Source: a virus (taxonomy: Duplodnaviria > Caudoviricetes). Taken from it: a stretch of DNA of 64,000 nt. This document shows, in pieces, positions 1 to 64,000 of the stretch. The DNA is taken from positions 32,001 through 96,000 of the IMG/VR virus record IMGVR_UViG_3300025858_000010. The stretch is one strand, 5' to 3'. The notes beneath the pieces were generated by a model. The model did no database searches and had not been told where the DNA came from. It saw only the letters and a list, made by a program, of their open reading frames with translations. Positions within the stretch are counted from its first letter, which is position 1; every line of letters starts with the position of its first letter. The position numbers and the translations under genes are program-made.

Positions 1-8
1 TCATATTA

Positions 9-992
9 ATGATTGAACTGGAAAAAAAAGGATATAAATGGTTAAGTGAAAAAAATCCAACTGATATAGGTTGGACAAGATATATAGAAATCATTTGGAT
101 AAATAATATTAAAAAAATTTTAACATATTCAAGTTTCATGTTTTATTTTTCAGACTTTAAATTTGAAAAAATAAAATTATTAGAATTTGAAGATGTAGAA
201 ATTGATAAAAATCATAAAATTAAGAAAATAAAAAATCTCGATCTAGATCCATATTGTGAAGAAGATTGGGGATATGTTCAAGAAAATAAAATTAATGAAT
301 TATTTGAAACTAAAAATGTATATGATTTTAAATTAATTAAAAAAAGAGATATGTTTCCTTTTGTTGATTATATATACACTTTCACTTCAAGAGATAATAT
401 TGAATATTACGTAACTCTATCTCATAATAAGGATAATGATTCTATGAGTGTTAAATTCACAGATAAAAAGAATTTTATTGGAATAAGAAATAAAATAAAA
501 GACAAATACGTTAATATGAATAATTTCGACGCTATTAATGTACTAAATACCGTAGTTAAAATATGTAAAGATTTTTATGATGAAAACAGTGATATAATCA
601 AAAAATTCACGACATCAACATTAGACGAAAAAAGATTAAGAGTATATAAATACATACTTAAAAAATATTTCAAAGATTGGGAAGTGGATTCATATATAGA
701 TCCTCGCGGAGATATAGTCATAGAATGCAAGCCAAAAATAAATGAAAAACATGAAGATGTAGATCCGTACGGCGAAGAAGAATGGGATGAACCTTATGAA
801 CCTTATGAATATGGAATAGGAGATGATGTTGTATGTGTGGATACAAGATGTTCGATGGGATTAACTGTCGGTAAAACATATAAAGTATTAGATGTCGATG
901 ATTTGACATATTCATCGACTGTGACAAAAATAATTAATGATGATGGCAAAATTGCAAATTATGTTAAAACAAGATTTAAAAAATTAAATTAA
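9..992 (+). CDS. Modular hypothetical protein with two DPYxEExW tags and a C-terminal SH3/KOW-like module; may start before the window
   Basis: LDLDPYCEEDW and DVDPYGEEEW, KINE sites, YGIGDDVVCVD...LTVGKTYKV module; frame is open to the window edge. Confidence 0.7.
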   Translation: MIELEKKGYKWLSEKNPTDIGWTRYIEIIWINNIKKILTYSSFMFYFSDFKFEKIKLLEFEDVEIDKNHKIKKIKNLDLDPYCEEDWGYVQENKINELFETKNVYDFKLIKKRDMFPFVDYIYTFTSRDNIEYYVTLSHNKDNDSMSVKFTDKKNFIGIRNKIKDKYVNMNNFDAINVLNTVVKICKDFYDENSDIIKKFTTSTLDEKRLRVYKYILKKYFKDWEVDSYIDPRGDIVIECKPKINEKHEDVDPYGEEEWDEPYEPYEYGIGDDVVCVDTRCSMGLTVGKTYKVLDVDDLTYSSTVTKIINDDGKIANYVKTRFKKLN

Positions 993-997
993 AAAAA

Positions 998-1309
998 ATG
1001 GACGGATGCTTAAACGGTGGATTTCAAGTGAAAAAAATTGATCCATCAAATGAATTAATGGTAATGAACGATTTTAATAGTAATGTTAATTTGGTTATTG
1101 ATGGTGAAATCCTGACACAAGAACAAATTTTAAATAAATATTATTATTCAAATGAAGCTTTTCAAACAATGAAAAACAATGAATTTACTGTAAATAAAGC
1201 TAAACCATTTAAAAAAGAAATAGAAATACCGGATGAACCAAAACCCTTAGAACCAGGTCAAGTTGATCCTGTTGCTTTTTTTGGCAATTCTATGAAAGGA
1301 TTGTTCTAA
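998..1309 (+). CDS. Hypothetical protein
   Basis: 103-aa ORF, ATG 5 nt after the preceding stop, same strand. Confidence 0.65.
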   Translation: MDGCLNGGFQVKKIDPSNELMVMNDFNSNVNLVIDGEILTQEQILNKYYYSNEAFQTMKNNEFTVNKAKPFKKEIEIPDEPKPLEPGQVDPVAFFGNSMKGLF

Positions 1310-1526
1310 AAATTTCTAACTGATCAATATTTATATTTTGTATCATATGATTTGCTACGAACTGATACATTATCATTACCAAAATCAATTGTTTTCGCCC
1401 ATGTTCTTGATTATTTTCTGTTGAACTCCAACATAAATCGGTATCAAAATTACCAATAATATCTTTTTGTAAATACATTAGATTCAATTCATCTACGCAA
1501 GAATAATTTGATTCCTTTACAATGGA
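1306..1526 (-). pseudogene. Remnant of a DUF1566/Lcl-like C-terminal domain
   Basis: DELNLMYLQKDIIGNF..CWSSTE, then frameshifted IDFGND..K..SVRNF*; parallels 40822..41292; no 5' half. Confidence 0.5.
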
Positions 1527-3688
1527 TTACCAAGACCCTCCTGCTCCGCCTCCACCACAAGTACCGCCGCCGAATCCGAATCCGCCGCCACCTCCGCCGA
1601 ATCCTCCTATTCCGCCTCCGAATCCGCCGCCGTATCCACTTCCAGAATGACTATTTTCTTCTCTCCTTCTTCTAGCTCTGCGTTCTTCCTCTTCTTTTCT
1701 TCTACGTTCATCTTCTTCGTTATTTTCACATCTTCTCACGATTTCTTCTAATAAATTTATCAATTCGTTTAATTTTGCGCTTATTTTTAAAACATCATCT
1801 GTTCCATTTTTGAAATCTTCATATTCTCTTATGCCATCATCAGCTAAATTTAAATCTCCTCTATTAAGATATCCGCCACTTTTATATCTTTGAATTTTAA
1901 GATATAAATCTTTATAAGTTTCTTCATTTTGATTAATATATTTTTTAGCTTGAATTATATCATTATATTTTTTAATTGGTTCGTGTATAGAACCTGATAG
2001 GGCTACCTTTTTTTCACCATATTCTTCTAATAAATTTATAGCCATTGGAAGATCATTCATAAAAATAGCTCCCATTTGATCAATATAAATTTTAAGATTA
2101 TTTATGTCATCTTCTGTAGCGTTTAGCTCGGTTTTGTATCCGAGTTCTTCTACTTTCTGATAATAAGATTTTGATTTTTTTAGATCGTTAACGAGATCCT
2201 GTTTTGCATCTTCAAATTCTTTAATTTGAAAATTAATCGTTTCTAGTCTATTTGCATATGTTTCATATTCTTTATAATGTTCTAAAACTCTGTTCATTAA
2301 ATTTTTATATCTTCTTACTGATTCATCGCTAACATCGACTTTATTAAAAGTTATTTGACTCAAAGTATCTAGAATATTTTTCGCAACATCTTGCATTTGT
2401 GTTGGTTTATTTTCATAATTATTTAGAATTCTTCCTATGTTTTCACATTTATTTTTAATTGATATTATATCTTTTTCTGCTTTTTTAATTCTGTTGAGAC
2501 TTTCTATAATTTCTAAGATGTCATTTTCGACAATATCAAGAGTTTTTTCTTTTCCTATTCTTTTGGTTTTTAATTTATCAACAGATTCTTTTAACATCGC
2601 AAGAACTTTATCATCATCGAATATTTCATCAGGACCCATCCCTCGAGATATTTCAATATCCAATCTATTTAGAACATTCTTAACTTTATCGATTCTTTCT
2701 CTCAATTTTCTTCTTTTTTTAATACTCGAATATATTAACCAAGAAATTAAACCCATTGCTAATGTCAGTAATGAAAATTGACCCAGGCCAATAAAAAATT
2801 CTTTAGTTTTTTCTTTTTCTATTTTATCGTATTTGGCATCTAAATCTTTTTTCATTTGAATTGGAATAGAACCAAATTCTTTTTTCATTCTTTCAACAAG
2901 TTCAATAAATCCTTTATCGTAATCTCCTTCTTTAAAATTTGAAGATAAACAATTTTCACCAAATCTTTTACATAAAGCATCAGGTAATAATCCTTCCATA
3001 CCATAACCCGGTTTTATAAACCATTTTCTGTCTCCCATCGAAGCCAAAATCAAAATACCATTATCGTTTCCTTTTTTACCCACTCCCCATTTATTAAACA
3101 TTGTTCTTGCATATTCCTCTGGACTGTTAAAATTGCAATTTCAACTCCAGTCAATCTCTCGTATGAAAATAATACACCATTTAATGAATCTTCAATGCTT
3201 TTTTTCATGAAATCTCCATAATCACTTATTAGTGCAATTCCATTACCATATTTAGCTGGTTGTATTTTATAAATGTCGGTACCTACTTCAGACGTCATAG
3301 AAGGACTAAACGTCCATTTATAATAAGTATCATCATCTTCACTATAACTATCACAGTTTAAATATGTAATTACTTGACCTATACTTAAATTATATCCATT
3401 TTTTTTATTAAAATCTATCAATAAATCTTTTATATCATCTTCATCTCTATTACTAACTGTTTTTTCTCTAGTTAAAATACCGGCAAATTTACCAAGTTCA
3501 ATTGAATTTTTAGGAAGACTTTTCACCCATTCTATTTTTGTTTGAGTGTCAGATGCTTGTATTTTAGGTGATACTATTCCCATATTGAGAAGTAACATAA
3601 ACGTTGCAAGCCAATTTTTCCAACTGACTTCTTCGTTTAACTTATCATTATTAATATAATGAGCGTAAGAAAGTATATATTCTCCCAT
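1527..3688 (-). pseudogene. TPM-domain (YgcG-like) membrane protein broken by a small deletion/frameshift near 3120 (ORFs 3050..3688 and 1527..3101)
   Basis: GVEIAILTV in one frame continues as EEYARTMFNKWGVGKKGNDNGILIL...GYGMEGLLPD in another; TM helix, coiled coil, Gly-rich GGGGAGGSW tail typical of the family. Confidence 0.75.
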
Positions 3689-3705
3689 TTTAATTCATTT
3701 ATTTT

Positions 3706-4281
3706 TTAATCTGTCCATTCTTCTTCACCGTAAGGATCAACGTTTTTATGTTTTTCTCTTTCTTTTAATTCCAATTCTCTATTTTTAAATGATATTACGT
3801 TTCCATTTTCCACACAATAAAAAACATCATCGTTTTCACTATATTTACTATTATAAAGGTTTTTATGAATCTCGTTTAAATAAAATACTGAATCCATCAA
3901 TGATTGCAGAATATCTTTGAATGATTTCTGATCAGTTAATTCTCTATGCACCAAAAAATCAGACAAAAATTCAAACTCATCATCAAAATCAAAATCCTCT
4001 ATATAAACTTTATATTTTGATAATCTGTAAAAATATTTGCACGCATCAAGAAAGAAAGATATTGATTTATCGTAATAATAATGATGTCTATCTTCAATTA
4101 AATTGGCCTTAAATAATCTCCTGTAAAGAAGAACGTTTTTTTTCAATTCTAAATATTTATCTATGGTTTTTTTAATTTCTCTATCTTTTAATACAGGATT
4201 ATTAATTTCTTTTTGAACCTGCGTTTTTTTATTGATTTTAAACCAATTTAAGTTTTCATTAAATGATAATAAATGTTTCAT
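3706..4281 (-). CDS. Putative virion-internal protein (capsid-targeting-like N-terminus, C-terminal DPYGEEEW tag)
   Basis: MKHLLSFNE start; ends KHKNVDPYGEEEWTD*. Confidence 0.7.
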   Translation of the reverse strand: MKHLLSFNENLNWFKINKKTQVQKEINNPVLKDREIKKTIDKYLELKKNVLLYRRLFKANLIEDRHHYYYDKSISFFLDACKYFYRLSKYKVYIEDFDFDDEFEFLSDFLVHRELTDQKSFKDILQSLMDSVFYLNEIHKNLYNSKYSENDDVFYCVENGNVISFKNRELELKEREKHKNVDPYGEEEWTD

Positions 4282-4296
4282 TTTGAATTTATTTTT

Positions 4297-4389
4297 TTAA
4301 ATTTTCTTTTCTTAATTTTATTTGGTTCATCTAATATTTCGATCGATTAAATCGTGTTTACCTTCAAAAGTATTAAATTTTCTTATCAT
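4297..4389 (-). pseudogene. Internally deleted gene remnant
   Basis: MIRKFNTFEGKHDLID fused out of frame to EILDEPNKIKKKKI*. Confidence 0.5.
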
Positions 4390-4398
4390 ATATTATTA

Positions 4399-4806
4399 TT
4401 AATTTTCATACATATTTATATCTTCTATATTAACACTTAAAATATCACACATGTTTTGTAACGTATCATATTTCACTATTCCAAAGTTTTCAATATATCC
4501 GACTAGTTCTTTACCTTTCAAAATATTATCTACGTTTTGTACTGGATATGGATCATTAACGTATCCTATTATATCAAAATCGAAATAAAAAATATTTTCT
4601 TTTTTCGTAGCTACCACATAATAATAATCTTTCCAATTCCCTTGTCTATCATTTATTATTCTTTCCTTTTTCTTTGCTAAAAAATGACTATCTTGACCAA
4701 TCACATAAATAACATACAAATTATTATTATCTTCCCAATCCTCTTCATCATATGGATCTAAATCATTTTTAATTTCAAATATTTTAAATTTCGTAATAAT
4801 TTCCAT
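4399..4806 (-). CDS. Putative virion-internal protein with N-terminal DPYDEEDW tag
   Basis: MEIITKFKIFE-IKNDLDPYDEEDW; TTAATATATA motif just upstream. Confidence 0.7.
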   Translation of the reverse strand: MEIITKFKIFEIKNDLDPYDEEDWEDNNNLYVIYVIGQDSHFLAKKKERIINDRQGNWKDYYYVVATKKENIFYFDFDIIGYVNDPYPVQNVDNILKGKELVGYIENFGIVKYDTLQNMCDILSVNIEDINMYEN

Positions 4807-4937
4807 TTTTCTTATATATTAAAAAAATAAAACAAAAAATATATTTTTGTATATATGACATATTGACACGTTAGAAAATATCATATATACCGGCATAATT
4901 TTTGAATGATACAAGAAAAATAAAAAAATAAAATTAT

Positions 4938-6818
4938 ATGAATATGAAAAGTAATAAAACTATTGGGATTGATTTAGGAACAGTGAACTCGGCTGTTGCT
5001 GTTATGGAAAATGGAGTGCCTGTTATTATTGTAAATAGTGAGGGAGAAAGAACAACACCCAGTACTGTGGGTTTTACAGATAATGATAGGAAAGTCGGTA
5101 ATCCGGCTAAAAGACAGGCTGTTATGAACAGTGAAAGGACTGTTCATTCTATTAAAAGACTTATCGGTGAAAAATTTAAAAATTTAACAAACGAAATAAA
5201 TAGATATAGTTATAAGATAGTAGAAAAACATGAAACTCCTTTTGTTAAAATTGATAACAAAGAATATTCCCCGCAAGAAATATCAGCAATTATTCTTCAA
5301 AAAATGAAGAAAACTGCTGAAGATTATCTCGGTCAAGAAGTAGAAAAAGCGGTAATTACAGTACCTGCTTGGTTTAATAATGATCAAAGACAAGCAACTA
5401 AAGAAGCAGGTGAAATTGCGGGGCTTAAAGTTGAACGTATTATAAACGAACCAACAGCTGCGGCTCTAGCCTACGGACTTGATAAATTGAAAAAAGATAT
5501 GAAAGTCGTTGTGTTCGATTTTGGAGGAGGAACATTTGATGTTTCTATTCTAGATTCTGGTGATGGTGTATTTGAAGTAAAATCTACTTGTGGTGACGTA
5601 CATCTAGGTGGTAATGATATCGATGATGTAATCATAGATTGGTTGGCTAAAGAATTTAAGAATGATAATGGTATGGATTTGAAAAAAGATCCAATGGCAT
5701 ATCAAAGATTGAAAGATGCCGCTGAAAAGGCCAAAATTGAATTATCTTCAAACACAGAAACAGAAATAAATCTTCCGTATATAACATCTGTAGATGGTGT
5801 GCCTAAGCATTTGATATATAAATTGAATAGGGCCAAATACGAACAAATTGCTGATTCTGTTTTTAAAAGACTTATTCCCATTTCTGAAAAAGCCATAAAT
5901 GACTCCGGAATTAGTAAATCGCAAATAGATGAAGTTATTCTAGTTGGTGGCTCAACTCGTATTCCAGCTGTAAGAGAAATTGTTAAAAAAATATTTGGTA
6001 AAGAACCAAATAATTCGGTTAATCCTGACGAAGCGGTATCTTGTGGTGCAGCTATAATGGGATCGATTTTATCTGGAGAAATCGACGATATTCTTTTACT
6101 TGATGTAACACCATTATCTTTGGGTATTGAAACCATGGGTGGTGTGATGACAAAACTGGTAGAAGCCAATACTACAATTCCAACTAGCAAATCTCAAATA
6201 TTCTCCACAGCATCAGATAATCAACCAGGAGTAGAAATTCACGTATTACAAGGTGAAAGACCTATGGCCAAGGATAATAAAACGTTGGGTAGATTCCACC
6301 TTGAAAATTTACCGCCAGCTCCAAGAGGAATTCCACAAATTGAAGTTTCTTTTAATATCGATGCAAATGGAATTATGGACGTTAAAGCTGTTGACAAGGC
6401 AACTGGAAAGCAACAAACAATCAGAATCGAAAATTCATCTTCAATTCCAAAGGAAGAAATAGAAAGGATGAAAGATGAAGCAAAAGAAAATGAAGAAACA
6501 GATAAAAAAGAAAAAGAAAAAATAGATAAGTTAAATCAAGCTGATGCCATGATTTTTCAGACAGAAAAACAAATTAAGGAATTATCTGAAAAATTAACAG
6601 AAGAAGATAAAAAAGATTTAAATGATATTGTAGAAAAACTAAAGGATTCTCATAAGAGTCAAAATGTAACAGATGTAGATAAATATCTATCGGAATTAAA
6701 TGAAAAATGGAATTTAATTTCAACTAGATTATATCAAGAAACATCATCTGAACAACAAGGACCAAAAGCAAAAGACGCAGATCCGGTCGAAGATGTTGAA
6801 TTTTCAGAAGTTAAATAA
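4938..6818 (+). CDS. dnaK: Hsp70 chaperone DnaK
   Basis: [57 protein letters not shown] motifs. Confidence 0.97.
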
Positions 6819-6849
6819 AAAAAAAGCCATCGATAGATGGCTTTTTTTA
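6819..6849. terminator. Intrinsic terminator after dnaK (possibly bidirectional)
   Basis: A-tract-GCCATC-GATA-GATGGC-T-tract. Confidence 0.8.
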
Positions 6850-6907
6850 TTTAATTTTTTTTAATTAGATTATTTTTTATTATATTTACAAAAAATATAA
6901 TTATTGA

Positions 6908-7087
6908 ATGATAAGACAAAGATTTGATTTAATTTGTTCACAGACAGGTGAGGTCTTTTCTATAAATGATATTCAATTTTATAATTTATATGAAAACGAT
7001 CTAATTTATCTGAATTATGAAAAAGAATATTGGTACTTTAATGAAGAAGACATCAATAAAGTGAATAGAATTATTAAATGTTTATAA
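6908..7087 (+). CDS. Small hypothetical protein (59 aa, below the ORF-track cutoff)
   Basis: ATG..TAA open frame MIRQRFDLICSQTGEVF... filling the gap between terminator and next gene. Confidence 0.55.
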   Translation: MIRQRFDLICSQTGEVFSINDIQFYNLYENDLIYLNYEKEYWYFNEEDINKVNRIIKCL

Positions 7088-7100
7088 AAAAAATAGAAAT

Positions 7101-7889
7101 ATGATTATTCTAAAAACTATTATAGTTTCGGATATTCATCTGGGAAATCCATATTCCAATTGGAAATTATTAGATGAATTTTTAAAAAACAATAAATGTG
7201 AAAATTTGTTCTTGAATGGTGATATTATAGATGAACATTATTTAATACAAAATAATAAACAATTAAATAAAGAAGAATTGGAATTTTTATATAAAATAAC
7301 TAATTCGAAAAATTCAAAATATATAATTGGCAACCATGAAGTATTTAATCATATAATACATAGTGATGGTGAGTTTTGGGATAAATATAATGTGAAAGTT
7401 TATGATTATTTTCTCTATCATCCTGGTGTACCATATTCTTGGTCAAGATATTATATTTCACACGGACATAAAACAATATTTAGAAATCCAATAACATCAA
7501 ATCAACGAATACTAAATTTAATAGATTGTTTCATTAGATTTGTTGCAAAAATACAAAAAATCCATAAGGGAATTATTTTCCAAAAAGGAAAACTTGATGT
7601 AACAGAAGGAGTAGAATTTGAAATATTATCTAATGATTCTAGGAAATTTTTCAAAACAGCTTTAAAAATTGTAAGCGGATTTAAAAAGAAAGCGAAAGAA
7701 TATCATATGGCTTATCACGCTGATGGAATTATTTGCGGACACATACATCATCCAGAGATCAAATATTTTAAATCAAAATATATATTCACTGGAAAATTTC
7801 CGTATTTAAATAGTGGAGATTGGTTAGAAAATAACAGCGTATTGGTTCAAGATATTGAAGGAAATTGGGAAATAATAAAAATGAATTAA
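7101..7889 (+). CDS. Calcineurin-like metallophosphoesterase, LpxH-like
   Basis: SDIHLG, NGDIID, GNHE, SHGH, CGHIHHP, YLNSGDW. Confidence 0.85.
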   Translation: MIILKTIIVSDIHLGNPYSNWKLLDEFLKNNKCENLFLNGDIIDEHYLIQNNKQLNKEELEFLYKITNSKNSKYIIGNHEVFNHIIHSDGEFWDKYNVKVYDYFLYHPGVPYSWSRYYISHGHKTIFRNPITSNQRILNLIDCFIRFVAKIQKIHKGIIFQKGKLDVTEGVEFEILSNDSRKFFKTALKIVSGFKKKAKEYHMAYHADGIICGHIHHPEIKYFKSKYIFTGKFPYLNSGDWLENNSVLVQDIEGNWEIIKMN

Positions 7890-7914
7890 TTTTCTTTCTT
7901 ACTTATGCTTTCCA

Positions 7915-8289
7915 TTAGTTTGGTAGTTGATTTATTATGCTACACTCATAGAGATATAATTTCTTATTAAAAAGAAATTTAACCATATCGTGATTAATGA
8001 TTTTAACGTCATTAAAATTGTTATAAATATCATATATAGTTTTATCACCATCAATAATATTTAAAAAATAATAATCAGGAACAATTTCATCCTTAATCAA
8101 ATTATATGTACAATTAGATAGAAAATTTTTCAATTTCATATATTTATTTTTAATATTATCATCATCAACTAAAAATTTATCAATATGATTTAAAATATCA
8201 TCAATAGAAAATTCATTTTTAGTCTCTTTTTTAGTAGATCTACCCCACCCACTAAAAAAATTTTCATTAAATTTTTTGATGTGTTTCAT
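7915..8289 (-). CDS. Putative virion-internal hypothetical protein
   Basis: MKHIKKFNE N-terminus. Confidence 0.6.
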   Translation of the reverse strand: MKHIKKFNENFFSGWGRSTKKETKNEFSIDDILNHIDKFLVDDDNIKNKYMKLKNFLSNCTYNLIKDEIVPDYYFLNIIDGDKTIYDIYNNFNDVKIINHDMVKFLFNKKLYLYECSIINQLPN

Positions 8290-8332
8290 ATATTTATTTT
8301 TTTATTATATATATAAATATTTCAAAAACGAA

Positions 8333-8701
8333 TTAATTATCTTTCTTACTTATTTCCAATAGTCTATTATAAACAATTTCACCATATTTACTGGCTGTTT
8401 TCATACTTTCCATCGTAACTATTCCCATTTTACTTAAATATATCTTACCTATTGGCGTTTTATAGAATTCTATTATTTCCAAGATTTCTTCGTTAGTAAA
8501 GTATTTATCATAGATAATAATGGTTTCTTTTTGAATATCTTCAACGATATCTTTTATATCATCTGGTTTAATTTTATCAGAATTGAAATTCGGAATTAAA
8601 TGTTTTATTGAATCTATAATTGATATAGCAATATTTTCATTAGATTTAGTTCCTCCATTTATTTCTAATAAATTTTTAATATTTTGCATCTTTTCGTTCA
8701 T
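8333..8701 (-). CDS. DUF2059-like protein
   Basis: IYDKYFTNEEILEIIEFYKTPIGK motif. Confidence 0.75.
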   Translation of the reverse strand: MNEKMQNIKNLLEINGGTKSNENIAISIIDSIKHLIPNFNSDKIKPDDIKDIVEDIQKETIIIYDKYFTNEEILEIIEFYKTPIGKIYLSKMGIVTMESMKTASKYGEIVYNRLLEISKKDN

Positions 8702-9243
8702 GTTAAAAATTTATTTTTATACAAATCATATATAGCTTTTTTTCCATTTTCATTTATTTCTCTTGTACCTATTCCTGCAAATTTTTCAGTTAAAATTGGA
8801 ATATAATCTATTTTTATAAACTTATAAAAAACATATGAAAATGTGTACCACAAATTTTCATTTTGTTCAAAAACAAATACATCTTTTTTATTGTCAATTC
8901 CCATCATGCAACACCAACCCGTTCCACCTTTAACTCTTTTCATATCATCCTCTAATACACCTACAGCAAATATTGCATCTGATTCGTTTACTTGATACCA
9001 ATTCCTAGATAATAGATTTTTAACATATTTACTCAATTTACCTATATATCTTTTAAGATTCTTATTGGCCATTTTAACGTGTTCAAATCCTTCTTCTAAT
9101 TCATCATCTGTTAATATTTTTGTATGATTGGATTTTGTTTTATGTCCATTGAAAGAATATGCAATAATATCAACATCATATTTTTCACAAAATGATTCGA
9201 ATAACATATCAGTTCCTTCAGCTCCTCCAGATCTACAAATCAT
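8698..9243 (-). CDS. SLOG-superfamily-like nucleotide-binding protein
   Basis: SGGAEGTD N-terminal loop, RNWYQV..SDAIFA, GGTGW, FAGIGTR. Confidence 0.6.
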   Translation of the reverse strand: MICRSGGAEGTDMLFESFCEKYDVDIIAYSFNGHKTKSNHTKILTDDELEEGFEHVKMANKNLKRYIGKLSKYVKNLLSRNWYQVNESDAIFAVGVLEDDMKRVKGGTGWCCMMGIDNKKDVFVFEQNENLWYTFSYVFYKFIKIDYIPILTEKFAGIGTREINENGKKAIYDLYKNKFLT

Positions 9244-9249
9244 ATTTAA

Positions 9250-9774
9250 TTATTTTTTTGTGCTACCAAAACCTCCTCTATTATCAGATTTTAAATCATC
9301 AACTTCAATAAATTGAATTTTATTATCAAAAATCCATTTAATTTTAACCCACCAAGGTGCAAACATTGTTGGTCTAATTTCGAATTGACAAATTCTATCT
9401 CCTTCCATAACTCTATATTCACCTTGATAAATTCTTTCTCCATCCACAATTCTATATTCGTTATGATGTTCTTTTAATGCAATTGCGCTAAATTTCCAAA
9501 TATCATCATTTCCGCTATATCCATTTGATGTCTTATCAGGACCATCTATTATACCTGTATGATTTGCTTGTATTATTCCAAATTTCATATAAGTTGAACT
9601 TCTAGGTACAACATTGGCTTGAAAATATTTTGGCAATTTCATAGATACTCCGAGTGAAATTAATTTATGATCAGAAACGTTCATTTCAACATTTTCAGCA
9701 GATTTTAAATCGATCCAATTTCCAAAGGATTCTATTTTACAATTTTTATTATGGTACTTAATTTTTATTTTCAT
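9250..9774 (-). CDS. dut: dUTPase
   Basis: IDLKS, PRSS, GIID..Y.G, GDRICQ, RGGFGST. Confidence 0.92.
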   Translation of the reverse strand: MKIKIKYHNKNCKIESFGNWIDLKSAENVEMNVSDHKLISLGVSMKLPKYFQANVVPRSSTYMKFGIIQANHTGIIDGPDKTSNGYSGNDDIWKFSAIALKEHHNEYRIVDGERIYQGEYRVMEGDRICQFEIRPTMFAPWWVKIKWIFDNKIQFIEVDDLKSDNRGGFGSTKK

Positions 9775-9828
9775 AATTTGTTTTATTTTTCATTTATTTT
9801 ATTGGTCATTAATTCAAAAGTTTAATAA

Positions 9829-9862
9829 AATAAAAGAGGAACTAATCAGCCCCTCTTTTATT
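9829..9862. terminator. Probable terminator hairpin
   Basis: AATAAAAGAGG...CCTCTTTTATT inverted repeat between genes. Confidence 0.55.
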
Positions 9863-9881
9863 AAAGTAATTCAATTTTGAA

Positions 9882-10772
9882 TTACTTTATCACATTGCCA
9901 GTTTCTTCATTTACAACAGAAATATCATCTAATGGTTTATTAGATACATCATTTATTGGTTCTACTACTCTACCTACTAATTCTCCTTCTGTAGAAAGAG
10001 CTCCACCCCACAATTGAAAATCGGAACTAATTCTTTCAATAAGAACATTATAAGCATTATAAAGTTTTATTCTTTCACCGATTTTAGTTAAAATTTGTAA
10101 GAAATTATAATGTTCCTGCGTAATTCCTTTTACTTTATATTTAGATATAAGATGATAAAAAACTATAAGATCTTTTACATTTATATATGTCAAAAAAGTA
10201 CCATCATCTTGTTTATTGAAATCTTTATCGAGATAATTTTCTTTAAGATCTTTAAGTTGGAATACTTCATTTTGATCATATTCTAATTTGTCTCTAAATA
10301 CTTTGAAAATAAATTTTACTTCTTCAGCTGTTAGAGGAAAACTAAAAGTTAAAAGACCTAATTTTTTTTGATAAACATTAAATAAATATTGAGCAATATC
10401 ATAAATTTTATCTTTTTGATCTTCTGTCATATTTCTAACTTCATCTATATTTGGATCATATCTTTTTATCATATTAATAAGATTTTCTTCTTCTTTATTA
10501 AAAGAATCAACAAAATCAGAATTTAAAAAATTTTTAGCATCCTTTTCTATGATATTTTTAGCTTCTTGTAGTTTGACATATTGTTTATGTTCATCTGTTT
10601 CTTCTTTTTGTTTTAAACTAATAATAAGTTCATGACTTTTTTCTATGTCAAATTCTTTATCACTGGCGAAATCAAAACTATCTATTTCGTCAGTTGAAGA
10701 TACTACATTGTAATCGACTTTCTTTTCTATTTCATCATCAATAATAAATTTGTTCAATTCTTCTTTTTCCAT
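9882..10772 (-). CDS. Hypothetical protein
   Basis: 296-aa ORF with AAAC-N18-TATAA motif upstream. Confidence 0.7.
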   Translation of the reverse strand: MEKEELNKFIIDDEIEKKVDYNVVSSTDEIDSFDFASDKEFDIEKSHELIISLKQKEETDEHKQYVKLQEAKNIIEKDAKNFLNSDFVDSFNKEEENLINMIKRYDPNIDEVRNMTEDQKDKIYDIAQYLFNVYQKKLGLLTFSFPLTAEEVKFIFKVFRDKLEYDQNEVFQLKDLKENYLDKDFNKQDDGTFLTYINVKDLIVFYHLISKYKVKGITQEHYNFLQILTKIGERIKLYNAYNVLIERISSDFQLWGGALSTEGELVGRVVEPINDVSNKPLDDISVVNEETGNVIK

Positions 10773-10852
10773 TGTATTTTTATTTATTTTTGGTTTTATA
10801 TATTACACGTTCGCAAAAGTTTAATAAAAAGGGGATCAAATTTTTTATTTAA

Positions 10853-11227
10853 TTATTCACTACTTCCATTGAATAACATATTATAACTTTCACTGAAAGA
10901 GGCTTGTAATTTATCGCATCTTGAATCAATCTTTGAATTGAGATTTGTTATTTGAGTATCTATATTGCCATATATTTCTACATGTTTATGATCCATAGAT
11001 TTGTTTAATTCAATTATCTTATTATATAATGCTTTGTCTTCTTTATATATCCTATCGTTTATATCATTAACTGAATCCTTTATCCATTTTTCATGATATT
11101 GAATAGTTTCACTTGTATTTTTTTTGAATTTCATTAACTTAAATGACGTTATACCTAACCACGTGAGAAACGCAACTAGACACACCCCAAAAATGGTCGA
11201 CAAAATTGTTATTATAATTATATTCAT
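10853..11227 (-). CDS. Membrane-anchored coiled-coil hypothetical protein
   Basis: ATG at 11227 precedes a hydrophobic TM segment, then coiled coil. Confidence 0.6.
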   Translation of the reverse strand: MNIIIITILSTIFGVCLVAFLTWLGITSFKLMKFKKNTSETIQYHEKWIKDSVNDINDRIYKEDKALYNKIIELNKSMDHKHVEIYGNIDTQITNLNSKIDSRCDKLQASFSESYNMLFNGSSE

Positions 11228-11324
11228 GTTTATTTTATTTATTTTTGTTTGACCCCTTTTTAATATATTCAATGTCGGGACTTTCGACCATTCGTAAAGT
11301 CCCCTGTGTCAGTTCAGAAATATG

Positions 11325-11579
11325 CTATCCGATCGCAGGACCCGGTGCTTTGTTATAATCAAAAGTGCCTTCATCATAAATATCAGCAATTTGTTCTATG
11401 GTTTCAAGATTACATTTCTTCATGATTTCCATGAGTGTTTCAAATTTATATTGTTCATCTAAATTTTCATAATATTTTGGACCAATTTTATCTCTAATTA
11501 TTTTTCTCTCTTTTTCACTTAAATATTTGATAGATTCCAATATATCTTCAAATGTTATTTCTTTTGTATAATTTTTCAT
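11325..11579 (-). CDS. Hypothetical protein (TAG stop)
   Basis: 84-aa ORF in a co-oriented run. Confidence 0.6.
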   Translation of the reverse strand: MKNYTKEITFEDILESIKYLSEKERKIIRDKIGPKYYENLDEQYKFETLMEIMKKCNLETIEQIADIYDEGTFDYNKAPGPAIG

Positions 11580-11597
11580 AACTATAATTTATTTTTT

Positions 11598-12071
11598 TTA
11601 TTTCCATTTACCGGAATATGATTTTTTACTTTTCGGTGTTATTTGACTTTCTTGTTCTTTTTTATCTTTTTTTTGTTTTTCATATTCTTTTTGAAGACGA
11701 TTTGCGTTTTCTACGAGTTTTAATGTAAATTTTTCAATAATGCCACAAGATGTATTAATTTCTGGTTCTTTAATTCTAATCGTACCTTTTTCTAAATCAA
11801 ATTCAATTTTATCTATTTCTTGTTCTATAAGAATTTGTTTTGTTTGTTCATCAAAATTATTAAAATAATCTTCATTAAAAATAACAAGTACATCTGCATC
11901 TAATAAGTAAGAATATGTATCTGTGATTTTTGATATTTTAACGAGTTTTTTTTGTTTACTATTTGCCACGTATACAAATTTAATATCCATCGGCATAGAA
12001 AAACTTTCTTCAATTTTTTTAAAGTATGTGATAATTTCATCACTTAAACTTTCGTAACTCTCTTTAGCCAT
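11598..12071 (-). CDS. Phage metallopeptidase-like protein with degenerate HExxH
   Basis: DVLVIFNEDYF..F.EQTKQILIEQEIDKI pattern without the His ligands. Confidence 0.45.
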   Translation of the reverse strand: MAKESYESLSDEIITYFKKIEESFSMPMDIKFVYVANSKQKKLVKISKITDTYSYLLDADVLVIFNEDYFNNFDEQTKQILIEQEIDKIEFDLEKGTIRIKEPEINTSCGIIEKFTLKLVENANRLQKEYEKQKKDKKEQESQITPKSKKSYSGKWK

Positions 12072-12122
12072 TTAATTTTATTATTTTTTATCCTATATAG
12101 GATTTTTCTTTAATTTCCATAT

Positions 12123-13223
12123 TTATTTATTAAAACGATTAAAACTATTTTGAGATATCAAATTTAGTTCAACTTTACCTATAAAATCATCCAATGATAA
12201 TTTCCCAGTATAAGACATAGCTGAAGCTAAATAATGTTTAAAATTTTCTGTCCATCCTTCTATAGTATATTCAACAGGATTTATTCTAGTCACTCCTTCT
12301 GAAGTTTTCAGATATTCATTACCCAATAGTTTTTGAACACCTTTAGTACTCATTCCTCTAAATTTCTTATAAAATTTTGCACCATTTTTAAAAGCATTTT
12401 TAACCCCATCAGAATATTGATCAACTTTTTCACCTGGTTCCAACCATCCTCCAGTTGGAGTATCGTGATGAATATTAGCGCCATAAGTATCCCCTGCACT
12501 TTCTAAGGATTTGTTTAGAATACCACCGATCATAACATAATCAGATCCTAATGCTAAAGATTTAATAATATCAGAATAATTTTTCATTCCGCCATCAGCA
12601 ACAATTTTAGCTGGGGATTTTAAAGTACAACTCATATCATAACACTCTGAAATTAGAGATGCCATTGGATATCCAACACCTACATTTTGACTTGTTAAAC
12701 AACCTGAACCGCCACCTATGCCAACACGAACGAAATCAGCACCGGCTTCTGATAAATATTTATATGTCTCTGGATTTGCAACATTACCAATCATAATAGT
12801 AAGAAGTTTATATTTTTCTTTAGCTTTTTCTATCAAAGTAATTAATTTTCGCATATGTCCGTTTGCTATATCAATAAGGATGAATTTTTCAAAAGTATTG
12901 CGCGCATGTTCAGGATTTATATAATATTTATTGTAATAATCATCATTTATAAAACTGTCTTCAAATTCTTTTAATCCAATAGCTTTCCAAGCATCATCCA
13001 TCGCAATATTAACAGTAGTTCTTGGAATTATTGGATATATTTTATTTTCGTGAAATATTTTGAAATTATTCATATTTACAACAGTATCCATAGGAGCTGT
13101 AAATAATGGTAACATACCATTTTTATCGAATACGTTAACATCCTTTCTCGAATTGATCATACTATTAGCACAAGGCTGAATTAGCAAATCATCGAAGTCA
13201 AATTTGAGTTTATTATTAATCAT
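12123..13223 (-). CDS. guaC: GMP reductase / IMPDH-family protein
   Basis: LIDIANGH, GNVA, RVGIGGGSGCLT, ADGG, DYVMIGG, FRGMST, SAMSY; no CBS pair. Confidence 0.85.
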   Translation of the reverse strand: MINNKLKFDFDDLLIQPCANSMINSRKDVNVFDKNGMLPLFTAPMDTVVNMNNFKIFHENKIYPIIPRTTVNIAMDDAWKAIGLKEFEDSFINDDYYNKYYINPEHARNTFEKFILIDIANGHMRKLITLIEKAKEKYKLLTIMIGNVANPETYKYLSEAGADFVRVGIGGGSGCLTSQNVGVGYPMASLISECYDMSCTLKSPAKIVADGGMKNYSDIIKSLALGSDYVMIGGILNKSLESAGDTYGANIHHDTPTGGWLEPGEKVDQYSDGVKNAFKNGAKFYKKFRGMSTKGVQKLLGNEYLKTSEGVTRINPVEYTIEGWTENFKHYLASAMSYTGKLSLDDFIGKVELNLISQNSFNRFNK

Positions 13224-13233
13224 TGATTTTATA

Positions 13234-13707
13234 TTATAAGGAAATAATAAAGTTTATTAAAAAAATTAATAATTTTATGAATCCTGCAATTAAAGCCGAC
13301 CCTAAAATTAATCCGATTGATCCAAGGAAAATATATAGAAATAGTTGATGGTTTTTAAATTTATACCTCAAAACCAATAATACATTAACATCGTCTATAT
13401 AATCTTTTCTAGATAAAGATACTAATTCAAATAAACCGATGCTAAAAAAATATTCAGATATAGAGTTTATATAACTATCTACCTCAGTATCAAGATATTT
13501 TTTAACATCAGTTTCAATTGGATTTTGTAAATTTGATGGTACTTTATAGTTTTTGAGTATCTCTTGTCTGCGTTCTGGTATACCAATTATAGTATATAAT
13601 CTACCATATTTTTTATCATATTTAAGTTTATATCTTTGAGTTATAATCTGTAAATTATCATTTATTATTTTTCTATATTTAAAATATCCAAATATCTTTT
13701 TAAACAT
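13234..13707 (-). CDS. Hypothetical protein with C-terminal TM segment
   Basis: 157-aa ORF with hydrophobic C-terminus. Confidence 0.65.
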   Translation of the reverse strand: MFKKIFGYFKYRKIINDNLQIITQRYKLKYDKKYGRLYTIIGIPERRQEILKNYKVPSNLQNPIETDVKKYLDTEVDSYINSISEYFFSIGLFELVSLSRKDYIDDVNVLLVLRYKFKNHQLFLYIFLGSIGLILGSALIAGFIKLLIFLINFIISL

Positions 13708-13770
13708 AAGAAACCTCTTTTTTTCTTATATATTCTAATTTAAAAAACTTGTTTTAATTATTTTTTTATT

Positions 13771-16700
13771 TCAGTTAACTTTATTACCTTTTGAAGTCTG
13801 TTCGATTTCTTCGTTTTCTTCGTTCTCAAAAGGTTTAGGAGTTGCCATAATTTTGACATTATCATCAAGACTTTTAACATATGTCAAAATATCTTCATAA
13901 AACTTATTTTTGGTATCTTCGACTATTGAACTTATATCCGGAGTTTCAACTTTATTTTCAATTGAAGCTGTTTCTTTAGTTTTTGCTGTTGCATTATCTG
14001 ATAATATAGATTTAATTTCATTTTTCTTTTCATCCAAAACTCTTAATGTTTCTTCTAACTTTTTATCATCAATTAATGATAAAATTAAAACGCCATTTGA
14101 GAATTTAGATAAATTTGTTAATGCTGTTGTATCTAACCTGGATAAAGATTCTCCAAAATCATTTATTGCTTTTGATAACATCCATATAGAAAAACTACCG
14201 GATATTCCCATAGATGTTATACTATTCATAGCGTCTGCTAACGTTTTAAGTCCTTCGGCTGATTCTTTAGTTGGTAAATTATCTACTAATTTTTTAATAG
14301 ATTTACTAAAATTATCTAAAGATCCACCGTCTTTGAACAAATCTTTGTAATTATCTAGTCCTTTAATGATTTTAGAGAAATCAATCATAGAATTTCCAGC
14401 ATCTTTCAATAAACTAAAATTATTATATCCAATAGAAGACAACATAGATATAGAAGATGTAAAAGATTGTATGGATTTTAAAACAGCATCAGACCATTCA
14501 GTTGGTGGATAATTTGTCCAAATAGTTTTTTCATTATCGCTAAATTGTCTTGCTGTCCACAATAATGCATTTATAGTTAAATATAGTCCTATCAAATTTC
14601 CAACGCTCATTGATGATCTATATACCATATCAATAAAAGAATTTATTGCTAAATTAACATTAGTCACCCATGTATCTGGTGGGTAATTCGTCCATATGTT
14701 AACATTATCTTTATTACTAAATTGCCTTGCTGTCCATAATAAAGAATTTATAATTAAATATAGCCCTATCAAATTATCAGTGCCTATTTCGGTTTGATTT
14801 ATATTGTTCAACACGTCAATAAAAGAATTTATTGCTAAATTAACATTAGTCACCCATGTATCTGGTGGGTAATTCGTCCATACATTAACGTTATCTTTAT
14901 TACTGAACTGTTTAGCTGTCCATAATAAAGAATTTATAATTAAATATAACCCTATCAAATTATCAGTGCCTATTTCGGTTTGATTTATATTGTTCAACAT
15001 GTCAATAAATGAATTTATTGCTAAATTAACATTAGTCACCCATGTATCTGGTGGGTAATTCGTCCATATGTTAACATTATCTTTATTGCTAAATTGTTTG
15101 GCTGTCCATAATAGAGATTTTATAATTAAATATAGCCCTATCAAATTATCAGTTCCTATTTCGGTTTGATTTATATTATTCAACATGTCAATAAATGAAT
15201 TTATTGCTAAATTGACATTAGTTACCCATGTATCTGGTGGATAATTTGACCATATATCTCCGCTATCCTCGAATTTTTCTGCAGTGTTGATCATAGCAGA
15301 TATAATACTATTCAAATTTTTGATATCCCCTTTACCAATATCCTTTTTTTCAATTTCAACTAAATATTTGAGGAATGTCCCGATAGATTTTCCAACTCCC
15401 TCAGCCCAATCACCGGTCGGATATATGCTCCATATAGTGGGATCATCACTAAAATCTTCAGCTGCGTCTATCATAGCTGAAATGGTTTTTCTCAATGTTT
15501 TAACATCACCCCTACCAATATCTTTTTTTTCAATTTCAGCTAAATATTTAACGAATGTCCCGACAGATTTTCCAACTCCTTCAGCCCAATCACCGGTCGG
15601 ATATGTGTTCCATATATCAGGATTATCATTAAATGCTTCAGCAGCATTAATCATTGAAGCTATTGTTTTTTTCAATATCTTGATATCACCCTTACCAACA
15701 TCTTCTTTCTCAATCTCAACTAAATATTTAACAAAAGTACCAATAGCCTTTCCTACTGCATCAGACCATTCTGAAGTTGGATAATTATTTACCGCTTCAT
15801 TCCAATCATATTCACCTATTATCTCAGCTGCGTCTATCATACCATAAGCCAATCTTCTTATACTCCTTGTTATATCTCTTCCTGTTATATCATTTTTGCC
15901 TAATTCAGCCAAAGGACTAGCAAAGGCGTTTATAGCTTCTCCAACTCCTTTAGACCATTCAGATGTTGGATAATTTGTTATTTTTGACCAATCAAAACCA
16001 TTTAATATATTAGCAGCTGTTATTATACCGTGACAAATATATTCTACGGCTTCTATAAAATCATCATAATCCACATCAGCTTCTTCTAAAGCGGCCAATC
16101 CCTTAGCAAACATCATAATAGCCCCACCCACTCCTTTTGACCATTCTTCATTTGGATAATTTCCAGACCAACCTACGCTACTCAGTATATCATTGGCTAC
16201 TGTCATGGCATTCGCTATTTCTATTATCTTATCTGATTGACTTTGACCAAATATAGATCCAAGGAAACTGTCTGATTCAGATAAAGCTGATAATCCTTTG
16301 GCAAATGCCATTATAGAACCACCAACTCCCTTTGCCCATTCTTCGGTTGGACCACCAGTATAATCCCCCATTGCTAATATATCAGCGACATCAACAATAG
16401 ATTGAGCAACGTATTTCATAACAAAACCGCCAATGATCACAAATGGTAATAATGATGTAAATAAAATTGTGGACATCCCGACAGCCAATAACAACGCACC
16501 AGTACCCAACGACCATTCAACCGTTGGCCCTTTTTCATAATTTCCTTGAGATAATATATTTGACACTAATACAATAATTCCCGAAACTCCTAATGTGGCT
16601 AATCCTCCAGCGACTAAAGATAATAAACCGAAAGAACCTAATATGGCCATAGTTCCAGAGAAAGCCACAATTGATAATCCTACACCAGCAGCCCATTCTA

Positions 16701-18852
16701 AAGAAGGATAATCTTCATAATTACCTAAACCTATAATTAAAGAAGTTAACATTATAGTTCCAGCAACGGCTAAAGTGGCTACAACTCCGACTAACATTGC
16801 GTCAGCAACTAATCCACCAGATGCCAATGTTAAAGATCCAATTACACCCATAGATGTTCCAAATGCTATTAAAGATAGACCAACACCAAGTGACCATTCT
16901 ATCGTTGGATACTCATAATAATCCCCTTTATTTAAAATTAAAGAAGTTAACATTATAGTTCCAGCAACTGCTAAAGTTGCTATAGCCCCAATTAACATTG
17001 CTCCTGCAGTCAATCCACCAGTTGCCATTATTATAAGTCCAAGTACTCCCATTGCACTGCCAAAAGCAATTAAAGACAATCCTACACCCAAAGACCAACC
17101 AACCGATGGATATTCATCATATTTTCCTTCATTTAAAATTATAGAAGTTAACCATATAGTACCTGCCACTGCTATGGTAGCTGCAGATCCTATAGTCATT
17201 GCTATAGCAGCGGAACCACCAGTCATTGATATAATACCACCGATAATCATCATAGCGGTACCAAAAGCAATTAAAGACAATCCTACACCCAAAGACCAAC
17301 CAACCGATGGATATTCATCATATTTTCCTTTATTTAATATCCAGCTCGTGATCATAATAACTGCAGATATTCCAATTAAACTCAGCCCACCAACAAATAA
17401 TTCTTTTGTACTAAGATTTAATTTTTTTATTGTCCAAACTAAACCAGCAAAAGCTAATATTACTAATCCTGAACCGATTGACCACTTCCAGTCCGGGAAA
17501 TTATCATATATACCCAAATTTAATAACCAACTACTCGCCATTATAGTACCTGAAGCAATTAATATATTGGTTGATGCTCGCAACATTTCTTCAGATTTAA
17601 TTGGTTTTAGGGCGTATATAGCTGGTGTTAAAAACAATACAGACAAACCTATAGCCAAACTAGTCATTATTAATTGTAATGATTGTCTAAATGAAAAAAA
17701 CTTAATACCTACTAATATCCAACTAGCTGCCACCAATCCTACTGATAAAGCTGTCACCAAGAGTCCTGCAGATACTACTTCTTTTAATGTGAAATCTTTC
17801 ATTTTGTTTATAAGAGGAGACATTAAATAAACTAAAACCCCAATAGTAACCGCTACAAAAACGGAACTTATCATTTGCATAAAGGATATGGGTTTTATTC
17901 CGGATAAGATCCATGATGATATTACTAAACCCTGCGCTAAAGCAGGAACTATTATAGGAACCATTAAAAATTGGTTAACGTGTCTATTTTCCAATTTAGC
18001 CTTGTCTAATGCTTTAGTTATCAACCACAAAGATGTACCTATAGCGGTGGCAACGAATATTGTCGTTATTACTTGTGCAAATGTCAATGGAACCACTGCT
18101 GCTAATATTAAACTAGATATAGCTATACCCAAAGCTATAAGTGGTAATACTAGAGGGAGAAGCATCATTTTTGGATAATCTTTTTTATCCAAATTAGATT
18201 TTTTAACAGCATAATATACTAATGGGAGAGATATACCCATAGCAGTTGCTGTAAATATAATAGACATCATTTTAGCAAATGATATTGTTGCGGCTAAACC
18301 AAGTGCCCAACTTGATACCATTAAACCAGTGGACATCACAACCATTATAGATGATACGATTGCAGCATCCTTCCATGTCATTCCTTCTGTTAATGAAGCC
18401 ACCATAACGAAAGCTCCAGCAATAAATACCATGGTCAATCCTATGCCGATAACTGATAAAAAGTCGACAGGAGCAATTAATTTTATAGCCAATCCAATAG
18501 CTAATATTCCGGCGGCTATAAGTGTAATAACTTTAACTGCGTCGATAATTTTCTTTTTATTTTCAGTTTCGGATATAGATTGAAAAACACCACCTTTTTC
18601 TTTATCTTTTTTAGATGCTCTAATTTCCTCTAAAATTTTATCTGTGGTATTTTCAATTTTGCCAACAGATTTAACTACAATTTGAAGATTTTTAACAACA
18701 GAACCCAAATCATTGTTCATGGCAGATAACATTTCATTTACGCTATCTGCATTTTCTTTTTTTAAATCCTCATTAAGTAACTGTACTATTTTATCTAATG
18801 CGGTTGTAAAATTCTCTAATCTATCGACAAATTTTCTATCTATTGTAGGCAT
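13771..18852 (-). CDS. Tape-measure-like / ejected membrane repeat protein (1693 aa)
   Basis: Long helical protein, hydrophobic N-half, about 60-70-aa repeats anchored on YPxxxW; late-type promoter upstream. Confidence 0.55.
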   Translation of the reverse strand: MPTIDRKFVDRLENFTTALDKIVQLLNEDLKKENADSVNEMLSAMNNDLGSVVKNLQIVVKSVGKIENTTDKILEEIRASKKDKEKGGVFQSISETENKKKIIDAVKVITLIAAGILAIGLAIKLIAPVDFLSVIGIGLTMVFIAGAFVMVASLTEGMTWKDAAIVSSIMVVMSTGLMVSSWALGLAATISFAKMMSIIFTATAMGISLPLVYYAVKKSNLDKKDYPKMMLLPLVLPLIALGIAISSLILAAVVPLTFAQVITTIFVATAIGTSLWLITKALDKAKLENRHVNQFLMVPIIVPALAQGLVISSWILSGIKPISFMQMISSVFVAVTIGVLVYLMSPLINKMKDFTLKEVVSAGLLVTALSVGLVAASWILVGIKFFSFRQSLQLIMTSLAIGLSVLFLTPAIYALKPIKSEEMLRASTNILIASGTIMASSWLLNLGIYDNFPDWKWSIGSGLVILAFAGLVWTIKKLNLSTKELFVGGLSLIGISAVIMITSWILNKGKYDEYPSVGWSLGVGLSLIAFGTAMMIIGGIISMTGGSAAIAMTIGSAATIAVAGTIWLTSIILNEGKYDEYPSVGWSLGVGLSLIAFGSAMGVLGLIIMATGGLTAGAMLIGAIATLAVAGTIMLTSLILNKGDYYEYPTIEWSLGVGLSLIAFGTSMGVIGSLTLASGGLVADAMLVGVVATLAVAGTIMLTSLIIGLGNYEDYPSLEWAAGVGLSIVAFSGTMAILGSFGLLSLVAGGLATLGVSGIIVLVSNILSQGNYEKGPTVEWSLGTGALLLAVGMSTILFTSLLPFVIIGGFVMKYVAQSIVDVADILAMGDYTGGPTEEWAKGVGGSIMAFAKGLSALSESDSFLGSIFGQSQSDKIIEIANAMTVANDILSSVGWSGNYPNEEWSKGVGGAIMMFAKGLAALEEADVDYDDFIEAVEYICHGIITAANILNGFDWSKITNYPTSEWSKGVGEAINAFASPLAELGKNDITGRDITRSIRRLAYGMIDAAEIIGEYDWNEAVNNYPTSEWSDAVGKAIGTFVKYLVEIEKEDVGKGDIKILKKTIASMINAAEAFNDNPDIWNTYPTGDWAEGVGKSVGTFVKYLAEIEKKDIGRGDVKTLRKTISAMIDAAEDFSDDPTIWSIYPTGDWAEGVGKSIGTFLKYLVEIEKKDIGKGDIKNLNSIISAMINTAEKFEDSGDIWSNYPPDTWVTNVNLAINSFIDMLNNINQTEIGTDNLIGLYLIIKSLLWTAKQFSNKDNVNIWTNYPPDTWVTNVNLAINSFIDMLNNINQTEIGTDNLIGLYLIINSLLWTAKQFSNKDNVNVWTNYPPDTWVTNVNLAINSFIDVLNNINQTEIGTDNLIGLYLIINSLLWTARQFSNKDNVNIWTNYPPDTWVTNVNLAINSFIDMVYRSSMSVGNLIGLYLTINALLWTARQFSDNEKTIWTNYPPTEWSDAVLKSIQSFTSSISMLSSIGYNNFSLLKDAGNSMIDFSKIIKGLDNYKDLFKDGGSLDNFSKSIKKLVDNLPTKESAEGLKTLADAMNSITSMGISGSFSIWMLSKAINDFGESLSRLDTTALTNLSKFSNGVLILSLIDDKKLEETLRVLDEKKNEIKSILSDNATAKTKETASIENKVETPDISSIVEDTKNKFYEDILTYVKSLDDNVKIMATPKPFENEENEEIEQTSKGNKVN
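14510..15250 (-). repeat. Near-identical 186-bp (62-aa) tandem repeats inside the tape-measure-like gene
   Basis: NYPPDTWVTNVNLAINSFID recurs four times at 186-bp spacing. Confidence 0.9.
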
Positions 18853-18854
18853 AA

Positions 18855-18899
18855 AAAAGCCGCGTTTTTCTTTTATATATTAAATACGCGACCTTCTTT
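18855..18899 (-). promoter_or_regulatory. TTAATATATA promoter motif inside a hairpin abutting the start codon
   Basis: Minus strand AAGGTCGCGT..TTAATATATA..ACGCGGCTTTTTT-ATG. Confidence 0.6.
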
Positions 18900-18938
18900 T
18901 TTTTAAAATAGAAAAAGATTATGATTCCTATTCCATTA

Positions 18939-19141
18939 TTATGGAATAGATTTTTCTAATTTCATCATCGTCCAATTTAGATAATAGATTTACAATATTG
19001 TGATTATCTTTTTTTGAGATAGTCATAAATATATCTTTCCATAGGATCTGATATAAAATAATCAAGTTTTAATTTATCGATACCATCTAAATTAGTTAAT
19101 CTGTTACCATCGTTTTCTTTTAAATATTTTAAATGTTTCAT
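18939..19141 (-). pseudogene. Deleted LRR-gene remnant
   Basis: MKHLKYLKE start, one partial repeat NRLTNLDGIDKL, frameshifted tail. Confidence 0.55.
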
Positions 19142-19151
19142 TTTTTTTTTA

Positions 19152-19571
19152 TTATTTTTTTAAATATTTTTCTTTATTGTTTGCGATTTGTGTTTGTAAA
19201 ATTTTAATTTTATCTTCTAATGCTTTTAATATTGTTTTATTATTTTTTATTTTTGCTTTTTGACTATCAATAAAATTCTTTTGATTTGTGGCGTTATTTG
19301 GATCATTTGGATTATTTGGCATCAGATCTCTTTGAGCGTTTTCCATTTGATTAATTTCATCAGAAATTTTTTGTTTTTGAATATTCAAAAAATTTATATA
19401 TTCTTGTGTATTAGTTATATTAGTTTTAACGTTTTTCTGTATATCTTGTTGTGGTTGAGATTGATTTGGATTCAATGGTTTTTTATTTTGCATTTCAATA
19501 TTAAGATCAATAGCATTTTTCATATCGTCCATGTTGATTGCTTCAGTGAATAATTCAAATTTAGTTATCAT
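19152..19571 (-). CDS. Putative virion-internal coiled-coil protein
   Basis: MITKFELFTE start; Q/N-rich coiled coil. Confidence 0.65.
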   Translation of the reverse strand: MITKFELFTEAINMDDMKNAIDLNIEMQNKKPLNPNQSQPQQDIQKNVKTNITNTQEYINFLNIQKQKISDEINQMENAQRDLMPNNPNDPNNATNQKNFIDSQKAKIKNNKTILKALEDKIKILQTQIANNKEKYLKK

Positions 19572-19666
19572 TATTTTATTATTTTTTTTACATTAAAATC
19601 ATTGTAAATAAATTTCATATTTTCTATATTTTATTTAATTCGAATATTTTAAAATCCTTTATTATT

Positions 19667-20551
19667 TTATATTCTTAAATTTTTTATTTTTAATGATTTT
19701 AAATAATTTTTATATTCATCAGTAAATCTATTATTATTACAATATAATCTTTCTAAATTGGTCAAATGTTCAATTCCTTCTAAACTAGTTAATTGATTAT
19801 TAGAACAATGTAAATATCTTAAATTAGTTAAATGTTCAATTCCTTCTAAACTAGTTAAATGATTACGTGAACAATATAATATCTCTAAATTCGTTAAATG
19901 TTCAATTCCATCTAAACTAGTTAATTCATTATTAGAACAATATAATTCTCTTAAATTCGTTAAATGTTCAATTCCATCTAAACTAGTTAATTCATTATTA
20001 GAACAATATAATTCTCTTAAATTCGTTAAATGTTCAATACCATTTAAATTAGTTAATTGATTACCAAAACAAATCAATTCTCTCAAAATTGTTAAATGTT
20101 CAATGCCTTCTAAATTAGTTAATCGATTATAAAAACAATCTAATGATATTAAATTCGTTAAATGTTCGATTCCTTCTAAACTAGTTAATTCATTATTAGA
20201 ACAATCCAATTCTCTTAAATTCGTTAAATGTTCAATTCCTTCTAAACTAGTTAATTGATTATAAGAACAATCCAATTCTCTTAAATTCGTTAAATGTTCA
20301 ATGCCTTCTAAATTAGTTAATTGATTACCAAAACAAATCAATTCTCTCAAAATTGTTAAATGTTCAATTCCTTCTAAACTAGTTAATCCTTTATAAGAAC
20401 AATCTAAAGACATTATTTGATCTAATGGTTTATTTTGTTCTTTAGCTAACTGTATTATCGGAGTATCATTATCGTCATCCCAATCTTCCTCACCATAAGG
20501 ATCTATATCCGATCTGTTTAATTGTTCAAATATTTTAAAATCCTTTATCAT
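19667..20551 (-). CDS. Leucine-rich repeat protein (22-aa SDS22/internalin-like repeats) with DPYGEEDW tag
   Basis: About 11 LxxLxCxxNxLTxLxGIEHLTN repeats after MIKDFKIFE..DIDPYGEEDW. Confidence 0.92.
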   Translation of the reverse strand: MIKDFKIFEQLNRSDIDPYGEEDWDDDNDTPIIQLAKEQNKPLDQIMSLDCSYKGLTSLEGIEHLTILRELICFGNQLTNLEGIEHLTNLRELDCSYNQLTSLEGIEHLTNLRELDCSNNELTSLEGIEHLTNLISLDCFYNRLTNLEGIEHLTILRELICFGNQLTNLNGIEHLTNLRELYCSNNELTSLDGIEHLTNLRELYCSNNELTSLDGIEHLTNLEILYCSRNHLTSLEGIEHLTNLRYLHCSNNQLTSLEGIEHLTNLERLYCNNNRFTDEYKNYLKSLKIKNLRI

Positions 20552-20552
20552 T

Positions 20553-20691
20553 TTATATACTTAAATATTTTATTTTCAATGATCTTAAATAGTTTTTATA
20601 TTTCTTGAGTAAATCTATTATTGTTAAACATATGGATCAATATCCATCTATTTAATTGATCAAATATTCTAAAATTCATGAAATTGTTCAT
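20553..20691 (-). pseudogene. Collapsed LRR-gene remnant (paralog of 26375..27070)
   Basis: MNNFMNFRIFDQLNR / DIDPY joined directly to FNNNRFT..YKNYLRSLKIK; all repeats deleted. Confidence 0.75.
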
Positions 20692-20707
20692 TTCTAATGA
20701 CAAATTA

Positions 20708-21655
20708 TTATTTATCGAATTGTTCATATCTGTCATCTTGAAGAACAACATCATTTGGAAGAGGTTCTGGATTTTCTTCTGAATATTCTTCTATCTTTAA
20801 TCTTTTTCTAGCTTCTATTGGATTATCCTCACTTCCTACTACTTGTTCTATTTCGTCTTCGGTTTCTAATTCTTCATCATTAATATAATCTTCAAAATCT
20901 TCCTCTTCTTCATCTATTAACCCCATTTGTTGTTTATTAAAATTTTCCCAATATTTAATCCAACTTTCATTTGGCATTTCTCTTTTATTTCCTTTATTTA
21001 ACCCCATAGGATTATCTTCTGTTCCGCGTAATATGTCATTATCTTCTTCTTGATAATCTTCTTCTTCACCTTCATCCCAATCCTCTTTTTCTTTATATTC
21101 TGGTTCCATACCTGGATTATATGTATCTCCTACTAATTCTTCGTCATCATCTTTGAAATTTTCATAAACATCATCGATATTGATTCTTTCATCATCTATA
21201 TCTTCATCTACATCATTATCTATTTTATCACTATATTCGTCTGTTATTTCATCTTCCGGATTTTCTATTGTGTGTACTGCCTGTATTTTTTTCTGTTCCA
21301 AACCTTCTTTTACAATTGGTTTTTTTGCCCATTCCGGTGTACCAGTAAATCCTTTTAATGGAATTTCATCGATTTTATTTCCTGTGATTTCTTTAAGAAT
21401 TTCTTTAAAAGTATATTTTTTAATTTCACCTGTAATCCTATCTGATATATATACTCTTTCATTTTGAACACTGTCAATAAAACCGTCAATTTTTTTAGTT
21501 AAAATATGTTTACCGATTCTCAGAAAATCCAATGTCTGATTTGAATTATTTAATGTTTGTTTTTTTGGAGTTGTTGGTATAAGATCTATATTTCCCGGAC
21601 CTTTTCCTTTATTCTCTACGCTTTCCTTTACGAAATTCTTAAAATCTTTTATCAT
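20708..21655 (-). CDS. Acidic putative virion-internal protein
   Basis: MIKDFKNFVKE start; D/E-rich C-terminal half. Confidence 0.7.
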   Translation of the reverse strand: MIKDFKNFVKESVENKGKGPGNIDLIPTTPKKQTLNNSNQTLDFLRIGKHILTKKIDGFIDSVQNERVYISDRITGEIKKYTFKEILKEITGNKIDEIPLKGFTGTPEWAKKPIVKEGLEQKKIQAVHTIENPEDEITDEYSDKIDNDVDEDIDDERINIDDVYENFKDDDEELVGDTYNPGMEPEYKEKEDWDEGEEEDYQEEDNDILRGTEDNPMGLNKGNKREMPNESWIKYWENFNKQQMGLIDEEEEDFEDYINDEELETEDEIEQVVGSEDNPIEARKRLKIEEYSEENPEPLPNDVVLQDDRYEQFDK

Positions 21656-21687
21656 TTTTATTATTATTATTTTTTATTAATGTGTTT

Positions 21688-22476
21688 TTATATACCATTT
21701 ATGCTTGGCATATCTTCTATCATACTCAATTCTTTTCTAAGTTTATTGATTTTTCTATCAATAATATGTTGAGGAGTCCTATTATAGACATAATTCCCAA
21801 CATCACTTATTTTTTTATTTGCTATTAACCAAATAGCCTCTGCTTCATACTCATTTCTTCCCTTTACCCATCCCTCAGTATATCCAGGATCATTGGGCCC
21901 TCCTTCTTCATATCCTTTTATCATAAATATTTTTTCATTATCCTTGTCTCCTTCAGATAGATGTATCAACAATTCATCGTATCTTCCTTTTAACCATCTA
22001 TGATACCAATTTTTGTTATTGATCATGAAATCACAGTTTTTAGATAATTCATTTAATTTATTTTTAATTTTCAAAGTTATTTCATCATCTTTTGGCCATA
22101 TTTCTTCGCCATATGGATCATCTAATATTTTATCATAATTTTCTTTAACGTAATCAGTTCCTTTATGTAATTTCGGATCACCATTCTTTGTATATCCTAA
22201 AGATTTTCTACTATCATTTTTTACAAAAGTCTCATATGAGTCTATGTGTCTATCCAATGGATTATCCCACCAAAATAAATTATTCATACCTTTATGTTTA
22301 ATAAGGTCATCTGATACCCTATCGCCAACATCACCTTTCATAATAGATTCATCAGGTCCGACTTTAACCTTTTGAGATTTATTTATTTCGGCTCTAATTC
22401 TTTTTAATTGGTCAACTGTTGATTGACGAGGTAAACTTTCAAATAATTTATCATGTTTATTAATTTTTTTCGTCAT
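21688..22476 (-). CDS. Hypothetical protein with internal VKE + DPYGEEIW
   Basis: YVKENYDKILDDPYGEEIW. Confidence 0.7.
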   Translation of the reverse strand: MTKKINKHDKLFESLPRQSTVDQLKRIRAEINKSQKVKVGPDESIMKGDVGDRVSDDLIKHKGMNNLFWWDNPLDRHIDSYETFVKNDSRKSLGYTKNGDPKLHKGTDYVKENYDKILDDPYGEEIWPKDDEITLKIKNKLNELSKNCDFMINNKNWYHRWLKGRYDELLIHLSEGDKDNEKIFMIKGYEEGGPNDPGYTEGWVKGRNEYEAEAIWLIANKKISDVGNYVYNRTPQHIIDRKINKLRKELSMIEDMPSINGI

Positions 22477-22491
22477 TGTGGTTTTGATTTT

Positions 22492-22764
22492 TTAAAATTT
22501 TATTCTTGACGACTTACTATCCATTTTTTTATATTTAATTTCATCTCTTTTAATTTGTTCAATTTCATCTTTTTCGTTCCAGTTTTCTTCGCTATATGGA
22601 TCTACTTTAGAACGTTGATCGCTAATTTGTTTAGTATATTCATCTTTTAATTTTTTTGCCGATTTTTCAGATTTTCTTTTTTGTTTTTGATATTCTTCGT
22701 CAGGAGTCAATTCTTTCTTTCTTCCGAATAAATGAAATTCTTCAAAAGTTTTCATATTTTTCAT
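22492..22764 (-). CDS. Small putative virion-internal protein with DPYSEENW
   Basis: MKNMKTFEE start; KVDPYSEENW. Confidence 0.7.
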   Translation of the reverse strand: MKNMKTFEEFHLFGRKKELTPDEEYQKQKRKSEKSAKKLKDEYTKQISDQRSKVDPYSEENWNEKDEIEQIKRDEIKYKKMDSKSSRIKF

Positions 22765-22770
22765 ATTTAT

Positions 22771-23106
22771 TTATTTTTTTTTTAATTTCATGTAACTTTC
22801 AATCGAAGAAAATTCTTTTTCTATTTCTTCTATCGTATCTTTAATATTTGGATAACCATCTATTAACTTATCTTTTATATGATCAACCATTTCATACACT
22901 TCCGCATCATAGTGATACAAGTCCTGCATAAATTCCGCAATTTGTAAAGGCAGAGTTTTTTCTATCTGTTTACTCACGTAATTTATAGTATCGCCGAGTG
23001 CAGATATGATGTGTTTTTTATTAATCATAGACTGCATGACTTCATCTATTTTTTCTTCATCATTTTGATCGCCATCAAAAGATTCATATGTTTTTAATTT
23101 ATCCAT
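22771..23106 (-). CDS. Hypothetical protein, apparent paralog of 23099..23644
   Basis: MDKLKTYESF start; shared F.+..Y..D....EMV..I.D pattern. Confidence 0.65.
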   Translation of the reverse strand: MDKLKTYESFDGDQNDEEKIDEVMQSMINKKHIISALGDTINYVSKQIEKTLPLQIAEFMQDLYHYDAEVYEMVDHIKDKLIDGYPNIKDTIEEIEKEFSSIESYMKLKKK

Positions 23107-23644
23107 TATTTGTTGGTTTTTTTCTTTTCAGTTGATCTTCGACTTCATCGAAAGGATTTCTGCTTCCATTTTTAGGTTTTTTTATTTCTGTTTTATTTGA
23201 TTCATCATCTTCGTCATCTTCTTCTTCATCCTCTTCTTCCATATAATCATCATCATCGTCTTCGGCCACTTGATTTAATATTAAATTTATATTATCACCT
23301 TCAGTATAATCTTGAATTTGATCTATATATCCGATTATTTCATCCATTTCATCCATTGCGGTTGAATTTTCTATTTGATCATATATCATTTCTACGAGTT
23401 CTGCCAGCATGTTATCTCTTTTATATATTTCTTCGATGAAAGCAGAATGAGACTTAGGATATTTATTAATAACCATACTGTAAACGTGCTCTGTTGTATC
23501 TCTGAGCATTTTAACGTGTTGTTTGACTTTAATTATACCATTAATTATGATCTTAATTTTTTCATTAAGTACTTCTTTATTTGGTATATCTGAATCACCA
23601 GTTTTTTCGTAATTTTCGAATGTTTTTAATATTTCCATAAACAT
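23099..23644 (-). CDS. Acidic hypothetical protein
   Basis: MEILKTFENYE near the start. Confidence 0.65.
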   Translation of the reverse strand: MFMEILKTFENYEKTGDSDIPNKEVLNEKIKIIINGIIKVKQHVKMLRDTTEHVYSMVINKYPKSHSAFIEEIYKRDNMLAELVEMIYDQIENSTAMDEMDEIIGYIDQIQDYTEGDNINLILNQVAEDDDDDYMEEEDEEEDDEDDESNKTEIKKPKNGSRNPFDEVEDQLKRKKPTNNG

Positions 23645-23649
23645 ATATA

Positions 23650-23832
23650 TTATTTATTAAAAGTTCCAGATGTTATACCAGTGGTTATGCCGGATAAATA
23701 TAAAGCGTTGACATAACCGACGGTTGATGCTGAATTTGAATCAAAAAATGTAGGATGAGATAAGTTTAATTTTCTCTGTTCTATACTAAAATCTTCGAAC
23801 TGTTTACCTTTTTCTTGCGAACCCCGTTGCAT
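23650..23832 (-). CDS. Small hypothetical protein
   Basis: 60-aa ORF directly after a TTAATATATA motif. Confidence 0.55.
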   Translation of the reverse strand: MQRGSQEKGKQFEDFSIEQRKLNLSHPTFFDSNSASTVGYVNALYLSGITTGITSGTFNK

Positions 23833-23903
23833 TTTTGACTCGATGTTTTTATCTTATATATTAAAATTAAAAATTGAAAATATTTAATAAACAAGAAAAA
23901 AAA

Positions 23904-24518
23904 TTAAATTAGATATTCATAATCTAAATAATCAGTGCTGTCTAAATCAAAACCGGCCACAGAACCTATCCAATATAGTAAATCACCGACTTGTACATCA
24001 CCATCATTAACTCTGGCTTTGATCGGATCTCCATTATCATCACTTGAAGTGAAATAACATCCAACATGTATACCATCAGGTACACCAGCCTGAACATATC
24101 CACCGTTATTCACATTTACTTTAATTCTGGATCTTGGTATTTGCAAAACTGGAGTACTACAAGATAATTGATAATCTACACCAGATACTATATCTAAACA
24201 CATCATATTAATATTTAAAGTATTGAACGTTGGTCTATTGTCTTTGGATACAATTTCTCCAGTTAAAATCATTAATTCTTTTCTATATGATTCTAATTTG
24301 TCTGCTGCCTGTTGAGCAATTAAATGTGTTTCGAAACTTAATATTAAATCATTTTTATTTGTAATCTTTATAACTAAACAATTATTTTTAACAAACCAAT
24401 GTGATAAATCAGTTATTATACTGTCAACGAAATTATCATTTTTATCATAAATAAATATTCTTTTATCATTACTTATTGGTTTCATTAAAAAATTTTCAAG
24501 TCTATAATTATATGTCAT
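23904..24518 (-). CDS. Hypothetical, probably structural protein
   Basis: 204-aa beta-rich ORF overlapping the upstream gene. Confidence 0.6.
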   Translation of the reverse strand: MTYNYRLENFLMKPISNDKRIFIYDKNDNFVDSIITDLSHWFVKNNCLVIKITNKNDLILSFETHLIAQQAADKLESYRKELMILTGEIVSKDNRPTFNTLNINMMCLDIVSGVDYQLSCSTPVLQIPRSRIKVNVNNGGYVQAGVPDGIHVGCYFTSSDDNGDPIKARVNDGDVQVGDLLYWIGSVAGFDLDSTDYLDYEYLI

Positions 24519-25647
24519 AATACACGCTTATATATTTTTGTTGACTATTAATATTATTAGCCAAATCTTTTATAGAAAATATGACACTATATATACCAAT
24601 TGAATCGATACTACTAATTGGTACTAAATCATCTAATGGATATATTACAACATTAGCATCATAAATACTTATTGATCCATCAACATTATCCGTGATTCCG
24701 GATACGAATATTTCTTTCAACATTGTATCGGTATAAGTTATAGCACTAGTTGCACCACTATAAGGCAATAAATATATAACAGTAGATCCACTTGTTATAC
24801 CTGTTGTCGTACCTGTTAACACATTATTCCAAGTGAATACTGGGGCATCTATATCAACAGGCGTCGTATTCGTTAAAATTCTATATCTTTGTGATTCTAA
24901 TACCCAATGCAATCTACTATTAGCCTGATCACAATTAAATGCGCTTAAGAATTCAAGTTTTATTTTTTCATCTGTATCTAATCCTATTTGTAAGGATGTT
25001 GAATTTAATTTCACAACTGTTCTAATATTATTATAAGGAATAATGGCAATAGTATTGCCTGTTATATCTAATATTTTTAGTTCAGTAGAACCAGTTGACG
25101 TTGGTATAATATAATTCACCACGTCAGAAATTAAAGAATTATAATATAACCCGCAATATGAACTATTCTGTGTATATTGACTTATGTTTGTCAAATTATC
25201 TTGTGCCAAATTAGCCATTAATACTTCAAGATACACTTTATAAGTGGAACTTGGATTATTAAAATATATTTGAGGAATTCTTTTTACACTATTACCAGTG
25301 AATATCATTAATTGACTCATATTTCTAACTTTAGTTGGATCGTCTTTGAAATAATATTCAATATATTGATCTGCTTCTATGGCCCAATTCGGATCTAATG
25401 GCATAAATTTTGCTCTAATCATCATAAAAGTAACATTTTCTCCCAAAAAACCATACATCAATGGTTGATCTTTAGATGATTCATTCAATGTAAGTTGAGA
25501 TAAATAAAAAGATTCATATTTTATTTCAAGTCCATCGAGATTTAATTTTCCTTTCATATTAGGTCCTTCAATTACAATGAAAGAACATTCATATGGTTTT
25601 ATCAACTTTTCAGTAGGAGTTAATAAAATATTTGGTTGTATGTACAT
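24508..25647 (-). CDS. Probable structural protein with C-terminal Ig-like domain
   Basis: DAPVF...TDNVDGSIS...GIYSVIFSIKDLANN Ig-like pattern; Thr/Gly-rich linkers. Confidence 0.55.
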   Translation of the reverse strand: MYIQPNILLTPTEKLIKPYECSFIVIEGPNMKGKLNLDGLEIKYESFYLSQLTLNESSKDQPLMYGFLGENVTFMMIRAKFMPLDPNWAIEADQYIEYYFKDDPTKVRNMSQLMIFTGNSVKRIPQIYFNNPSSTYKVYLEVLMANLAQDNLTNISQYTQNSSYCGLYYNSLISDVVNYIIPTSTGSTELKILDITGNTIAIIPYNNIRTVVKLNSTSLQIGLDTDEKIKLEFLSAFNCDQANSRLHWVLESQRYRILTNTTPVDIDAPVFTWNNVLTGTTTGITSGSTVIYLLPYSGATSAITYTDTMLKEIFVSGITDNVDGSISIYDANVVIYPLDDLVPISSIDSIGIYSVIFSIKDLANNINSQQKYISVYYDI

Positions 25648-25752
25648 TATTTATATTTTTTCTTTTTTATGATTTTTTCTATTGTTATATATTTATTTTT
25701 AAAATTGATTTATGAATCATATCTATTTAATTTTCTAAAATCCTTTATTATT

Positions 25753-26373
25753 TTATATTCTTAAATTTTTTATTTTTAATGATTTTAAATAATTTTTATA
25801 TTCATCAGTAAATCTATTATTATAACAATATAATACTTCTAAATTCGTTAAATGTTCAATTCCTTCTAAACTAGTTAATAAATTACTAAAACAAAATAAT
25901 CCTCTCAAATTCGTTAAATGTTCGATTCCTTCTAAATTAGTTAATCGATTATAAAAACAATCTAATGATATTAAATTCGTTAAATGTTCGATTCCTTCTA
26001 AACTAGTTAATTCATTATTAGAACAATCCAATTCTCTTAAATTCGTTAAATGTTCAATTCCTTCTAAACTAGTTAATTGATTATAAGAACAATCCAATTC
26101 TCTTAAATTCGTTAAATGTTCAATGCCTTCTAAATTAGTTAATTGATTACCAAAACAAATCAATTCTCTCAAAATTGTTAAATGTTCAATTCCTTCTAAA
26201 CTAGTTAATCCTTTATAAGAACAATCTAAAGACATTATTTGATCTAATGGTTTATTTTGTTCTTTAGCTAACTGTATTATCGGAGTATCATTATCGTCAT
26301 CCCAATCTTCCTCACCATAAGGATCTATATCCGATCTGTTTAATTGTTCAAATATTTTAAAATCCTTTATCAT
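25753..26373 (-). CDS. LRR protein with DPYGEEDW tag
   Basis: About 7 22-aa repeats; first ~155 aa identical to 19667..20551. Confidence 0.92.
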   Translation of the reverse strand: MIKDFKIFEQLNRSDIDPYGEEDWDDDNDTPIIQLAKEQNKPLDQIMSLDCSYKGLTSLEGIEHLTILRELICFGNQLTNLEGIEHLTNLRELDCSYNQLTSLEGIEHLTNLRELDCSNNELTSLEGIEHLTNLISLDCFYNRLTNLEGIEHLTNLRGLFCFSNLLTSLEGIEHLTNLEVLYCYNNRFTDEYKNYLKSLKIKNLRI

Positions 26374-26374
26374 T

Positions 26375-27070
26375 TTATATTTCTAAATGTTTTATTTTTA
26401 ATGATCTTAAATAGTTTTTATATTCATCAGTAAATCTATTATTGAAACAATATAATGTTTCTAAATTCGTTAAATGTTCAATTCCTTCTAAATTAGTTAA
26501 TTGATTATTATAACAATATAATGATTTTAAATTCGTTAAATGTTCAATGCCTTCTAAATTAGTTAATCTATTATTATAACAAATTAATGTTTTTAAATTA
26601 GTCAAATGTTCAATACCTTCTAAACTAGTTAATTGATTATTAGAACAATGTAAATATCTTAAATTAGTTAAATGTTCAATTCCTTCTAAACTAGTTAATT
26701 GATTAGAATGACAATATAATTCTCTTAAATTCGTTAAATGTTCAATTCCTTCTAAACTAGTTAATTGATTATTAGAACAATGTAATAATTCTAAATTCGT
26801 TAAATGTTCAATTCCATCTAAACTAGTTAATTCATTATTAGAACAATATAATTCTCTTAAATTCGTTAAATGTTCAATGCCTTCTAAACTAGTTAACCGA
26901 TTATGATAACAAGATAAATCAATTATTTGATCTAATGGTTTATTTTGTTTTTTAGCTAACCATATTATCGGAGTATCATAGTCATCCCAATCCTCCTCGC
27001 CGTATGGATCAATATCCGATCTATTTAATTGTTCAAATAATCTAAAACTCATTAAATTGTTCATTTTCAT
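26375..27070 (-). CDS. LRR protein with DPYGEEDW tag
   Basis: About 8 22-aa repeats after MKMNNLMSFRLFE..DIDPYGEEDW. Confidence 0.92.
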   Translation of the reverse strand: MKMNNLMSFRLFEQLNRSDIDPYGEEDWDDYDTPIIWLAKKQNKPLDQIIDLSCYHNRLTSLEGIEHLTNLRELYCSNNELTSLDGIEHLTNLELLHCSNNQLTSLEGIEHLTNLRELYCHSNQLTSLEGIEHLTNLRYLHCSNNQLTSLEGIEHLTNLKTLICYNNRLTNLEGIEHLTNLKSLYCYNNQLTNLEGIEHLTNLETLYCFNNRFTDEYKNYLRSLKIKHLEI

Positions 27071-27243
27071 ATATTATTATAAAATCGTTTCAATTTTAGC
27101 GTATCTATCTTATAATATATATTAATTCACGATATTGATTTTTACGAAAATGATCGGTTATCTTTCTTTTTTACAAGAAATTCAATACATATTTATATGG
27201 AGTTAAAGTACCAAAATCAATCAATCAAATAGAGTATCTATTT

Positions 27244-28332
27244 TTAGTCATTAAAGAATTCTTTTTCATCTTCTTCAAATTCACCATCAATTCGATTGAA
27301 TAAAATTCCAACATCTGGTCCTTCTTCAATATTTTCTTCAATCTTTGATTGTTTTAATTTAAAGTCAAATAATGATCCAAGCACTCCCAATCTTTTATTA
27401 ATCATTGGTAAATCTAGGGCTTTTAAAAAACTATTACAAATAGTCAACACGGTCTTATCGAATTGTGCGTCATAATCAAATATAACTTTTTCTTTATCTG
27501 TTATTTCTATTGGATGCATGCCTCTGATATATCCGAACACATTATTTTTATCATGTTTACAATAATAGTATTTTATCTTACCCGACCGTATCATATCATA
27601 TTTGGTTTTAAATTCTGAATTTTTGTTCAATAAATAATTATATAAACCAGCAGCTTTTATAGAAAAATGAGCACCTAAAACGGCTTCTAAATTAGTCGTG
27701 TCATTGACTATTTTATCTGGATAATTCGAACAATTGGTTTGACTTGATATGTTATCGACATCTTCTAAATCAAATTCTTTTCTAATTTGTTTAACAATTT
27801 TTAATATGTCTTTAATATTAAGATTATCAGCATTTGAGAACAAATATTTTATGAATTCCCAAATGCCTCCTTTTTGATCTTTTCCTCTCACAAAAGGAGG
27901 AGTTTCACTTCTAACAATCTTAATTCCAGTCGGTGAAAAATAAGATAATGGTTCAAAGAAAATACCATCTTCATAAACTATATTTTTAAGATAATTCTTT
28001 TTCTCGAAGAAAAGAATAGAATTACTTATAGTTTCTAGTTCGAAATCTTGTTTATTTTCAACTCCAAATCTTTTTGAATACTCGTCCAGGAATTTATGGT
28101 GAAGTTTCTTCATAATTACTTTATCAAAATGTAATATAAATTCTAATTCGTCTTCTTTATAATTACATGATTCTATTAATGGTTTATAAGACATATAATA
28201 AGAATTATGTACAAGTATATCATTAGATATAAAAGTATGACTTTCATCGTCCATTTCTATATCATAAACATATTCATTTTCAAACGAACCAATTTGTTCG
28301 CATGAATCTATTTCGTCAAAGTAATATTCCAT
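27244..28332 (-). CDS. polB: Split-intein C-fragment (43 aa) fused to family-B DNA polymerase palm/thumb
   Basis: VYDIEMDDESHTFISNDILVHN/S intein end; then KKNY, GIKIVRSETP. Confidence 0.9.
   Translation of the reverse strand: MEYYFDEIDSCEQIGSFENEYVYDIEMDDESHTFISNDILVHNSYYMSYKPLIESCNYKEDELEFILHFDKVIMKKLHHKFLDEYSKRFGVENKQDFELETISNSILFFEKKNYLKNIVYEDGIFFEPLSYFSPTGIKIVRSETPPFVRGKDQKGGIWEFIKYLFSNADNLNIKDILKIVKQIRKEFDLEDVDNISSQTNCSNYPDKIVNDTTNLEAVLGAHFSIKAAGLYNYLLNKNSEFKTKYDMIRSGKIKYYYCKHDKNNVFGYIRGMHPIEITDKEKVIFDYDAQFDKTVLTICNSFLKALDLPMINKRLGVLGSLFDFKLKQSKIEENIEEGPDVGILFNRIDGEFEEDEKEFFND
28204..28332 (-). mobile_element. Split intein IntC (HN|Ser+1)
   Basis: Blocks F/G VYDIE..H.F..NDILVHN followed by Ser. 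Confidence 0.9.
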
Positions 28333-29395
28333 CTATTATATTTTTTATTTTATTATTTTCTTTATATGAAATTTCGACATAATTAATATTATTTTCAATG
28401 CAAAATTTCTTTTTTATTTCGTCATTGTTTTTAATATAAAAAAGAGTTTCTTCACCACCAAACCATTTTATAGGTTCGTAGTGTTGTTTGCCGTTATATT
28501 CTATAACTAGATTATATTCTGGAAGAAAAAAATCAAAAGGTAAATAATTTATATTTTTACATTTTTCAAAAATTTTTTGTCTATTAAAAATAACATTTTT
28601 TGATTTCAAAAGTTCACTTATTTTATTCTCCATTATACTTTTTTTACAAGATGGACATCCTTGACCAAGTAAATGAAAATTAGGAATTTGTTGAAATTCA
28701 CCGTGTTTTGGACATATTATTATAACCTTGGTATAATTATTAATATATTGAACTTTATTATAATCATAATAGAAATCATGTATAATATTTGACCTTCTGA
28801 TAAAATCAAATAAATTAAGTTTACTGTCATTTATTTTACATTCTCTACATCCTTGACCAGACAAATGATTTCTTGGCGTTTGTTCAAAAACGCCATGTAA
28901 TTTACATATTATTTTAACTTTAGTTTTAGAGTCTATATAATCAACTAAAGAATAATCATATTTATCACCGTGTATTAATTTAGATTCTTTAATAAATTCA
29001 TCGTTGGTTTTTTTACTTTTTTCACCCATGCATTTTACACAACCGTGTCCTTTTGTATGATTATATGCCTGCTGATAAAAACTACCATGAGTTGGACAAA
29101 TTATTTTTACTTTATCTATAGAACTTTTATATTCAACCAATGAATAATCGTATTTATCACCGTGTATTAATTTTGATTTTTTAATGAAATCATCCTTGTT
29201 TTTTTTTAAAGATCCACCACAGAATGGACATCCCCTACCACGAAGATGAGATACTGGTTTTTGTTCGAAAATACCATGAATATGACATATTATTTTAACT
29301 CTAGTTTTAGAGTTTATATAATCAACTAAAGAATAATCATATTTATTCTTATGAATATTATCCGCTATTTTTATAAATTTTTCAGTATTATACAT
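28316..29395 (-). CDS. Free-standing homing endonuclease (Zn-binding repeats plus Vsr/DUF559-like nuclease)
   Basis: Four KYDYS..Y....KVKIIC..HG.F.Q....H..G.GC..C repeats; LPFDFFLPEYNLVIEYNGKQH. Confidence 0.85.
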   Translation of the reverse strand: MYNTEKFIKIADNIHKNKYDYSLVDYINSKTRVKIICHIHGIFEQKPVSHLRGRGCPFCGGSLKKNKDDFIKKSKLIHGDKYDYSLVEYKSSIDKVKIICPTHGSFYQQAYNHTKGHGCVKCMGEKSKKTNDEFIKESKLIHGDKYDYSLVDYIDSKTKVKIICKLHGVFEQTPRNHLSGQGCRECKINDSKLNLFDFIRRSNIIHDFYYDYNKVQYINNYTKVIIICPKHGEFQQIPNFHLLGQGCPSCKKSIMENKISELLKSKNVIFNRQKIFEKCKNINYLPFDFFLPEYNLVIEYNGKQHYEPIKWFGGEETLFYIKNNDEIKKKFCIENNINYVEISYKENNKIKNIIDGILL

Positions 29396-29418
29396 TATAT
29401 ATCCTCCAAAACTACATA

Positions 29419-29775
29419 TTAATATTTTATAACTAATATTTTATCTGTTTTTAGAATATCACAAGGTTTTACTTCTATTTTTTCACCGTTTCTAAAAACT
29501 ATCATCGAATGATCATTTGTAACAATTATTTCTTTACCAGATTTTGTTTTTAATTTCCATTTAGGTTTAGTCACCTCATGTCTTATAATTCTTTTAACTG
29601 GCGCATAATATAATCCATTTTCTTCTGTCCAATTTAAAACCTTTTCTTTAGTATGGACACTATTATGACCCATTAAAGTATTTCCAGCACTACCATTTAT
29701 TATGTTTCTGTTATAAAAATCTTCAATACTTGATATTTTATCGTTTGTGACTACGATTGAACTAGAATCAACTGA
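29419..29775 (-). mobile_element. Split intein IntN (Ser1, 118 aa)
   Basis: Starts at Ser after YCDTD; TxxH block B (VTNDHS); ends at the stop codon. Confidence 0.88.
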
Positions 29776-30513
29776 ATCCGTATCACAGTACATAGAAATT
29801 GGATTATTGCCCTTGTAAAAAGTGGCATTAGTTTCTGGATCTTTTTCCCATTTTGGATTATCGTCTAATGTTTTAACACCATTAAAATCAAATATTTTAT
29901 ATTCGTATAATAATTCGAAATCATTAACATTCCCTTCTATTTTTTTTAACTTATCTAATTTTATTTTTCTAGATAAAAGGATATCACCAAGTTCACCATT
30001 ATTAAAAAAAGGATAAGGTCTATCTATATTTTTATATTCTTTATTTAAAAAATAGTATTTATTGTCTTTAGTGGCAATATATTCAATACCGAGAAGTTTT
30101 TGCATTTCAACATCTTTTGCCCAATCGTTATAAAAATAATCTTCTGTACGTATTACCATGTATCTAATGAGATCTCTTCCCATTGCTGTAATAGCATTAG
30201 CAATTTTAGCATTCGATAAAACAAAATATTTATTCGCAAACGCTCCATATGTCGCATTCAGTACAGTTTTGAGCGCCAATTGTAAAGCTTTGTTATATGA
30301 ATATAATGCAGATTTCTCTGATATTTTATATTTGAGATCTATTATGTTTTTTAATTTGACTATTTGTTTCTTAGAATATTCTAGTTCTGGTTTTAATTCG
30401 ACCGCTTTATTATAAAGTCCTAGTGCTTGATCATATTCTTTACTTTTACAACATTGATCTGCTCTTTTTATAGTATCGTTATATGTTCTATTGATTAAAG
30501 CGATATCTGACAT
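29419..30513 (-). CDS. polB: Family-B DNA polymerase fragment (fingers/motif B to YCDTD) fused to split-intein N-fragment
   Basis: QLALKTVLNATYG, IT..GR, YCDTD|SVDSSS intein start, VTNDHS block B. Confidence 0.9.
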   Translation of the reverse strand: MSDIALINRTYNDTIKRADQCCKSKEYDQALGLYNKAVELKPELEYSKKQIVKLKNIIDLKYKISEKSALYSYNKALQLALKTVLNATYGAFANKYFVLSNAKIANAITAMGRDLIRYMVIRTEDYFYNDWAKDVEMQKLLGIEYIATKDNKYYFLNKEYKNIDRPYPFFNNGELGDILLSRKIKLDKLKKIEGNVNDFELLYEYKIFDFNGVKTLDDNPKWEKDPETNATFYKGNNPISMYCDTDSVDSSSIVVTNDKISSIEDFYNRNIINGSAGNTLMGHNSVHTKEKVLNWTEENGLYYAPVKRIIRHEVTKPKWKLKTKSGKEIIVTNDHSMIVFRNGEKIEVKPCDILKTDKILVIKY

Positions 30514-30549
30514 TAAATAAGAATTTTTATCTATTATAACTATTTAATT

Positions 30550-32065
30550 TTAATTTGTTTTAAAAACATATTTAATTGAACCGCTATCGTATATTCTATA
30601 GATTTTGCGTTTTAACATTATTTCGTGTTCAGTTTCATTAATATCGTATCCATCTTTTACTAGTTTATCTTTTCTGAAATTAAATCTGTGATATCTTATA
30701 CCGTCAATAACATAATAATAATTCGGTTGAGTTTTATGAATCATAGTAAATCCCAATTTTTCGTATAAAATTCCCTGGCTCCAAGATCTATCTGCATAAC
30801 TTATTATTTCTTTGGGTACGTATTTTTTAATGAAATATTTAAATAATTTACTAGCGCCACCTATAACTGTTGTGTTTAATTCATTACAAAATCTAATCAT
30901 TTCATAGGAACCATCAATCGACTTTTGACCCATTGATTTTCTTAATTTCCCAAACGTCATTAAAGAAACCAATTTATTTTCATAAAGCAGTCCTATTTTT
31001 ATTTTAGATGAAATATATCCCTGTAAATGATTTTTTTCCAAAAAATCTCTAGATTTTTTATTATCCGAAATATCTATTATTTCACATTTTCTAGCGTATA
31101 TTTTTTTTGATTTTCCTAGTAAATTTAATATTCTTGATTTAACGATTTCTTGTTTATAAATCCATTCATCTTGATATATGTGTATTAACTTAATTTTATC
31201 TTTTTCGGCTAAATTTGTTTTTTCTAAATGATAATTTTTATTTTTATATAACTCATTATGCCAATAAGTGCCATTAAATTCAAATCCTATATTTAGTTCC
31301 GGTAAATAAATATCAATTTCTTTTCCTATTTTTTTATCGTTTGTCAAAATAACACCATTATAATGATTTTTTATAAATTCTTTTAGCATTATTTCTTGTC
31401 CACTTTGGGAATGAGATCCCACAGGATTACAACATGTACATATAACAGTTTCTTTATTTTTTCTTTTTCTGTTTTTTAGAGTTTCTGAATCAATTTTAAA
31501 TTGATGACCTTTATCGCAAATCATAATATAATTATAATTATCGTCTATATCTATAACACCATCACATTTTAATTTTTTTAATAAATTTTTTTTATAAATA
31601 TTGTCTCTTTTTTCTTTATATTTTTCTTTGAAATTATTAGTAGATAGAAAAAATTCAACTCCATATTTTTCTAAACATGTTTTTTTATGTTTTTCTATAT
31701 TGTTATAATTTTCACTACCATATTTATCTTTATTTATTCTTTTAACAATATTCCCATATCCTTTTAGTTTAGCGTAATTATCCACACCAAATTTTTCTAA
31801 ATTGGTTATTTTCTTTTTTTCAATTGAACATTTCTTGCAAGTAAAAAAACCATAATGTGACATATTTTGGCAATATTTGGCGTACATTAAAGAATATTCT
31901 TTTTTACACCTATCACATACGACATCAATTTTTAAATGAGAAATTAATTGGTAAATCTACTGTCTTAATTATGATCTTGTTGTCATCAATAAGATATCCT
32001 AGTTTTTCATAATAAGATTTATTTCTATTTGAAATCGATACTAATGTGGTTTCATATTTTAACAT
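30550..32065 (-). CDS. Homing-endonuclease-like protein (Zn finger, KYG repeats, PD-(D/E)xK nuclease, GNAT-like tail); +1 frameshift near 31941
   Basis: EIDIYLPELNIGFEFNGTYWH; GGASKL..SYADRSWSQG; removing one T joins MLKYETT..DLPIN to SHLKIDVVCDRC. Confidence 0.75.
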
Positions 32066-32127
32066 AAATAATTGTATATTTTTTGAAAAATAAAGTTTAA
32101 TATATAAAATAAATTTGACCACTAAAA

Positions 32128-32706
32128 ATGACAGACATGGAAATTGAAATATACGACAGATTAAAAAACGTTGTAGATATATATAGAAAAAAGGGTATAT
32201 CGTCTGTTGATATAAGAAAACATTTTTTAAGACATAAAAATTTTAAAAATCTCTTACATCTTATGCGTGATATTGAGTATACTTATAAAGATCGTAAATA
32301 TCCAATTCCTTTTGATACATACGTATATGACATGCTTTTTTACAGAATTCTGATGGATAGAATTTATTATGAAAAAGATAATCCTGTTGAAGAAAAAATA
32401 TTACATAATTTTAAAAATTTTGAAAAAAGTAATGAAACAGTCAAACCTAAAAAATTGACCACAATGAGAGACAAAATAGAAGCTGAAAATCTTAGAATAG
32501 AAACAATATCAACTAGTGATTTGAGATATATTGTAGCTAATTACGAACATAAAGCTAGCAAAACAAAAGATGAAGATGCTAAAAAAAATTATATGGGATT
32601 AGCAAAAAAATATAAAGACGTTATAAAACAGAGAGAAAAAGAAATGTACGATGATTTTATGAAAAACGTAGATAAAGAAGGACGATGGATTTCTAAACAT
32701 CATTGA
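32128..32706 (+). CDS. Hypothetical protein
   Basis: 192 aa; TTAATATATA upstream; internal LHNFKNFE motif. Confidence 0.65.
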   Translation: MTDMEIEIYDRLKNVVDIYRKKGISSVDIRKHFLRHKNFKNLLHLMRDIEYTYKDRKYPIPFDTYVYDMLFYRILMDRIYYEKDNPVEEKILHNFKNFEKSNETVKPKKLTTMRDKIEAENLRIETISTSDLRYIVANYEHKASKTKDEDAKKNYMGLAKKYKDVIKQREKEMYDDFMKNVDKEGRWISKHH

Positions 32707-32729
32707 ATAGCAAGACTTAAAGAAATAAT

Positions 32730-32762
32730 TAAAAAGATCAAAAAATATTTTTGATCTTTTTT
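32730..32762. terminator. AT-rich hairpin, possible terminator
   Basis: AAAAGATCAAAAAATATTTTTGATCTTTT palindrome after a stop codon. Confidence 0.45.
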
Positions 32763-32932
32763 ATATCTTTTTATGAAACATCATAAAAATAAAAAGAATT
32801 AGAATTTTTTTCAATAAAAATTGAAAAAAATGAATAAAAAAATATGATATATATTCTAAACTTTTAAATTTTTTCGGATATAATTCCGAAACATTAATAA
32901 AATTAAATGAAAGGAGAGTTGGACACATAGAA

Positions 32933-33970
32933 ATGAAAACAAACGATGATGATGTTTGGCGTTCACAGATTGCTAATTCAATTAAGAATATGCATCAATT
33001 AAAAGATAAATTAAAATTAACAGAAAAAGAAAATATAACAAATATATCTAATCTACCGGTTAAAATAACAAATTATTATTTAGAATTAATAAAAAAATAT
33101 CCAGAATTAAGAAGAACTGTAGTTCCTACTATTTATGAACAAGAAGTAAATGATATTGAATATGAGGATCCTCTAGACGAAGATGAGTATAAAAAGACTG
33201 ATTGTATTATACATAAATACCAGAATCGTGTGTTATTTTTGTGTACTTCACAGTGTTCTAGTTATTGTAGATATTGTACGCGTTCTAGAATGGTTGATAA
33301 AAAAAGTTTTAAAAAAGAACAATGGGATGATGCGATTAGTTATATCAAAAATAATAAACAAATCCAAGATGTTCTTATATCAGGCGGCGATCCAATGATA
33401 TTGAGTAATAAAAAATTGGATTACATTTTAGGAGAACTTAAAAAAATTGACCATGTTGGTATAATAAGAATAGGGACTAAAATGCCTGTTGTTCTTCCGA
33501 GTAGAATTAATCAATCTCTAATAGATATTTTAAAAATATATGCACCAATATATATTAATATACATTTCACGAGAAAAGAAGAATTAACTAAAGAATGTAT
33601 AGAAGCGTGTAAAAAATTAAGAGATGTTGGATGTATATTGGGAAGTCAAACTGTTTTATTAAAAGGGATAAATGATGATCCTAATATCTTAAAAGAATTA
33701 TTCTACGAACTTTTAAAGAATGGTATAAGACCATATTATTTATATCAAATGGATAAGATAAAAGGAGGTTCTCATTTTAGATGCGATTTGGATACTATGA
33801 TAAATATCATGAAACAATTGATAGGACTGAATAGTGGATTAGCCATTCCGGAATTTATAATAGACACTGAAATAGGTAAAATTCCTCTGAGATTAGATTA
33901 TGTTACTAGAAACGATGAAGGGAAATATATTTTAACTAATTTTGAAAAAAATGTTTCGATAATATATTAG
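32933..33970 (+). CDS. KamA/EpmB-family radical SAM (lysine 2,3-aminomutase-like)
   Basis: HKYQNRVL, CSSYCRYCTR, ISGGDPM, IRIGTKMPVVLP, QTVLLKGIND, PYYLYQ. Confidence 0.9.
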   Translation: MKTNDDDVWRSQIANSIKNMHQLKDKLKLTEKENITNISNLPVKITNYYLELIKKYPELRRTVVPTIYEQEVNDIEYEDPLDEDEYKKTDCIIHKYQNRVLFLCTSQCSSYCRYCTRSRMVDKKSFKKEQWDDAISYIKNNKQIQDVLISGGDPMILSNKKLDYILGELKKIDHVGIIRIGTKMPVVLPSRINQSLIDILKIYAPIYINIHFTRKEELTKECIEACKKLRDVGCILGSQTVLLKGINDDPNILKELFYELLKNGIRPYYLYQMDKIKGGSHFRCDLDTMINIMKQLIGLNSGLAIPEFIIDTEIGKIPLRLDYVTRNDEGKYILTNFEKNVSIIY

Positions 33971-34007
33971 GATTCTTTAATTCTATTCAATTTTTGAAAA
34001 TTTCAAA

Positions 34008-34199
34008 TTACCACTGCTCTTCACCATAAGGATCTTCTTCGTTAATAATTATCTTTGGTAATACGTCTAACACGATTTTTTCGTCTTTAAATCTTTCTAA
34101 CCAATCAGATAATTCGTCTGATTGTAATTTCATATAATCATTATATGAATCTTGAATAACATTATCGAATGATTCGAATAATTTAAACTTGGTTATCAT
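34008..34199 (-). CDS. Mini-protein: capsid-targeting-like start plus terminal DPYGEEQW
   Basis: MITKFKLFE...INEEDPYGEEQW*. Confidence 0.7.
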   Translation of the reverse strand: MITKFKLFESFDNVIQDSYNDYMKLQSDELSDWLERFKDEKIVLDVLPKIIINEEDPYGEEQW

Positions 34200-34468
34200 A
34201 CTATTTCAAATTTTTTGAATAATTCATTTACTGGAGGAATAGTCATGAATATTTTTTTCAATAAATCTTCTAAATGTTCATATTCATAAATAGAATTGAT
34301 ATTTAATAATTTAAGAAGTTTATCATCTGGTGTAAGAACATATTTTCCGTATTTATTAAACCAAAATACCATTTGATAAATAATATCTTCAATATTTATT
34401 GATAGAAGTATAGCCACTCCATCTTTAATTTTTCCTACATAATCAACAATTGATATACTAACTTCCAT
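34196..34468 (-). CDS. Hypothetical protein
   Basis: Likely start MEVSISIV within ORF 34196..34552. Confidence 0.55.
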   Translation of the reverse strand: MEVSISIVDYVGKIKDGVAILLSINIEDIIYQMVFWFNKYGKYVLTPDDKLLKLLNINSIYEYEHLEDLLKKIFMTIPPVNELFKKFEIV

Positions 34469-34523
34469 TTTAAGTGTTTGTATTTTTAATATATATATAA
34501 TAAAAAGAAGTTCTATTTTTATT

Positions 34524-34892
34524 ATGGTTTTAGATTTTAAAGATTTATACATAAAGTATGATGGTCATCCTAGATTTCATAGTAATATTATTGTCGAAGA
34601 TGATATAGTCGAAGTAATTGTTCAGAAATTGGAAATGATTTTATTTACAAATAAAGGAGATCTATATGGCGAACCAAATATGGGATGTAATCTTGAATAT
34701 TTTTTGTGGCAAACAAAAGTTCCTGTTCCTGATATTAGAAATTTAATAATGGAACAAATCAACACATATATACCGGAATTAAATGATTTGGAATACTCAT
34801 TCGATATTCAACTATATGAAGGAACATATAGAGATATTTTATATCTTAATTTTATAATAAAGGGATATAATTTCGAAATTTTATTAAAATAA
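34524..34892 (+). CDS. GPW/gp25-family baseplate wedge protein
   Basis: QKLEMILFTNKGD..GEPNMGCNL..FL motif. Confidence 0.8.
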   Translation: MVLDFKDLYIKYDGHPRFHSNIIVEDDIVEVIVQKLEMILFTNKGDLYGEPNMGCNLEYFLWQTKVPVPDIRNLIMEQINTYIPELNDLEYSFDIQLYEGTYRDILYLNFIIKGYNFEILLK

Positions 34893-34907
34893 TTTAATAT
34901 ATAGGGT

Positions 34908-35387
34908 ATGAATAATATATTTGAATATAAAGAATATGTAAATGAAATGGTTATACTAAATAAACCTAGTGAATCAAAAGATCCAATAGATGGAATTAAA
35001 TTCACAGAAAAAGAAATTAGAATATTGCAAAATAATGAAGCATATCCATTTGATTTGATTGATAAAACTAAAGCTGTCTGTTTAATTTCCGATTTATATA
35101 AAATTAGTATATATAAGAAAAAAAATGATGAATACTTTTCAAGAATTAGAGATATTAGAAAATCTTTCAATCCGGTTATATTTGAAACAACGACAACAAA
35201 TTTGATAGATTGTTTATATATTTTGGATGATTTCATGTGGGAAAAAATTAAAATAGAAAATGAAAAATCCATTTTAGCTAAAAAGTTAGAAAAAGAAAGA
35301 TTAGAAAGAGAAGCTAGAGGGGATAAAGAATATAAAAATAATCATGTTTTTCCATATAAATCTTTTAGTGGAAAATGGAATATGTAA
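34908..35387 (+). CDS. Putative virion-internal hypothetical protein
   Basis: MNNIFEYKEYVNE start; TTAATATATA just upstream. Confidence 0.6.
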   Translation: MNNIFEYKEYVNEMVILNKPSESKDPIDGIKFTEKEIRILQNNEAYPFDLIDKTKAVCLISDLYKISIYKKKNDEYFSRIRDIRKSFNPVIFETTTTNLIDCLYILDDFMWEKIKIENEKSILAKKLEKERLEREARGDKEYKNNHVFPYKSFSGKWNM

Positions 35388-35435
35388 TTTCAATTTTTTA
35401 ATTAAACATTTTAACTTCATTTCCATATAACATTT

Positions 35436-35840
35436 ATGGATTTCAAAGAAATAATTAATAGGATATTTGTCAATAAAAACACTTATAAAGAAGTGTCTGA
35501 TGAAGATAAAATATCATCATTTTTTATTATTAATCGTAAATTCGGAAAGCAATACCCAAAGATCGCAAAAGAATTCAATCACAAAAATGTAGATAAAGCT
35601 TCTGCGGTAGATATGTGGTTTGAACATTTTAAAAATGTACATATTATTCCACAATGGTATTGGGAAAAAAGTCAAGAAAAATTAAAAAAAACAAAAAAAA
35701 ATAACTACGATAAAATTAAAAAAATATACGAAATAAAAGACTACGATATTCAATTTCTAGAAAAATATTACGAAGAAGATTTAAAAAAAGAATTAAAAAG
35801 AATAGAGAAATTAGAGATATTAGAAAAAAATGATACTTAA
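35436..35840 (+). CDS. Possible clamp-loader small subunit (T4 gp62-like)
   Basis: FFIINRKFG....A..FN pattern and size; weak resemblance only. Confidence 0.35.
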   Translation: MDFKEIINRIFVNKNTYKEVSDEDKISSFFIINRKFGKQYPKIAKEFNHKNVDKASAVDMWFEHFKNVHIIPQWYWEKSQEKLKKTKKNNYDKIKKIYEIKDYDIQFLEKYYEEDLKKELKRIEKLEILEKNDT

Positions 35841-35881
35841 ATTAGTTAAACATCCAGAATAAAATACGACTGCAAAATAAA

Positions 35882-36145
35882 ATGAAACTTTATCATTGGA
35901 CATACAAAAATAAAATAAAATCAATATTAAAAAACGGATTAAATACATCTGAATTAGGTATTGTTTATCTTACACCATCACCAGATAAATGGTCAAAAGG
36001 AACAGTTTGTTTAGAGGTAGAAACTGGAAATTTGAAATTAACTTGTTTTGACGATTGTAAAGAATGGGAAGTTTTATGTTGGGGAAACATACCACCTGAA
36101 AATTTGAAAATAATAAAACCTAAAAATTTGAAAATAATAATTTAA
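35882..36145 (+). CDS. Small ADP-ribosyltransferase-fold protein (Tpt1/KptA C-terminal-like)
   Basis: LYHWT....SILKNGL...VYLT...EV.C.G.IPP. Confidence 0.55.
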   Translation: MKLYHWTYKNKIKSILKNGLNTSELGIVYLTPSPDKWSKGTVCLEVETGNLKLTCFDDCKEWEVLCWGNIPPENLKIIKPKNLKIII

Positions 36146-36184
36146 AAACCACTTTGTATGAAAAAACAACAAAGTGGTTTTTAA
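36142..36184. terminator. Hairpin terminator
   Basis: AAAACCACTTTGT...ACAAAGTGGTTTT. Confidence 0.6.
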
Positions 36185-36244
36185 TTTTTGTCTTTTTATT
36201 ATTTTCGACCTCACTTTGTTCAATATATACTGGAAAAAAATCTT

Positions 36245-37357
36245 ATGAAAATTTTTACAACAGATGATATCAATAACATTCTTGTTAAGTATAACAAATC
36301 TGAAAAAACTACAAGAAAAGACAAGATATGGTTTCAAAACATAGAAGGAGTTAGGAAATCTGGTATGTGTTTCAGCCTTTCACATAAAGAACTTCATGAG
36401 TATGCTAAGTGTTATAATAGTGTTCAATATTTCGCAGAAAATTATATTAAAATTATTAATGATTATGGTAAAATACGGACAATAGAATTAAGAGATTATC
36501 AAAAAGAAATTCTTGAAGAAGAATTAAATAGATTCTCTATTATTCTTAAAAGTAGACAAGTTGGTATAAACGTTACAATGTGTATATTATTCTTACATAA
36601 GATGTTGTTTGAAGATGATAAAAAAATATTAATAGTGGGTAATAAATTTCAAACGGCAAGTGAAATACTAAGTAAATTAAAAGATATTTATCTTTTATTG
36701 CCATTCTATTTAAAACAAGGAGTTTTAGTGTGGAATAAAAAATCATTGATTTTTGAAAATGGATCAAGAATAGAAACTGCTATTAGAACAAAAGAATTAC
36801 AAATTGAAGACTATGATATTTTTTACATAGATGAATTTTCTAAAATTCCTCAATATATTATTGAACCTTTTTATATGAATTTGATTAACAAAATGAAAAA
36901 AGAATCTAGACTTATCATATCGTCTATTCCTAATGGATTTAATTTATTTTATGATTTAGTTCAATGTTCAGAATTACCGTTAAATCATCCAAATAAAAAC
37001 TTATTTGTTACTAAAAGAATATATTGGTGGCAAGTTCAAGGTAGAATGGACACAAAAATGAATATATTAAATGATAAAATAAAACAATATGGTATAGACG
37101 AAGAAGTGATTATTAATCATTTAAAGAATCAAGGGATCGTTGTTTATGATAAATGTATAGATGGTAAAATGTGGTATTTTTTGAAATATGATTCTAATAA
37201 TGAAAATAGTATGATATGGAAAATAAGACAAATGAAAATAAATAATGTTCCATTAGTAGAATTGGCTGAAATAACTAATTGGAAGGAAGAAATGATTCGA
37301 TTATTAGGCAGTGAATATATATTCAGAACTGAATATGATTTATGTTTTCAATTTTAA
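36245..37357 (+). CDS. T4 gp17-like terminase ATPase paralog, degenerate Walker A, no nuclease domain
   Basis: YF..NY.KI, LRDYQ, KSRQVGIN (canonical SRQxGKT), IFYIDEF, IISSIPNGFN, ends FRTEYDLCF. Confidence 0.75.
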   Translation: MKIFTTDDINNILVKYNKSEKTTRKDKIWFQNIEGVRKSGMCFSLSHKELHEYAKCYNSVQYFAENYIKIINDYGKIRTIELRDYQKEILEEELNRFSIILKSRQVGINVTMCILFLHKMLFEDDKKILIVGNKFQTASEILSKLKDIYLLLPFYLKQGVLVWNKKSLIFENGSRIETAIRTKELQIEDYDIFYIDEFSKIPQYIIEPFYMNLINKMKKESRLIISSIPNGFNLFYDLVQCSELPLNHPNKNLFVTKRIYWWQVQGRMDTKMNILNDKIKQYGIDEEVIINHLKNQGIVVYDKCIDGKMWYFLKYDSNNENSMIWKIRQMKINNVPLVELAEITNWKEEMIRLLGSEYIFRTEYDLCFQF

Positions 37358-37375
37358 TTTTTAATATATAACCTT

Positions 37376-37897
37376 ATGAAAATAATATCAGATACACCAC
37401 CAAAAAACGCAGGATACATGAAAGTCCATACCCTACAACTACAAGGAAAAAAAAACCAAAACGTTGTAAGGGAGTATATTAATTCTAAAGACGCCGTTGC
37501 ATCAGTAGTTTTTAATACTGTTAAAAATAAATATCTATTTGTCAAACAATTTCGTCCGGGTCCTAAAATGAATATAATAGAATTAGCAGCTGGAATGTTA
37601 GACCATGCTGGTTTAGATGAAGTCACTACAATAAAAATGGAAATTGAAGAAGAACTTGGATATGCAACAGATACTATAAATCAAATAGTTAAACCATATT
37701 TCACATCGCCAGGAAAAACTAATGAGAGAATATCTATTTATTTTGCGACAGTTTCAAATAAAATTGGTCAAGGAGGTGGATTAGAGAGCGAAAATGAAGA
37801 AATTGAAATAGTGGAACTCACGAAAGAAGAAATAAAGAAAACAGATTTCATTGATGGTAAAACATTATTAGCTCTATCTGTTCTTAAATTAAAATAA
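37376..37897 (+). CDS. Nudix hydrolase (NudF/NudK-like)
   Basis: KQFRP, ELAAGMLD, EIEEELGY, SPG, EEIE, DGKT. Confidence 0.88.
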   Translation: MKIISDTPPKNAGYMKVHTLQLQGKKNQNVVREYINSKDAVASVVFNTVKNKYLFVKQFRPGPKMNIIELAAGMLDHAGLDEVTTIKMEIEEELGYATDTINQIVKPYFTSPGKTNERISIYFATVSNKIGQGGGLESENEEIEIVELTKEEIKKTDFIDGKTLLALSVLKLK

Positions 37898-37982
37898 AAG
37901 AAATTAATTTTTATTTTTAAAAAACTTTTCTTAATTTTGCCTTTACGTTATTAATTAAAATCTTTTTGAAAAATCGGATAAT

Positions 37983-38285
37983 ATGGACATTTCAACTAAA
38001 ATTGTTTTAGTTTTAATAATTGGATTATTATCTACTGCTTGTATTGATAATGTTTTTAATTGGTTACGTATACTTTATTATAATCATAAAGAAAAAAAAG
38101 AAAGATTCTATAAGTGCAATACGTACATAGTTGGATTTCCAAGTGGAGAGATAATTTTTCTTGATAGTGATAAGAGAATAGAACTATTAATAGATAAAGG
38201 TTATTTGAGGTGGTTTAATGAATATAAACGTTTTTGTTATAGTGATCATGACAAAAAAATTATTGAAAAATTATTAAAATTTTAA
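37983..38285 (+). CDS. Hypothetical membrane-anchored protein
   Basis: N-terminal hydrophobic segment. Confidence 0.55.
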   Translation: MDISTKIVLVLIIGLLSTACIDNVFNWLRILYYNHKEKKERFYKCNTYIVGFPSGEIIFLDSDKRIELLIDKGYLRWFNEYKRFCYSDHDKKIIEKLLKF

Positions 38286-38287
38286 AT

Positions 38288-38512
38288 ATGGAAAAATATT
38301 TAACAAAGGGACATCTAGGGCATTATGGCAAATATAAAAATAATAAAAAAAATATTATTGTTATGGAAGTGAATAAACTAGTCGATGAATATAATGAAAA
38401 AATCAATAAATTTCCAACTAAAGCAGAAAATGATATTTTTCACCAAAAAATGATTAGTAAAATCAAAGAACTTTACTATACAATTGAAAAATTTAATTTT
38501 ATGCATTATTAA
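38288..38512 (+). CDS. Hypothetical protein
   Basis: 74-aa ORF in operon-like run. Confidence 0.5.
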   Translation: MEKYLTKGHLGHYGKYKNNKKNIIVMEVNKLVDEYNEKINKFPTKAENDIFHQKMISKIKELYYTIEKFNFMHY

Positions 38513-38537
38513 ATTTTAAAAATTAAGAATTTTAAAA

Positions 38538-38699
38538 ATGAAAAAAGCAATAACCATTGGTGCATTAATATTAATTATATTGATATTGTTTTATATTTTC
38601 GTAAAAACTATTCAATTTTTAAGTCCATTATTGATTCTTATAGGATTAATCATTGTTTGTATAGGTGGACTTATATTTATAATTAAAAGTTTTTTATAA
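38538..38699 (+). CDS. Small two-TM membrane protein (53 aa)
   Basis: MKKAITIGALILII... open to TAA. Confidence 0.55.
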   Translation: MKKAITIGALILIILILFYIFVKTIQFLSPLLILIGLIIVCIGGLIFIIKSFL

Positions 38700-38722
38700 T
38701 AATAAAAATAAAAAAATTAAAA

Positions 38723-39418
38723 ATGAATAAAATTCTAACTTTTATATCCGATACTCATAATAAACATAAAGCTTTAAAGGATTTATTGCCAGGTGGTGAT
38801 ATTTTAATTCATTCTGGGGATATATCATCGAGAGGTTATGATCATGAAATCGAAAATTTTTGTAAATGGTTCAATGAAATTGACAATTACGGACTTAAAA
38901 TTTTCATAGCAGGAAATCACGATTTTGGTTTTCAAGATAATTATGATAAATCTATAGAAATAGTAAAGTCTTACGAAAATATAATTTATCTTCAAGACGA
39001 TCTTCATCTGATTGGAGATGATTATTCGACTTCTATAAAGATTTGGGGGTCGCCATGGCAACCCGAATTTTGTAATTGGGCATTTAATGCAAAAAGAGGT
39101 GAAGATATAAAACAACATTGGGATAAAATTCCAATGGGTGTAGATATTTTAATTACTCACGGTCCTTCTTTTGGAAAACTAGATAAAGTTATTGGAAGAA
39201 ATGAAAATTTAGGATGCGAAGAGTTAGATAAAAAGATTAAAGAAATAAAGCCAAAGATTTTTATTTGTGGTCATATTCATTCTGGTCGTGGTTATTATTT
39301 TGATGGTAATACTCATTATTTTAATGCATCCATCTTAAATGAAAGATATGAATATGAATATAAACCAATAACTATTGATTGGAATATTGAAAATAATGAA
39401 ATAAAATTTTTACAGTGA
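38723..39418 (+). CDS. Metallophosphoesterase (MPPED-like)
   Basis: SDTH, HSGD, AGNHD, GSPWQP, LITHGP, CGHIH. Confidence 0.9.
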   Translation: MNKILTFISDTHNKHKALKDLLPGGDILIHSGDISSRGYDHEIENFCKWFNEIDNYGLKIFIAGNHDFGFQDNYDKSIEIVKSYENIIYLQDDLHLIGDDYSTSIKIWGSPWQPEFCNWAFNAKRGEDIKQHWDKIPMGVDILITHGPSFGKLDKVIGRNENLGCEELDKKIKEIKPKIFICGHIHSGRGYYFDGNTHYFNASILNERYEYEYKPITIDWNIENNEIKFLQ

Positions 39419-39419
39419 C

Positions 39420-39755
39420 ATGACGATGGAAAACAAAAAATCAAAAGAATTCAATAAACATACTATATTGTGTGCTGCTTTTTGTGGTGCAGGTAAAACA
39501 TACATTTGTGAAAAAACTGATATTGATGCTATAGAAATAAGAATATTGGAAATATAAAGATAAAGGATTACAGAAAGAATATGTCGAAGATATCAAAAAA
39601 CATTTAGGAAAAGTCGATTAGAAAGAGATAGTCCTCATGATTTTATTGGGGTATACATGAAATATTGGAATCCTTGGTTAAATGAACTAAAAGATCAATC
39701 ATACTGTAAACATATTGTTTTAAAAAAAGGAGAATATTTAAAAGACGTTCTTTAA
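39420..39755 (+). pseudogene. Frameshifted/deleted P-loop kinase-like gene
   Basis: AAFCGAGKT Walker A, then a frameshift and an internal break before ..W..WL.EL..HIVLKKGEYL. Confidence 0.6.
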
Positions 39756-39798
39756 TACAAAAAAAAGCGACAATATAATATTGTCGCTTTTTTTTGTA
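39756..39798. terminator. Bidirectional terminator between convergent genes
   Basis: A8-GCGACAATA..TATTGTCGC-T8. Confidence 0.85.
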
Positions 39799-40299
39799 TT
39801 AAATATTTTTTCTCCATATAAAATATCCGTCACGTTCGCCAACAAACATATATCCTGATATAGATGTTATTATTCTTTTTAATTCGTCTATAGTTAAAAG
39901 ATTTTCAAATGAAAATTTCAAATCATCTTTATTAACAAATGAAATTGGTTTAATATCAATACCAAATATATTTAAATTATTTGGTAAATTTGAATAAAAC
40001 TCTTTTAATGCTATATTAACAATATTATTCTTTATGATAACATCCAATTCGTTTTTTCCAAAAACAATAGATCTAAATTGAACGCGTCCATTACCTAGAA
40101 TATCACCAGTTAAATCATTAACTTTAAAAATATGTTTTTGAGGATCATCAATATCAATATAATTTTCATACGTGTTGAAAAATATTGATAATATATTTTT
40201 ATGAGCTTTTCCAGAAGGTTCAATGCCATTAACAATATCATCTATTTTTAGCCCAGGTATATTTAAACTTTCGAAAAATTTATTCCAATTTTTTACCAT
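39799..40299 (-). CDS. Putative virion-internal hypothetical protein
   Basis: MVKNWNKFFE start. Confidence 0.6.
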   Translation of the reverse strand: MVKNWNKFFESLNIPGLKIDDIVNGIEPSGKAHKNILSIFFNTYENYIDIDDPQKHIFKVNDLTGDILGNGRVQFRSIVFGKNELDVIIKNNIVNIALKEFYSNLPNNLNIFGIDIKPISFVNKDDLKFSFENLLTIDELKRIITSISGYMFVGERDGYFIWRKNI

Positions 40300-40324
40300 T
40301 TCAATTTATATTTTTTTTTATATA

Positions 40325-40804
40325 TTATTTAAATTTTTTATTTTTAATTTTATTATCTAATTTAGAATTTGAAAACCACCACTTTTCCGCATCTGGTAAT
40401 TCTTTATATACTTTTTCTACAGGTTTTCCATAATATTTTATAAGATAGTTATCAACTATATGTGGATTACCTCTAAAATCTAATATGATCAAGTATGGCA
40501 CTTCATCATTTTTTAAAACTTCATTACCATCACGATCATCTAAATTTTTATCAAAACGAATACCAGTACATTTCAAAGTTTTTGGTACAGGTTTAAACTG
40601 TGGTTCTCCTGCATATTGATTCTTATATAGAACTTTTCCTCTTTCTAAAAATTGAACAACCTTACCTACAAGTTTTTCGGCTTCAACAGCATATGCTCTC
40701 CAGGCGGCCACTGATACTGGATGCCTTAGATTTCTTATCTGTCCTAATCTATCTAATCCATCTATTGTTGCTTCTTCATTGATAAAATCAATATATTTTT
40801 GCAT
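40325..40804 (-). CDS. Putative virion-internal hypothetical protein
   Basis: MQKYIDFINEE start. Confidence 0.6.
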   Translation of the reverse strand: MQKYIDFINEEATIDGLDRLGQIRNLRHPVSVAAWRAYAVEAEKLVGKVVQFLERGKVLYKNQYAGEPQFKPVPKTLKCTGIRFDKNLDDRDGNEVLKNDEVPYLIILDFRGNPHIVDNYLIKYYGKPVEKVYKELPDAEKWWFSNSKLDNKIKNKKFK

Positions 40805-40821
40805 ATAATCACATTTTTTTT

Positions 40822-41292
40822 TTAAAATTGTCTGATAGCTCTAATATAACAACTTCCATTTTTACCTAAACTTCTCTGTTTATCTAATACAGTGTCAGTG
40901 GTGAAATAATGTAACCATGCATTATTTTCATTATCTTCTGAAGAACTCCAGTAATAATTACCATTTCTAAATCCTCCCACTATTTCGTTTTGTAAATACA
41001 ATTGTTCTAATTCATCTTTTGAAGGCAAAAACCAATCAGTATATCCGTCTGTTGTTAATCCTGAACAATAATATGCTGCTGAAGATTCACCACAATTATC
41101 ATACATTAAAGTAGTATTTAATTTACCGTCACCAATTGATGTGCCACTGGCAGAAATAAATACACCATAACAACCCCATTCCCATTTTTTATGTGGAAAA
41201 ATAGCATCTGTTGGATGTGCAATCAATCCATGTGTGCCTTCATCCCATGTATAAAAAACTATACCTCCTTCATAATTTTCACCTATTTCCAT
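40822..41292 (-). CDS. DUF1566/Lcl-like (C-type-lectin-fold) protein
   Basis: GGIVFY..HGLIA, DWFLPSKDEL, YWSSSE....AW, RAIRQF. Confidence 0.8.
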   Translation of the reverse strand: MEIGENYEGGIVFYTWDEGTHGLIAHPTDAIFPHKKWEWGCYGVFISASGTSIGDGKLNTTLMYDNCGESSAAYYCSGLTTDGYTDWFLPSKDELEQLYLQNEIVGGFRNGNYYWSSSEDNENNAWLHYFTTDTVLDKQRSLGKNGSCYIRAIRQF

Positions 41293-41301
41293 TTTATCAT
41301 T

Positions 41302-42192
41302 TTATATTTTTATTTCAAATTCCAACAAATCTTTATCGAACACATATACCCCTCTATTTTCTGTGTATTTTAATCCGTTTTTTGTAGTATCAAATACGAA
41401 TATATGACCATTTTTACTATTAACGAATGAAAAATAATCCACATTATACCATCCAGGATTACTTATATTACGAAAGACATGTACATTATCCACTACTTCG
41501 TGATCTGTGAAGGATTTACATTGTAATGTCTTTTTAACACCATTTAATTTGAATTTAACATCAACACCTTTATGTGTATCTATTCTTTGACCTGGTTCAC
41601 TTTTTATAACATCTGATATTTCACCAATATTAGAAAGATATTTCATAGTCAGACATTCTCCTTTGTTTCCTATGTATGTTGATTTTGCTATAGCACTCAT
41701 TATTCTATAAAATATTGTAAGATTATCATGTGGAAAAAATATATCATAAGCATATTTTGTCATTAAATATTTCATTCTCTCTAAGTTTTCAAAATAATCA
41801 TTATCAAAATTAAGCAGTACTTTTTCGTTATTATTTTTATATCCTTTGATTATGAAATAATTTAGAGTATCTACAATTTCTGCAAAACTTGTCCAATGCG
41901 TATTAACATAATTTAATAATGACCACATTGGATCTTTATCATCATGAACTTTAACGTAATATTCTCTAATTTCTTTATCTAGATTGGCGTCTTTGCTGTA
42001 TTTTAATTTTTCTAATGAATATTCTGTATTTACTATCCCATAATTGCCATCGCCCAATAATTTATTCCAGTGTCCGTTTTGATATAATCTCCACATCAAA
42101 TTATTAATAAAATCAGAATAATTTTGTTTAAATCTTTTAATGGTAAAAAGATTATATATTTTTCTTTTATCTGTTAATTTAAATTCCATCAT
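41302..42192 (-). CDS. Putative PD-(D/E)xK nuclease
   Basis: GNKGE...D..KGVD.......LQCKS. Confidence 0.5.
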   Translation of the reverse strand: MMEFKLTDKRKIYNLFTIKRFKQNYSDFINNLMWRLYQNGHWNKLLGDGNYGIVNTEYSLEKLKYSKDANLDKEIREYYVKVHDDKDPMWSLLNYVNTHWTSFAEIVDTLNYFIIKGYKNNNEKVLLNFDNDYFENLERMKYLMTKYAYDIFFPHDNLTIFYRIMSAIAKSTYIGNKGECLTMKYLSNIGEISDVIKSEPGQRIDTHKGVDVKFKLNGVKKTLQCKSFTDHEVVDNVHVFRNISNPGWYNVDYFSFVNSKNGHIFVFDTTKNGLKYTENRGVYVFDKDLLEFEIKI

Positions 42193-42206
42193 TTTCTTTT
42201 TTTATA

Positions 42207-44504
42207 TTACTTTTCCGTATAAGGATAAACATTTTGAGCGTTTGCTGCAAATCTTTTATTTCCTTCATCGAATTGTATAGAATATTTGCCATCTGGTCTA
42301 ACTCCTATAAATATTCCTTTTTTATTATCATATACAGATTTATCTTTTTTGTATATTATTTTATCTCCTTCTTTAAATTTTGATTCTATTTTTTTAATTT
42401 CGGTTGTTTCACTTCCTTCTTTTTTTTTCATATATGGATTTTTCCAATTATTATCGCCGTTTGTCAAATAATTTTGTGTAGAAACCAAATGAAATGTGTC
42501 AAAATGATCTAATGCGTTTATACCTTGTTGATATTTTTTATCAGTATGAAGAGCACATATCATATTACTTCTATAACTATTTCCCTCTCTCGTTATCCAT
42601 CCTTCGTTAGCTGCATACATTTGAAATAAATCTCTATCTTTGTCATATCTTGTATAAACATAATCCATAAACGTTCCATCTTCAGGAACAGCCAATCTCC
42701 AAACTAAAGCTCTACCTAGAAGTTTTTTCCCATCATCGTTCAATAAAACCAACATTTGAATGACGTCTGGATTATCAACAAACATTTGCATCTCTGGGGC
42801 TTTATTTGTTCCTCTCATACAAGAACTATTTAACATTCCTCCTCCCTGAACGTAATTAGCGCCATTATACCAGTATCGTATATCTTCGCCCGATACAAGT
42901 TTTAATTTATCTGATATTCCTTTTATACACAAATCATAAGTGGCTTTATATGCGTTGGTCAGAGATTCTACATCTTTATCCGTGAGTTTTTCATTTACTA
43001 TTCTAAAAAATTTACCAATTTTCATCATTTGTCTAAATCTGGATTTGAATGGATTTTCTTTATCATCCAATCTTTTAAATTTATCTAATGGGATGTAACT
43101 GATCATTTCGTTTGTATCTGTAATATCGAAATATGATAAATTCATTAATGCAGACTTTATTTTTAAATTTAATCTATATAATATCATTGAAAGTCTATCA
43201 CTCGTTATAAATAACATAATTTCTTTATTATCTAATTTTCTTTTTATATCTTCAGATTCTTCTTTTTTAATTATACTAATATTTGCTCTTGGTAGATTAT
43301 AATAATTCTTATTTTTTCCTTGAACATATAATTGTTGACAGAATTTGATCATAAAATTTATTCCGAAATTATCTCTTGGTTTATTTCCGGCTATATTTAC
43401 AATTTCACCGATTTGACCGTCCATATTATCTAACATGAAATTTTGAGATGATTGAGCTATTATATAATCACCAACTTTATAATCATAATTAAATGATTCT
43501 ATATTATCTTTTAATAATTTTAATTCCAACTCGTTTTTCTTTAATTCTTCTTCTGTAGCACTTCTAATTTTATTTTGTGGCACCACATAACCCATAGGAA
43601 CCCCTATCAAATTATTAATGTCGTATAAATTATTATCAAATCTATTTGTAAATTGAACACTATATCTATTATAGATTCCACGTGATATAACTTCCCTAAT
43701 AATTCCAATATTATTTTTAAAATCGACATTATCATAACGTCCTTCTTCTACTACAATAATATCGTTCAACTGAAATGGTTGACCTATTTTATCCAATTCT
43801 TTTTTTACTTTATCTATTTTCTTTTTAAATTTCTCTATTTCTTCAGGTTCGGCATGTCTCATATTCATTTTATTTATAGTTATACCAGCTCCGTTTTTAG
43901 GAAATCCTTCATTATCACTTTTAAAATTTTTATCGGTTTTATCTAAGAATCCCACCCACCATTGATCTGGGCCTACAGGATAATAAGTAATGGCTATTTC
44001 ATCGTCAATGTTAATTAATTTATTATCATATCCAATTTTAATACTACCTATACCAACTATAACATCACCGATTTTATATTTTGTATTCATCCTTATGTCC
44101 TCGTTCTTCTTATTTTCTTCGTGTTTTTTGATAATTTTTTCAAAATATATTGGATCATTAGAGGCAATATTTTTTAAAGGAATATAAAAACAATGTCCTT
44201 TTTTACCAATATCTTTAAATCCAGCGTGAAATTTTTTATTTGGTTCATCAAATTCAATAAGAAAATTACCATATTCTTTCATATCTATTATTGTTCCCGC
44301 TAAATAATCCAGATTAACACCGTCAACTTCACCGTTGGTCATTATTTTATCACCAATTTTAAGATTTTCTCTTTTAATTTCAGCAATAATATTTGATTCG
44401 GTTTTCTTTTTAAACATCCCTATTTCTTCATTAATATAATTAGTCATGAAACCATTATAATTTTTTATCATTTCGTATTCATTCTTATCATTCTTATTTT
44501 TCAT
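42207..44504 (-). CDS. Multi SH3/KOW-like repeat protein with a conserved SCMR/GRALVW domain
   Basis: Five [KQ]xGD.I modules; NSSCMRG..FVDNP..GRALVW..FMDYVY. Confidence 0.6.
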   Translation of the reverse strand: MKNKNDKNEYEMIKNYNGFMTNYINEEIGMFKKKTESNIIAEIKRENLKIGDKIMTNGEVDGVNLDYLAGTIIDMKEYGNFLIEFDEPNKKFHAGFKDIGKKGHCFYIPLKNIASNDPIYFEKIIKKHEENKKNEDIRMNTKYKIGDVIVGIGSIKIGYDNKLINIDDEIAITYYPVGPDQWWVGFLDKTDKNFKSDNEGFPKNGAGITINKMNMRHAEPEEIEKFKKKIDKVKKELDKIGQPFQLNDIIVVEEGRYDNVDFKNNIGIIREVISRGIYNRYSVQFTNRFDNNLYDINNLIGVPMGYVVPQNKIRSATEEELKKNELELKLLKDNIESFNYDYKVGDYIIAQSSQNFMLDNMDGQIGEIVNIAGNKPRDNFGINFMIKFCQQLYVQGKNKNYYNLPRANISIIKKEESEDIKRKLDNKEIMLFITSDRLSMILYRLNLKIKSALMNLSYFDITDTNEMISYIPLDKFKRLDDKENPFKSRFRQMMKIGKFFRIVNEKLTDKDVESLTNAYKATYDLCIKGISDKLKLVSGEDIRYWYNGANYVQGGGMLNSSCMRGTNKAPEMQMFVDNPDVIQMLVLLNDDGKKLLGRALVWRLAVPEDGTFMDYVYTRYDKDRDLFQMYAANEGWITREGNSYRSNMICALHTDKKYQQGINALDHFDTFHLVSTQNYLTNGDNNWKNPYMKKKEGSETTEIKKIESKFKEGDKIIYKKDKSVYDNKKGIFIGVRPDGKYSIQFDEGNKRFAANAQNVYPYTEK

Positions 44505-44591
44505 GAGATTTATTTTTTTTCTTATTTAAATTCAGTTATAAACAAAACATATTTTATGCTATATATATTAAAAAATTAAAACTGTTTTTTA

Positions 44592-44990
44592 ATGAAAGAT
44601 AAATTGATTTTTAACGATAAAATAGAAATAAGAAAATCGAAGTTACATGGTTGGGGTGTTTTTGCTAAAAGCGATATAAAATCAGGCGAGATTTTAGAAG
44701 AAGATTCTTTTTTAATAATTCCGATGTCACAGAACGAATCATCTTCAATTTTTATAGATTATAGATTCAATTTTCCAAGAACAAATTCTAAATGTCAAGT
44801 AATACCATTTGGTTTTTCTTGTTTATATAATCATTCAGAAAAACCAAACGCAGCCTGGGAAACAAATGATGAAAATAATTTATTTATTTTTTCTGCGATT
44901 AGAGACATTAAAAAGGATGAAGAAATATGTATTTATTATGGGGATATTAATTATTGGAATGAAGGAAGATCTCACACAAAAATAATTTAA
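44592..44990 (+). CDS. SET-domain protein
   Basis: HGWGVFA..DI..GE, YNHS..PN, RDIKKDEEI.I.YG. Confidence 0.9.
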   Translation: MKDKLIFNDKIEIRKSKLHGWGVFAKSDIKSGEILEEDSFLIIPMSQNESSSIFIDYRFNFPRTNSKCQVIPFGFSCLYNHSEKPNAAWETNDENNLFIFSAIRDIKKDEEICIYYGDINYWNEGRSHTKII

Positions 44991-45008
44991 TTTTTCGATG
45001 ATATAATT

Positions 45009-47030
45009 TTAAATTTCCCAGTTTTCTTCACCATAAGGATCAATATCCATGTGTTTTAATCTATATTCTTCTTTTTTTTGTTTTATTCTTTTTTGTTCTT
45101 CTTCCCATTTTTCAAATTCATCACCGTCAGCTTTTTTTAAATGATCAAAGCTTATATTATATGATGATCTTGTGTGATCACCATATCCAGTATGTAATTG
45201 AACATTGAATCTATTATCAAATTTAACACAAGCTGAAACATCATCATTAATGCGTGTTATAATACCAATTTCACCTTTAAATAAAATATTGTCCATTCTT
45301 CCATTACATACTACCACATCACCAACATTAAAATAGTCTTTATTTTCGTATATTCTGTTTTCTCTTATCAATAATGAGTCGTCATCTTCCCAAGTTTCTT
45401 CCCCATAAGGGTCAACATCCATATGTTTTAATCTCATTTCCTCTCTAATTTTTTTTCTATATTCTATTTTTTCAGGATCGGTTAATTCTAATAAATAATA
45501 ATAAATATAGTAAGAAGAATTCGTAAAATCGATTCTGTCACAATCCCACAAGTGATTATTGAATCTTTCTGGAAATTTAACTGCCAATAATGGAGAATCA
45601 CTCATTGATAGAATAATACCCACTTCACCATTAAAATAAATATCATCCATTTGTCCGTGGCAAATAACGGAATCACCTATTTGAAAATCATTAATTTCAC
45701 TTTCATTTAAATGTTTGTAGTAATTTGAATTGTAGTCCATATCCCAATCTTCTTCACCGTAAGGATCAATATCCATGTATTTTAATCTCATTTCTTCTCG
45801 TTTCTTTCGTAGTTCAGATATCGGTTTTAATATATTTTTAGAAACAATATATGTATATCCAATACTATGAAATTTGACATCATAATGTATTCCTTTTATA
45901 ACAACTCCATTTACAGTAGAAGATGTATTATTTGAGTGTTTATCGATTATTGTGCCTATTTGACCATTTAGATCAAGACCGCTTTGATTTCCTGTACAAA
46001 TCACTTTATCTCCATTTTTAAAATCATAATCATTTTCGAAGTTCTCATTTAACCAATCTTCTTCGCCATAAGGATCAATATCCATATGTTTTAATCTTAA
46101 TTGTTTTAATCTTTCTTCTTTTCGTTTTTGTTCTTTGGGATCTAATAAATCTAAACAATCTTCTGGAAAGTAATATGAAGATTCATTTAAAAAATAATAA
46201 TTATTATCACGTTTTCTAATAGTGTAACTACGACCAATACAGTCTAACATATTCCGATCCCACCTATTTTTAACAACATGATTTTTTAATTTGTCATTAA
46301 CAACAACCCTATCTCCTATGTTAAATTTATGATTCGAATTTTCGTTAACACTTTCACTTAACCAATCTTCTTCACCATAAGGATCAATATCCATATGTTT
46401 TAATCTCCTTTCCTCTCTAATTTTTTTTCTATATTCTATTTTTTCTGGATCAGCCAATTCTAATAAATGATAATCGATATAGTAAGAAGAATTCGTAATA
46501 TCGATTCCGTTACAGTTCCATAAATGGTTATCAAATCTTTCTGGAAATTTAACTGAAGCATTGAAATGACGCAATGATATAATAATACCTATTTCACCTT
46601 TAAAATAGATATCATCCATTTGTCCGTTACAAATAACAGTATCACCTATTTGAAAATCTTCTATTTTACCTTCATTTAAATAGTGCATTGAATTGTAATC
46701 TTGATCAATCCAGTCTTCTTCACCATAAGGATCAATATCCATATGTTTTAATTTTACTTCTTCTTTTTTAATTTTTGATTCAATTTCTTTGTTTAAATTA
46801 AATAATTTTATTTCATCTTCTACGAACCATATGTTACCACAAAAATATTCAATGACTCTATAATCCGGTAATAAAAAGTTAACTAAACTAACTAAATAAT
46901 AATTTACACCATCGTGTGTATTTATTGTTTTAATTACACCAATTTTATCTACAAGATTTTGTCTTCTATGTCCTTTTTTCACTATAACGACATCGCCAAC
47001 TTTAAAATAATTTGAAAACTTTTTTATCAT
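45009..47030 (-). CDS. Six-module SH3/KOW-like polyprotein, each module ending in a K[HY]MD[IV]DPYGEExW tag
   Basis: Six F.[IVN]GD.V modules, six tags, an [LI]xE after each internal tag. Confidence 0.85.
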   Translation of the reverse strand: MIKKFSNYFKVGDVVIVKKGHRRQNLVDKIGVIKTINTHDGVNYYLVSLVNFLLPDYRVIEYFCGNIWFVEDEIKLFNLNKEIESKIKKEEVKLKHMDIDPYGEEDWIDQDYNSMHYLNEGKIEDFQIGDTVICNGQMDDIYFKGEIGIIISLRHFNASVKFPERFDNHLWNCNGIDITNSSYYIDYHLLELADPEKIEYRKKIREERRLKHMDIDPYGEEDWLSESVNENSNHKFNIGDRVVVNDKLKNHVVKNRWDRNMLDCIGRSYTIRKRDNNYYFLNESSYYFPEDCLDLLDPKEQKRKEERLKQLRLKHMDIDPYGEEDWLNENFENDYDFKNGDKVICTGNQSGLDLNGQIGTIIDKHSNNTSSTVNGVVIKGIHYDVKFHSIGYTYIVSKNILKPISELRKKREEMRLKYMDIDPYGEEDWDMDYNSNYYKHLNESEINDFQIGDSVICHGQMDDIYFNGEVGIILSMSDSPLLAVKFPERFNNHLWDCDRIDFTNSSYYIYYYLLELTDPEKIEYRKKIREEMRLKHMDVDPYGEETWEDDDSLLIRENRIYENKDYFNVGDVVVCNGRMDNILFKGEIGIITRINDDVSACVKFDNRFNVQLHTGYGDHTRSSYNISFDHLKKADGDEFEKWEEEQKRIKQKKEEYRLKHMDIDPYGEENWEI

Positions 47031-47074
47031 AATAGTAATATATATAAAAATTAAAATTTAAAAACACACTTATT

Positions 47075-48139
47075 ATGGAAAAATCTGAAATAAAATTAAT
47101 AAACGGTGATATATCAACATTAATAGAAGATCAATATACTAAAATATTAAGAAGCGAAAATTATAACTTTATATTTAATAAACAAACTGGATTTTTCGTT
47201 CGTTGGGGCAAAACAAAGGAAGATGACGGTGACATAAATCTGGGTCTTCCAGAATTAGTAGACATGGAAATATCCACATCATGTCACGGTATAGATAAAC
47301 CTTGTAAATTTTGTTACAAATCAAATACTCCCAAAGGTGATTATATGTCATTTGAAACTTTTAAGAAAATATTTTCAAAACTCCCACCGAGTATAACACA
47401 ATTGGCTGCCGGTATAGGAGATATTGACGGAAATCCCGATATGTGGAAAATATTTAACTATTGTAGGGAAAATGGAGTTATTCCAAATGTGACTATTAAT
47501 GGAGCTAGAATGACGGATGAATTATTTGATAGATTAGCCTTAATGATGGGAGCTGTTGCTGTATCTTTATATGATAAGGATTTAACTTATACCGCTGTTG
47601 AAGAATTGACAAGAAGAGGATTAAAACAAACAAATATACATTTCCTGTTAAGCGAAGAAACATATGATAAAGCTATAGAAACATTGAATGATATTAAAAT
47701 TGATGATAGATTAAAACATCTTAATGCTATAGTTTTTTTATCTCTTAAAACAAAAGGAAATGCTAAAAACGGTTTCACTCAATTAGGTCAAGAAAAATTC
47801 AATAATATTGTTAAATATTCACTCGATAATAATATATCGATTGGTTTTGATAGTTGTGGAAGTACTAAGTTTTTAAAATCGATTGAAGGACATAACAATT
47901 TTAAACAAATGGAAATGTTAGTAGAAAAATGTGAAGCTTCTCTTTATTCAAGTTATATATCAGTTAGTGGACATTATTACCCTTGTAGTTTTTGTGACGG
48001 TGTAGAAAATTGGGAAGAAGGCATAGACGTTTTAAATTGTGAAGATTTTTTAAAGGATGTTTGGTTTAACGAAAAAACATTAAATTTCAAAAAGAAATTA
48101 TTAAATTGTAATCGAGATTGTCCAGTTTACATAATTTAA
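47075..48139 (+). CDS. Radical SAM protein with SPASM/twitch-like C-terminus
   Basis: CX6CX2C (CHGIDKPCKFC), PNVTING, C.....YI...G..YPCSF..C...C. Confidence 0.85.
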   Translation: MEKSEIKLINGDISTLIEDQYTKILRSENYNFIFNKQTGFFVRWGKTKEDDGDINLGLPELVDMEISTSCHGIDKPCKFCYKSNTPKGDYMSFETFKKIFSKLPPSITQLAAGIGDIDGNPDMWKIFNYCRENGVIPNVTINGARMTDELFDRLALMMGAVAVSLYDKDLTYTAVEELTRRGLKQTNIHFLLSEETYDKAIETLNDIKIDDRLKHLNAIVFLSLKTKGNAKNGFTQLGQEKFNNIVKYSLDNNISIGFDSCGSTKFLKSIEGHNNFKQMEMLVEKCEASLYSSYISVSGHYYPCSFCDGVENWEEGIDVLNCEDFLKDVWFNEKTLNFKKKLLNCNRDCPVYII

Positions 48140-48172
48140 AAATGATAATTAATATATATAATAAAAAAAATC

Positions 48173-48466
48173 ATGATGAAAACTTTTGAAATGTTTAATG
48201 ACAGTACTAAAAAAGCTTATTTAGTCAAATTAACTGACGCTGATGGAGATGTTTGTGCATTCTTAATCGATGAAGAAACCGCTGAAAATATAGACAACGA
48301 TATAGCTGTTAGTATACCAGGAACAAATCAAGTCCTAGACGGTGATTCGGATTCTTACGAAAGATGGTATGCTAAAATCAAAGACATAAATGAAATAATC
48401 GAAAATGCTAAAAATAATGGATATATAGTTGATTTAGATAATGAATTTGATTTTATACATTATTAA
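48173..48466 (+). CDS. Hypothetical protein
   Basis: MMKTFEMF start; TTAATATATA upstream. Confidence 0.6.
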   Translation: MMKTFEMFNDSTKKAYLVKLTDADGDVCAFLIDEETAENIDNDIAVSIPGTNQVLDGDSDSYERWYAKIKDINEIIENAKNNGYIVDLDNEFDFIHY

Positions 48467-48471
48467 AACAA

Positions 48472-48909
48472 ATGATTAAAAATATGAAAATAAGAAATGG
48501 ATTTGTAAGTAACAGTAGTTCGTCTAGTTATATAATTAGAAAAGAAAATTTAACAAATGAACAAATTGATATGATTAAAGATCACATTAATTATTGTTGG
48601 AAATTAATAAACGATGACAATAAAAAAATTGCTTCATTTAGGAAATTTAATGAGGACGATCCATATGGTGAGGAAGAAAACCGGAAAAATGATGAAATAA
48701 ATTATAGTAAAAAAACAACAATTGATAAATTAAAAGAAATGATGGGTGATAATACACCATATAGAATAACAAACACTGATAAATGGGATGTTATAGAAAA
48801 AGATAATGTAATTGAAACCTGTACAGATATGGACAATTTTCCTATGGATTGGTTTTTAACACAAATAGTAAAAGTAGATGAATCTGATATTATTTATAAA
48901 GAATATTAA
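48472..48909 (+). CDS. MKIRNGFVSNSSSSS-family protein with internal FRKFNE-DDPYGEE insert
   Basis: N-terminal KIRNGFVSNSSSSSY motif. Confidence 0.75.
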   Translation: MIKNMKIRNGFVSNSSSSSYIIRKENLTNEQIDMIKDHINYCWKLINDDNKKIASFRKFNEDDPYGEEENRKNDEINYSKKTTIDKLKEMMGDNTPYRITNTDKWDVIEKDNVIETCTDMDNFPMDWFLTQIVKVDESDIIYKEY

Positions 48910-48928
48910 TAAAAAAAAAATTAAAAAT

Positions 48929-49440
48929 ATGAAAATAAGAAACGGTTTCGTGAGTAACAGTACTATTTTTTATGCTTTTTTTTAATTTGTTTATAAGTTC
49001 ATCAATATATTCATAAGGTATAACTATTTTTCCCTTTTTTTATAGTTACTATAACCACCATGTTTTTCTTGATATAATTTTTGAATTTTATTTAAATTTG
49101 AAAAAATAAAATCTTCAACATTAAAATCTTCAGGAATCAATATCACATAAGTATTTATATGGGTGATAGTTACGAATTCTATTACACTATATCCGATATC
49201 ATGTATGATTTATCAATATGTGGAATTGATACTGGTCCAGACGAAGGTATTATAACTTTTGTCAAAGAAAGAGATTTATTAAGAAAAATTAGAAATATTA
49301 AACAATTACCGGCTAATGATATAGATGAATTAAGAGAGAAAATGAAAAAAGAAAAAGAGGAATACGTTAGAAAAAAAGAAGAAAAAAGATCACATATCAA
49401 AAAAATAGACCCATACGAAGAGGAAGATTGGGAAAAATAA
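48929..49440 (+). pseudogene. Second MKIRNGFVSNS-family gene disrupted by an internal inversion (48961..49153)
   Basis: MKIRNGFVSNST + reverse-complement YVILIPEDFNVE... + IYMGDSYEF...KIDPYEEEDWEK*. Confidence 0.75.
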
Positions 49441-49495
49441 AATTTCGCTCATGAAAATTATTTACTTTTGTCTAAAACTTAAAGTGTTTAAAAGA

Positions 49496-49523
49496 AAATA
49501 CCACCATTGATGGGTGGTATTTT
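49496..49523. terminator. Terminator hairpin between convergent genes
   Basis: AAATACCACC-ATTGATG-GGTGGTATTT. Confidence 0.7.
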
Positions 49524-49580
49524 AAAAAATTAGAATCTTTAGATGAAATAAATATTAAGGAATATATTAAATATGAATAA

Positions 49581-50447
49581 TTATTTGAATCTATCTAATA
49601 TTGGACTTATTATAGGATTTCTTACTATATCTTCTTTACCGAATTCTACAAAACCAATGCCTGCAATGCCTTGCAAATTATCATAGGCATATTTTAATCC
49701 AGATTCTTCTGGATTTTTAAATCTGTCTATTTGATTCAGATCTCCAGATAATATGAACTTTGAATTATATCCAATTCTTGTTAATAATGTTTTAATTCCT
49801 TTGATGGTCAAATTTTGTGTTTCGTCTCCGATAAGAACCGAATCACATATGTTTATGCCCCTCATATAAGACATATATAAAGGTTCTATTATTTTATTTT
49901 CGACTAATTTTTTTCTCGTTTCTTCTCCAATTATTCTATCCATCAAATAATATAAAGAATACAAATAAGGAAAGGTTTTCATATCAAGATCTCCTCTAAG
50001 ATAACCAATAGATTCTTCACTTTCAATTATCGGAGTTATAATATAAATCTTTTCATATCCATTTTTAGAATCCCTTAATAAATCCAGAGCTTTAGCGACT
50101 GACAGATAACTTTTACCTACGCCTGAATCCCCTATACATATTGTGATTTCATTTTCATCTATTGTTTTAATAAACTCTTTTTGTTTTTGATTTTTACATT
50201 TTAAATTAACTCTTTTAAGTAATGTCTCTGTGAACTGTTTTTTAGTGAAAATAACATCATTGGTCATTTTTCTGGTGTTGTAAATAGCTTCAATTACTTC
50301 ATCATCGGCATTGAGTACCGATAACATATTGTTCTTTCGTTTACTCATAATAGTTGATGTTTTTTTGTTCGCAACAAAAAAACCAGACTTATCTCTTGTT
50401 GAAATGTCGTCCGGCTTTTTTTTGTTGAATAAAGTACGTTTAATCAT
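49581..50447 (-). CDS. phoH: PhoH-family ATPase
   Basis: GDSGVGKS, IGYLRG, YMRG, DETQN, LTRIG, GDLNQID, DIVRNP. Confidence 0.93.
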   Translation of the reverse strand: MIKRTLFNKKKPDDISTRDKSGFFVANKKTSTIMSKRKNNMLSVLNADDEVIEAIYNTRKMTNDVIFTKKQFTETLLKRVNLKCKNQKQKEFIKTIDENEITICIGDSGVGKSYLSVAKALDLLRDSKNGYEKIYIITPIIESEESIGYLRGDLDMKTFPYLYSLYYLMDRIIGEETRKKLVENKIIEPLYMSYMRGINICDSVLIGDETQNLTIKGIKTLLTRIGYNSKFILSGDLNQIDRFKNPEESGLKYAYDNLQGIAGIGFVEFGKEDIVRNPIISPILDRFK

Positions 50448-50489
50448 ACGAAATTATATATTAATTTTTTTTTCACTTTTTTTGTTAAA

Positions 50490-51087
50490 ATTGTCTGATT
50501 TTATAAGAAAATTTGGATATAATTCAATAGCCACTGGTCATTATACATTGGTTAAAAAAGAATTAAAAAGAAGAAATATTGATATACCATCTTTTGAATA
50601 TTTTCAAAAATATAATAATTTTAAAAGAAAAAGAGGTGTAGATGAATTATTCATATATGATACTGATACTCATAGAGGATATTTGAAAAAAAGAATTATA
50701 GAAGACGATTTAATAGATTATAAGTGTAAAAATTGTGGAATATCTGGGGAGTGGAATGGAAAAAAATTAATTCTTCAGTTGGAACACATAAACGGTGATG
50801 CGTGTGATAATAGATTAGATAATTTATGCTTTCTTTGTCCTAATTGTCATTCACAAACTGATAGCTATAATAGAAAAAAAATAAATAAAATTAAAAAAAT
50901 AAAATATTGTGAGTGCGGAAAAAAGATATCTAACGGTGCTTTTATGTGTGTTGATTGTAATTCCAAGACTAATAGAGTGGTCGATAGACCAACACACGAA
51001 GATTTAAAAAAAGAAATTGAAGAAACATCGCAAAACAAAGTGGCTAAAAAATATAATGTTTCTTGGAAAACTATAAGAAAGTGTTGA
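50490..51087 (+). CDS. HNH homing endonuclease, apparently 5'-truncated
   Basis: CKNCG, LQLEHINGD..DNRLDNL.FLCPNCHSQT; no credible ATG before SDFIRKFG. Confidence 0.75.
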
Positions 51088-51105
51088 AAAATTATGAAAA
51101 GTTAG

Positions 51106-51179
51106 ACGGATAGATGGGATTCGAACCCATGTTCGTGGAGTTAGAGGCCGCCGCTCTGACCAGACTGAGCTACTATCCG
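51106..51179 (-). tRNA. tRNA with CUA anticodon (amber-suppressor-like), imperfect anticodon stem, no encoded CCA
   Basis: CGGATAG/CTATCCG acceptor, GCTC/GAGC D arm, CT-CTA-AC loop, ATGGG-TTCGAAT-CCCAT T arm. Confidence 0.8.
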
Positions 51180-51199
51180 ATTATTATTAAATTTTTTTT

Positions 51200-51308
51200 A
51201 AAAACCATCTTGATCTTGTTGCCAGTTCCTCGTGCGAAACGAATTCGCTGTCCTATTGGTTCTGTGCTCTCAATTTCAAGCTTTTTGGAACAAGATCAAG
51301 TGGTTTTT
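51200..51308. ncRNA. Candidate structured RNA closed by a ~23-bp terminal stem
   Basis: AAAAACCATCTTGATCTTGTTGCCA pairs with TGGAACAAGATCAAGTGGTTTTT; GC-enriched interior. Confidence 0.5.
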
Positions 51309-51317
51309 CTAATCATT

Positions 51318-51569
51318 TCACAAAGTTAAAAATAAGGCTCCCCCTGATGTAGATATACATCCTTTACATGGTTGTATAATAGAAGATTTATTTTTAATAG
51401 CTAGATCTATTATATCTATTTTTATATTTTTTGGTAAATCTTTTATTGCTTTTTTAACAATAATACTGGTTTTACTTTCTTGACCTGGGCAATTATTTTT
51501 ATCTCTAGCCGAACCAATAAATATAAGTATATTTTTATTATTATAATTTTCTAATTTTTTAATTTTCAT
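51318..51569 (-). pseudogene. 3'-truncated flavodoxin / NADPH-FMN reductase family gene
   Basis: LIFIGSAR...SKT, IIDLA, IQPCKGCISTSGG then abrupt loss of resemblance. Confidence 0.7.
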
Positions 51570-51612
51570 TTATCAACATCATTTTAAATATCTTAATCTT
51601 ATTAAATTCTCT

Positions 51613-52302
51613 TCACCATATTATCTTCATCATGTTTTTCTTTGATCCTAAATAATTTTTATATTCATCAGTAAATCTATTATTGAAACAATATAATGTT
51701 TCTAAATTCTTTAAATGTTCAATTCCATCTAAATTAGTTAATTGATTAGAATGACAATATAATTCTCTCAAATCCGTTAAATGCTCAATTCCTTCTAAAC
51801 TAGTCAATCTATTATTAGAACAATATAATCCTCTTAAATTAGTTAAATATTCGATTTCTTTTAAACTAGTTAGTAAATTATAATTACAATATAATATTTT
51901 TAAATTCGTTAAATGTTCAATTTCTTTTAAACTAGTTAGTAAATTATAATTACAATATAATATTTTTAAATTTGTTAAATGTTCAATGCCTTCTAAATTA
52001 GTTAATGAATTAAAATGACAATATAATTCTCTTAAATTCGTTAAATGTTCAATTCCCTCTAAACTAGTTAATCTATTAAATGAACAATATAAATATCTTA
52101 AATTAATTAATTGTTCAATGCCTTCTAAACTAGTTAATCCTTTATAAGAACAATCTAAAGACATTATTTGATCTAATTGTATATTTTGCTTTTTGGCTAG
52201 CCGTATTATCGGAGTATCGTTATCGTTGTCCCAATCTTCTTCACCATAAGGATCAATGTCTTGTCTACTTAATTGTTCAAATATTCTAAAATTTTTGATC
52301 AT
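51613..52302 (-). CDS. LRR protein with DPYGEEDW tag
   Basis: About 8 22-aa repeats after MIKNFRIFE..DIDPYGEEDW. Confidence 0.92.
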   Translation of the reverse strand: MIKNFRIFEQLSRQDIDPYGEEDWDNDNDTPIIRLAKKQNIQLDQIMSLDCSYKGLTSLEGIEQLINLRYLYCSFNRLTSLEGIEHLTNLRELYCHFNSLTNLEGIEHLTNLKILYCNYNLLTSLKEIEHLTNLKILYCNYNLLTSLKEIEYLTNLRGLYCSNNRLTSLEGIEHLTDLRELYCHSNQLTNLDGIEHLKNLETLYCFNNRFTDEYKNYLGSKKNMMKIIW

Positions 52303-52305
52303 CTT

Positions 52306-52644
52306 TTAATATTTTCTTGTCCCTAGTATTCCTGTTTGATCATAATATTCGCCAGAATCTTCCCATTCTCTGGTCACACTATTCCAATGCGGAAATCCAT
52401 CAGGTAATTCAGCCCAAAAAATTAAATATTTTTCTGCTCTTTCCGGATCTTGTTTCAATAATATTTCGTAGGTATCCTTTTTAACTTTATGTTTTTTAAC
52501 GATCCCAAGTCCTTTTTCTATTTTTTCTTCATATGTCAAAAATCCAAGTCCTTTCCTCACGTTTTTACCAATTTCCTTTATAATATCCTTTTTTTCGGAA
52601 ATATATTTATCGAATAGAACTAAATGATTCAAATTTTCTTTCAT
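52306..52644 (-). CDS. Hypothetical protein
   Basis: HLVLFDKYISE N-terminal motif. Confidence 0.6.
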   Translation of the reverse strand: MKENLNHLVLFDKYISEKKDIIKEIGKNVRKGLGFLTYEEKIEKGLGIVKKHKVKKDTYEILLKQDPERAEKYLIFWAELPDGFPHWNSVTREWEDSGEYYDQTGILGTRKY

Positions 52645-52662
52645 TTCTTAATATTTATTTTT

Positions 52663-53217
52663 TTATTCTTCATCATCTTCATCGAAATGATCAAAGTCTT
52701 GAATTTTAATTTTTCCCTTCTTTATGTCGGTGTCTGCTTGATCTTCATCGAAATATTCTAAATCATCGGGATTGGGAGTTTCATAATCATCATCTATTAT
52801 GATATCATCATTTTCATCCTCCAAATATTCTTCTTCATCAGTATCTTCTAACATTTCAAATCTTACTCTATATTCAACTTCAAAAGTTTCAGTTATTCTA
52901 TTAAGATATTCTAAAGAAACATCATAAGTCCTTTTTTTTCTAACTCCTTCATCGAGTGTTAAAATTTCATCTTCATCAATATATTTAAAATCTGTTTCGC
53001 TAATAAAAAATTTTACTATTAAACCTTTATTTTTGTCATATTCAAAAACAGGTTTACGAACTCTATCAAATATATCGTTAAGTATTCTTTTTGATGTTTC
53101 AAAAACTTCAGAAGGAACATCTTTGAAAGATTTCATTTCCTTATCAGAATCTACTATTGAATTAGAGGTTTTAGATCCCTCATTTATAAAATTATCAAAA
53201 TTTCTTAAAATATCCAT
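52663..53217 (-). CDS. Acidic putative virion-internal protein
   Basis: MDILRNFDNFINE start. Confidence 0.65.
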   Translation of the reverse strand: MDILRNFDNFINEGSKTSNSIVDSDKEMKSFKDVPSEVFETSKRILNDIFDRVRKPVFEYDKNKGLIVKFFISETDFKYIDEDEILTLDEGVRKKRTYDVSLEYLNRITETFEVEYRVRFEMLEDTDEEEYLEDENDDIIIDDDYETPNPDDLEYFDEDQADTDIKKGKIKIQDFDHFDEDDEE

Positions 53218-53220
53218 ATA

Positions 53221-53268
53221 AAAAATGATTTGTTTTCACTTATATATTAATTTGAAAAAATCATTTTT
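53221..53268 (-). promoter_or_regulatory. TTAATATATA promoter motif in the loop of a hairpin abutting the start codon
   Basis: AAAAATGATTT.TTTTCA...TGAAAAAATCATTTTT inverted repeat around the motif. Confidence 0.6.
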
Positions 53269-53387
53269 TATATTCTATTGTGTTTTTTAATTGTCCCAAT
53301 TTTTTCTATTATTTTAATTAAAAATTCAGGTTTAAATGATGGTATGTCTTCTTTACGATAAACTGATATAATGTATGGATTCATTAA

Positions 53388-53588
53388 TTAAGATTCATAA
53401 TCTATTGTTAATAAATTAAAATTATCATCTAATATGGTTAATGTTTCATTTAGTGTATCATAAATGAATTTCAACTTTTCTTCACTTTCATTTGTTACAT
53501 CAATAACATATTTACAACTTAAATTCATCGTAAATCCTGAAGGTACCTTTTTTGTTTGATTTTTTTTAAATTTTTCTGAATATTTCAT
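53388..53588 (-). CDS. Small hypothetical protein
   Basis: 66-aa ORF 3 nt downstream of dnaJ. Confidence 0.55.
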   Translation of the reverse strand: MKYSEKFKKNQTKKVPSGFTMNLSCKYVIDVTNESEEKLKFIYDTLNETLTILDDNFNLLTIDYES

Positions 53589-53591
53589 ATA

Positions 53592-54629
53592 TTATTTCTT
53601 TAATTTTTCGTAATCAATGATTATATTAACTTTTACAATTAAATCACCTCTATTATTATCATCATACAATAGACCCTTCCTAGCGACTCTTAATAAATCG
53701 CCGTCTTTTGTTTTGGATGGAATTTTTAAAGAATATTTTTTATCATCTAAATGTTCGTATTCAAAATCAAATCCATCAATGGCTTGTTGATAGTGAAGAT
53801 CTAATTTATAAATCAAATTAGATCCATCTCTTATATATCTATTATCGTCGATGTAAGTGGCTTCAACCGAAAGAGTGCCAACTTTTTGTTGATAATATTT
53901 AGATTGATGTCCCATTCCTCTAATATATTTAACAAAACTTTTATCAATTCTAAATGAATTACCGAAAGCAAATTCTTCATCTTTTGAAATTACTTTTGTA
54001 CCATTGCATTTTTTACATTTTCCTGTATGTATTTTTCCGGTCCCGTTACAATATTTACAATGAGTAAAACCATCATTTCCTCTACCATCGCATGTCTCAC
54101 ATTCAAATTCTTCGCTTTCTGGATCAAATCCAGTGAAATCACATACATCGCATTTAACGTCACGTTTAAATTTTATTGGTATTTGTTTATTATTATAAAC
54201 GTCCTTTAATGTAATTTTAACTGAATGTTTAATATCTAAATTTTCAGGAAATTCTTCTCTGCGGTGAAATATATTTTGAAAAAATGGATCATCAAATGGA
54301 GATCCTCCACCGAATCCGAAATTTTGAAAAGGATTTCCTCCAAATGGATTAAAATCCTGACCATTAATATTTATATGAAAAAAAGGATTTCCTTGGTTTG
54401 GATTATAATTTCTACCATGCGGACTTTGTACATCGTATATTTGTCTTTCTTTTTCATCTCCGATTACAGAAAAAGCTTCATTTAATTTTTTGAATTCTGA
54501 GTCATCATGATTTTGAGTTGCATCTGGATGATGTTCTTTGGCTAGTTTTCTATATTGTTTCTTTATTTCTTTATTATCGGCGTTCTTATCAACTCCTAGT
54601 ATATCATAATAATTTTTATTTGGATCCAT
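53592..54629 (-). CDS. dnaJ: DnaJ chaperone
   Basis: J domain with HPD, G/F region, four CxxCxGxG-type repeats, C-terminal domain. Confidence 0.95.
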   Translation of the reverse strand: MDPNKNYYDILGVDKNADNKEIKKQYRKLAKEHHPDATQNHDDSEFKKLNEAFSVIGDEKERQIYDVQSPHGRNYNPNQGNPFFHININGQDFNPFGGNPFQNFGFGGGSPFDDPFFQNIFHRREEFPENLDIKHSVKITLKDVYNNKQIPIKFKRDVKCDVCDFTGFDPESEEFECETCDGRGNDGFTHCKYCNGTGKIHTGKCKKCNGTKVISKDEEFAFGNSFRIDKSFVKYIRGMGHQSKYYQQKVGTLSVEATYIDDNRYIRDGSNLIYKLDLHYQQAIDGFDFEYEHLDDKKYSLKIPSKTKDGDLLRVARKGLLYDDNNRGDLIVKVNIIIDYEKLKK

Positions 54630-54709
54630 CTAATTTTTATTTTTTTTAATTTATATATATTTCATATGATAATAAAGTTTAAAATATTCGATTCGTACAT
54701 ATCTGAGGG

Positions 54710-55554
54710 TTAATCAACTGTCAATAAAAATCTAACATTATTTACAACTTTTTAACAAAATTTAACTATTAATTAACACGAAAATCAGGTTTTTGATCGC
54801 ATCTGTTGGAAATAAAATGATTATGGATTTACCGATAAAATATCATAAACATTTCAACAAATATAATGTATTGGGTAAACGATTAAATTCATATATTATC
54901 ACACGAAAGTATGTTCAATTCAGTTTTGAAATTGTTACATTACCGAAAAAGGAAGGTAAAGTTTGTATTGGTGTTGATACAGGTATTAACGCACTTGCAT
55001 CACTCAATAATGGAAACCAATATGGTAAAGACATCAAAGGTTGTATTGAACGAGTAAAAAGGTGTAAACAGAAGTCAAAAGGTTGGTATGTGGCTAAAAG
55101 AGCATTGAAACAACGAATTGACGAAGTATCAAAAGAAATTGTTAATGTTGAAAATCCTGATTTAATTGTGGTTGAAAAACTCAAAAATATGGGAGTCAAA
55201 AGTAAAGCCAAACGCCTATTGGCTAAAAGTATTAGGCGTTCTATCGGAACTTGGAATTGGAAGTATTGGTTGAATAGGTTAGAAGCACAGTGTGAATTAA
55301 ATCGTATTTCGTTCAGAACTGTAGCACCTTATTATACCTCTACCACCTGTCCTGTATGTGGTCAATCCGATAGGGGAAATCGAAACGGAGAAATATTTTT
55401 GTGTCTGAATTGTGGTCACACAGACAATGCGGATATTAATGCGGGTAAGAATATTTTGAATCGATTTCTCACAGGACAATACGGTGTCTGTTACAAAGAA
55501 GTAAATTTGATACAATCTACAAGGTTGTAGATTTTGTTGGATTTATTTTAACGG
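54710..55554 (+). mobile_element. Non-autonomous, internally deleted IS607-like tnpB element
   Basis: Left junction GAGGG|T, right end TTTAACGG; tnpB inside; no tnpA. Confidence 0.7.
54793..55530 (+). CDS. tnpB: TnpB RNA-guided nuclease, N-terminally truncated
   Basis: RuvC IGVDTG, IVVEKL, TSTTCPVCG..CLNCG, NADINAGKNI. Confidence 0.85.
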   Translation: MIASVGNKMIMDLPIKYHKHFNKYNVLGKRLNSYIITRKYVQFSFEIVTLPKKEGKVCIGVDTGINALASLNNGNQYGKDIKGCIERVKRCKQKSKGWYVAKRALKQRIDEVSKEIVNVENPDLIVVEKLKNMGVKSKAKRLLAKSIRRSIGTWNWKYWLNRLEAQCELNRISFRTVAPYYTSTTCPVCGQSDRGNRNGEIFLCLNCGHTDNADINAGKNILNRFLTGQYGVCYKEVNLIQSTRL

Positions 55555-55810
55555 TATAAGATGGTGGAGAAATGGTAAATTAACAGATGAAGAAGAAGAT
55601 GAATGTTATCATCAATTCGATGTTTTAACGGTTTATGATAAAAATTTTGAACTTGTTAAAATTCTTAGATGTAAAAAATGTAAAAAATCTTTTGATTATA
55701 ATGATCCTACCAAAGAAAGAATGAAATGATGAAAAGATATTCATGTAAGAAAATCATAAAAAACTTTTTAGTTATATTTATTATATTAAAAGAAATATTT
55801 ATTCATAGAA

Positions 55811-57256
55811 ATGATAAAAAAATTTAAATTATTTGAAACCAATAATAATAAAATAGAAGCAGCTATTGATTTTATCAGAAATGTTATAAAGGATACAGAA
55901 TGGGAAGGTAAAGTATTTCTTGCTGGAGGTGCTGTAAGAGATGAAGTGATGGGCAGAACGCCAAAAGATATAGATCTTCTTATTAATGCACCTAACGGAG
56001 GCATTTTATTTGCAGATTGGATAACTAAAAAATTGGGTATATATGTAGATGGTAAAAATCCAGTAGTTTATCCTAGATTCGGCACAGCTATGTTCACCCT
56101 TAGAAAAATAAAACATGATGGAGTAGATATTTCTTTTGTTGAAATTGAATGTGTTATGCCAAGAAAAGAAGAATATCTAAAAGGAAATAGAAAACCCATT
56201 GTTTCACAAGGAACACTCAAAGATGATGTCAATAGAAGAGATTTTACAATAAATAGTCTTCTAAAAGATTTATCAAGCGGCGAAATATTAGATCTAACAG
56301 GAATGGGTAAAAATGATATAAGAGACGGTATAGTGAGAACTCCTTTAAATCCGGATGTGATTTTTGATGAAGATCCTCTCAGAATGCTTAGAGCAATTAG
56401 AATAATTGTTAAATATAACTGGACATTACCTTTATTCATGATAAGAAGTTTGAAAAAGAACGCCAAAAAACTTCAATATATTTCACAGGAAAGAATACAG
56501 AGCGAATTAAATAAAATGTTACTAACAGACAATCCAGACAAGGCAATTAGATTGTTGCAAATATTTGGACTTTCTAAATATATTTTTCCAGAATTAGATA
56601 AACTCATCGGTATGAAACAAAATAAACATCATCAGTACGATGCTATGCGTCATTCATTAGAGGTATTAAAGAATACGCCAAAGGACTTAATAACTAGATT
56701 ATCTGGATTACTACATGATATAGGAAAATCCAAGACAAGAGAGATAATAGATCACGAAGTGCATTTTTATGATCATGAAGAAGTAGGGGCTTATATGGCT
56801 CGTGATATATTGCATAGACTAAGATATCCAAGAGAAATTTGTGATGCGGTTTTTCTTATCATTAATAATCACATGAGAACTAAACATTCTGGCGATGAAG
56901 GTGAAATAAGTGATAGAACACTAAGAAAACTAAAAATGGATTTAGGCCCCCATTTAGAAAGAACATTAGATTTAATTCACGCTGATAACATATCACATTC
57001 TGCTCAATCTAATATGCCAAATCAAATATCTAATATAAGAAGAAGATTTAAAGAGTTAGAAGAAAAAGATAAAGGAATAAATATTAAACCGCCATTAAAT
57101 GGTAATGATATAATGGAAATACTAGGAATTACAAAGGGACATCATCCAGTGATAGGAAGATTGTTAGCACTTCTTAAAGATAAATATTTAGATGATCCGA
57201 CTATGACAAGAGATGAAGCCATAGATATAGTTAAAAACAATTTCATTAGATCATAA
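55811..57256 (+). CDS. cca: CCA-adding tRNA nucleotidyltransferase with HD domain
   Basis: AGGAVRD, DIDL, RRDFTIN, EDPLRMLRA, SQERI, LHDIGK. Confidence 0.9.
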   Translation: MIKKFKLFETNNNKIEAAIDFIRNVIKDTEWEGKVFLAGGAVRDEVMGRTPKDIDLLINAPNGGILFADWITKKLGIYVDGKNPVVYPRFGTAMFTLRKIKHDGVDISFVEIECVMPRKEEYLKGNRKPIVSQGTLKDDVNRRDFTINSLLKDLSSGEILDLTGMGKNDIRDGIVRTPLNPDVIFDEDPLRMLRAIRIIVKYNWTLPLFMIRSLKKNAKKLQYISQERIQSELNKMLLTDNPDKAIRLLQIFGLSKYIFPELDKLIGMKQNKHHQYDAMRHSLEVLKNTPKDLITRLSGLLHDIGKSKTREIIDHEVHFYDHEEVGAYMARDILHRLRYPREICDAVFLIINNHMRTKHSGDEGEISDRTLRKLKMDLGPHLERTLDLIHADNISHSAQSNMPNQISNIRRRFKELEEKDKGINIKPPLNGNDIMEILGITKGHHPVIGRLLALLKDKYLDDPTMTRDEAIDIVKNNFIRS

Positions 57257-58456
57257 TATTGGATAAACTACTTCCGGGTAAACTTCTAAAATCTCTGTTT
57301 TTTTATTTTCATAAGGTACTTGATTTAAAATATAACGTAAGGCATTGAGTTTAGCTACTCTCTTATCGTTAGAATCTACGGCTACCCAAGGCGATTTTTC
57401 AGTCGATGTTCGCTTAAACATTTCTTCTTTATAAGCAGAATATTGATCCCATTTATCTAAAGATTTAGCATCATTTGGACTGAATTTCCAATATTTAATT
57501 GGTGATGTTTGTCTCAGTTTAAATCTTAGTTCTTGCGTATCTTTTGTTATCGAAAACCAAAATTTAATAAGATAGAAGTTATTATCTATCAAATCATATT
57601 CAAATGGTAAGACATCTTCCATGAAATTTTCATATTGTTCTGTTGTACAATAACCCATAACCGGTTCAACTACAGCTCTATTATACCATGAACGGTCATA
57701 AAAAGCGATTTGTTGTGTGGCTGGAAGAACATCAGAGTAACGTTTAAACCAATTTTTTTTCTCATCTTCTGATGGAATTCCAAATGTATTTATTCTAAAA
57801 TAACTAGGGTGTAAGTTTTCTGTTGCTGTTCTAATGAATGATCCTTTGGATGCAGCATCTCTTCCTTCTGCAACAACTACTAATTTTTTATTATTTGAAA
57901 ATAACCAATCTCTCATTTTTAAGAGTTCTATTTGCAGAGAAGCTTTTTCTAATTCAAATCTTCGTCTTTTAACTCTAAATCTTGGTGCACTAGAAATTAC
58001 TTTACGCCATTCGGCGAACTCTTTATCTTCAATGTAAGGATCATAATAAACGTCTTCTGTATCCACATCAGTTATATCTATGTCCTGTTCAGCGTTATAT
58101 AATGTTTTTAACCTTTTTGGAATTGATGATAGATAATTATCGAAGTAATTTTCAATTTTTTTATCTTTACCTTTTAATTTTAAATTGTTTATGCCTCTAA
58201 AAAAAGTATCTATGTTGAGTTGTTCCATGACGTTTTTATCAACTTCTTTTTGAAGATCCATGAGAAATTGATTATCAATTTTTTTAATTTCACCTCTCAT
58301 TATTTTTTCTTTATAGTCCGTAAGAAGTCGAACAAGTTCGGATTCTAGTCTTTCCATATCATCTTCACTTTTGAAGTATGATTTTATATTATTAAAAAGT
58401 TTTTTGAAATCCTTTTTAAAATTTTCATTTAGAAAGTTATCATATTTATCTATCAT
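57251..58456 (-). CDS. ppk2: Polyphosphate kinase 2 with N-terminal extension
   Basis: EGRDAASKG, FYDRSWYNRA, KFWFSI, WKFSPND, PW. Confidence 0.92.
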   Translation of the reverse strand: MIDKYDNFLNENFKKDFKKLFNNIKSYFKSEDDMERLESELVRLLTDYKEKIMRGEIKKIDNQFLMDLQKEVDKNVMEQLNIDTFFRGINNLKLKGKDKKIENYFDNYLSSIPKRLKTLYNAEQDIDITDVDTEDVYYDPYIEDKEFAEWRKVISSAPRFRVKRRRFELEKASLQIELLKMRDWLFSNNKKLVVVAEGRDAASKGSFIRTATENLHPSYFRINTFGIPSEDEKKNWFKRYSDVLPATQQIAFYDRSWYNRAVVEPVMGYCTTEQYENFMEDVLPFEYDLIDNNFYLIKFWFSITKDTQELRFKLRQTSPIKYWKFSPNDAKSLDKWDQYSAYKEEMFKRTSTEKSPWVAVDSNDKRVAKLNALRYILNQVPYENKKTEILEVYPEVVYPIL

Positions 58457-58808
58457 AATTTAATTCTTCTATTTTTTTGTTCCATTTATAGTTTATATCA
58501 TTCCAATATAAATCCCCTTGTGGTGTGTCACCCCAATAAAAAGCATTCATTATATGATCGCGTTCGTCAACATGTTCCCACCAGTTTGTACCGGCATACC
58601 CATACCTTAAAAGTGAGGCTCCGACCAGTTTTGAATTGAGATTAGTTTCATTTTCGCAATTTTCCGCATATTCTTCTAAACAGTTATTATCAATTAAAAA
58701 TTGTCTAAATTTTTTATCGATTATAAAACTGTCGTCAATGTCTTCTTCATCCTCTTCTTCAAGATATTCTATATTTTCTCTAATATATTGTATATATTTT
58801 TTAATCAT
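58446..58808 (-). CDS. Putative virion-internal hypothetical protein
   Basis: MIKKYIQYIRE start; AF.W..TPQG..YW motif. Confidence 0.65.
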   Translation of the reverse strand: MIKKYIQYIRENIEYLEEEDEEDIDDSFIIDKKFRQFLIDNNCLEEYAENCENETNLNSKLVGASLLRYGYAGTNWWEHVDERDHIMNAFYWGDTPQGDLYWNDINYKWNKKIEELNYDR

Positions 58809-58874
58809 ATGCGTATATATTAAATTTTTTTGGCAGATTTATAAACATAATTTGTATTTAGACATATAAGAAAA

Positions 58875-59342
58875 ATGAAAAAAATTTTTACAATAATATT
58901 AGTATTTATTTCGTCTATTGTTTATTCTCAAATAGATTATAACATTTATATTGGATTAACAAAGAAAGAAATCATAGAATCATTCAAACATGATGATTTC
59001 AACTATAAATTTGAAAAAAAGATGTATGTTAATATAGATAGTTCTGGTAAATTCATATCAGATAATAACCATTATACTTGGTTAGTTTATTATTATAAAA
59101 TAAGAGCATTATTCGTCTTTAATAAAAAAAATGATAAATGTGATAAATATTATTTAGCAATCAATGATATAAAAAATTATTGGGATTATTATGATTATTA
59201 TAATGATATATTGAGTAAATCAGATAAAGAGTTAACTTGGATTGAAAAAAGACATAAATATTATATTGAATTAATAATAAGAGCATCAAACCCAAATCAA
59301 ATGTTTATATTTGCCCAGAATAAAAAATATATTCGTCATTAG
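58875..59342 (+). CDS. Signal-peptide-bearing hypothetical protein
   Basis: MKKIFTIILVFISSIVYS-Q, Bacteroidota-style signal with Gln at +1. Confidence 0.7.
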   Translation: MKKIFTIILVFISSIVYSQIDYNIYIGLTKKEIIESFKHDDFNYKFEKKMYVNIDSSGKFISDNNHYTWLVYYYKIRALFVFNKKNDKCDKYYLAINDIKNYWDYYDYYNDILSKSDKELTWIEKRHKYYIELIIRASNPNQMFIFAQNKKYIRH

Positions 59343-59347
59343 TATAT

Positions 59348-59821
59348 TTAATTTATTCCAAAATTGAAATTACTCGATCCGATGTCATTATCTTCTAAAA
59401 TAGTATAGTCAAATTCTTGATTTTCTTTTAATTCTATTCCATACTTTTCCATAAAATATTTTACAGTATATTCATCGGGGATATAAAACAATTCACCAGA
59501 AGAACCAATGGATGAAATTATAACATGATCTTCCATTATGAGTTTTTCTAATTCATTTGAAAATAATATTATATTTAATATACTTTGAATTTCTCCCATA
59601 TCTAATTTTTCGTCACCACTGCTATTAAATTTATAATTGCTATATGGCACTATTTCATTTAATAACATAGAAGCAGTAATATTATTATCAAATAAAAAAT
59701 TGTGTAAAATATCAGATGATTTAATTTTATGTACTAATTGTTTAGCATACGTTATAGTGAGTAAATTAAATTCTTCACCATATTTATTAAAAAAATCTTC
59801 AATTTCTTTAGATAAAGACAT
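59348..59821 (-). CDS. Hypothetical protein
   Basis: 157-aa ORF. Confidence 0.6.
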   Translation of the reverse strand: MSLSKEIEDFFNKYGEEFNLLTITYAKQLVHKIKSSDILHNFLFDNNITASMLLNEIVPYSNYKFNSSGDEKLDMGEIQSILNIILFSNELEKLIMEDHVIISSIGSSGELFYIPDEYTVKYFMEKYGIELKENQEFDYTILEDNDIGSSNFNFGIN

Positions 59822-59848
59822 TCAGTATTGGTTTTTCTAGTATATATT

Positions 59849-60592
59849 TTATTTAAATTTCATTTTGGATATATTTTCTAAAAAATTTGATCCAGGAAAC
59901 ATGGTATCTATGTCTAATAAATACTTATCCAATTCTTTATGATATTTATAATCTTGATATTTAATTTTATCAAAGTTGCAAAACAATTCAAGAACTTTAT
60001 CATATTGAGGTTTTTTATCAAAATATAAAAAATCATTATCATTTAATTTGAAATCTTTAAATATTTGAGTGTTAAAATATTTTGAAATAGATATAAAACT
60101 AGCATAACTGAATAAACTCATGAATCCTTTTGAAAAATATTCATTTGAATCTAAATCTAGAAATTCAATTATATGTTCTAAATTGGTCGAAACCAAAAAG
60201 AGATTTTCACCAACAATATATTTTAAACCACTTGGATATAAATGTAATCCAAATTTATTAAACATAACATTCATTAATGTTGGTAATATGTCCCAACTAT
60301 AATAGAAAAACGATGATAAAAATTCATTTTCTGGTGTTCTAATAAAAATGAATCGAAAATCTTTATAATTAAAATCTATAAATTGTCCTTTTAAATTAAA
60401 TACTCCGTTATCTAATATCGTGACCAATGTTGATGCATCAGTCTCTTGTGGTATTAGAATTTTAATATGATCATAATTTATTTTATCTTTATATACAAAC
60501 GGGATCTCATTTCGAATATTATTACTATCAAGTTTGTTAGATACTTCTTTTAATAATCTAATAAATTCCGGTTTTTCCAATATTCTTGACAT
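59849..60592 (-). CDS. Hypothetical protein, possibly a degenerate nucleotidyltransferase fold
   Basis: 247-aa ORF; FGL.L..SGL and I.EFL.LD patterns, catalytic DxD not evident. Confidence 0.45.
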   Translation of the reverse strand: MSRILEKPEFIRLLKEVSNKLDSNNIRNEIPFVYKDKINYDHIKILIPQETDASTLVTILDNGVFNLKGQFIDFNYKDFRFIFIRTPENEFLSSFFYYSWDILPTLMNVMFNKFGLHLYPSGLKYIVGENLFLVSTNLEHIIEFLDLDSNEYFSKGFMSLFSYASFISISKYFNTQIFKDFKLNDNDFLYFDKKPQYDKVLELFCNFDKIKYQDYKYHKELDKYLLDIDTMFPGSNFLENISKMKFK

Positions 60593-61106
60593 TTTCCAAT
60601 TTTTTTATTTTTTCAATTATTTCTTTACTTATTTGTTTTCCTAATTCATTTGATAACGAATCAAATATATTTTTAATATAATCATCATAAGTTTCATGGA
60701 TTGTAGATGAGGGCGATATCGGAAAAGTTTTTGGTAATTGTATATCAACGTCGTAATAATCACCCAATTGTTTTAATTTTATCCAATCGTTTTCATGTAT
60801 AGAATTTCTATAATATTTAACGTAAAAAACTGATAATGAATTCGTTATTAAACCGTTATTCAATAAATAATCGTGATTAGATGAACATTCTCCACAATCA
60901 GTTCCATGATCTCCTCTCCAACCATTTCCTTTTTTGAATTTTCCAACAACATCATTAATATCTGAATAATTGGCAGCCCCTTCCGTGGATTCTCTCATAG
61001 CCATTTCCATTAATTTAGTTAATTCGTCATTAATCGGAACTTTTAATTTTTCTTCTTTTTTTGGCTCAATATAAAGAAGAAATCTTGATTTATCGTTTCT
61101 ATGCAT
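60558..61106 (-). CDS. Hypothetical protein
   Basis: WRG.H...CGE.S..HDY.L..G.ITNSL...Y motif. Confidence 0.6.
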   Translation of the reverse strand: MHRNDKSRFLLYIEPKKEEKLKVPINDELTKLMEMAMRESTEGAANYSDINDVVGKFKKGNGWRGDHGTDCGECSSNHDYLLNNGLITNSLSVFYVKYYRNSIHENDWIKLKQLGDYYDVDIQLPKTFPISPSSTIHETYDDYIKNIFDSLSNELGKQISKEIIEKIKKLENVKNIGKTGIY

Positions 61107-61107
61107 A

Positions 61108-61383
61108 TTATTTTTTATTTAATGTATCAAACAATTCTTTATCTATTATTATATTATTTCCACCGTCTTCTTCTGATAAATATTGACCTGCAATTTGATT
61201 AACAGCAACGTAATCTGTATCTATATCGGAATTATGTATATGATGAAATGCTTCCATCAATTCTTTTTTATCATCTTCTGTCGGTACAATTATTTTAAAA
61301 TTAACCCATTCAACATTTTTTATTTCGTCATCAGTTAAAAATCTTTTTCTTTTATCTTTTTGATAATCTTTATATTTTCTCAT
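61108..61383 (-). CDS. Hypothetical protein
   Basis: 91-aa ORF in operon-like run. Confidence 0.6.
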   Translation of the reverse strand: MRKYKDYQKDKRKRFLTDDEIKNVEWVNFKIIVPTEDDKKELMEAFHHIHNSDIDTDYVAVNQIAGQYLSEEDGGNNIIIDKELFDTLNKK

Positions 61384-61393
61384 ATTTTTTAAT

Positions 61394-62569
61394 TTATTTA
61401 ATATCTGTAGCAGGCTTTGTTATCAAAACAGGCAATTTTACACCATCAAATTCTTTTTTATCTATTGATTTATAATATTTATTAAAATCAAAATATTTAT
61501 GATAAATTTCCATTATTTTTTCATAAGTCACTTCATTAATTATATTTTCAACTGAAAATTTTTCTTGTTGAATATATTTATATCCGTTATTATGTAATAA
61601 TATATTTTCCTTCTTGAATTTAATTTTATAATATTTTTTAATTATATTAAATCTTTTTCTAGTTAAATATTTATGCGGATTATCTAAAATCATTTTAAAT
61701 AATTCTTGTACTTTTTCAACATTATTATTTGATGTGACTGTTTCGAAGAATACCAGTGATGAAATATTTGTCATTATTCTCTGATAACAATGTACATAAT
61801 AAACTAATCCATTTTTTTCTCTTATTTCTTGATATAGAGGGGATTTTAATCCATTACCAAGCATTTTTGTTATAAAATCTATATACGGAAAATCATCTTT
61901 GATTATTTCAGATATATTTATTATTGATGTCTTATTCTTGTAGTTATTTCCTTTTTCGAATAAATAATTTCCGTCAAACAAAGTTAAAAATTGTTCATAA
62001 ACTCTATCATCGTAAGAAATTCCTCTGAAGAAATCTTCTAATGATTTGTTATTACTTTTACATATATCAATAATCATTGTCGGTTTTCTATATTGAAATT
62101 CAAAAAAATCATAGCAATCATTTAAAGTTAAATTTTTTAAATCATCTAATAATCCAATAGCTTCATGATATCCATATAATTTTCTTAATAAATTTTGTCT
62201 GTGCCATTCTGATTGATCGTTAAATGAATCTTTATATTCTTCTATGACAACTTTTTTTTCATTTTCAAATTGTTCTTCGGTTATTTTAAAAGTTGTTAAA
62301 CGTTCGTAGAATATTTTCTTCCATTTTTTAACGAATATATCTAATCCCGTCATATAAAAAACTATTTCCGAATCGTTAGTGAACGCGTTCCATGTGATTC
62401 CGTCAGATTCGAATTTTTCTATTAAATCGTCAAATCCTTTACATATCAAATGTTCTAATAAATGTGATATTCCGTATATTCCTTTATGTTCATTCATGAC
62501 GCTTCCGTAATAAGCCACGTAGAATCCTGATAAATTTGTAGGACTTTTAATTTTATTATATTTTACCAT
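61394..62569 (-). CDS. M16 (insulinase-family) zinc peptidase
   Basis: GISHLLEHL (HxxEH), NAFT, EKKVVIEE, SPLYQEIREKNGLVY. Confidence 0.92.
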   Translation of the reverse strand: MVKYNKIKSPTNLSGFYVAYYGSVMNEHKGIYGISHLLEHLICKGFDDLIEKFESDGITWNAFTNDSEIVFYMTGLDIFVKKWKKIFYERLTTFKITEEQFENEKKVVIEEYKDSFNDQSEWHRQNLLRKLYGYHEAIGLLDDLKNLTLNDCYDFFEFQYRKPTMIIDICKSNNKSLEDFFRGISYDDRVYEQFLTLFDGNYLFEKGNNYKNKTSIINISEIIKDDFPYIDFITKMLGNGLKSPLYQEIREKNGLVYYVHCYQRIMTNISSLVFFETVTSNNNVEKVQELFKMILDNPHKYLTRKRFNIIKKYYKIKFKKENILLHNNGYKYIQQEKFSVENIINEVTYEKIMEIYHKYFDFNKYYKSIDKKEFDGVKLPVLITKPATDIK

Positions 62570-62804
62570 GTATTTCTTTTATTTTTTCTATTATAAATTT
62601 TTTTATTTTTGCTTTATTTATTGATTGAATTGATGTATTTGGATATAATTTTTTAACTTCGTTTATATTGTCAAAATTACCCAAAAAATCTATCCACCAC
62701 CAAGTGTTATAATTATCTTCATGTATGGGAATAAGTTTTCTTGTTATTCTATATCCATAATAACTATTATCTATATAAATTATTTTATCAAGTATTTTAT
62801 CCAT
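62556..62804 (-). CDS. Hypothetical protein
   Basis: 82-aa ORF overlapping the peptidase start. Confidence 0.55.
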   Translation of the reverse strand: MDKILDKIIYIDNSYYGYRITRKLIPIHEDNYNTWWWIDFLGNFDNINEVKKLYPNTSIQSINKAKIKKFIIEKIKEIHGKI

Positions 62805-63025
62805 TTTATTTCTTGTTTTTATTCATCGCCATAATTATTTATTGTTTTTGTTGTCGCTTCTTCTATTCCGCAGTTTTTAGATGGTTTTTCAATATTGAAC
62901 ACCTTTCCATTTTGTTTTGATTTGTTTTTTGGTATTCATGTTTTGTTTTGATTTAACTCGGCATTCTTTGCACTAATATGAGTTTTATGTTTTAATATAT
63001 ACTATTATAAAATTAAAGTTTTAAA

Positions 63026-63721
63026 ATGATAGAAGATTATTATGTTTATGTGTATTGTGATCCCAGAGTCCCATCTAATATTGTTGTAGATACTGTAAAT
63101 TTTGAGTTTCAACCTATCTATATAGGTTATGGAAGAAAAAATAGAATAAATTTTCATTTAAAAATGAAGGATTCAAACTTTTTAAAAATAAATAAAATTA
63201 AATCAATTAAATCGGATGGATATTTACCTATTATATTTAAAATAAAAGAGAATATGAAGCAACATACAGCAGTCAATTTGGAAAAATGCCTTATAAGAGA
63301 AATAGGCACAATTTTAAATGTGTTGGGAGTTAAAAATGGACCTTTAACCAATCAAACTCCTGGTGGGGATGGCGGTCCAACTTTTTTTAAAAGAAAATTA
63401 ACCGAAGAACATAAAGATAAAATTAGAAAAGCTAATACGGGTAAATCATTCACTTTACAAAGGAGGACAAATTTATCAATTGCTCAAAAAAGAAGAAACA
63501 TTGTAATTGATCAAGATAAAAAAATTAAAATGTTAGAAGGTTTAAAAAACATGAGCGATGAATCCAGGGATAATATATCAAAGGCGACAAAAAACACAGT
63601 ATGGATTTTTAATCCTATTTTGAATAAAAACAGAAGAATAAAAATTGAAAATATAGATAATTACCTAAAAGACGGATGGATTAAAGGATTTAAAGACTCA
63701 AGAAAATCTAATCATCGTTAA
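63026..63721 (+). CDS. GIY-YIG (LEM-3-like) homing endonuclease with NUMOD3-like repeats
   Basis: YYVYVYCDPR..PIYIGYG..R, LTN.TPGGDG, LTEEHKDKIR. Confidence 0.82.
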   Translation: MIEDYYVYVYCDPRVPSNIVVDTVNFEFQPIYIGYGRKNRINFHLKMKDSNFLKINKIKSIKSDGYLPIIFKIKENMKQHTAVNLEKCLIREIGTILNVLGVKNGPLTNQTPGGDGGPTFFKRKLTEEHKDKIRKANTGKSFTLQRRTNLSIAQKRRNIVIDQDKKIKMLEGLKNMSDESRDNISKATKNTVWIFNPILNKNRRIKIENIDNYLKDGWIKGFKDSRKSNHR

Positions 63722-64000
63722 CACCGCATTCCTTGCAACTATCCCACAATCGTCCACCAATAGGTAGTCCTAATTCTTTAGCTGTGAATTCCTCGCCTGT
63801 TTTTTCATCTATAAAGCAACTTTCTTTATTCAAACTATCATCACTTATATCTAAGTAATGACAATATCCGTCAGATTGGCTTCCGCCGTTTTCTACTTTA
63901 TCGTAATATGGACAATTTTTTATATGATAAACACCTTTTTCATATTTTATACCTGTATAACAATATATTCCTTCTGGAATTATATTAGTGTCTTTATTTT
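63708..64000 (-). CDS. Cys-rich hypothetical protein, 5' end outside the window
   Basis: Open frame IPEGIYCY...CPYY...GYCHYL...LWDSCKECGVNDD*. Confidence 0.55.
   Translation of the reverse strand, partial: NKDTNIIPEGIYCYTGIKYEKGVYHIKNCPYYDKVENGGSQSDGYCHYLDISDDSLNKESCFIDEKTGEEFTAKELGLPIGGRLWDSCKECGVNDD

Follow-up and report, generated by a model that had tools for sequence, protein, structure and literature searches.

[quoted passage not shown] The tag described here, DPYGEExW, is likewise a short conserved peptide carried by otherwise unrelated, fast-evolving proteins, as the T4 CTS is (MKTYQEFIAE; IPI-III and Alt; PMC3012670), and the phage that encodes it also has homologues of gp20, gp21 and gp23. 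The T4 CTS is strictly N-terminal, amphipathic and removed by gp21, and this phage's own leader fits that description. The tag, in contrast, is a second, acidic motif that is found mainly internally or at the C-terminus and seems to be retained. It does not sit at the extreme N-terminus directly after the Met, and sister phages that have kept the leader lack the tag. In the giant phages phiKZ and SPN3US, according to two papers, a T4-type prohead protease matures many head-internal proteins at short x-x-E motifs (PMC7411985, PMC5694885). No paper reporting a conserved portable 8-mer like the tag was found in the literature searched. The same literature held no named family and no paper on any motif of the DPYGEExW kind, as the first-pass annotation had supposed.

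Encapsulin cargo-loading peptides are also short and terminal, occur on diverse cargo and bind to an HK97-fold shell on its inner side. Their consensus is unrelated, however, being Gly/Ser/Leu-rich and hydrophobic whereas the tag is acidic-aromatic, and the tag carriers are scattered over the genome instead of lying beside the shell gene. The C-terminus of SSB (DDDIPF) and the EEVD tail of Hsp70 combine a short acidic stretch with a hydrophobic or aromatic end, often at the extreme C-terminus, and are read by a conserved pocket. There, one protein serves many partners, whereas here many proteins share one tail and 60% of the tag copies are not C-terminal.

Occurrence and conservation of the tag

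In the window, meaning the whole 64-kb stretch of DNA that was analysed, 18 exact matches to GAYCCNTAYNNNGARGARNNNTGG (DPY.EE.W) were found, all in frame. They lie at 246, 762 and 49408 on the + strand and at 3715, 4735, 20480, 22096, 22579, 26302, 26987, 34011, 45018, 45390, 45744, 46053, 46362, 46710 and 52231 on the - strand. One more copy, DPYGEEEN at 48658, no longer has the Trp. With it, all 19 coordinates listed by the first-pass annotation were verified. The remnant it placed near 20630 is also genuine, consisting of an LRR-type N-terminus (20560..20720, - strand) in which the leader FRIFDQLNRW is followed by a frameshift, MDIDPYV and a stop.

The tag is real. Across the whole 243-kb genome there are 46-47 copies on 38 of the 294 proteins (about 1 in 10), and the genome-wide expectation from amino-acid composition is 0.0005. 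No match appeared in 100 dinucleotide-preserving shuffles of the window, in 200 shuffles of the whole-genome proteome, a comparison proposed at the outset, or with a reversed-pattern control. Each copy lies on the coding strand in the frame of a long ORF, as claimed earlier, and no out-of-frame or intergenic copy was found except the one pseudogene remnant. The D, P, Y, G and E codons vary synonymously, with 43 distinct DNA spellings among 45 copies genome-wide. Because the DNA is spelled in 43 different ways, selection acts on the tag peptide and not on a DNA element, which bears out the earlier reading. This synonymous variation under a fixed peptide effectively refutes the idea that the tag is a DNA-level repeat, recombination joint or mobile element translated by chance. 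Nucleotide conservation regardless of frame, the mark of such an element, was not seen, and together with the reversed-pattern result and the lack of copies outside reading frames this makes the idea extremely improbable.

Six of the eight tag positions are invariant across 46 copies of this genome. The same six are near-invariant (at least 220 of 228) among IMG/VR tag copies, a count that is partly built in because the pattern used to pick those loci fixes D, P, Y, G, E, E and W.

A scan of related large phages showed that the tag is restricted to one clade. LR756501, the 735-kb record-holder phage, has 105 copies on about 87 proteins, and each of five large IMG/VR contigs contains 18-35. Three sister phages of about 640 kb have none, nor do Tenacibaculum phage pT24 and Lak-C1. 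Among 185,579 bacterial and archaeal genomes there were only 72 single matches. Since this is the chance level, hosts offer no motif that could be imitated, and host mimicry was rejected.

Carrier proteins and position of the tag

All 13 carrier ORFs first described in the window were verified. Four of them are LRR proteins on the - strand with the tag near the N-terminus: 19667..20551 (294 aa; leader MIKDFKIFE, followed by the tag at residue 17, 20480-20503), 25753..26373 (206 aa; residue 17, 26302-26325), 26375..27070 (231 aa; residue 21, 26987-27010) and 51613..52302 (229 aa; residue 17, 52231-52254). SH3-like parts occur in two carriers. The ORF at 9..992 (+ strand, 369 aa), which probably starts upstream of the window, contains DUF6934 with an SH3-like part at its C-terminal side and has two internal tags (246-269, DPYCEEDW, and 762-785). 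The 673-aa protein at 45009..47030 (- strand) is built of six modules that each combine an SH3-like barrel with a charged helix and a tag (46710, 46362, 46053, 45744, 45390 and 45018), and the modules are linked by leader-like [LIV](N/R)E sites.

Among the remaining carriers on the - strand, the 191-aa protein at 3706..4281 belongs to no family and has its tag 2 residues from the C-terminus (3715-3738). The 135-aa protein at 4399..4806 has the leader MEIITKFKIFE and then the tag at residue 17 (4735-4758, DPYDEEDW). A 262-aa protein without a family (21688..22476) has an internal tag at residue 120 (22096-22119, DPYGEEIW), and the 90-aa protein at 22492..22764, with the leader MKNMKTFEEF, has its tag at residue 55 (22579-22602, DPYSEENW). 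The 63-aa mini-protein at 34008..34199 has the leader MITKFKLFES and ends in the tag, whose 8 residues directly precede the stop (34011-34034, DPYGEEQW). On the + strand, the decayed copy at 48658 belongs to a 145-aa protein (48472..48909), and a 93-aa protein (49159..49440) has its tag 2 residues from the C-terminus (49408-49431, DPYEEEDW).

Clustering by tag-masked BLAST divided the 38 genome-wide carriers into 24 clusters, the largest of which holds 12 LRR paralogs. At the BLAST level, then, the tag is portable among unrelated families, as had been claimed. Four tagged LRR genes lie within the head-gene block. The tag is placed at the C-terminus, just behind an N-terminal T4-CTS-like leader or between modules. 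Of 46 copies, 17 lie no more than 3 residues from the C-terminus; the others are internal or of the LRR type. Only tags of the LRR type come close to the N-terminus (residues 17-21), behind a separate leader, which agrees with the earlier claim of placement at or near termini. In the mini-protein and one other protein of the genome, the tag ends right at the stop codon. The motif therefore cannot be a cleavage site alone.

Carriers share 33.5% identity with their LR756501 counterparts, compared with 60.5% for other proteins, and the tag is unchanged. An 8-mer found in 24 families and conserved while its flanks diverge has the properties of a short linear motif. Such motifs are also flexible and accessible, and the tag is so in a single AF2 model of module 6 of the six-module carrier, where it is predicted to be a coil (pLDDT ~57-62) behind a 26-residue helix (89-114) and not packed on its own SH3-like domain. 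The carriers are acidic, with a median pI of 5.2. The first-pass annotation had stated that no recognisable enzyme is tagged. This is the case in the window but not in LR756501, where the tag is found on a dCMP-deaminase/CCA-adding-enzyme polyprotein, a GNAT, a methyltransferase and a DnaJ-type zinc module, and also on structural-protein fragments.

The leader, [LIVF]NE sites and the head module

A T4-type head module is encoded, with a gp23-like MCP, an S77 protease and a gp20-like portal. Most carriers begin with a T4-CTS-like leader (M..K.F..F.E or ..[LIVF]NE), which is enriched in them (20/38) relative to the other proteins (45/256), with an odds ratio of 5.2 and p = 8e-6. Altogether 22% of all proteins match the leader regex, and if taken literally this would be an unprecedented number of head-internal proteins, which counts against placing the carriers in the head. 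The K/N/I/F make-up of the leader could also partly reflect A/U-rich start regions. Since a tag-free sister phage retains the leader, leader and tag are separate signals.

The first-pass annotation had placed the tag near a protease-like site, [LIV]xE. The generic form, [LIVMFY]xE, is not enriched after tags (0.43 vs 0.43), but the specific form, [LIVF]NE, is. It occurs just after internal tags in 6/31 and 8/58 cases against a background of 2.5%. The enrichment is 6-15-fold just behind internal tags and 3.3-3.8-fold at N-termini, with a site close behind only 14-30% of internal tags. [LIVF]NE is likely a cut site of the encoded T4-type (gp21-type) prohead protease. These sites are located after internal tags and not before them, so that putative cleavage there would leave the tag on the product. 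In the MCP, (M/I)NE is retained at about residue 43 whether or not the phage bears the tag. The protease-scaffold protein (808 aa) has LNE, FNE and INE at its domain borders, is strongly acidic (net -60) and is conserved at 81% in LR756501. In the tag-free phage, the final 310 residues of this protein are absent or just 30% identical.

The MCP, protease and portal genes are preceded, at about 29 nt, by a late-type promoter motif, TTAATATATAA. A copy of its own is no more frequent for a tagged gene than for other genes (7/37 vs 77/256), and a late-promoter class for them was rejected.

Possible roles and readers of the tag

We tentatively propose that the tag is a retained docking label on fast-evolving accessory proteins handled by the T4-type head-assembly pathway, a reading to which we give slightly less than an even chance. 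DPYGEExW would be a short linear docking peptide, or address label, selected at the protein level, that this phage clade grafts onto such proteins. In multi-module proteins, it would close each unit, with [LIVF]NE within about 5-15 residues behind it, and processing would leave it at or near one end of the mature product. It may be displayed on a flexible tip, often behind a charged helix of about 25 residues, and be bound by one conserved reader, either a component of the prohead or capsid interior or a hub met after ejection. We infer the use of [LIVF]NE by the protease, the location of carriers inside the head and the existence of a single reader. The acidity of the carriers counts against the head, since T4 internal proteins are basic and DNA-associated, and the tags on metabolic enzymes and structural fragments of LR756501 fit a cytoplasmic hub equally well. 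Two further points against this reading are the small share of internal tags with [LIVF]NE close behind and the absence of enrichment for the late-type promoter motif among tagged genes. A more extensive version, which is rather doubtful, would have the LR756501 lineage use a two-signal sorting code. On top of a cleavable T4-like leader shared with relatives, a clade-specific retained tag would bring about 10% of the proteome to one reader and organise a large set of rapidly diversifying head-internal or ejected effectors. Such a code would be a cargo-addressing system without a described counterpart.

The tag could instead be read in the infected cell and not in the capsid, docking ejected or newly made carriers onto a hub of the host or the phage, for instance a chaperone, a protease or a writer-type enzyme that modifies carriers. 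The LR756501 carriers named above speak for this, as do the DnaK and full DnaJ encoded within the window, the resemblance of the acidic-aromatic tail to the SSB C-terminus and Hsp70 EEVD, and an invariance of six positions in eight that is typical of enzyme recognition sites. We nevertheless judge it unlikely, given that prokaryote genomes offer no motif to mimic, that DnaK, DnaJ and the M16 peptidases are present in the tag-free sister too, and that the association with leader and [LIVF]NE points to the head pathway. Within that pathway, the tag might serve as an exosite through which the prohead protease, or its fused scaffold tail, recruits substrates into the core and directs nearby cleavage. 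Tags lie about 5-15 residues from a putative cut site in either orientation, behind the leader in LRR proteins and ahead of [LIVF]NE in polyproteins, and the last 310 residues of the protease-scaffold protein, absent or divergent in the tag-free phage, also speak for this. The net charge of that protein, the many C-terminal tags that are 100-200 residues from any leader and the processing of similar leaders without a tag in the tag-free clade make this distinctly unlikely.

There might also be no common reader at all. The tag would then be a self-contained structural cap (a helix or strand end with a DP turn, an acidic helix start, a Trp clasp and perhaps a metal) that has spread by stabilising the ends of small domains. 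A similar local pattern is found at the TPR inter-repeat junction (ALELDPxxAEAW) and in the active-site strand-loop-helix of enolase, which in Lactobacillaceae reads SIEDPYGEEDW. Six positions held invariant over hundreds of copies on unrelated folds are far stricter than capping motifs, however, and the tag is limited to one clade and, within it, to accessory genes that evolve fast. In the AF2 model it is not packed against its own domain, and TPR scores for single repeats are trivial (2.6 bits), so a cap is very unlikely. The likeness to TPR is confined to about 12 residues of what is a 34-residue helix-turn-helix repeat, and the tag is not a TPR repeat.

If the tag is an address label as proposed, the cargo or effectors of the largest known phages could be listed by a one-line rule applied to sequence alone. 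The list would hold about 38 proteins for the present genome and about 87 for that of 735 kb, mostly without a known family. The tag peptide (synthetic KHMDIDPYGEEDW) would be a handle to pull down the hub, and the tag could serve for filling giant capsids with foreign proteins. With an unchanging tag on hypervariable LRR and SH3-like proteins, the carriers resemble an arms-race repertoire with a constant delivery mechanism, like the T4 internal proteins but on a much larger scale.

Several candidate readers were considered. Presence in this genome and LR756501 combined with absence from the tag-free LR756502 leaves about 118 proteins, too many to single out one. A GNAT-like family, whose fold match to GNAT is weak (E ~0.02), fails this filter as a clade-specific reader, since LR756502 has 7 members and LR756501 about 20. 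One of its four paralogs in the head block (whole-genome 141189-142220; 64-row alignment) was used in complex prediction with the helix and tag of the six-module protein (residues 86-126); the score was 0.00 in both runs, which is neither for nor against binding. LRR proteins were rejected as a universal reader, as LR756501 has 105 tags and only one distant LRR protein. TPR readers were dropped too, profiles PF13181 and PF13432 having found nothing in this genome, LR756501 or LR756502. The SH3-like modules seem not to be readers in cis, as AF2 does not dock the tag on its own barrel, a weak negative. Basic clade-specific proteins were discarded as a DNA-bound hub, since from their sequences they appear to be IF3, P-loop kinase-like and homing-endonuclease-like. 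PDB sequence searches with the GNAT-like paralog, a 765-aa window protein and the protein at whole-genome 137139-138425 gave nothing useful. A 130-kb tag-bearing IMG/VR record, which did not narrow the candidates, is rated 100% complete and resembles a syntenic fragment.

Occurrence of the tag

The first-pass annotation had reported 19 in-frame copies of the peptide DPYGEExW (the tag). Six-frame translation confirmed the pattern DPY.EE.W in all of them except copy nineteen, at 48658, which reads DPYGEEEN and has lost its Trp. The remnant at ~20630 was also found, as a frameshifted LRR-type N-terminus with its leader, then DIDPYV and a stop codon. A degenerate DNA pattern for the tag gave 18 exact matches in the window and 0 in 100 dinucleotide-preserving shuffles. 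The source record (243,112 bp, 26% G+C), of which the window is bases 32001-96000, holds 46-47 copies, where composition predicts 0.0005 and 200 shuffled proteomes gave 0, and every copy lies in the frame of a long ORF. Since 45 copies use 43 different DNA spellings, the conserved entity is the peptide and not a DNA element, as first proposed. All 46 copies share D, P, Y, E, E, and W, and 36 have the G as well. In 37 copies an I, V, or L stands at position -1; the residues after the Trp are acidic. A stop codon lies within 3 residues of 17 tags, exactly at the tag end in two. Another thirteen follow an N-terminal leader, at residues 10-21, and the remaining tags lie between modules.

The phage encodes a gp23-like major capsid protein (MCP), a gp20-like portal, a T4-type terminase ATPase, and an S77 (gp21-type) prohead protease whose fused tail is a long, acidic coiled coil. 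Its nearest record is LR756501.1 (735 kb), from a study that assigned its largest genomes to the Mahaphage clade and predicted Bacteroidetes hosts (Al-Shayeb et al. 2020; PMC7162821). LR756501 has 105 tag copies on ~87 of ~1025 ORFs. No copies were found in three ~640-kb genomes (the sister phage LR756502, LR745206, and LR756504), Lak-C1, or the cultured Tenacibaculum phage pT24. IMG/VR contains at least 94 tag loci, with 18-35 copies on each of five large contigs. Among 185,579 prokaryote genomes scanned there were 72 single matches, about the level of chance; ~18 were Lactobacillaceae enolase (SIEDPYGEEDW), and a few, ending in ...DPYGEEDWEN, were on phage-fragment-like, low-GC contigs from bins of Bacteroidota and others. 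Together, the phage counts and the chance-level prokaryote scan show that the tag is specific to one huge-phage lineage and was not taken from hosts.

A full-text literature search for the motif matched only unrelated papers, and domain libraries hold no model of it. The closest known signals are the T4 capsid targeting sequence (CTS) and encapsulin cargo-loading peptides, from which the tag differs in sequence, position, and apparent retention. The metal-site strand-loop-helix of the Lactobacillaceae enolases (loci L172, L185-L187, and others) is identical to the decapeptide (I)EDPYGEEDW, and the inter-repeat junction ALELDPxxAEAW of consensus TPR proteins in the PDB resembles the helix-tag segment. 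These likenesses hint at the local shape of the tag, in which a DP turn would lead into an acidic helix start.

Carrier proteins and their divergence

The tag is carried by 38 of ~294 ORF-called proteins (13%). Their description as unrelated families was borne out, with 24 BLAST-distinct groups when the tag was masked. Carriers include 12 LRR paralogs (Pfam LRR_4), four of them in the head-gene block, an SH3-like module family comprising a 673-aa six-module protein (45009-47030(-)) and two relatives, one DUF6934 protein, and many small proteins without a family. In the AF2 model of module 6, residues 25-86 form a beta-barrel and residues 89-114 a 26-residue helix, beyond which the tag is coil at pLDDT ~60; Foldseek gave weak SH3-like, eL21, and PWWP matches. 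In LR756501, carriers take in both enzymes and structural-protein fragments, including GNAT, methyltransferase, a sheath C-terminal domain, and S77-like and gp23-like pieces. One 1179-aa polyprotein there runs from dCMP deaminase through a first tag and three SH3-like modules, each with its own terminal tag, to a CCA-adding enzyme. In the window, the orthologous CCA-adding enzyme has a gene of its own (55811-57256(+)), whose product begins with the leader MIKKFKLFE.

Carriers form the fast-evolving, clade-specific part of the genome. Homologues in tag-free LR756502 were found for only 2 of 38 carriers but for 93 of the 256 remaining proteins (p = 5e-5). Median identity to LR756501 was 33.5% for carriers compared to 60.5% for the others. 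Among 173 reciprocal best pairs, nine are tagged in both phages, three here only, and one in LR756501 only. The tag is thus strongly constrained while its carriers diverge, and it is also gained and lost.

Leader, putative cut sites, and the proposed role of the tag

A T4-CTS-like start (M..K.F..F.E) is present on ~65 proteins (~22%) and is enriched in carriers (20/38 vs 45/256, odds ratio 5.2). This leader is also found on the CCA-adding enzyme and PPK2 and often ends in [LIVF]NE; window examples are 55811-57256(+), 57251-58456(-), 39799-40299(-), and 34008-34199(-). Since dozens of proteins in tag-free LR756502 have a like leader (MKHLK..YKIFES), leader and tag are independent signals.

T4 gp21 cleaves after (L/I)xE, and by analogy we infer that [LIVF]NE is a maturation cut site. 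In all three genomes, 8% of N-terminal 18-mers contain the tripeptide, compared to 2.5% elsewhere. In 18-residue windows right after internal tags it occurs in 6 of 31 cases here and 8 of 58 in LR756501 (odds ratios 9 and 6, p ~1e-4); it is not found before tags. The capsid protein has (M/I)NE at ~residue 43 in all three genomes, and LNE, FNE, and INE occur at domain borders in the protease-scaffold protein.

Our leading, still tentative reading is that head-internal (ejected) accessory proteins keep the tag as a docking label, distinct from the cleavable leader. Cuts at [LIVF]NE would split polyproteins into units that each run from leader through domain and helix to tag, leaving the tag terminal on the mature product. 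A pure cleavage-site role is ruled out because some tags end at a stop codon. That the tag is read instead by a cytoplasmic hub or by a modifying enzyme is a less probable reading. An exosite for the protease is unlikely, and a structural cap without a reader is more doubtful still. Given its many DNA spellings, a DNA element is extremely improbable.

Other genes and candidate partners

The head block has four paralogs of a GNAT-like family, whose fold is predicted confidently (pLDDT 91) but whose GNAT matches are weak (E ~0.02). As a candidate reader of the tag, this family is not singled out by its distribution, because 7 members occur in tag-free LR756502, compared to ~20 in LR756501. Its domain is also found at residues 425-640 of a 765-aa window protein (42207-44504(-)); the family counts ~700 relatives in metagenomes and is not modeled in Pfam. 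An untagged 1013-aa protein of LR756501.1 (377493-380534(+)), with an N-terminal LRR-like part and then ~ten SH3-like GDK(I/V)xY repeats, could act as a multivalent partner for modules of the SH3 or tag type.

An EpmB-like radical-SAM lysine-2,3-aminomutase-like gene (window 32933-33970(+)) and an EpmA-like truncated class II aaRS paralog (whole record 115016-115927(+)) are both present in LR756501 and absent from LR756502; an EF-P gene was not found in this genome or either of those two. The window also encodes a full Hsp70/DnaK (4938-6818(+)), a type I DnaJ with J domain, zinc finger, and C-terminal domain (53592-54629(-)), a SET-domain protein (44592-44990), a second radical-SAM protein (47075-48139), and an M16 peptidase (61394-62569).

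Multi-copy HNH/homing-endonuclease-like ORFs of 450-650 aa (phrog_3339) occur in the window at 30550-31887(-) and at no fewer than 10 further loci of the record (e.g. 129932-133200); two copies lie between the portal and protease genes, and all match one LR756502 locus. There are two terminase-large-subunit-like genes, at window 36188-37357(+), with the ATPase part only, and at 174415-176685(+) of the record. A tblastn search found no homologue of the window gene in G003, a 130-kb tag-bearing IMG/VR record, where homologues of its two flanking genes lie close together. The prohead protease gene lies at 127379-129805(-) of the record; the fused tail (residues ~300-480) is scaffold-like, with ~thirteen 14-residue repeats (SEYIAENLDKSIDY), and is followed by a Q/E-rich stretch, then a small beta domain and, at the C-terminus, a helical domain. 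The start codons of the MCP, protease, and portal genes (125543-135121 of the record) and of ~80 others, for example window 13771-18852(-), are preceded at ~29 nt by the motif TTAATATATAA. This motif looks like a late-type promoter, comparable to the T4 late promoter TATAAATA.

Follow-up and report, generated by a model that had tools for sequence, protein, structure and literature searches.

A huge phage genome of 243,112 bp, from an uncultured phage, was found to encode 12 paralogues of a small LRR protein, and the evidence taken together is best explained by a germline multigene family that has been diversified by selection and by recombination between its paralogues, slowly and not in a programmed way. 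We give this whole reading a probability of roughly 0.7. Four of the paralogues lie in the window, i.e. the stretch of 64,000 nucleotides of this genome that was analysed, and all of them are on the minus strand. The initial annotation had described four intact genes there; all four ORFs are indeed intact and translate as described, and the genome-wide total is 12 rather than four. Gene 19667 (19667..20551, 294 aa) encodes a disordered, tagged tail, an N-cap, 10 units plus a capping unit and a C-cap; gene 25753 (25753..26373, 206 aa) has 6 units plus a capping unit, of which units 1 to 5 are identical to those of gene 19667; gene 26375 (26375..27070, 231 aa) has 7 units plus a capping unit, and so has gene 51613 (51613..52302, 229 aa), in which units 4 and 5 represent one internal tandem unit duplication. 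The units are 22 aa long, and the constant caps and the binder-like repertoire were borne out as real. The "leader", on the other hand, was not a signal peptide; a hydrophilic tail predicted to be disordered was found in its place.

The proteins share one build, namely a disordered N-terminal tail that bears the acidic motif DPYGEExW, a helical cap, 4 to 10 repeats of the internalin/SDS22 type (22 residues with an invariant cysteine) and a helical C-cap, and in all four genes of the window the protein ends about 20 residues past the last repeat. Next to gene 19667, a decayed relic of an "empty" family member was read directly from the sequence (20555..20691, minus strand). It keeps the leader, the start of the tag and the C-cap, its repeats are absent and its frame is broken, and its place beside gene 19667 mirrors the tandem pair 26375/25753. 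Recoding of TAG or TGA was considered as a confounder and left no sign: each of the eleven family genes that are complete has TAA or TGA as its stop, and the twelfth is cut off by the end of the contig. One family paralogue is a 485-aa fusion, the N-terminal domain of which gave nothing informative in searches with Pfam and PHROGs; nothing was obtained with PHROGs for four neighbour genes either, and nothing informative with Pfam for one untagged neighbour gene.

Pfam LRR_4 matched all four genes of the window with E values of 4e-29 to 1e-52 and scores of 100 to 175 bits against a cut-off of 27, and the closest solved sequences were internalin A (E 3e-60), SDS22 and InlJ (1e-26). An AlphaFold2 model of the gene 26375 protein (mean pLDDT 90) placed a strand at each 22 residues, at unit positions 2 to 4 with pLDDT above 95, and pLDDT was below 50 for residues 1 to 29, the tag included. 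The closest folds were SDS22 (top Foldseek match, TM 0.73), repebodies and InlA. Over the family, 84 units could be placed in register, and their Leu, Cys and Asn varied little or not at all. Judged by profile, period and modelled solenoid, the family is of the 22-residue internalin/SDS22-like LRR class. When searched with PHROGs, the LRR protein matched three long families of unknown function, and these in their LRR portion alone. The traits of the internalin family itself (signal peptide, inter-repeat Ig-like domain, wall or surface anchor) were not found in these proteins, whose N-terminus is hydrophilic and acidic and is predicted to be disordered.

To describe the variation, the module statistics were taken over the 84 units of the 12 paralogues in the genome. 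Unit positions 1, 2, 4, 6, 7 and 9 showed an entropy of 2.0 to 2.75 bits, against at most 1 bit elsewhere, and these six positions fall within xxLxCxxNx. The initial annotation had placed the variation almost only at the xxLxCxx positions and on the concave face, and the variation was indeed confined to the predicted concave face. Nucleotide variation in the variable codons occurred at codon positions 1 and 2. In a crude pairwise estimate, where unit pairs are not independent and variable sites are saturated, the variable codons gave dN 0.69 and dS 0.25 (dN/dS 2.77), as against dN 0.05 and dS 0.27 (dN/dS 0.18, also pairwise) for the scaffold codons; the equal dS of the two classes argues against a local mutation hotspot. 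Among capped homologues on other contigs (69 proteins with 216 units), variation was found at the same six positions. Based on these sequence comparisons, the predicted binding face is under strong diversifying selection.

The acidic motif of the N-terminal tail occurs 46 times in the genome (0 in shuffles) and is carried by about 25 non-LRR ORFs, often at the extreme terminus; going by this distribution, it is a portable tag. The tag bears on the idea that the proteins are capsid cargo, packed by means of their N-terminal tag, and that after injection they neutralise defence proteins of the host; this idea is compatible with a slowly recombining germline family. A portable tag in a predicted disordered tail and a diversifying selection that fits an arms race are consistent with such cargo. 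However, in most other proteins the tag is C-terminal or internal, unlike the N-terminal capsid-targeting sequence of T4, and a Pfam search of nine tagged non-LRR proteins gave nothing informative and no head-related family. We consider this cargo role rather unlikely. A little less likely again is a combinatorial adaptor repertoire, in which the tag would dock the paralogues and some 25 tagged proteins on one reader, and each variable LRR face would bind a rapidly evolving host protein of its own, for example a defence component. Candidates for the common reader would be the inside of the capsid, a compartment or an enzyme hub. If this were true, huge phages of the clade would keep an inherited, recombining "binder library" resembling F-box/LRR substrate receptors.

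Sharing of modules within the genome was pronounced. Identical six-residue variable words were found in 74 pairs, compared with a mean of 1.0 (maximum 10) over 2000 shuffles in which the column composition was kept, and each recurrent module named by the initial annotation was found where it had been described. The unit common to gene 19667 (units 7 and 8) and gene 26375 (unit 2) is present in three copies identical at 66/66 nt; in other shared modules the 27-nt variable block is identical and 0 to 4 scaffold sites differ. Exact identity round shared single modules extended over 34 to 125 nt (median 58), and the scaffolds beside them were slightly but significantly more alike (p 0.0002). The swapping of 66-bp cassettes that had been suggested was thus upheld as an exchange of roughly repeat-sized pieces, but fixed 66-bp borders were not. 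Of the shared collinear blocks, 66 comprised a single unit, 2 comprised five units and none comprised 2 to 4 units, a gap that is not obviously predicted by simple recombination with random breakpoints.

Longer tracts were also identified. The 5′ 453 nt of gene 19667 (window 20106 to 20558) are identical to the paralogue at 25753, and 386 nt of gene 26375 (window 26446 to 26831), spanning five units, recur without change in a paralogue at a distance of 88 kb (genome 147295 to 147680); these exact tracts join genes that are otherwise diverged. Distances between N-caps, computed with alignment, did not correlate with those between C-caps in a Mantel test (r 0.16, p 0.18), nor did they when the recent duplicate was left out (r -0.08). 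A PHI-type test on the alignment of 66-nt units gave p values of 0.16, 0.047 and 0.089 for three window sizes, which is borderline and was not used as support. In a related phage contig (G001), the family has the same architecture, with a partly conserved orthologue, and is split into two subfamilies with different scaffolds (71% nucleotide identity between them, 88 to 95% within). No module was shared across these two subfamilies, as is expected if exchange needs homology.

Strain comparisons were made with sequences that are all short-read metagenome assemblies. Between this genome and ERZ795026 NODE_92, 11/11 mismatches over 7317 aligned nt fell in one 148-nt tract in the 5′ part of gene 19667 (20263..20410, minus strand; variable blocks of units 1 and 3), in which this genome equals the paralogue at 25753; we regard it as a putative gene-conversion tract. 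In other assemblies, a hybrid gene at a 2.3-kb deletion was joined within 88 nt of shared identity and another, at an inversion junction, within 81 nt. The 453-nt identity, the cluster of 11 SNPs and the hybrid genes could each come from bubble collapse or chimeric joins. Module order was otherwise conserved in independent assemblies, which indicates that shuffling is slow: the order was identical for 5/6 comparable genes in an independent SPAdes assembly of another sample, and for gene 51613 in two other samples. The synonymous differences between units (about 0.2) are far above the strain divergence of roughly 0.1%, and the repertoire is therefore old. Of the recombination-driven repertoire that had been proposed, exchange between paralogues stood, on word sharing, exact tracts and cap discordance; the conserved order, which the initial annotation had itself named as a refuting outcome, argues against active shuffling of modules. 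The paralogues are mosaics whose histories disagree along the gene, and conversion tracts were seen in the strain comparison, all of the data being short-read assemblies; the signs read from the sequences point to germline recombination between intact paralogues.

The module sharing might instead be largely an artefact of chimeric or collapsed short-read assembly of a repetitive family. At least 24/30 short-read contigs round three loci stop at an LRR gene, and the exact repeats of 386 to 453 nt exceed usual k-mer and read lengths. A MEGAHIT contig of 5,822 nt is circular and one JGI contig carries two identical copies of the same block, which shows that the assembly graph has no unique path at this place. 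The apparent 5.8-kb "tandem duplication" of that JGI contig was not counted as real, because its copies are identical and MEGAHIT closes the same 5,822-nt cycle. Against such an origin, the SPAdes contigs ERZ795026 NODE_92 and NODE_97 are collinear with this genome, with five genes in the same module order, and JGI contigs of two samples agree with it at genes 19667 and 25753 (sample 3300025867) and at gene 51613 (sample 3300009692). Moreover, the identity round single shared modules is below the length of a 150-nt read, and G001, a different phage, has the same family architecture. We consequently hold an assembly artefact to be very unlikely as the main source of the shared modules.

Still less weight was given to convergent selection for a few favoured binding words, acting without any exchange between genes. 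The residue set at the variable positions is limited (Y, D, H, N, S, F, I), and the AT bias of the codons allows little synonymous choice, both of which would ease convergence. The count of 74 pairs, however, was obtained against 1.0 under free assortment of the same residues, the shared words also share a rarer synonymous leucine codon and, weakly, the flanking scaffolds, and two shared blocks span five units; in G001, the two subfamilies share no word under the same kind of selection.

Searches of the genome gave no machinery for programmed diversification. Scaffold-like 39-mers (up to 8 mismatches) were located genome-wide, and 84/84 of them lay inside the 12 family genes; since all units are inside intact genes, there is no silent cassette library. 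The copies have a start codon, caps and a stop (for the twelfth, the contig ends first), which is not the silent-cassette layout of pilE/pilS or vlsE, and a VLR-type layout, with an incomplete expressed gene and arrays of silent cassettes, was not found anywhere in the genome. No RVT_1 match to a reverse transcriptase was obtained in the genome (controls were positive), and a DGR was rejected on this ground; adenines of the scaffold were also seen to be invariant. A search for a phage RecA/UvsX-type recombinase gave no match. With no silent cassette library and a stable module order, the lamprey VLR analogy of the initial annotation was not supported as a mechanism. Programmed, high-frequency shuffling of cassettes of the lamprey VLR, pilE/pilS or vlsE type, by which expressed genes would be rebuilt from donors during infection, is hardly credible: single modules do recur in varied contexts with identity tracts of about one unit, and hybrid genes do occur in some assemblies, but there is no silent or promoterless store of units, most genes keep an identical module order across independent samples, the units differ at synonymous sites far more than the strains do, and neither a reverse transcriptase nor a RecA-family recombinase was found.

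According to the preferred reading, a germline family diversified by selection and paralogue recombination, the products are small, LRR-only and probably cytoplasmic proteins of a huge phage related to a 735-kb "uncultured phage" record. Each protein is a curved solenoid by its predicted fold; its variable binding surface would be made up of six residues from every repeat, which lie on the inner beta-strand or directly behind it. The disordered N-terminal tail bears a short acidic motif also present on many unrelated proteins of the same phage. Specificity may change by two routes, one of them point substitution at the six positions, favoured by selection, and the other homologous recombination of paralogues (gene conversion, unequal crossing-over, unit duplication or deletion), for which the nearly identical 39-nt scaffolds and any shared module would provide the homology. 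Such recombination would shift stretches ranging from under one unit to five or more units and would keep scaffolds alike among the members of one subfamily. As fold and selection pattern suggest, the proteins would act within the infected cell as a binder set for different, fast-evolving partners, most likely host proteins, and their shared tag would direct all of them to one reader or one site.

In sequence and fold, the closest known proteins are the Listeria internalins (InlA, InlB and InlJ) and SDS22/PPP1R7, which share the 22-residue repeat. In InlJ, a cysteine replaces a core leucine, as in the phage repeats. The phage proteins differ in having no signal peptide (by sequence character), inter-repeat Ig-like domain or wall anchor, in their caps (both helical, the N-cap being preceded by a disordered tail), and in forming a phage paralogue family rather than being bacterial surface proteins. 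Lamprey and hagfish VLRs are similar as LRR binders with constant caps, variable module number and concave-face diversity, and repebodies, which are VLR-built scaffolds, were among the best structural matches. The single VLR gene is, however, incomplete and is filled in somatically from silent cassettes that flank it in their hundreds, whereas the phage units all reside in intact genes, and the phage caps are not the disulphide-rich LRRNT and LRRCT. DGRs of the Bordetella phage BPP-1 Mtd type are also phage-encoded, hypervary a ligand surface and change the first two codon positions; here neither a reverse transcriptase nor a template repeat is present, the scaffold has many adenines that do not vary, and the proteins have an LRR and not a C-type lectin fold. 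Giant viruses have expanded families of repeat proteins (ankyrin, FNIP/IP22, MORN) that are thought to engage host proteins; they are alike in having a large viral genome with many repeat-binder paralogues and differ in virus realm, repeat type and host.

The closest match in evolutionary mode was the LRR clusters of plant resistance genes (NLR and Cf-type receptor-like proteins; RPP8 family, PMC6771003), which are inherited multigene families, both clustered and dispersed, with variable repeat number, an excess of non-synonymous change at the solvent-exposed x of xxLxLxx, and mosaic genes produced by intergenic exchange and unequal crossing-over. The phage family differs in being LRR-only (140 to 300 aa), with no nucleotide-binding, kinase or membrane part, and in its 22-residue repeat, which is of the bacterial/SDS22 type and has a cysteine ladder; the acidic motif in the tail is a further addition. 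The likeness to resistance genes concerns the mode of evolution and not homology, and the pattern fits, as in those clusters, a slow germline birth-and-death process with gene conversion and unequal crossing-over.

Among the best 120 database matches, 69 carry the same caps, cysteine ladder and variable positions. A search of INPHARED, a collection of GenBank phages, did not turn up the family, 8.5 kb of the window had no megablast match among GenBank phages, and full-text literature searches did not find the family described. Diversifying LRR families are classic tools of plant and jawless-fish immunity and of bacterial pathogens, and the same design is seen here in a huge phage and in many related uncultured contigs. 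The paralogues are a practical hazard in short-read assembly of such phages; being dispersed, they are also recombination substrates, through which segments of tens of kilobases of the phage genome may be deleted, duplicated or inverted. The proteins themselves represent small, cap-stabilised natural binder scaffolds, and if their targets are host proteins, the family would mark an arms-race interface at which new defence or receptor proteins of the host could be sought.

The four open reading frames that the initial annotation had taken for intact LRR genes (minus strand, window 19667-20551, 25753-26373, 26375-27070 and 51613-52302, named here by their start positions) were indeed intact and gave strong matches to Pfam LRR_4. 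Searching the complete genome in all six frames recovered 12 paralogues with the same caps, four of them inside the window and the others at genome 1-795, 109952-110935, 146470-150350 (four genes), 170046-171503 (plus strand; L036) and 231731-232297; some distant LRR genes were also located near genome 2-4 kb. One family member carried an N-terminal extension; in the paralogue at 170046-171503, the family part was fused behind a 330-residue N-terminal domain without any Pfam or PHROG match, and the acidic motif DPYGEExW (hereafter the tag) lay mid-protein between both parts. The 12 paralogues were parsed into 84 units of 22 residues (66 bp), 4-10 per gene, plus a capping unit, and all the modules previously named were found where they had been placed.

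The record behind the window is a single IMG/VR virus of 243,112 bp with a G+C content of about 25% (window, bases 32001-96000), and among its products are the large subunit of the terminase and a family-B DNA polymerase that intein/HNH elements divide into pieces. An intein-splicing domain and HNH/homing-endonuclease ORFs alternate with the polymerase pieces (window 27244-31887, minus strand), which adjoin the tandem LRR pair. One piece showed 78% protein identity to LR756501 and LR756503, two "uncultured phage" records of 735,411 bp, with Tenacibaculum phage PTm1 and the Prevotella Lak phages, all huge phages, as remoter kin. The terminase and these polymerase relationships thus indicate that the source is a huge phage belonging to a clade without cultured members; its host is tentatively predicted to be a member of the Bacteroidota. 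A tRNA with anticodon CUA (amber suppressor, labelled tRNA-Pyl by ARAGORN) was called at window 51105-51179 (minus strand), about 430 nt from gene 51613; the ORF statistics gave no sign of genome-wide TAG recoding, TAG terminating just 7 of the 174 long ORFs. A TnpB-like gene (Pfam Cas12f1-like_TNB, 235-237 aa) was also seen at about window 54823-55530 between poly(A)-polymerase/CCA-type and DnaJ genes. It was present in six of ten strain contigs (L026-L035) and not called in L030, L032, L033 and L034, which suggests a mobile-element polymorphism between strains.

Variation within the repeat was sharply localized. Entropy reached 2.0-2.75 bits at unit positions 1, 2, 4, 6, 7 and 9, the x sites of xxLxCxxNx, and was at most 1 bit at all others; the same six positions were variable in 216 units of 69 capped homologues from other contigs. 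At the DNA level, changes in the variable codons were concentrated at codon positions one and two. The initial annotation had proposed that dN/dS be compared by repeat position, and the ratio was found to be high in the six variable codons (dN 0.69, dS 0.25) and low in the sixteen scaffold codons (dN 0.05, dS 0.27; Nei-Gojobori, all unit pairs). As dS was equal in both classes, the excess of dN does not come from a local mutation hotspot. The value of about 2.8 for the variable codons is rough, unit pairs being non-independent and variable sites near saturation, but the 15-fold contrast between variable and scaffold codons is robust.

The nearest solved structures by sequence were internalin A (E 3e-60), Leptospira LRR proteins, Roco LRRs, SDS22 and InlJ. 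The AlphaFold2 model of the 231-aa product of gene 26375 (mean pLDDT 90, pTM 0.83) placed a beta-strand at unit positions 2-4 once per 22 residues, capped the solenoid with a short helix at residues 34-40 and closed it C-terminally with a helix at 215-223 and a last strand; SDS22, repebodies and InlA ranked at the top in Foldseek. Residues 1-29, including the tag, scored below 50 and are presumably disordered. Cysteine was the fifth residue in 84 of 84 units, forming a cysteine ladder of a kind similar to that of InlJ.

Sharing of modules among the paralogues was extensive. Only 50 distinct six-residue words (the variable residues of a unit) occurred among the 84 units, giving 74 identical-word pairs against a mean of 1.0 (maximum 10) after residues were shuffled within columns. 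Units with the same word were identical across the entire 27-nt variable block, down to a rarer synonymous leucine codon, and polymorphic scaffold sites assorted among them. Two long exact identities with diverged flanks were found: 453 nt between genes 19667 and 25753, from the start codon to unit 5, and 386 nt covering five units that gene 26375 shares with a paralogue at a distance of 88 kb. All remaining sharing (66 cases) was of single units, with no blocks of 2-4 units; exact identity around these units extended over 34-125 nt (median 58), and their flanking scaffolds were slightly more alike than random (p 0.0002). N-cap and C-cap distances were uncorrelated among the 12 genes (Mantel r 0.16, p 0.18), and for nine of them the two caps gave different nearest neighbours. 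Just upstream of gene 19667 lay a decayed relic with a leader, the tag start and a C-cap but without repeats, so this locus looks like a copy of the tandem pair 26375/25753 in which the upstream partner has lost its whole array.

Searching JGI, ENA and Logan samples for exact copies of the proteins encoded by neighbour genes retrieved near-identical contigs, all of them short-read assemblies. The SPAdes contigs NODE_92 and NODE_97 (ERZ795026) were collinear with the genome and ended inside LRR genes; their module order was the same for 25753, 26375, 51613 and the 110 kb gene (genome), as well as for the first six modules of the 150 kb gene, and the JGI contigs agreed for 19667, 25753 and 51613. 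The repeat-order polymorphism looked for between strains was therefore mostly absent, module order being largely fixed. NODE_92 differed from the genome at 11 sites over 7317 aligned nt, all in window 20263-20410, where they fell in the variable blocks of 19667 units 1 and 3; since the studied genome is identical to gene 25753 in just this tract, the cluster is probably the signature of a conversion tract.

Hybrid genes were detected on MEGAHIT contigs from two further samples. The first joined the 5′ part of the 150 kb paralogue to the 3′ end of the 147 kb paralogue, removing 2.3 kb, within 88 nt identical in both parents and centred on a common module. The second joined the plus-strand 110 kb gene to the minus-strand 150 kb gene within a stretch of 81 identical nt, the configuration expected of an inversion junction. 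On ERZ27257423 k141_518943 (L018:5616-5975), 19667 was replaced: its first nine leader codons were kept and followed by an unrelated 119-aa ORF and then by different genes. Gene starts themselves seem to act as joints in recombination. Of 30 contigs retrieved for three loci, at least 24 broke off at the LRR gene. The stretch between paralogues 25753 and 19667 appeared on ERZ27257449 k141_1404311 (MEGAHIT) as a closed 5,822-nt cycle through a hybrid gene, and on a JGI 3300025867 contig as a 5,822-bp block twice in tandem with zero differences between copies. An ambiguous assembly graph would give such a cycle or exact double; the block is either an artefact of this kind or a genuine duplication or circle that arose when the direct-repeat LRR genes recombined. 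For the hybrids, the junction identities of 81-88 nt fall below the last k-mer used by MEGAHIT (141), a point modestly in favour of true recombinants over assembly joins.

The sole related IMG/VR contig found, IMGVR_UViG_3300010352_001405 (163 kb), carried two LRR subfamilies. Subfamily A had the same scaffold as the studied genome, with which it had 9 of its 30 modules in common; in its orthologous gene at the contig end, a three-module run was kept in differing surroundings. Subfamily B comprised four tandem genes at about 12.7-16.9 kb (L004, L005, L009; 254-364 aa, 9-14 modules) with their own caps, a 95%-uniform scaffold and their own module set, reused among them. At the nucleotide level, scaffolds of one subfamily were 88-95% identical and those of different subfamilies 71%; the variable blocks diverged to about the same extent in every comparison, and no module was common to A and B. 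Exchange is thus limited to copies whose scaffolds match, a condition set by homologous recombination, and each subfamily evolves in concert.

The loose analogy to lamprey VLRs drawn in the initial annotation did not hold as a mechanism, with module order mostly fixed and no scaffold-like unit in the genome outside the 12 intact genes, which also rules out a store of silent donor copies like those of VLR, pilS or vls systems. A DGR is ruled out, as no reverse transcriptase was found in the genome and scaffold adenines are invariant. Synonymous divergence was about 0.2 between units versus about 0.1% between strains, so the module repertoire is much older than the strains. The mechanism is most probably ordinary inherited recombination between paralogues combined with selection. 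Among known modes of evolution, the phage family comes closest to that of plant resistance-gene clusters such as RPP8 (PMC6771003).

Among the best 120 database matches, 69, all on other contigs, had the same tag, caps and cysteine ladder; these were mostly of 140-200 residues with 2-4 repeats by strict pattern, several per contig, and carried no annotation beyond hypothetical or generic LRR protein. No capped member was present in the GenBank phage collection (INPHARED), PHROGs matched only the LRR part of long proteins with no function assigned there, and full-text literature searches found no published description of the family. A preprint mentions virion-associated proteins with LRR domains in phage Goslar, but their architecture differs from that of the present family.

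The N-terminal motif is not part of the LRR cap. The six-frame translation contained 46 tag-type motifs and five shuffled genomes contained none; 34 of the 46 lay in about 25 non-LRR ORFs, often within 10 residues of the C-terminus. A 673-aa protein (window 45009-47030, minus strand; weak Pfam SH3_13 match) contained six internal copies spaced roughly 100-120 residues apart, and the nine tagged non-LRR proteins searched had no informative Pfam family. The tag behaves like a short linear motif that is portable between proteins and sits in disordered tails. Protein binding by the LRR proteins, with specificities that differ among them, is supported by their fold, by the design of the caps and by the selection on the concave face; their partners may be host proteins, and the LRR proteins may be packaged.

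Follow-up and report, generated by a model that had tools for sequence, protein, structure and literature searches.

The gene at positions 45009-47030 of the phage DNA analysed here raises the question of why six similar small domains, each closed by the same acidic peptide, are joined in one chain, and whether that chain is kept whole or cut. The analysed stretch, called the window below, is 64,000 nt long and covers positions 32,001-96,000 of the IMG/VR record IMGVR_UViG_3300025858_000010 (Caudoviricetes). The parent phage record comprises 243,112 bp with 26% G+C, and its proteome 275 ORFs. A sequence-only reading of the window had proposed that the product of this gene is cut in the prohead into six small proteins. 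We judge the chances to be about even that it is indeed a polyprotein loaded into the head, where a protease of the gp21 type would cut it into six acidic barrel proteins, each with its tag.

Anatomy of the six-module protein

The target is one unbroken minus-strand ORF of 673 aa that ends in TAA and encodes a product of 80 kDa with a pI of 5.1. Its features, in window coordinates, are the following.

45009-47030, minus strand: whole target ORF, six [barrel - charged helix - tag] modules
46710-47030, minus strand: module 1 (residues 1-107), start MIKKFSNYFKVGD, CTS-like without a Glu site; tag at 46710-46748
46362-46709, minus strand: module 2 (residues 108-223); tag at 46362-46400
46053-46361, minus strand: module 3 (residues 224-326), poorly modelled; tag at 46053-46091
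45744-46052, minus strand: module 4 (residues 327-429), opening directly with LNE|N; tag at 45744-45782
45390-45743, minus strand: module 5 (residues 430-547), paralogue of module 2; tag at 45390-45428
45012-45389, minus strand: module 6 (residues 548-673); tag at 45018-45056, then EI and the stop

Re-translation of these coordinates bore out the six-module description: the modules start with F-x-[IVN]-G-D-x-V at residues 9, 126, 236, 337, 449 and 567 and end in K[HY]MD[IV]DPYGEExW, with the tags at residues 95-107, 211-223, 314-326, 417-429, 535-547 and 659-671, and the sixth tag is followed, as had been read, by EI and the stop. Pairwise identities between the modules range from 26 to 75%, and modules 2 and 5 form the closest pair. 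The two had been taken for near duplicates, a description that does not hold, as they share 75% of their amino acids and 83.5% of their DNA, with a dS of 0.45 and a dN/dS of 0.31. Judged by this divergence, the duplication is old and has been held by purifying selection.

The AlphaFold (AF2) model of module 2 alone, built on a six-row alignment, has a pLDDT of 67.7 and is composed, in within-module numbering, of a five-strand barrel (residues 24-85) and a 19-residue helix (residues 88-106), while the N-terminal linker and the tag are of low confidence. VIA-align superimposed the barrel on the KOW domains of Spt5 and NusG, the PHF19 Tudor domain, PWWP domains and PsaE-type SH3-like barrels, with Z of 6.8-7.2, values that fall inside the range of common-fold matches, and an rmsd of 1.6-2.2 Å over 54-59 residues. 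Foldseek returned the same SH3-like fold class, weakly. Pfam SH3_13 scored 25.7 bits on the target, below its cut-off of 41, and no sequence membership in the SH3_13/KOW families was found. The likeness of the modules to KOW, Tudor, PWWP and SH3-like barrels is thus at the level of the fold only, and no function follows from it. In the full-length model, which has a pTM of 0.29, the barrels reach pLDDT 80-90 and all five tag-plus-linker stretches remain below 50. No fixed arrangement of the modules is therefore predicted, and the target, as modelled, is a set of beads on a string.

The acidic eight-residue tag (as in the peptide KHMDIDPYGEEDW) is matched by the pattern [DE]P[YFW]x[ED][ED]xW, which occurs in six in-frame copies in the target; in the tagged proteins of this clade, it is usually terminal or preceded by a basic helix. 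Genome-wide, we counted 46 copies in about 36 ORFs (~13% of the ORFs) of many folds, in N-terminal, C-terminal and internal positions, and the tag is also carried by the homologues P0023 and P0025 from a 735-kb phage. The six tag-coding stretches of the target have diverged in their synonymous positions but encode an almost unchanged peptide, indicating that the constraint acts on the protein; a DNA-level repeat or a recombination scar as the cause of the conservation is ruled out by the same differences. In the literature, 'DPYGEE' gave only unrelated eukaryotic matches.

A neighbouring ORF contains barrels of the same kind.

42207-44504, minus strand: neighbour ORF of 765 aa with the CTS-like leader MIKNYNGFMTNYINE|E; not part of the polyprotein

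It comprises at least four SH3-like modules of the target's kind, which lack the tag and any clear site between them, and ends in a phage-only domain, for which an Atlas search returned phage hypothetical clusters only. L026 contains a 770-aa orthologue. That this neighbour might be the partner or reader of the tagged proteins is pure speculation.

The target gene sits among non-structural genes, outside the head module, with a SET-domain protein at window positions 44592-44990 and a radical SAM protein at 47075-48139; an Hsp70 is encoded farther away, at 4938-6818. The late-promoter consensus of T4, TATAAATA, showed no enrichment and does not occur upstream of the target gene. ARAGORN reported a tRNA with the anticodon CTA ('tRNA-Pyl') at 51105-51179 (minus strand), a possible amber suppressor, which would have no effect on the target since the ORF ends in TAA. 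Pfam and PHROGs searches detected no enzymatic or peptidase domain in the target protein, which consists of a single repeated barrel type. A peptide-pattern search of viral and metagenome contigs with the whole protein gave no match, and neither did a search of proteins 63-203 aa long with module 2 by itself.

Candidate cleavage sites and the protease of the phage

Between the modules, the linkers that follow the five internal tags carry the following candidate sites, with the bar marking the bond that would be cut.

46668-46679, minus strand: linker 1, LNE|G (residues 118-121), kept in the orthologue P0047
46338-46361, minus strand: linker 2, LSE|S at 46350-46361 and VNE|N at 46338-46349 (residues 224-231); only VNE|N in P0047
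46041-46052, minus strand: linker 3, LNE|N (residues 327-330)
45699-45710, minus strand: linker 4, LNE|S (residues 441-444)
45342-45368, minus strand: linker 5, IRE|N at 45357-45368 and IYE|N at 45342-45353 (residues 555-563)

It had been claimed that an [LI]xE site follows every internal tag within about 11 residues. A site of the form [LIV]-x-E is present in 5/5 linkers, and only the distance needed correction, with sites starting 1-12 residues past the Trp of the tag. In all five linkers, the residue after the Glu of the candidate site is G, N or S. The protein contains 12 [LI]xE motifs, 6 of them within the five linkers, and the fuller pattern [LIVMFYT]xE[SNGA] occurs seven times in post-tag stretches and once elsewhere. 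The occurrence of a site in all five linkers, with only one elsewhere, supports the polyprotein reading. When the linkers were shuffled 100,000 times with their composition preserved, [LIVMF]xE[SNGA] appeared in all five at a frequency of 5e-5 (5 trials) and [LI]xE at 1.4e-3, figures that assume independent linkers, although the stretches after the tags are also rich in Glu, Asn and Ser, and that overstate the case because the modules are paralogues. These shuffles, with those of the homologues below, rule out chance or low complexity as the source of the sites. Structure prediction of each module had been named as a check, and the models of module 2 alone and of the full-length chain likewise agreed with the proposal, as the candidate sites fall within the low-confidence linkers.

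The orthologue P0047, a 90%-identical fragment on a 999-bp contig, retains LNE|G and VNE|N together with the fused order of modules 1, 2 and 3, and has lost LSE. Module 1 of the target starts with MIKKFSNY, which is CTS-like but leads directly into the first barrel without an intervening Glu site. No removable leader of the T4 style is thus seen on the target; this lack of a cleavable leader counts against the polyprotein reading.

Two other accounts of the motif were considered. That the site is part of the barrel N-terminus is unlikely, because sites follow tags ahead of unrelated folds; with a loose barrel-start pattern, a site lies ahead of 46 of the 64 barrel starts that come after a tag, as against 26 of the 118 that do not. 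An N-x-S sequon, as 'NES' might suggest, is ruled out, since the Asn before the Glu is found in only 42 of 133 linkers and an Asn after it in 42.

The enzyme that would cut at these sites is encoded next to the capsid gene.

127379-129805 of the genome, minus strand, outside the window: prohead protease-scaffold ORF of 808 aa, adjoining the capsid gene

The ORF matched phrog_207 ('head maturation protease') with an E-value of 1.5e-26 and T4 gp21 by BLASTP with 27% identity (E 1e-5), whereas Pfam Peptidase_S77 reached 19.7 bits, under the 27-bit cut-off, and phmmer found no match among PDB sequences. Three motif pairs align in register between the protease and gp21 (GEFDHP/GELNHP, VSSRAAG/VSSRGLG and DAVADP/DAVWGP), of which we take GELNHP, VSSRGLG and DAVWGP to bear the catalytic triad of gp21 (His, Ser and Asp). 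By these alignments, the genome encodes a prohead protease of the T4 gp21/S77 type with His, Ser and Asp aligned. A second candidate protease was not found.

T4 gp21 cuts after L/I-X-E (PMC9026906). In the present phage, the rest of the protease ORF is scaffold-like, with ~13 tandem 14-residue repeats that each contain [IV]AE|[NS], and the ORF has the top [LIVMF]xE[SNGA] density of all 275 ORFs (21 sites); T4 gp22 is likewise highest in motif density among the T4 head genes. The repeat unit reads YSEYIAENxDKSID, each with a T4-CTS-like EYIAE|N, and a Gln/Thr/Gly-rich stretch comes after. The propeptide of the gp23-like capsid protein contains a motif, [MIL]-x-E-N, that five members of the clade share near residue 43, close to the position of the T4 gp23 cut FLTE|A. 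Across the proteome, 17 of the 43 occurrences of [LIVM]NE[SNGA] lie within the first 30 residues of ORFs, in leaders such as MKNYLTYINE|S and MKKYDQFINE|S, which have the same spacing as the T4 CTS MKTYQEFIAE. Given that one motif is common to scaffold, capsid propeptide and leaders, the linker motif, hydrophobic-x-Glu-(S/N/G), is by analogy most likely the protease motif of this phage, the specificity being inferred. Surrounded by leader-bearing ORFs are a CCA-adding enzyme at window positions 55811-57256 (plus strand) and a PPK2 at 57251-58456 (minus strand), the latter starting MIDKYDNFLNE|N.

Fused and split cassettes among the homologues

We compared the target with 44 multi-module proteins from outside its genome, which contain 154 internal tags and in which unrelated domains stand in a string, each closed by the tag. 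The sequence-only reading had made its proposal depend on conservation of the sites in homologues, and they are conserved:.NE[SNG] follows 50 of the 154 internal tags, as compared to 8.1 +/- 2.5 in shuffles (maximum 16 in 1000 shuffles), and [LIVMFYT]xE[SNGA] follows 82, as compared to 23.8. The density of the motif after tags is 13-fold above that in the rest of the same proteins, and the distance from the Trp to the Glu peaks at 3-4 and 6-8 residues. In a wider homologue set, a site was found within 18 residues of only 133 of 262 internal tags. The grammar of site plus tag is thus not universal, and this proportion counts against the polyprotein reading. The full CTS-like core is rare internally (3 of 46 matches, with 34 N-terminal), implying that the short site, and not the whole leader, persists.

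A search with a six-module profile retrieved 237 proteins, among them many single-module genes of 88-144 aa and multi-module forms of 2, 3 and up to 12 modules. Many single-module genes have the tag and no leader, and single-module genes with both also exist. One of these is P0050 (118 aa), whose start, MIKKFDNFLNE|GKKEDFKIGD, matches linker 1 and the start of module 2; complete leaders are present in P0050 and in two other relatives, P0002 and P0003. Separate tagged genes lie 1-3 nt apart at 105858-107436 of this genome and on the related contig L022. Cassette fusion and fission thus appear tolerated. Such tolerance is expected if the units separate after translation and is not proof that they do, but the coexistence of fused and split forms supports the polyprotein reading.

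The clearest fused cassette duplication within the genome is a 337-aa ORF at 118065-119078 (plus strand), with two whole cassettes and a third domain. Its cassette consists of the leader KYKNFLNE|N, a domain and the tag RIFTxEDPYGEEDW, and the internal copy of the leader is without Met. In another fusion, P0048 (265 aa, on a 1564-bp contig), the N-terminal domain comes from the paralogue P0002 (genome 229155-230768) and what follows is identical to module 6 of the target. The switch between the two falls within the barrel start that both have in common, and P0048 may be a true recombinant or a chimera of the assembly. A second junction motif, W[YFW]KKGKLxxE|S, occurs in P0006, P0012, P0030 and P0076 before modules that have no preceding DPYGEExW tag.

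Processed cargo or intact chain

On the polyprotein reading, six cargo cassettes, each composed of an SH3/KOW-like barrel, a Glu/Lys/Arg-rich helix and the portable D[IV]DPYGEExW, would have been fused in frame, with a hydrophobic-x-Glu|(Ser/Asn/Gly) site retained in the flexible linkers between them. The chain would enter the assembling head, where the gp21-type prohead protease would cut it after the linker Glu residues. The predicted products are six acidic proteins of 12-14 kDa with one C-terminal tag each, and the tag would serve as an address or docking peptide for each product. This proposal agreed with every sequence-level prediction tried, namely the presence of the protease, the shared motif, the conservation in homologues and the low-confidence linkers, and is in this respect partly supported. 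Two further features count against it. The target gene lies outside the head module, and the products would be acidic, unlike the basic internal proteins of T4.

The main rival, and a serious one though we hold it rather doubtful, is that the protein remains an intact multivalent adaptor, a string of beads that binds several copies of a partner or itself, in which the Glu sites are uncut leftovers of leaders or simply acidic linker. Six nearly invariant tags per chain would give avidity, and the low pTM and flexible linkers fit a tether, yet every one of the five linkers retains the short site, although the remainder of the leader has eroded. The half of the homologues' internal tags that have no site nearby is also in line with an uncut chain; against this, the 44 homologues show, relative to shuffles, a 6-fold excess of the site after tags that depends on residue order. 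The 765-aa neighbour, which strings the same barrels without tags or clear sites, and the fused order of modules 1, 2 and 3 kept in P0047 favour the adaptor too, but the free interchange of split and fused forms suggests that the modules work alone.

It is unlikely, in our view, that leaders and tags serve a system unrelated to the capsid, with DPYGEExW directing proteins to some other hub or compartment made by phage or host and another protease acting if any cutting occurs. The leaders are spaced like the T4 CTS and close with the motif of the scaffold and capsid propeptide, and no second candidate protease was found, which speaks against such a hub, despite the tags on ~13% of the ORFs in many folds and in all positions, the many single-module genes that are tagged and leaderless, and the location of the target gene outside the head gene cluster. 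Separate products could also arise from internal translation starts instead of proteolysis. A Met is kept in linker 4 (DMDYNS...), and Met is fairly common 1-2 residues past the tag in homologues, but four of the five linkers have no Met ahead of the next barrel, and the internal leader copy in the genome ORF at 118065-119078 has lost its Met, making this explanation highly improbable.

Outside the tailed phages, the polyprotein reading recalls the African swine fever virus polyproteins pp220 and pp62, which are cut by pS273R. There, too, particle components are made as one chain and a viral protease cuts short conserved sites in maturation, although the viruses, the protease and the sites are unrelated and no tag marks each module. 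The closest known systems are the internal proteins and Alt of T4 with their CTS, the multiply cut head proteins of T4, phiKZ and SPN3US, and the polyvalent proteins. In T4, IPI-III and Alt carry a capsid targeting sequence and are processed by gp21 (Mullaney & Black 1996; PMC8442874, PMC9026906). The present phage shares with them a gp21-type protease and the hydrophobic-x-Glu motif, its relatives and many of its own ORFs have leaders spaced like MKTYQEFIAE, and the cargo would again be non-structural proteins. However, T4 cargo comes from separate genes with one N-terminal cut, whereas here six units share one ORF with a site in every linker. The N-terminus of the target is without a Glu site, each unit has an extra C-terminal acidic tag that is absent in T4, and the predicted products are acidic where those of T4 are basic.

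Multi-site processing by prohead proteases is known for the T4 core proteins gp22, gp67 and gp68 and for head proteins of phiKZ and SPN3US (PMC5694885, PMC10052503). These polypeptides likewise contain several hydrophobic- or small-x-Glu sites each, and the scaffold of the present phage is equally site-dense, but their cuts destroy scaffolds or remove propeptides that mostly leave the head, whereas each piece here would be a folded domain that purifying selection maintains and that is meant to remain. Polyvalent proteins of phages and conjugative elements (Iyer et al. 2017, PMC5512222) resemble the target in the many modules per virion-delivered polypeptide, the extensive shuffling and the proposed proteolytic release. 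They consist of varied enzymatic effector domains, often with an embedded MPTase peptidase, while the target is built of a single barrel type without catalytic function, contains no peptidase and would depend on the protease of the head; the features that define polyvalent proteins were absent from it by Pfam and PHROGs.

Beyond this gene, we tentatively suggest, with somewhat more doubt than confidence, that the clade of the 735-kb phage uses an undescribed cargo grammar of the form [site | any small domain | DPYGEExW], written in separate genes or in polyproteins of up to a dozen units, in which the head protease frees the units and the tag, not a T4-style leader, addresses each to a common receptor. 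The target would then show this grammar in clean form, with a single barrel family amplified. If this is true, phages of the largest known kind stock their heads with small proteins by the dozen, using a simple, portable two-part code in which a cutting site precedes each unit and an eight-residue tag follows it, and to which fusion and fission of genes do no harm. It would account for the mosaic ORFs of many modules with which these genomes are filled, widen the T4 paradigm of internal proteins to include true polyproteins of tailed phages, and provide a compact handle in two parts for packing foreign proteins into large capsids.

The gp23-like capsid protein of the phage has 85.5% identity to that of its closest relative, the 735-kb uncultured phage LR756501, and its near relatives are all uncultured. 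The record analysed here, at 243 kb and rated complete by CheckV, is about a third of the length of the 735-kb LR756501.1, pointing either to a threefold size spread in a close clade or to a partial record.
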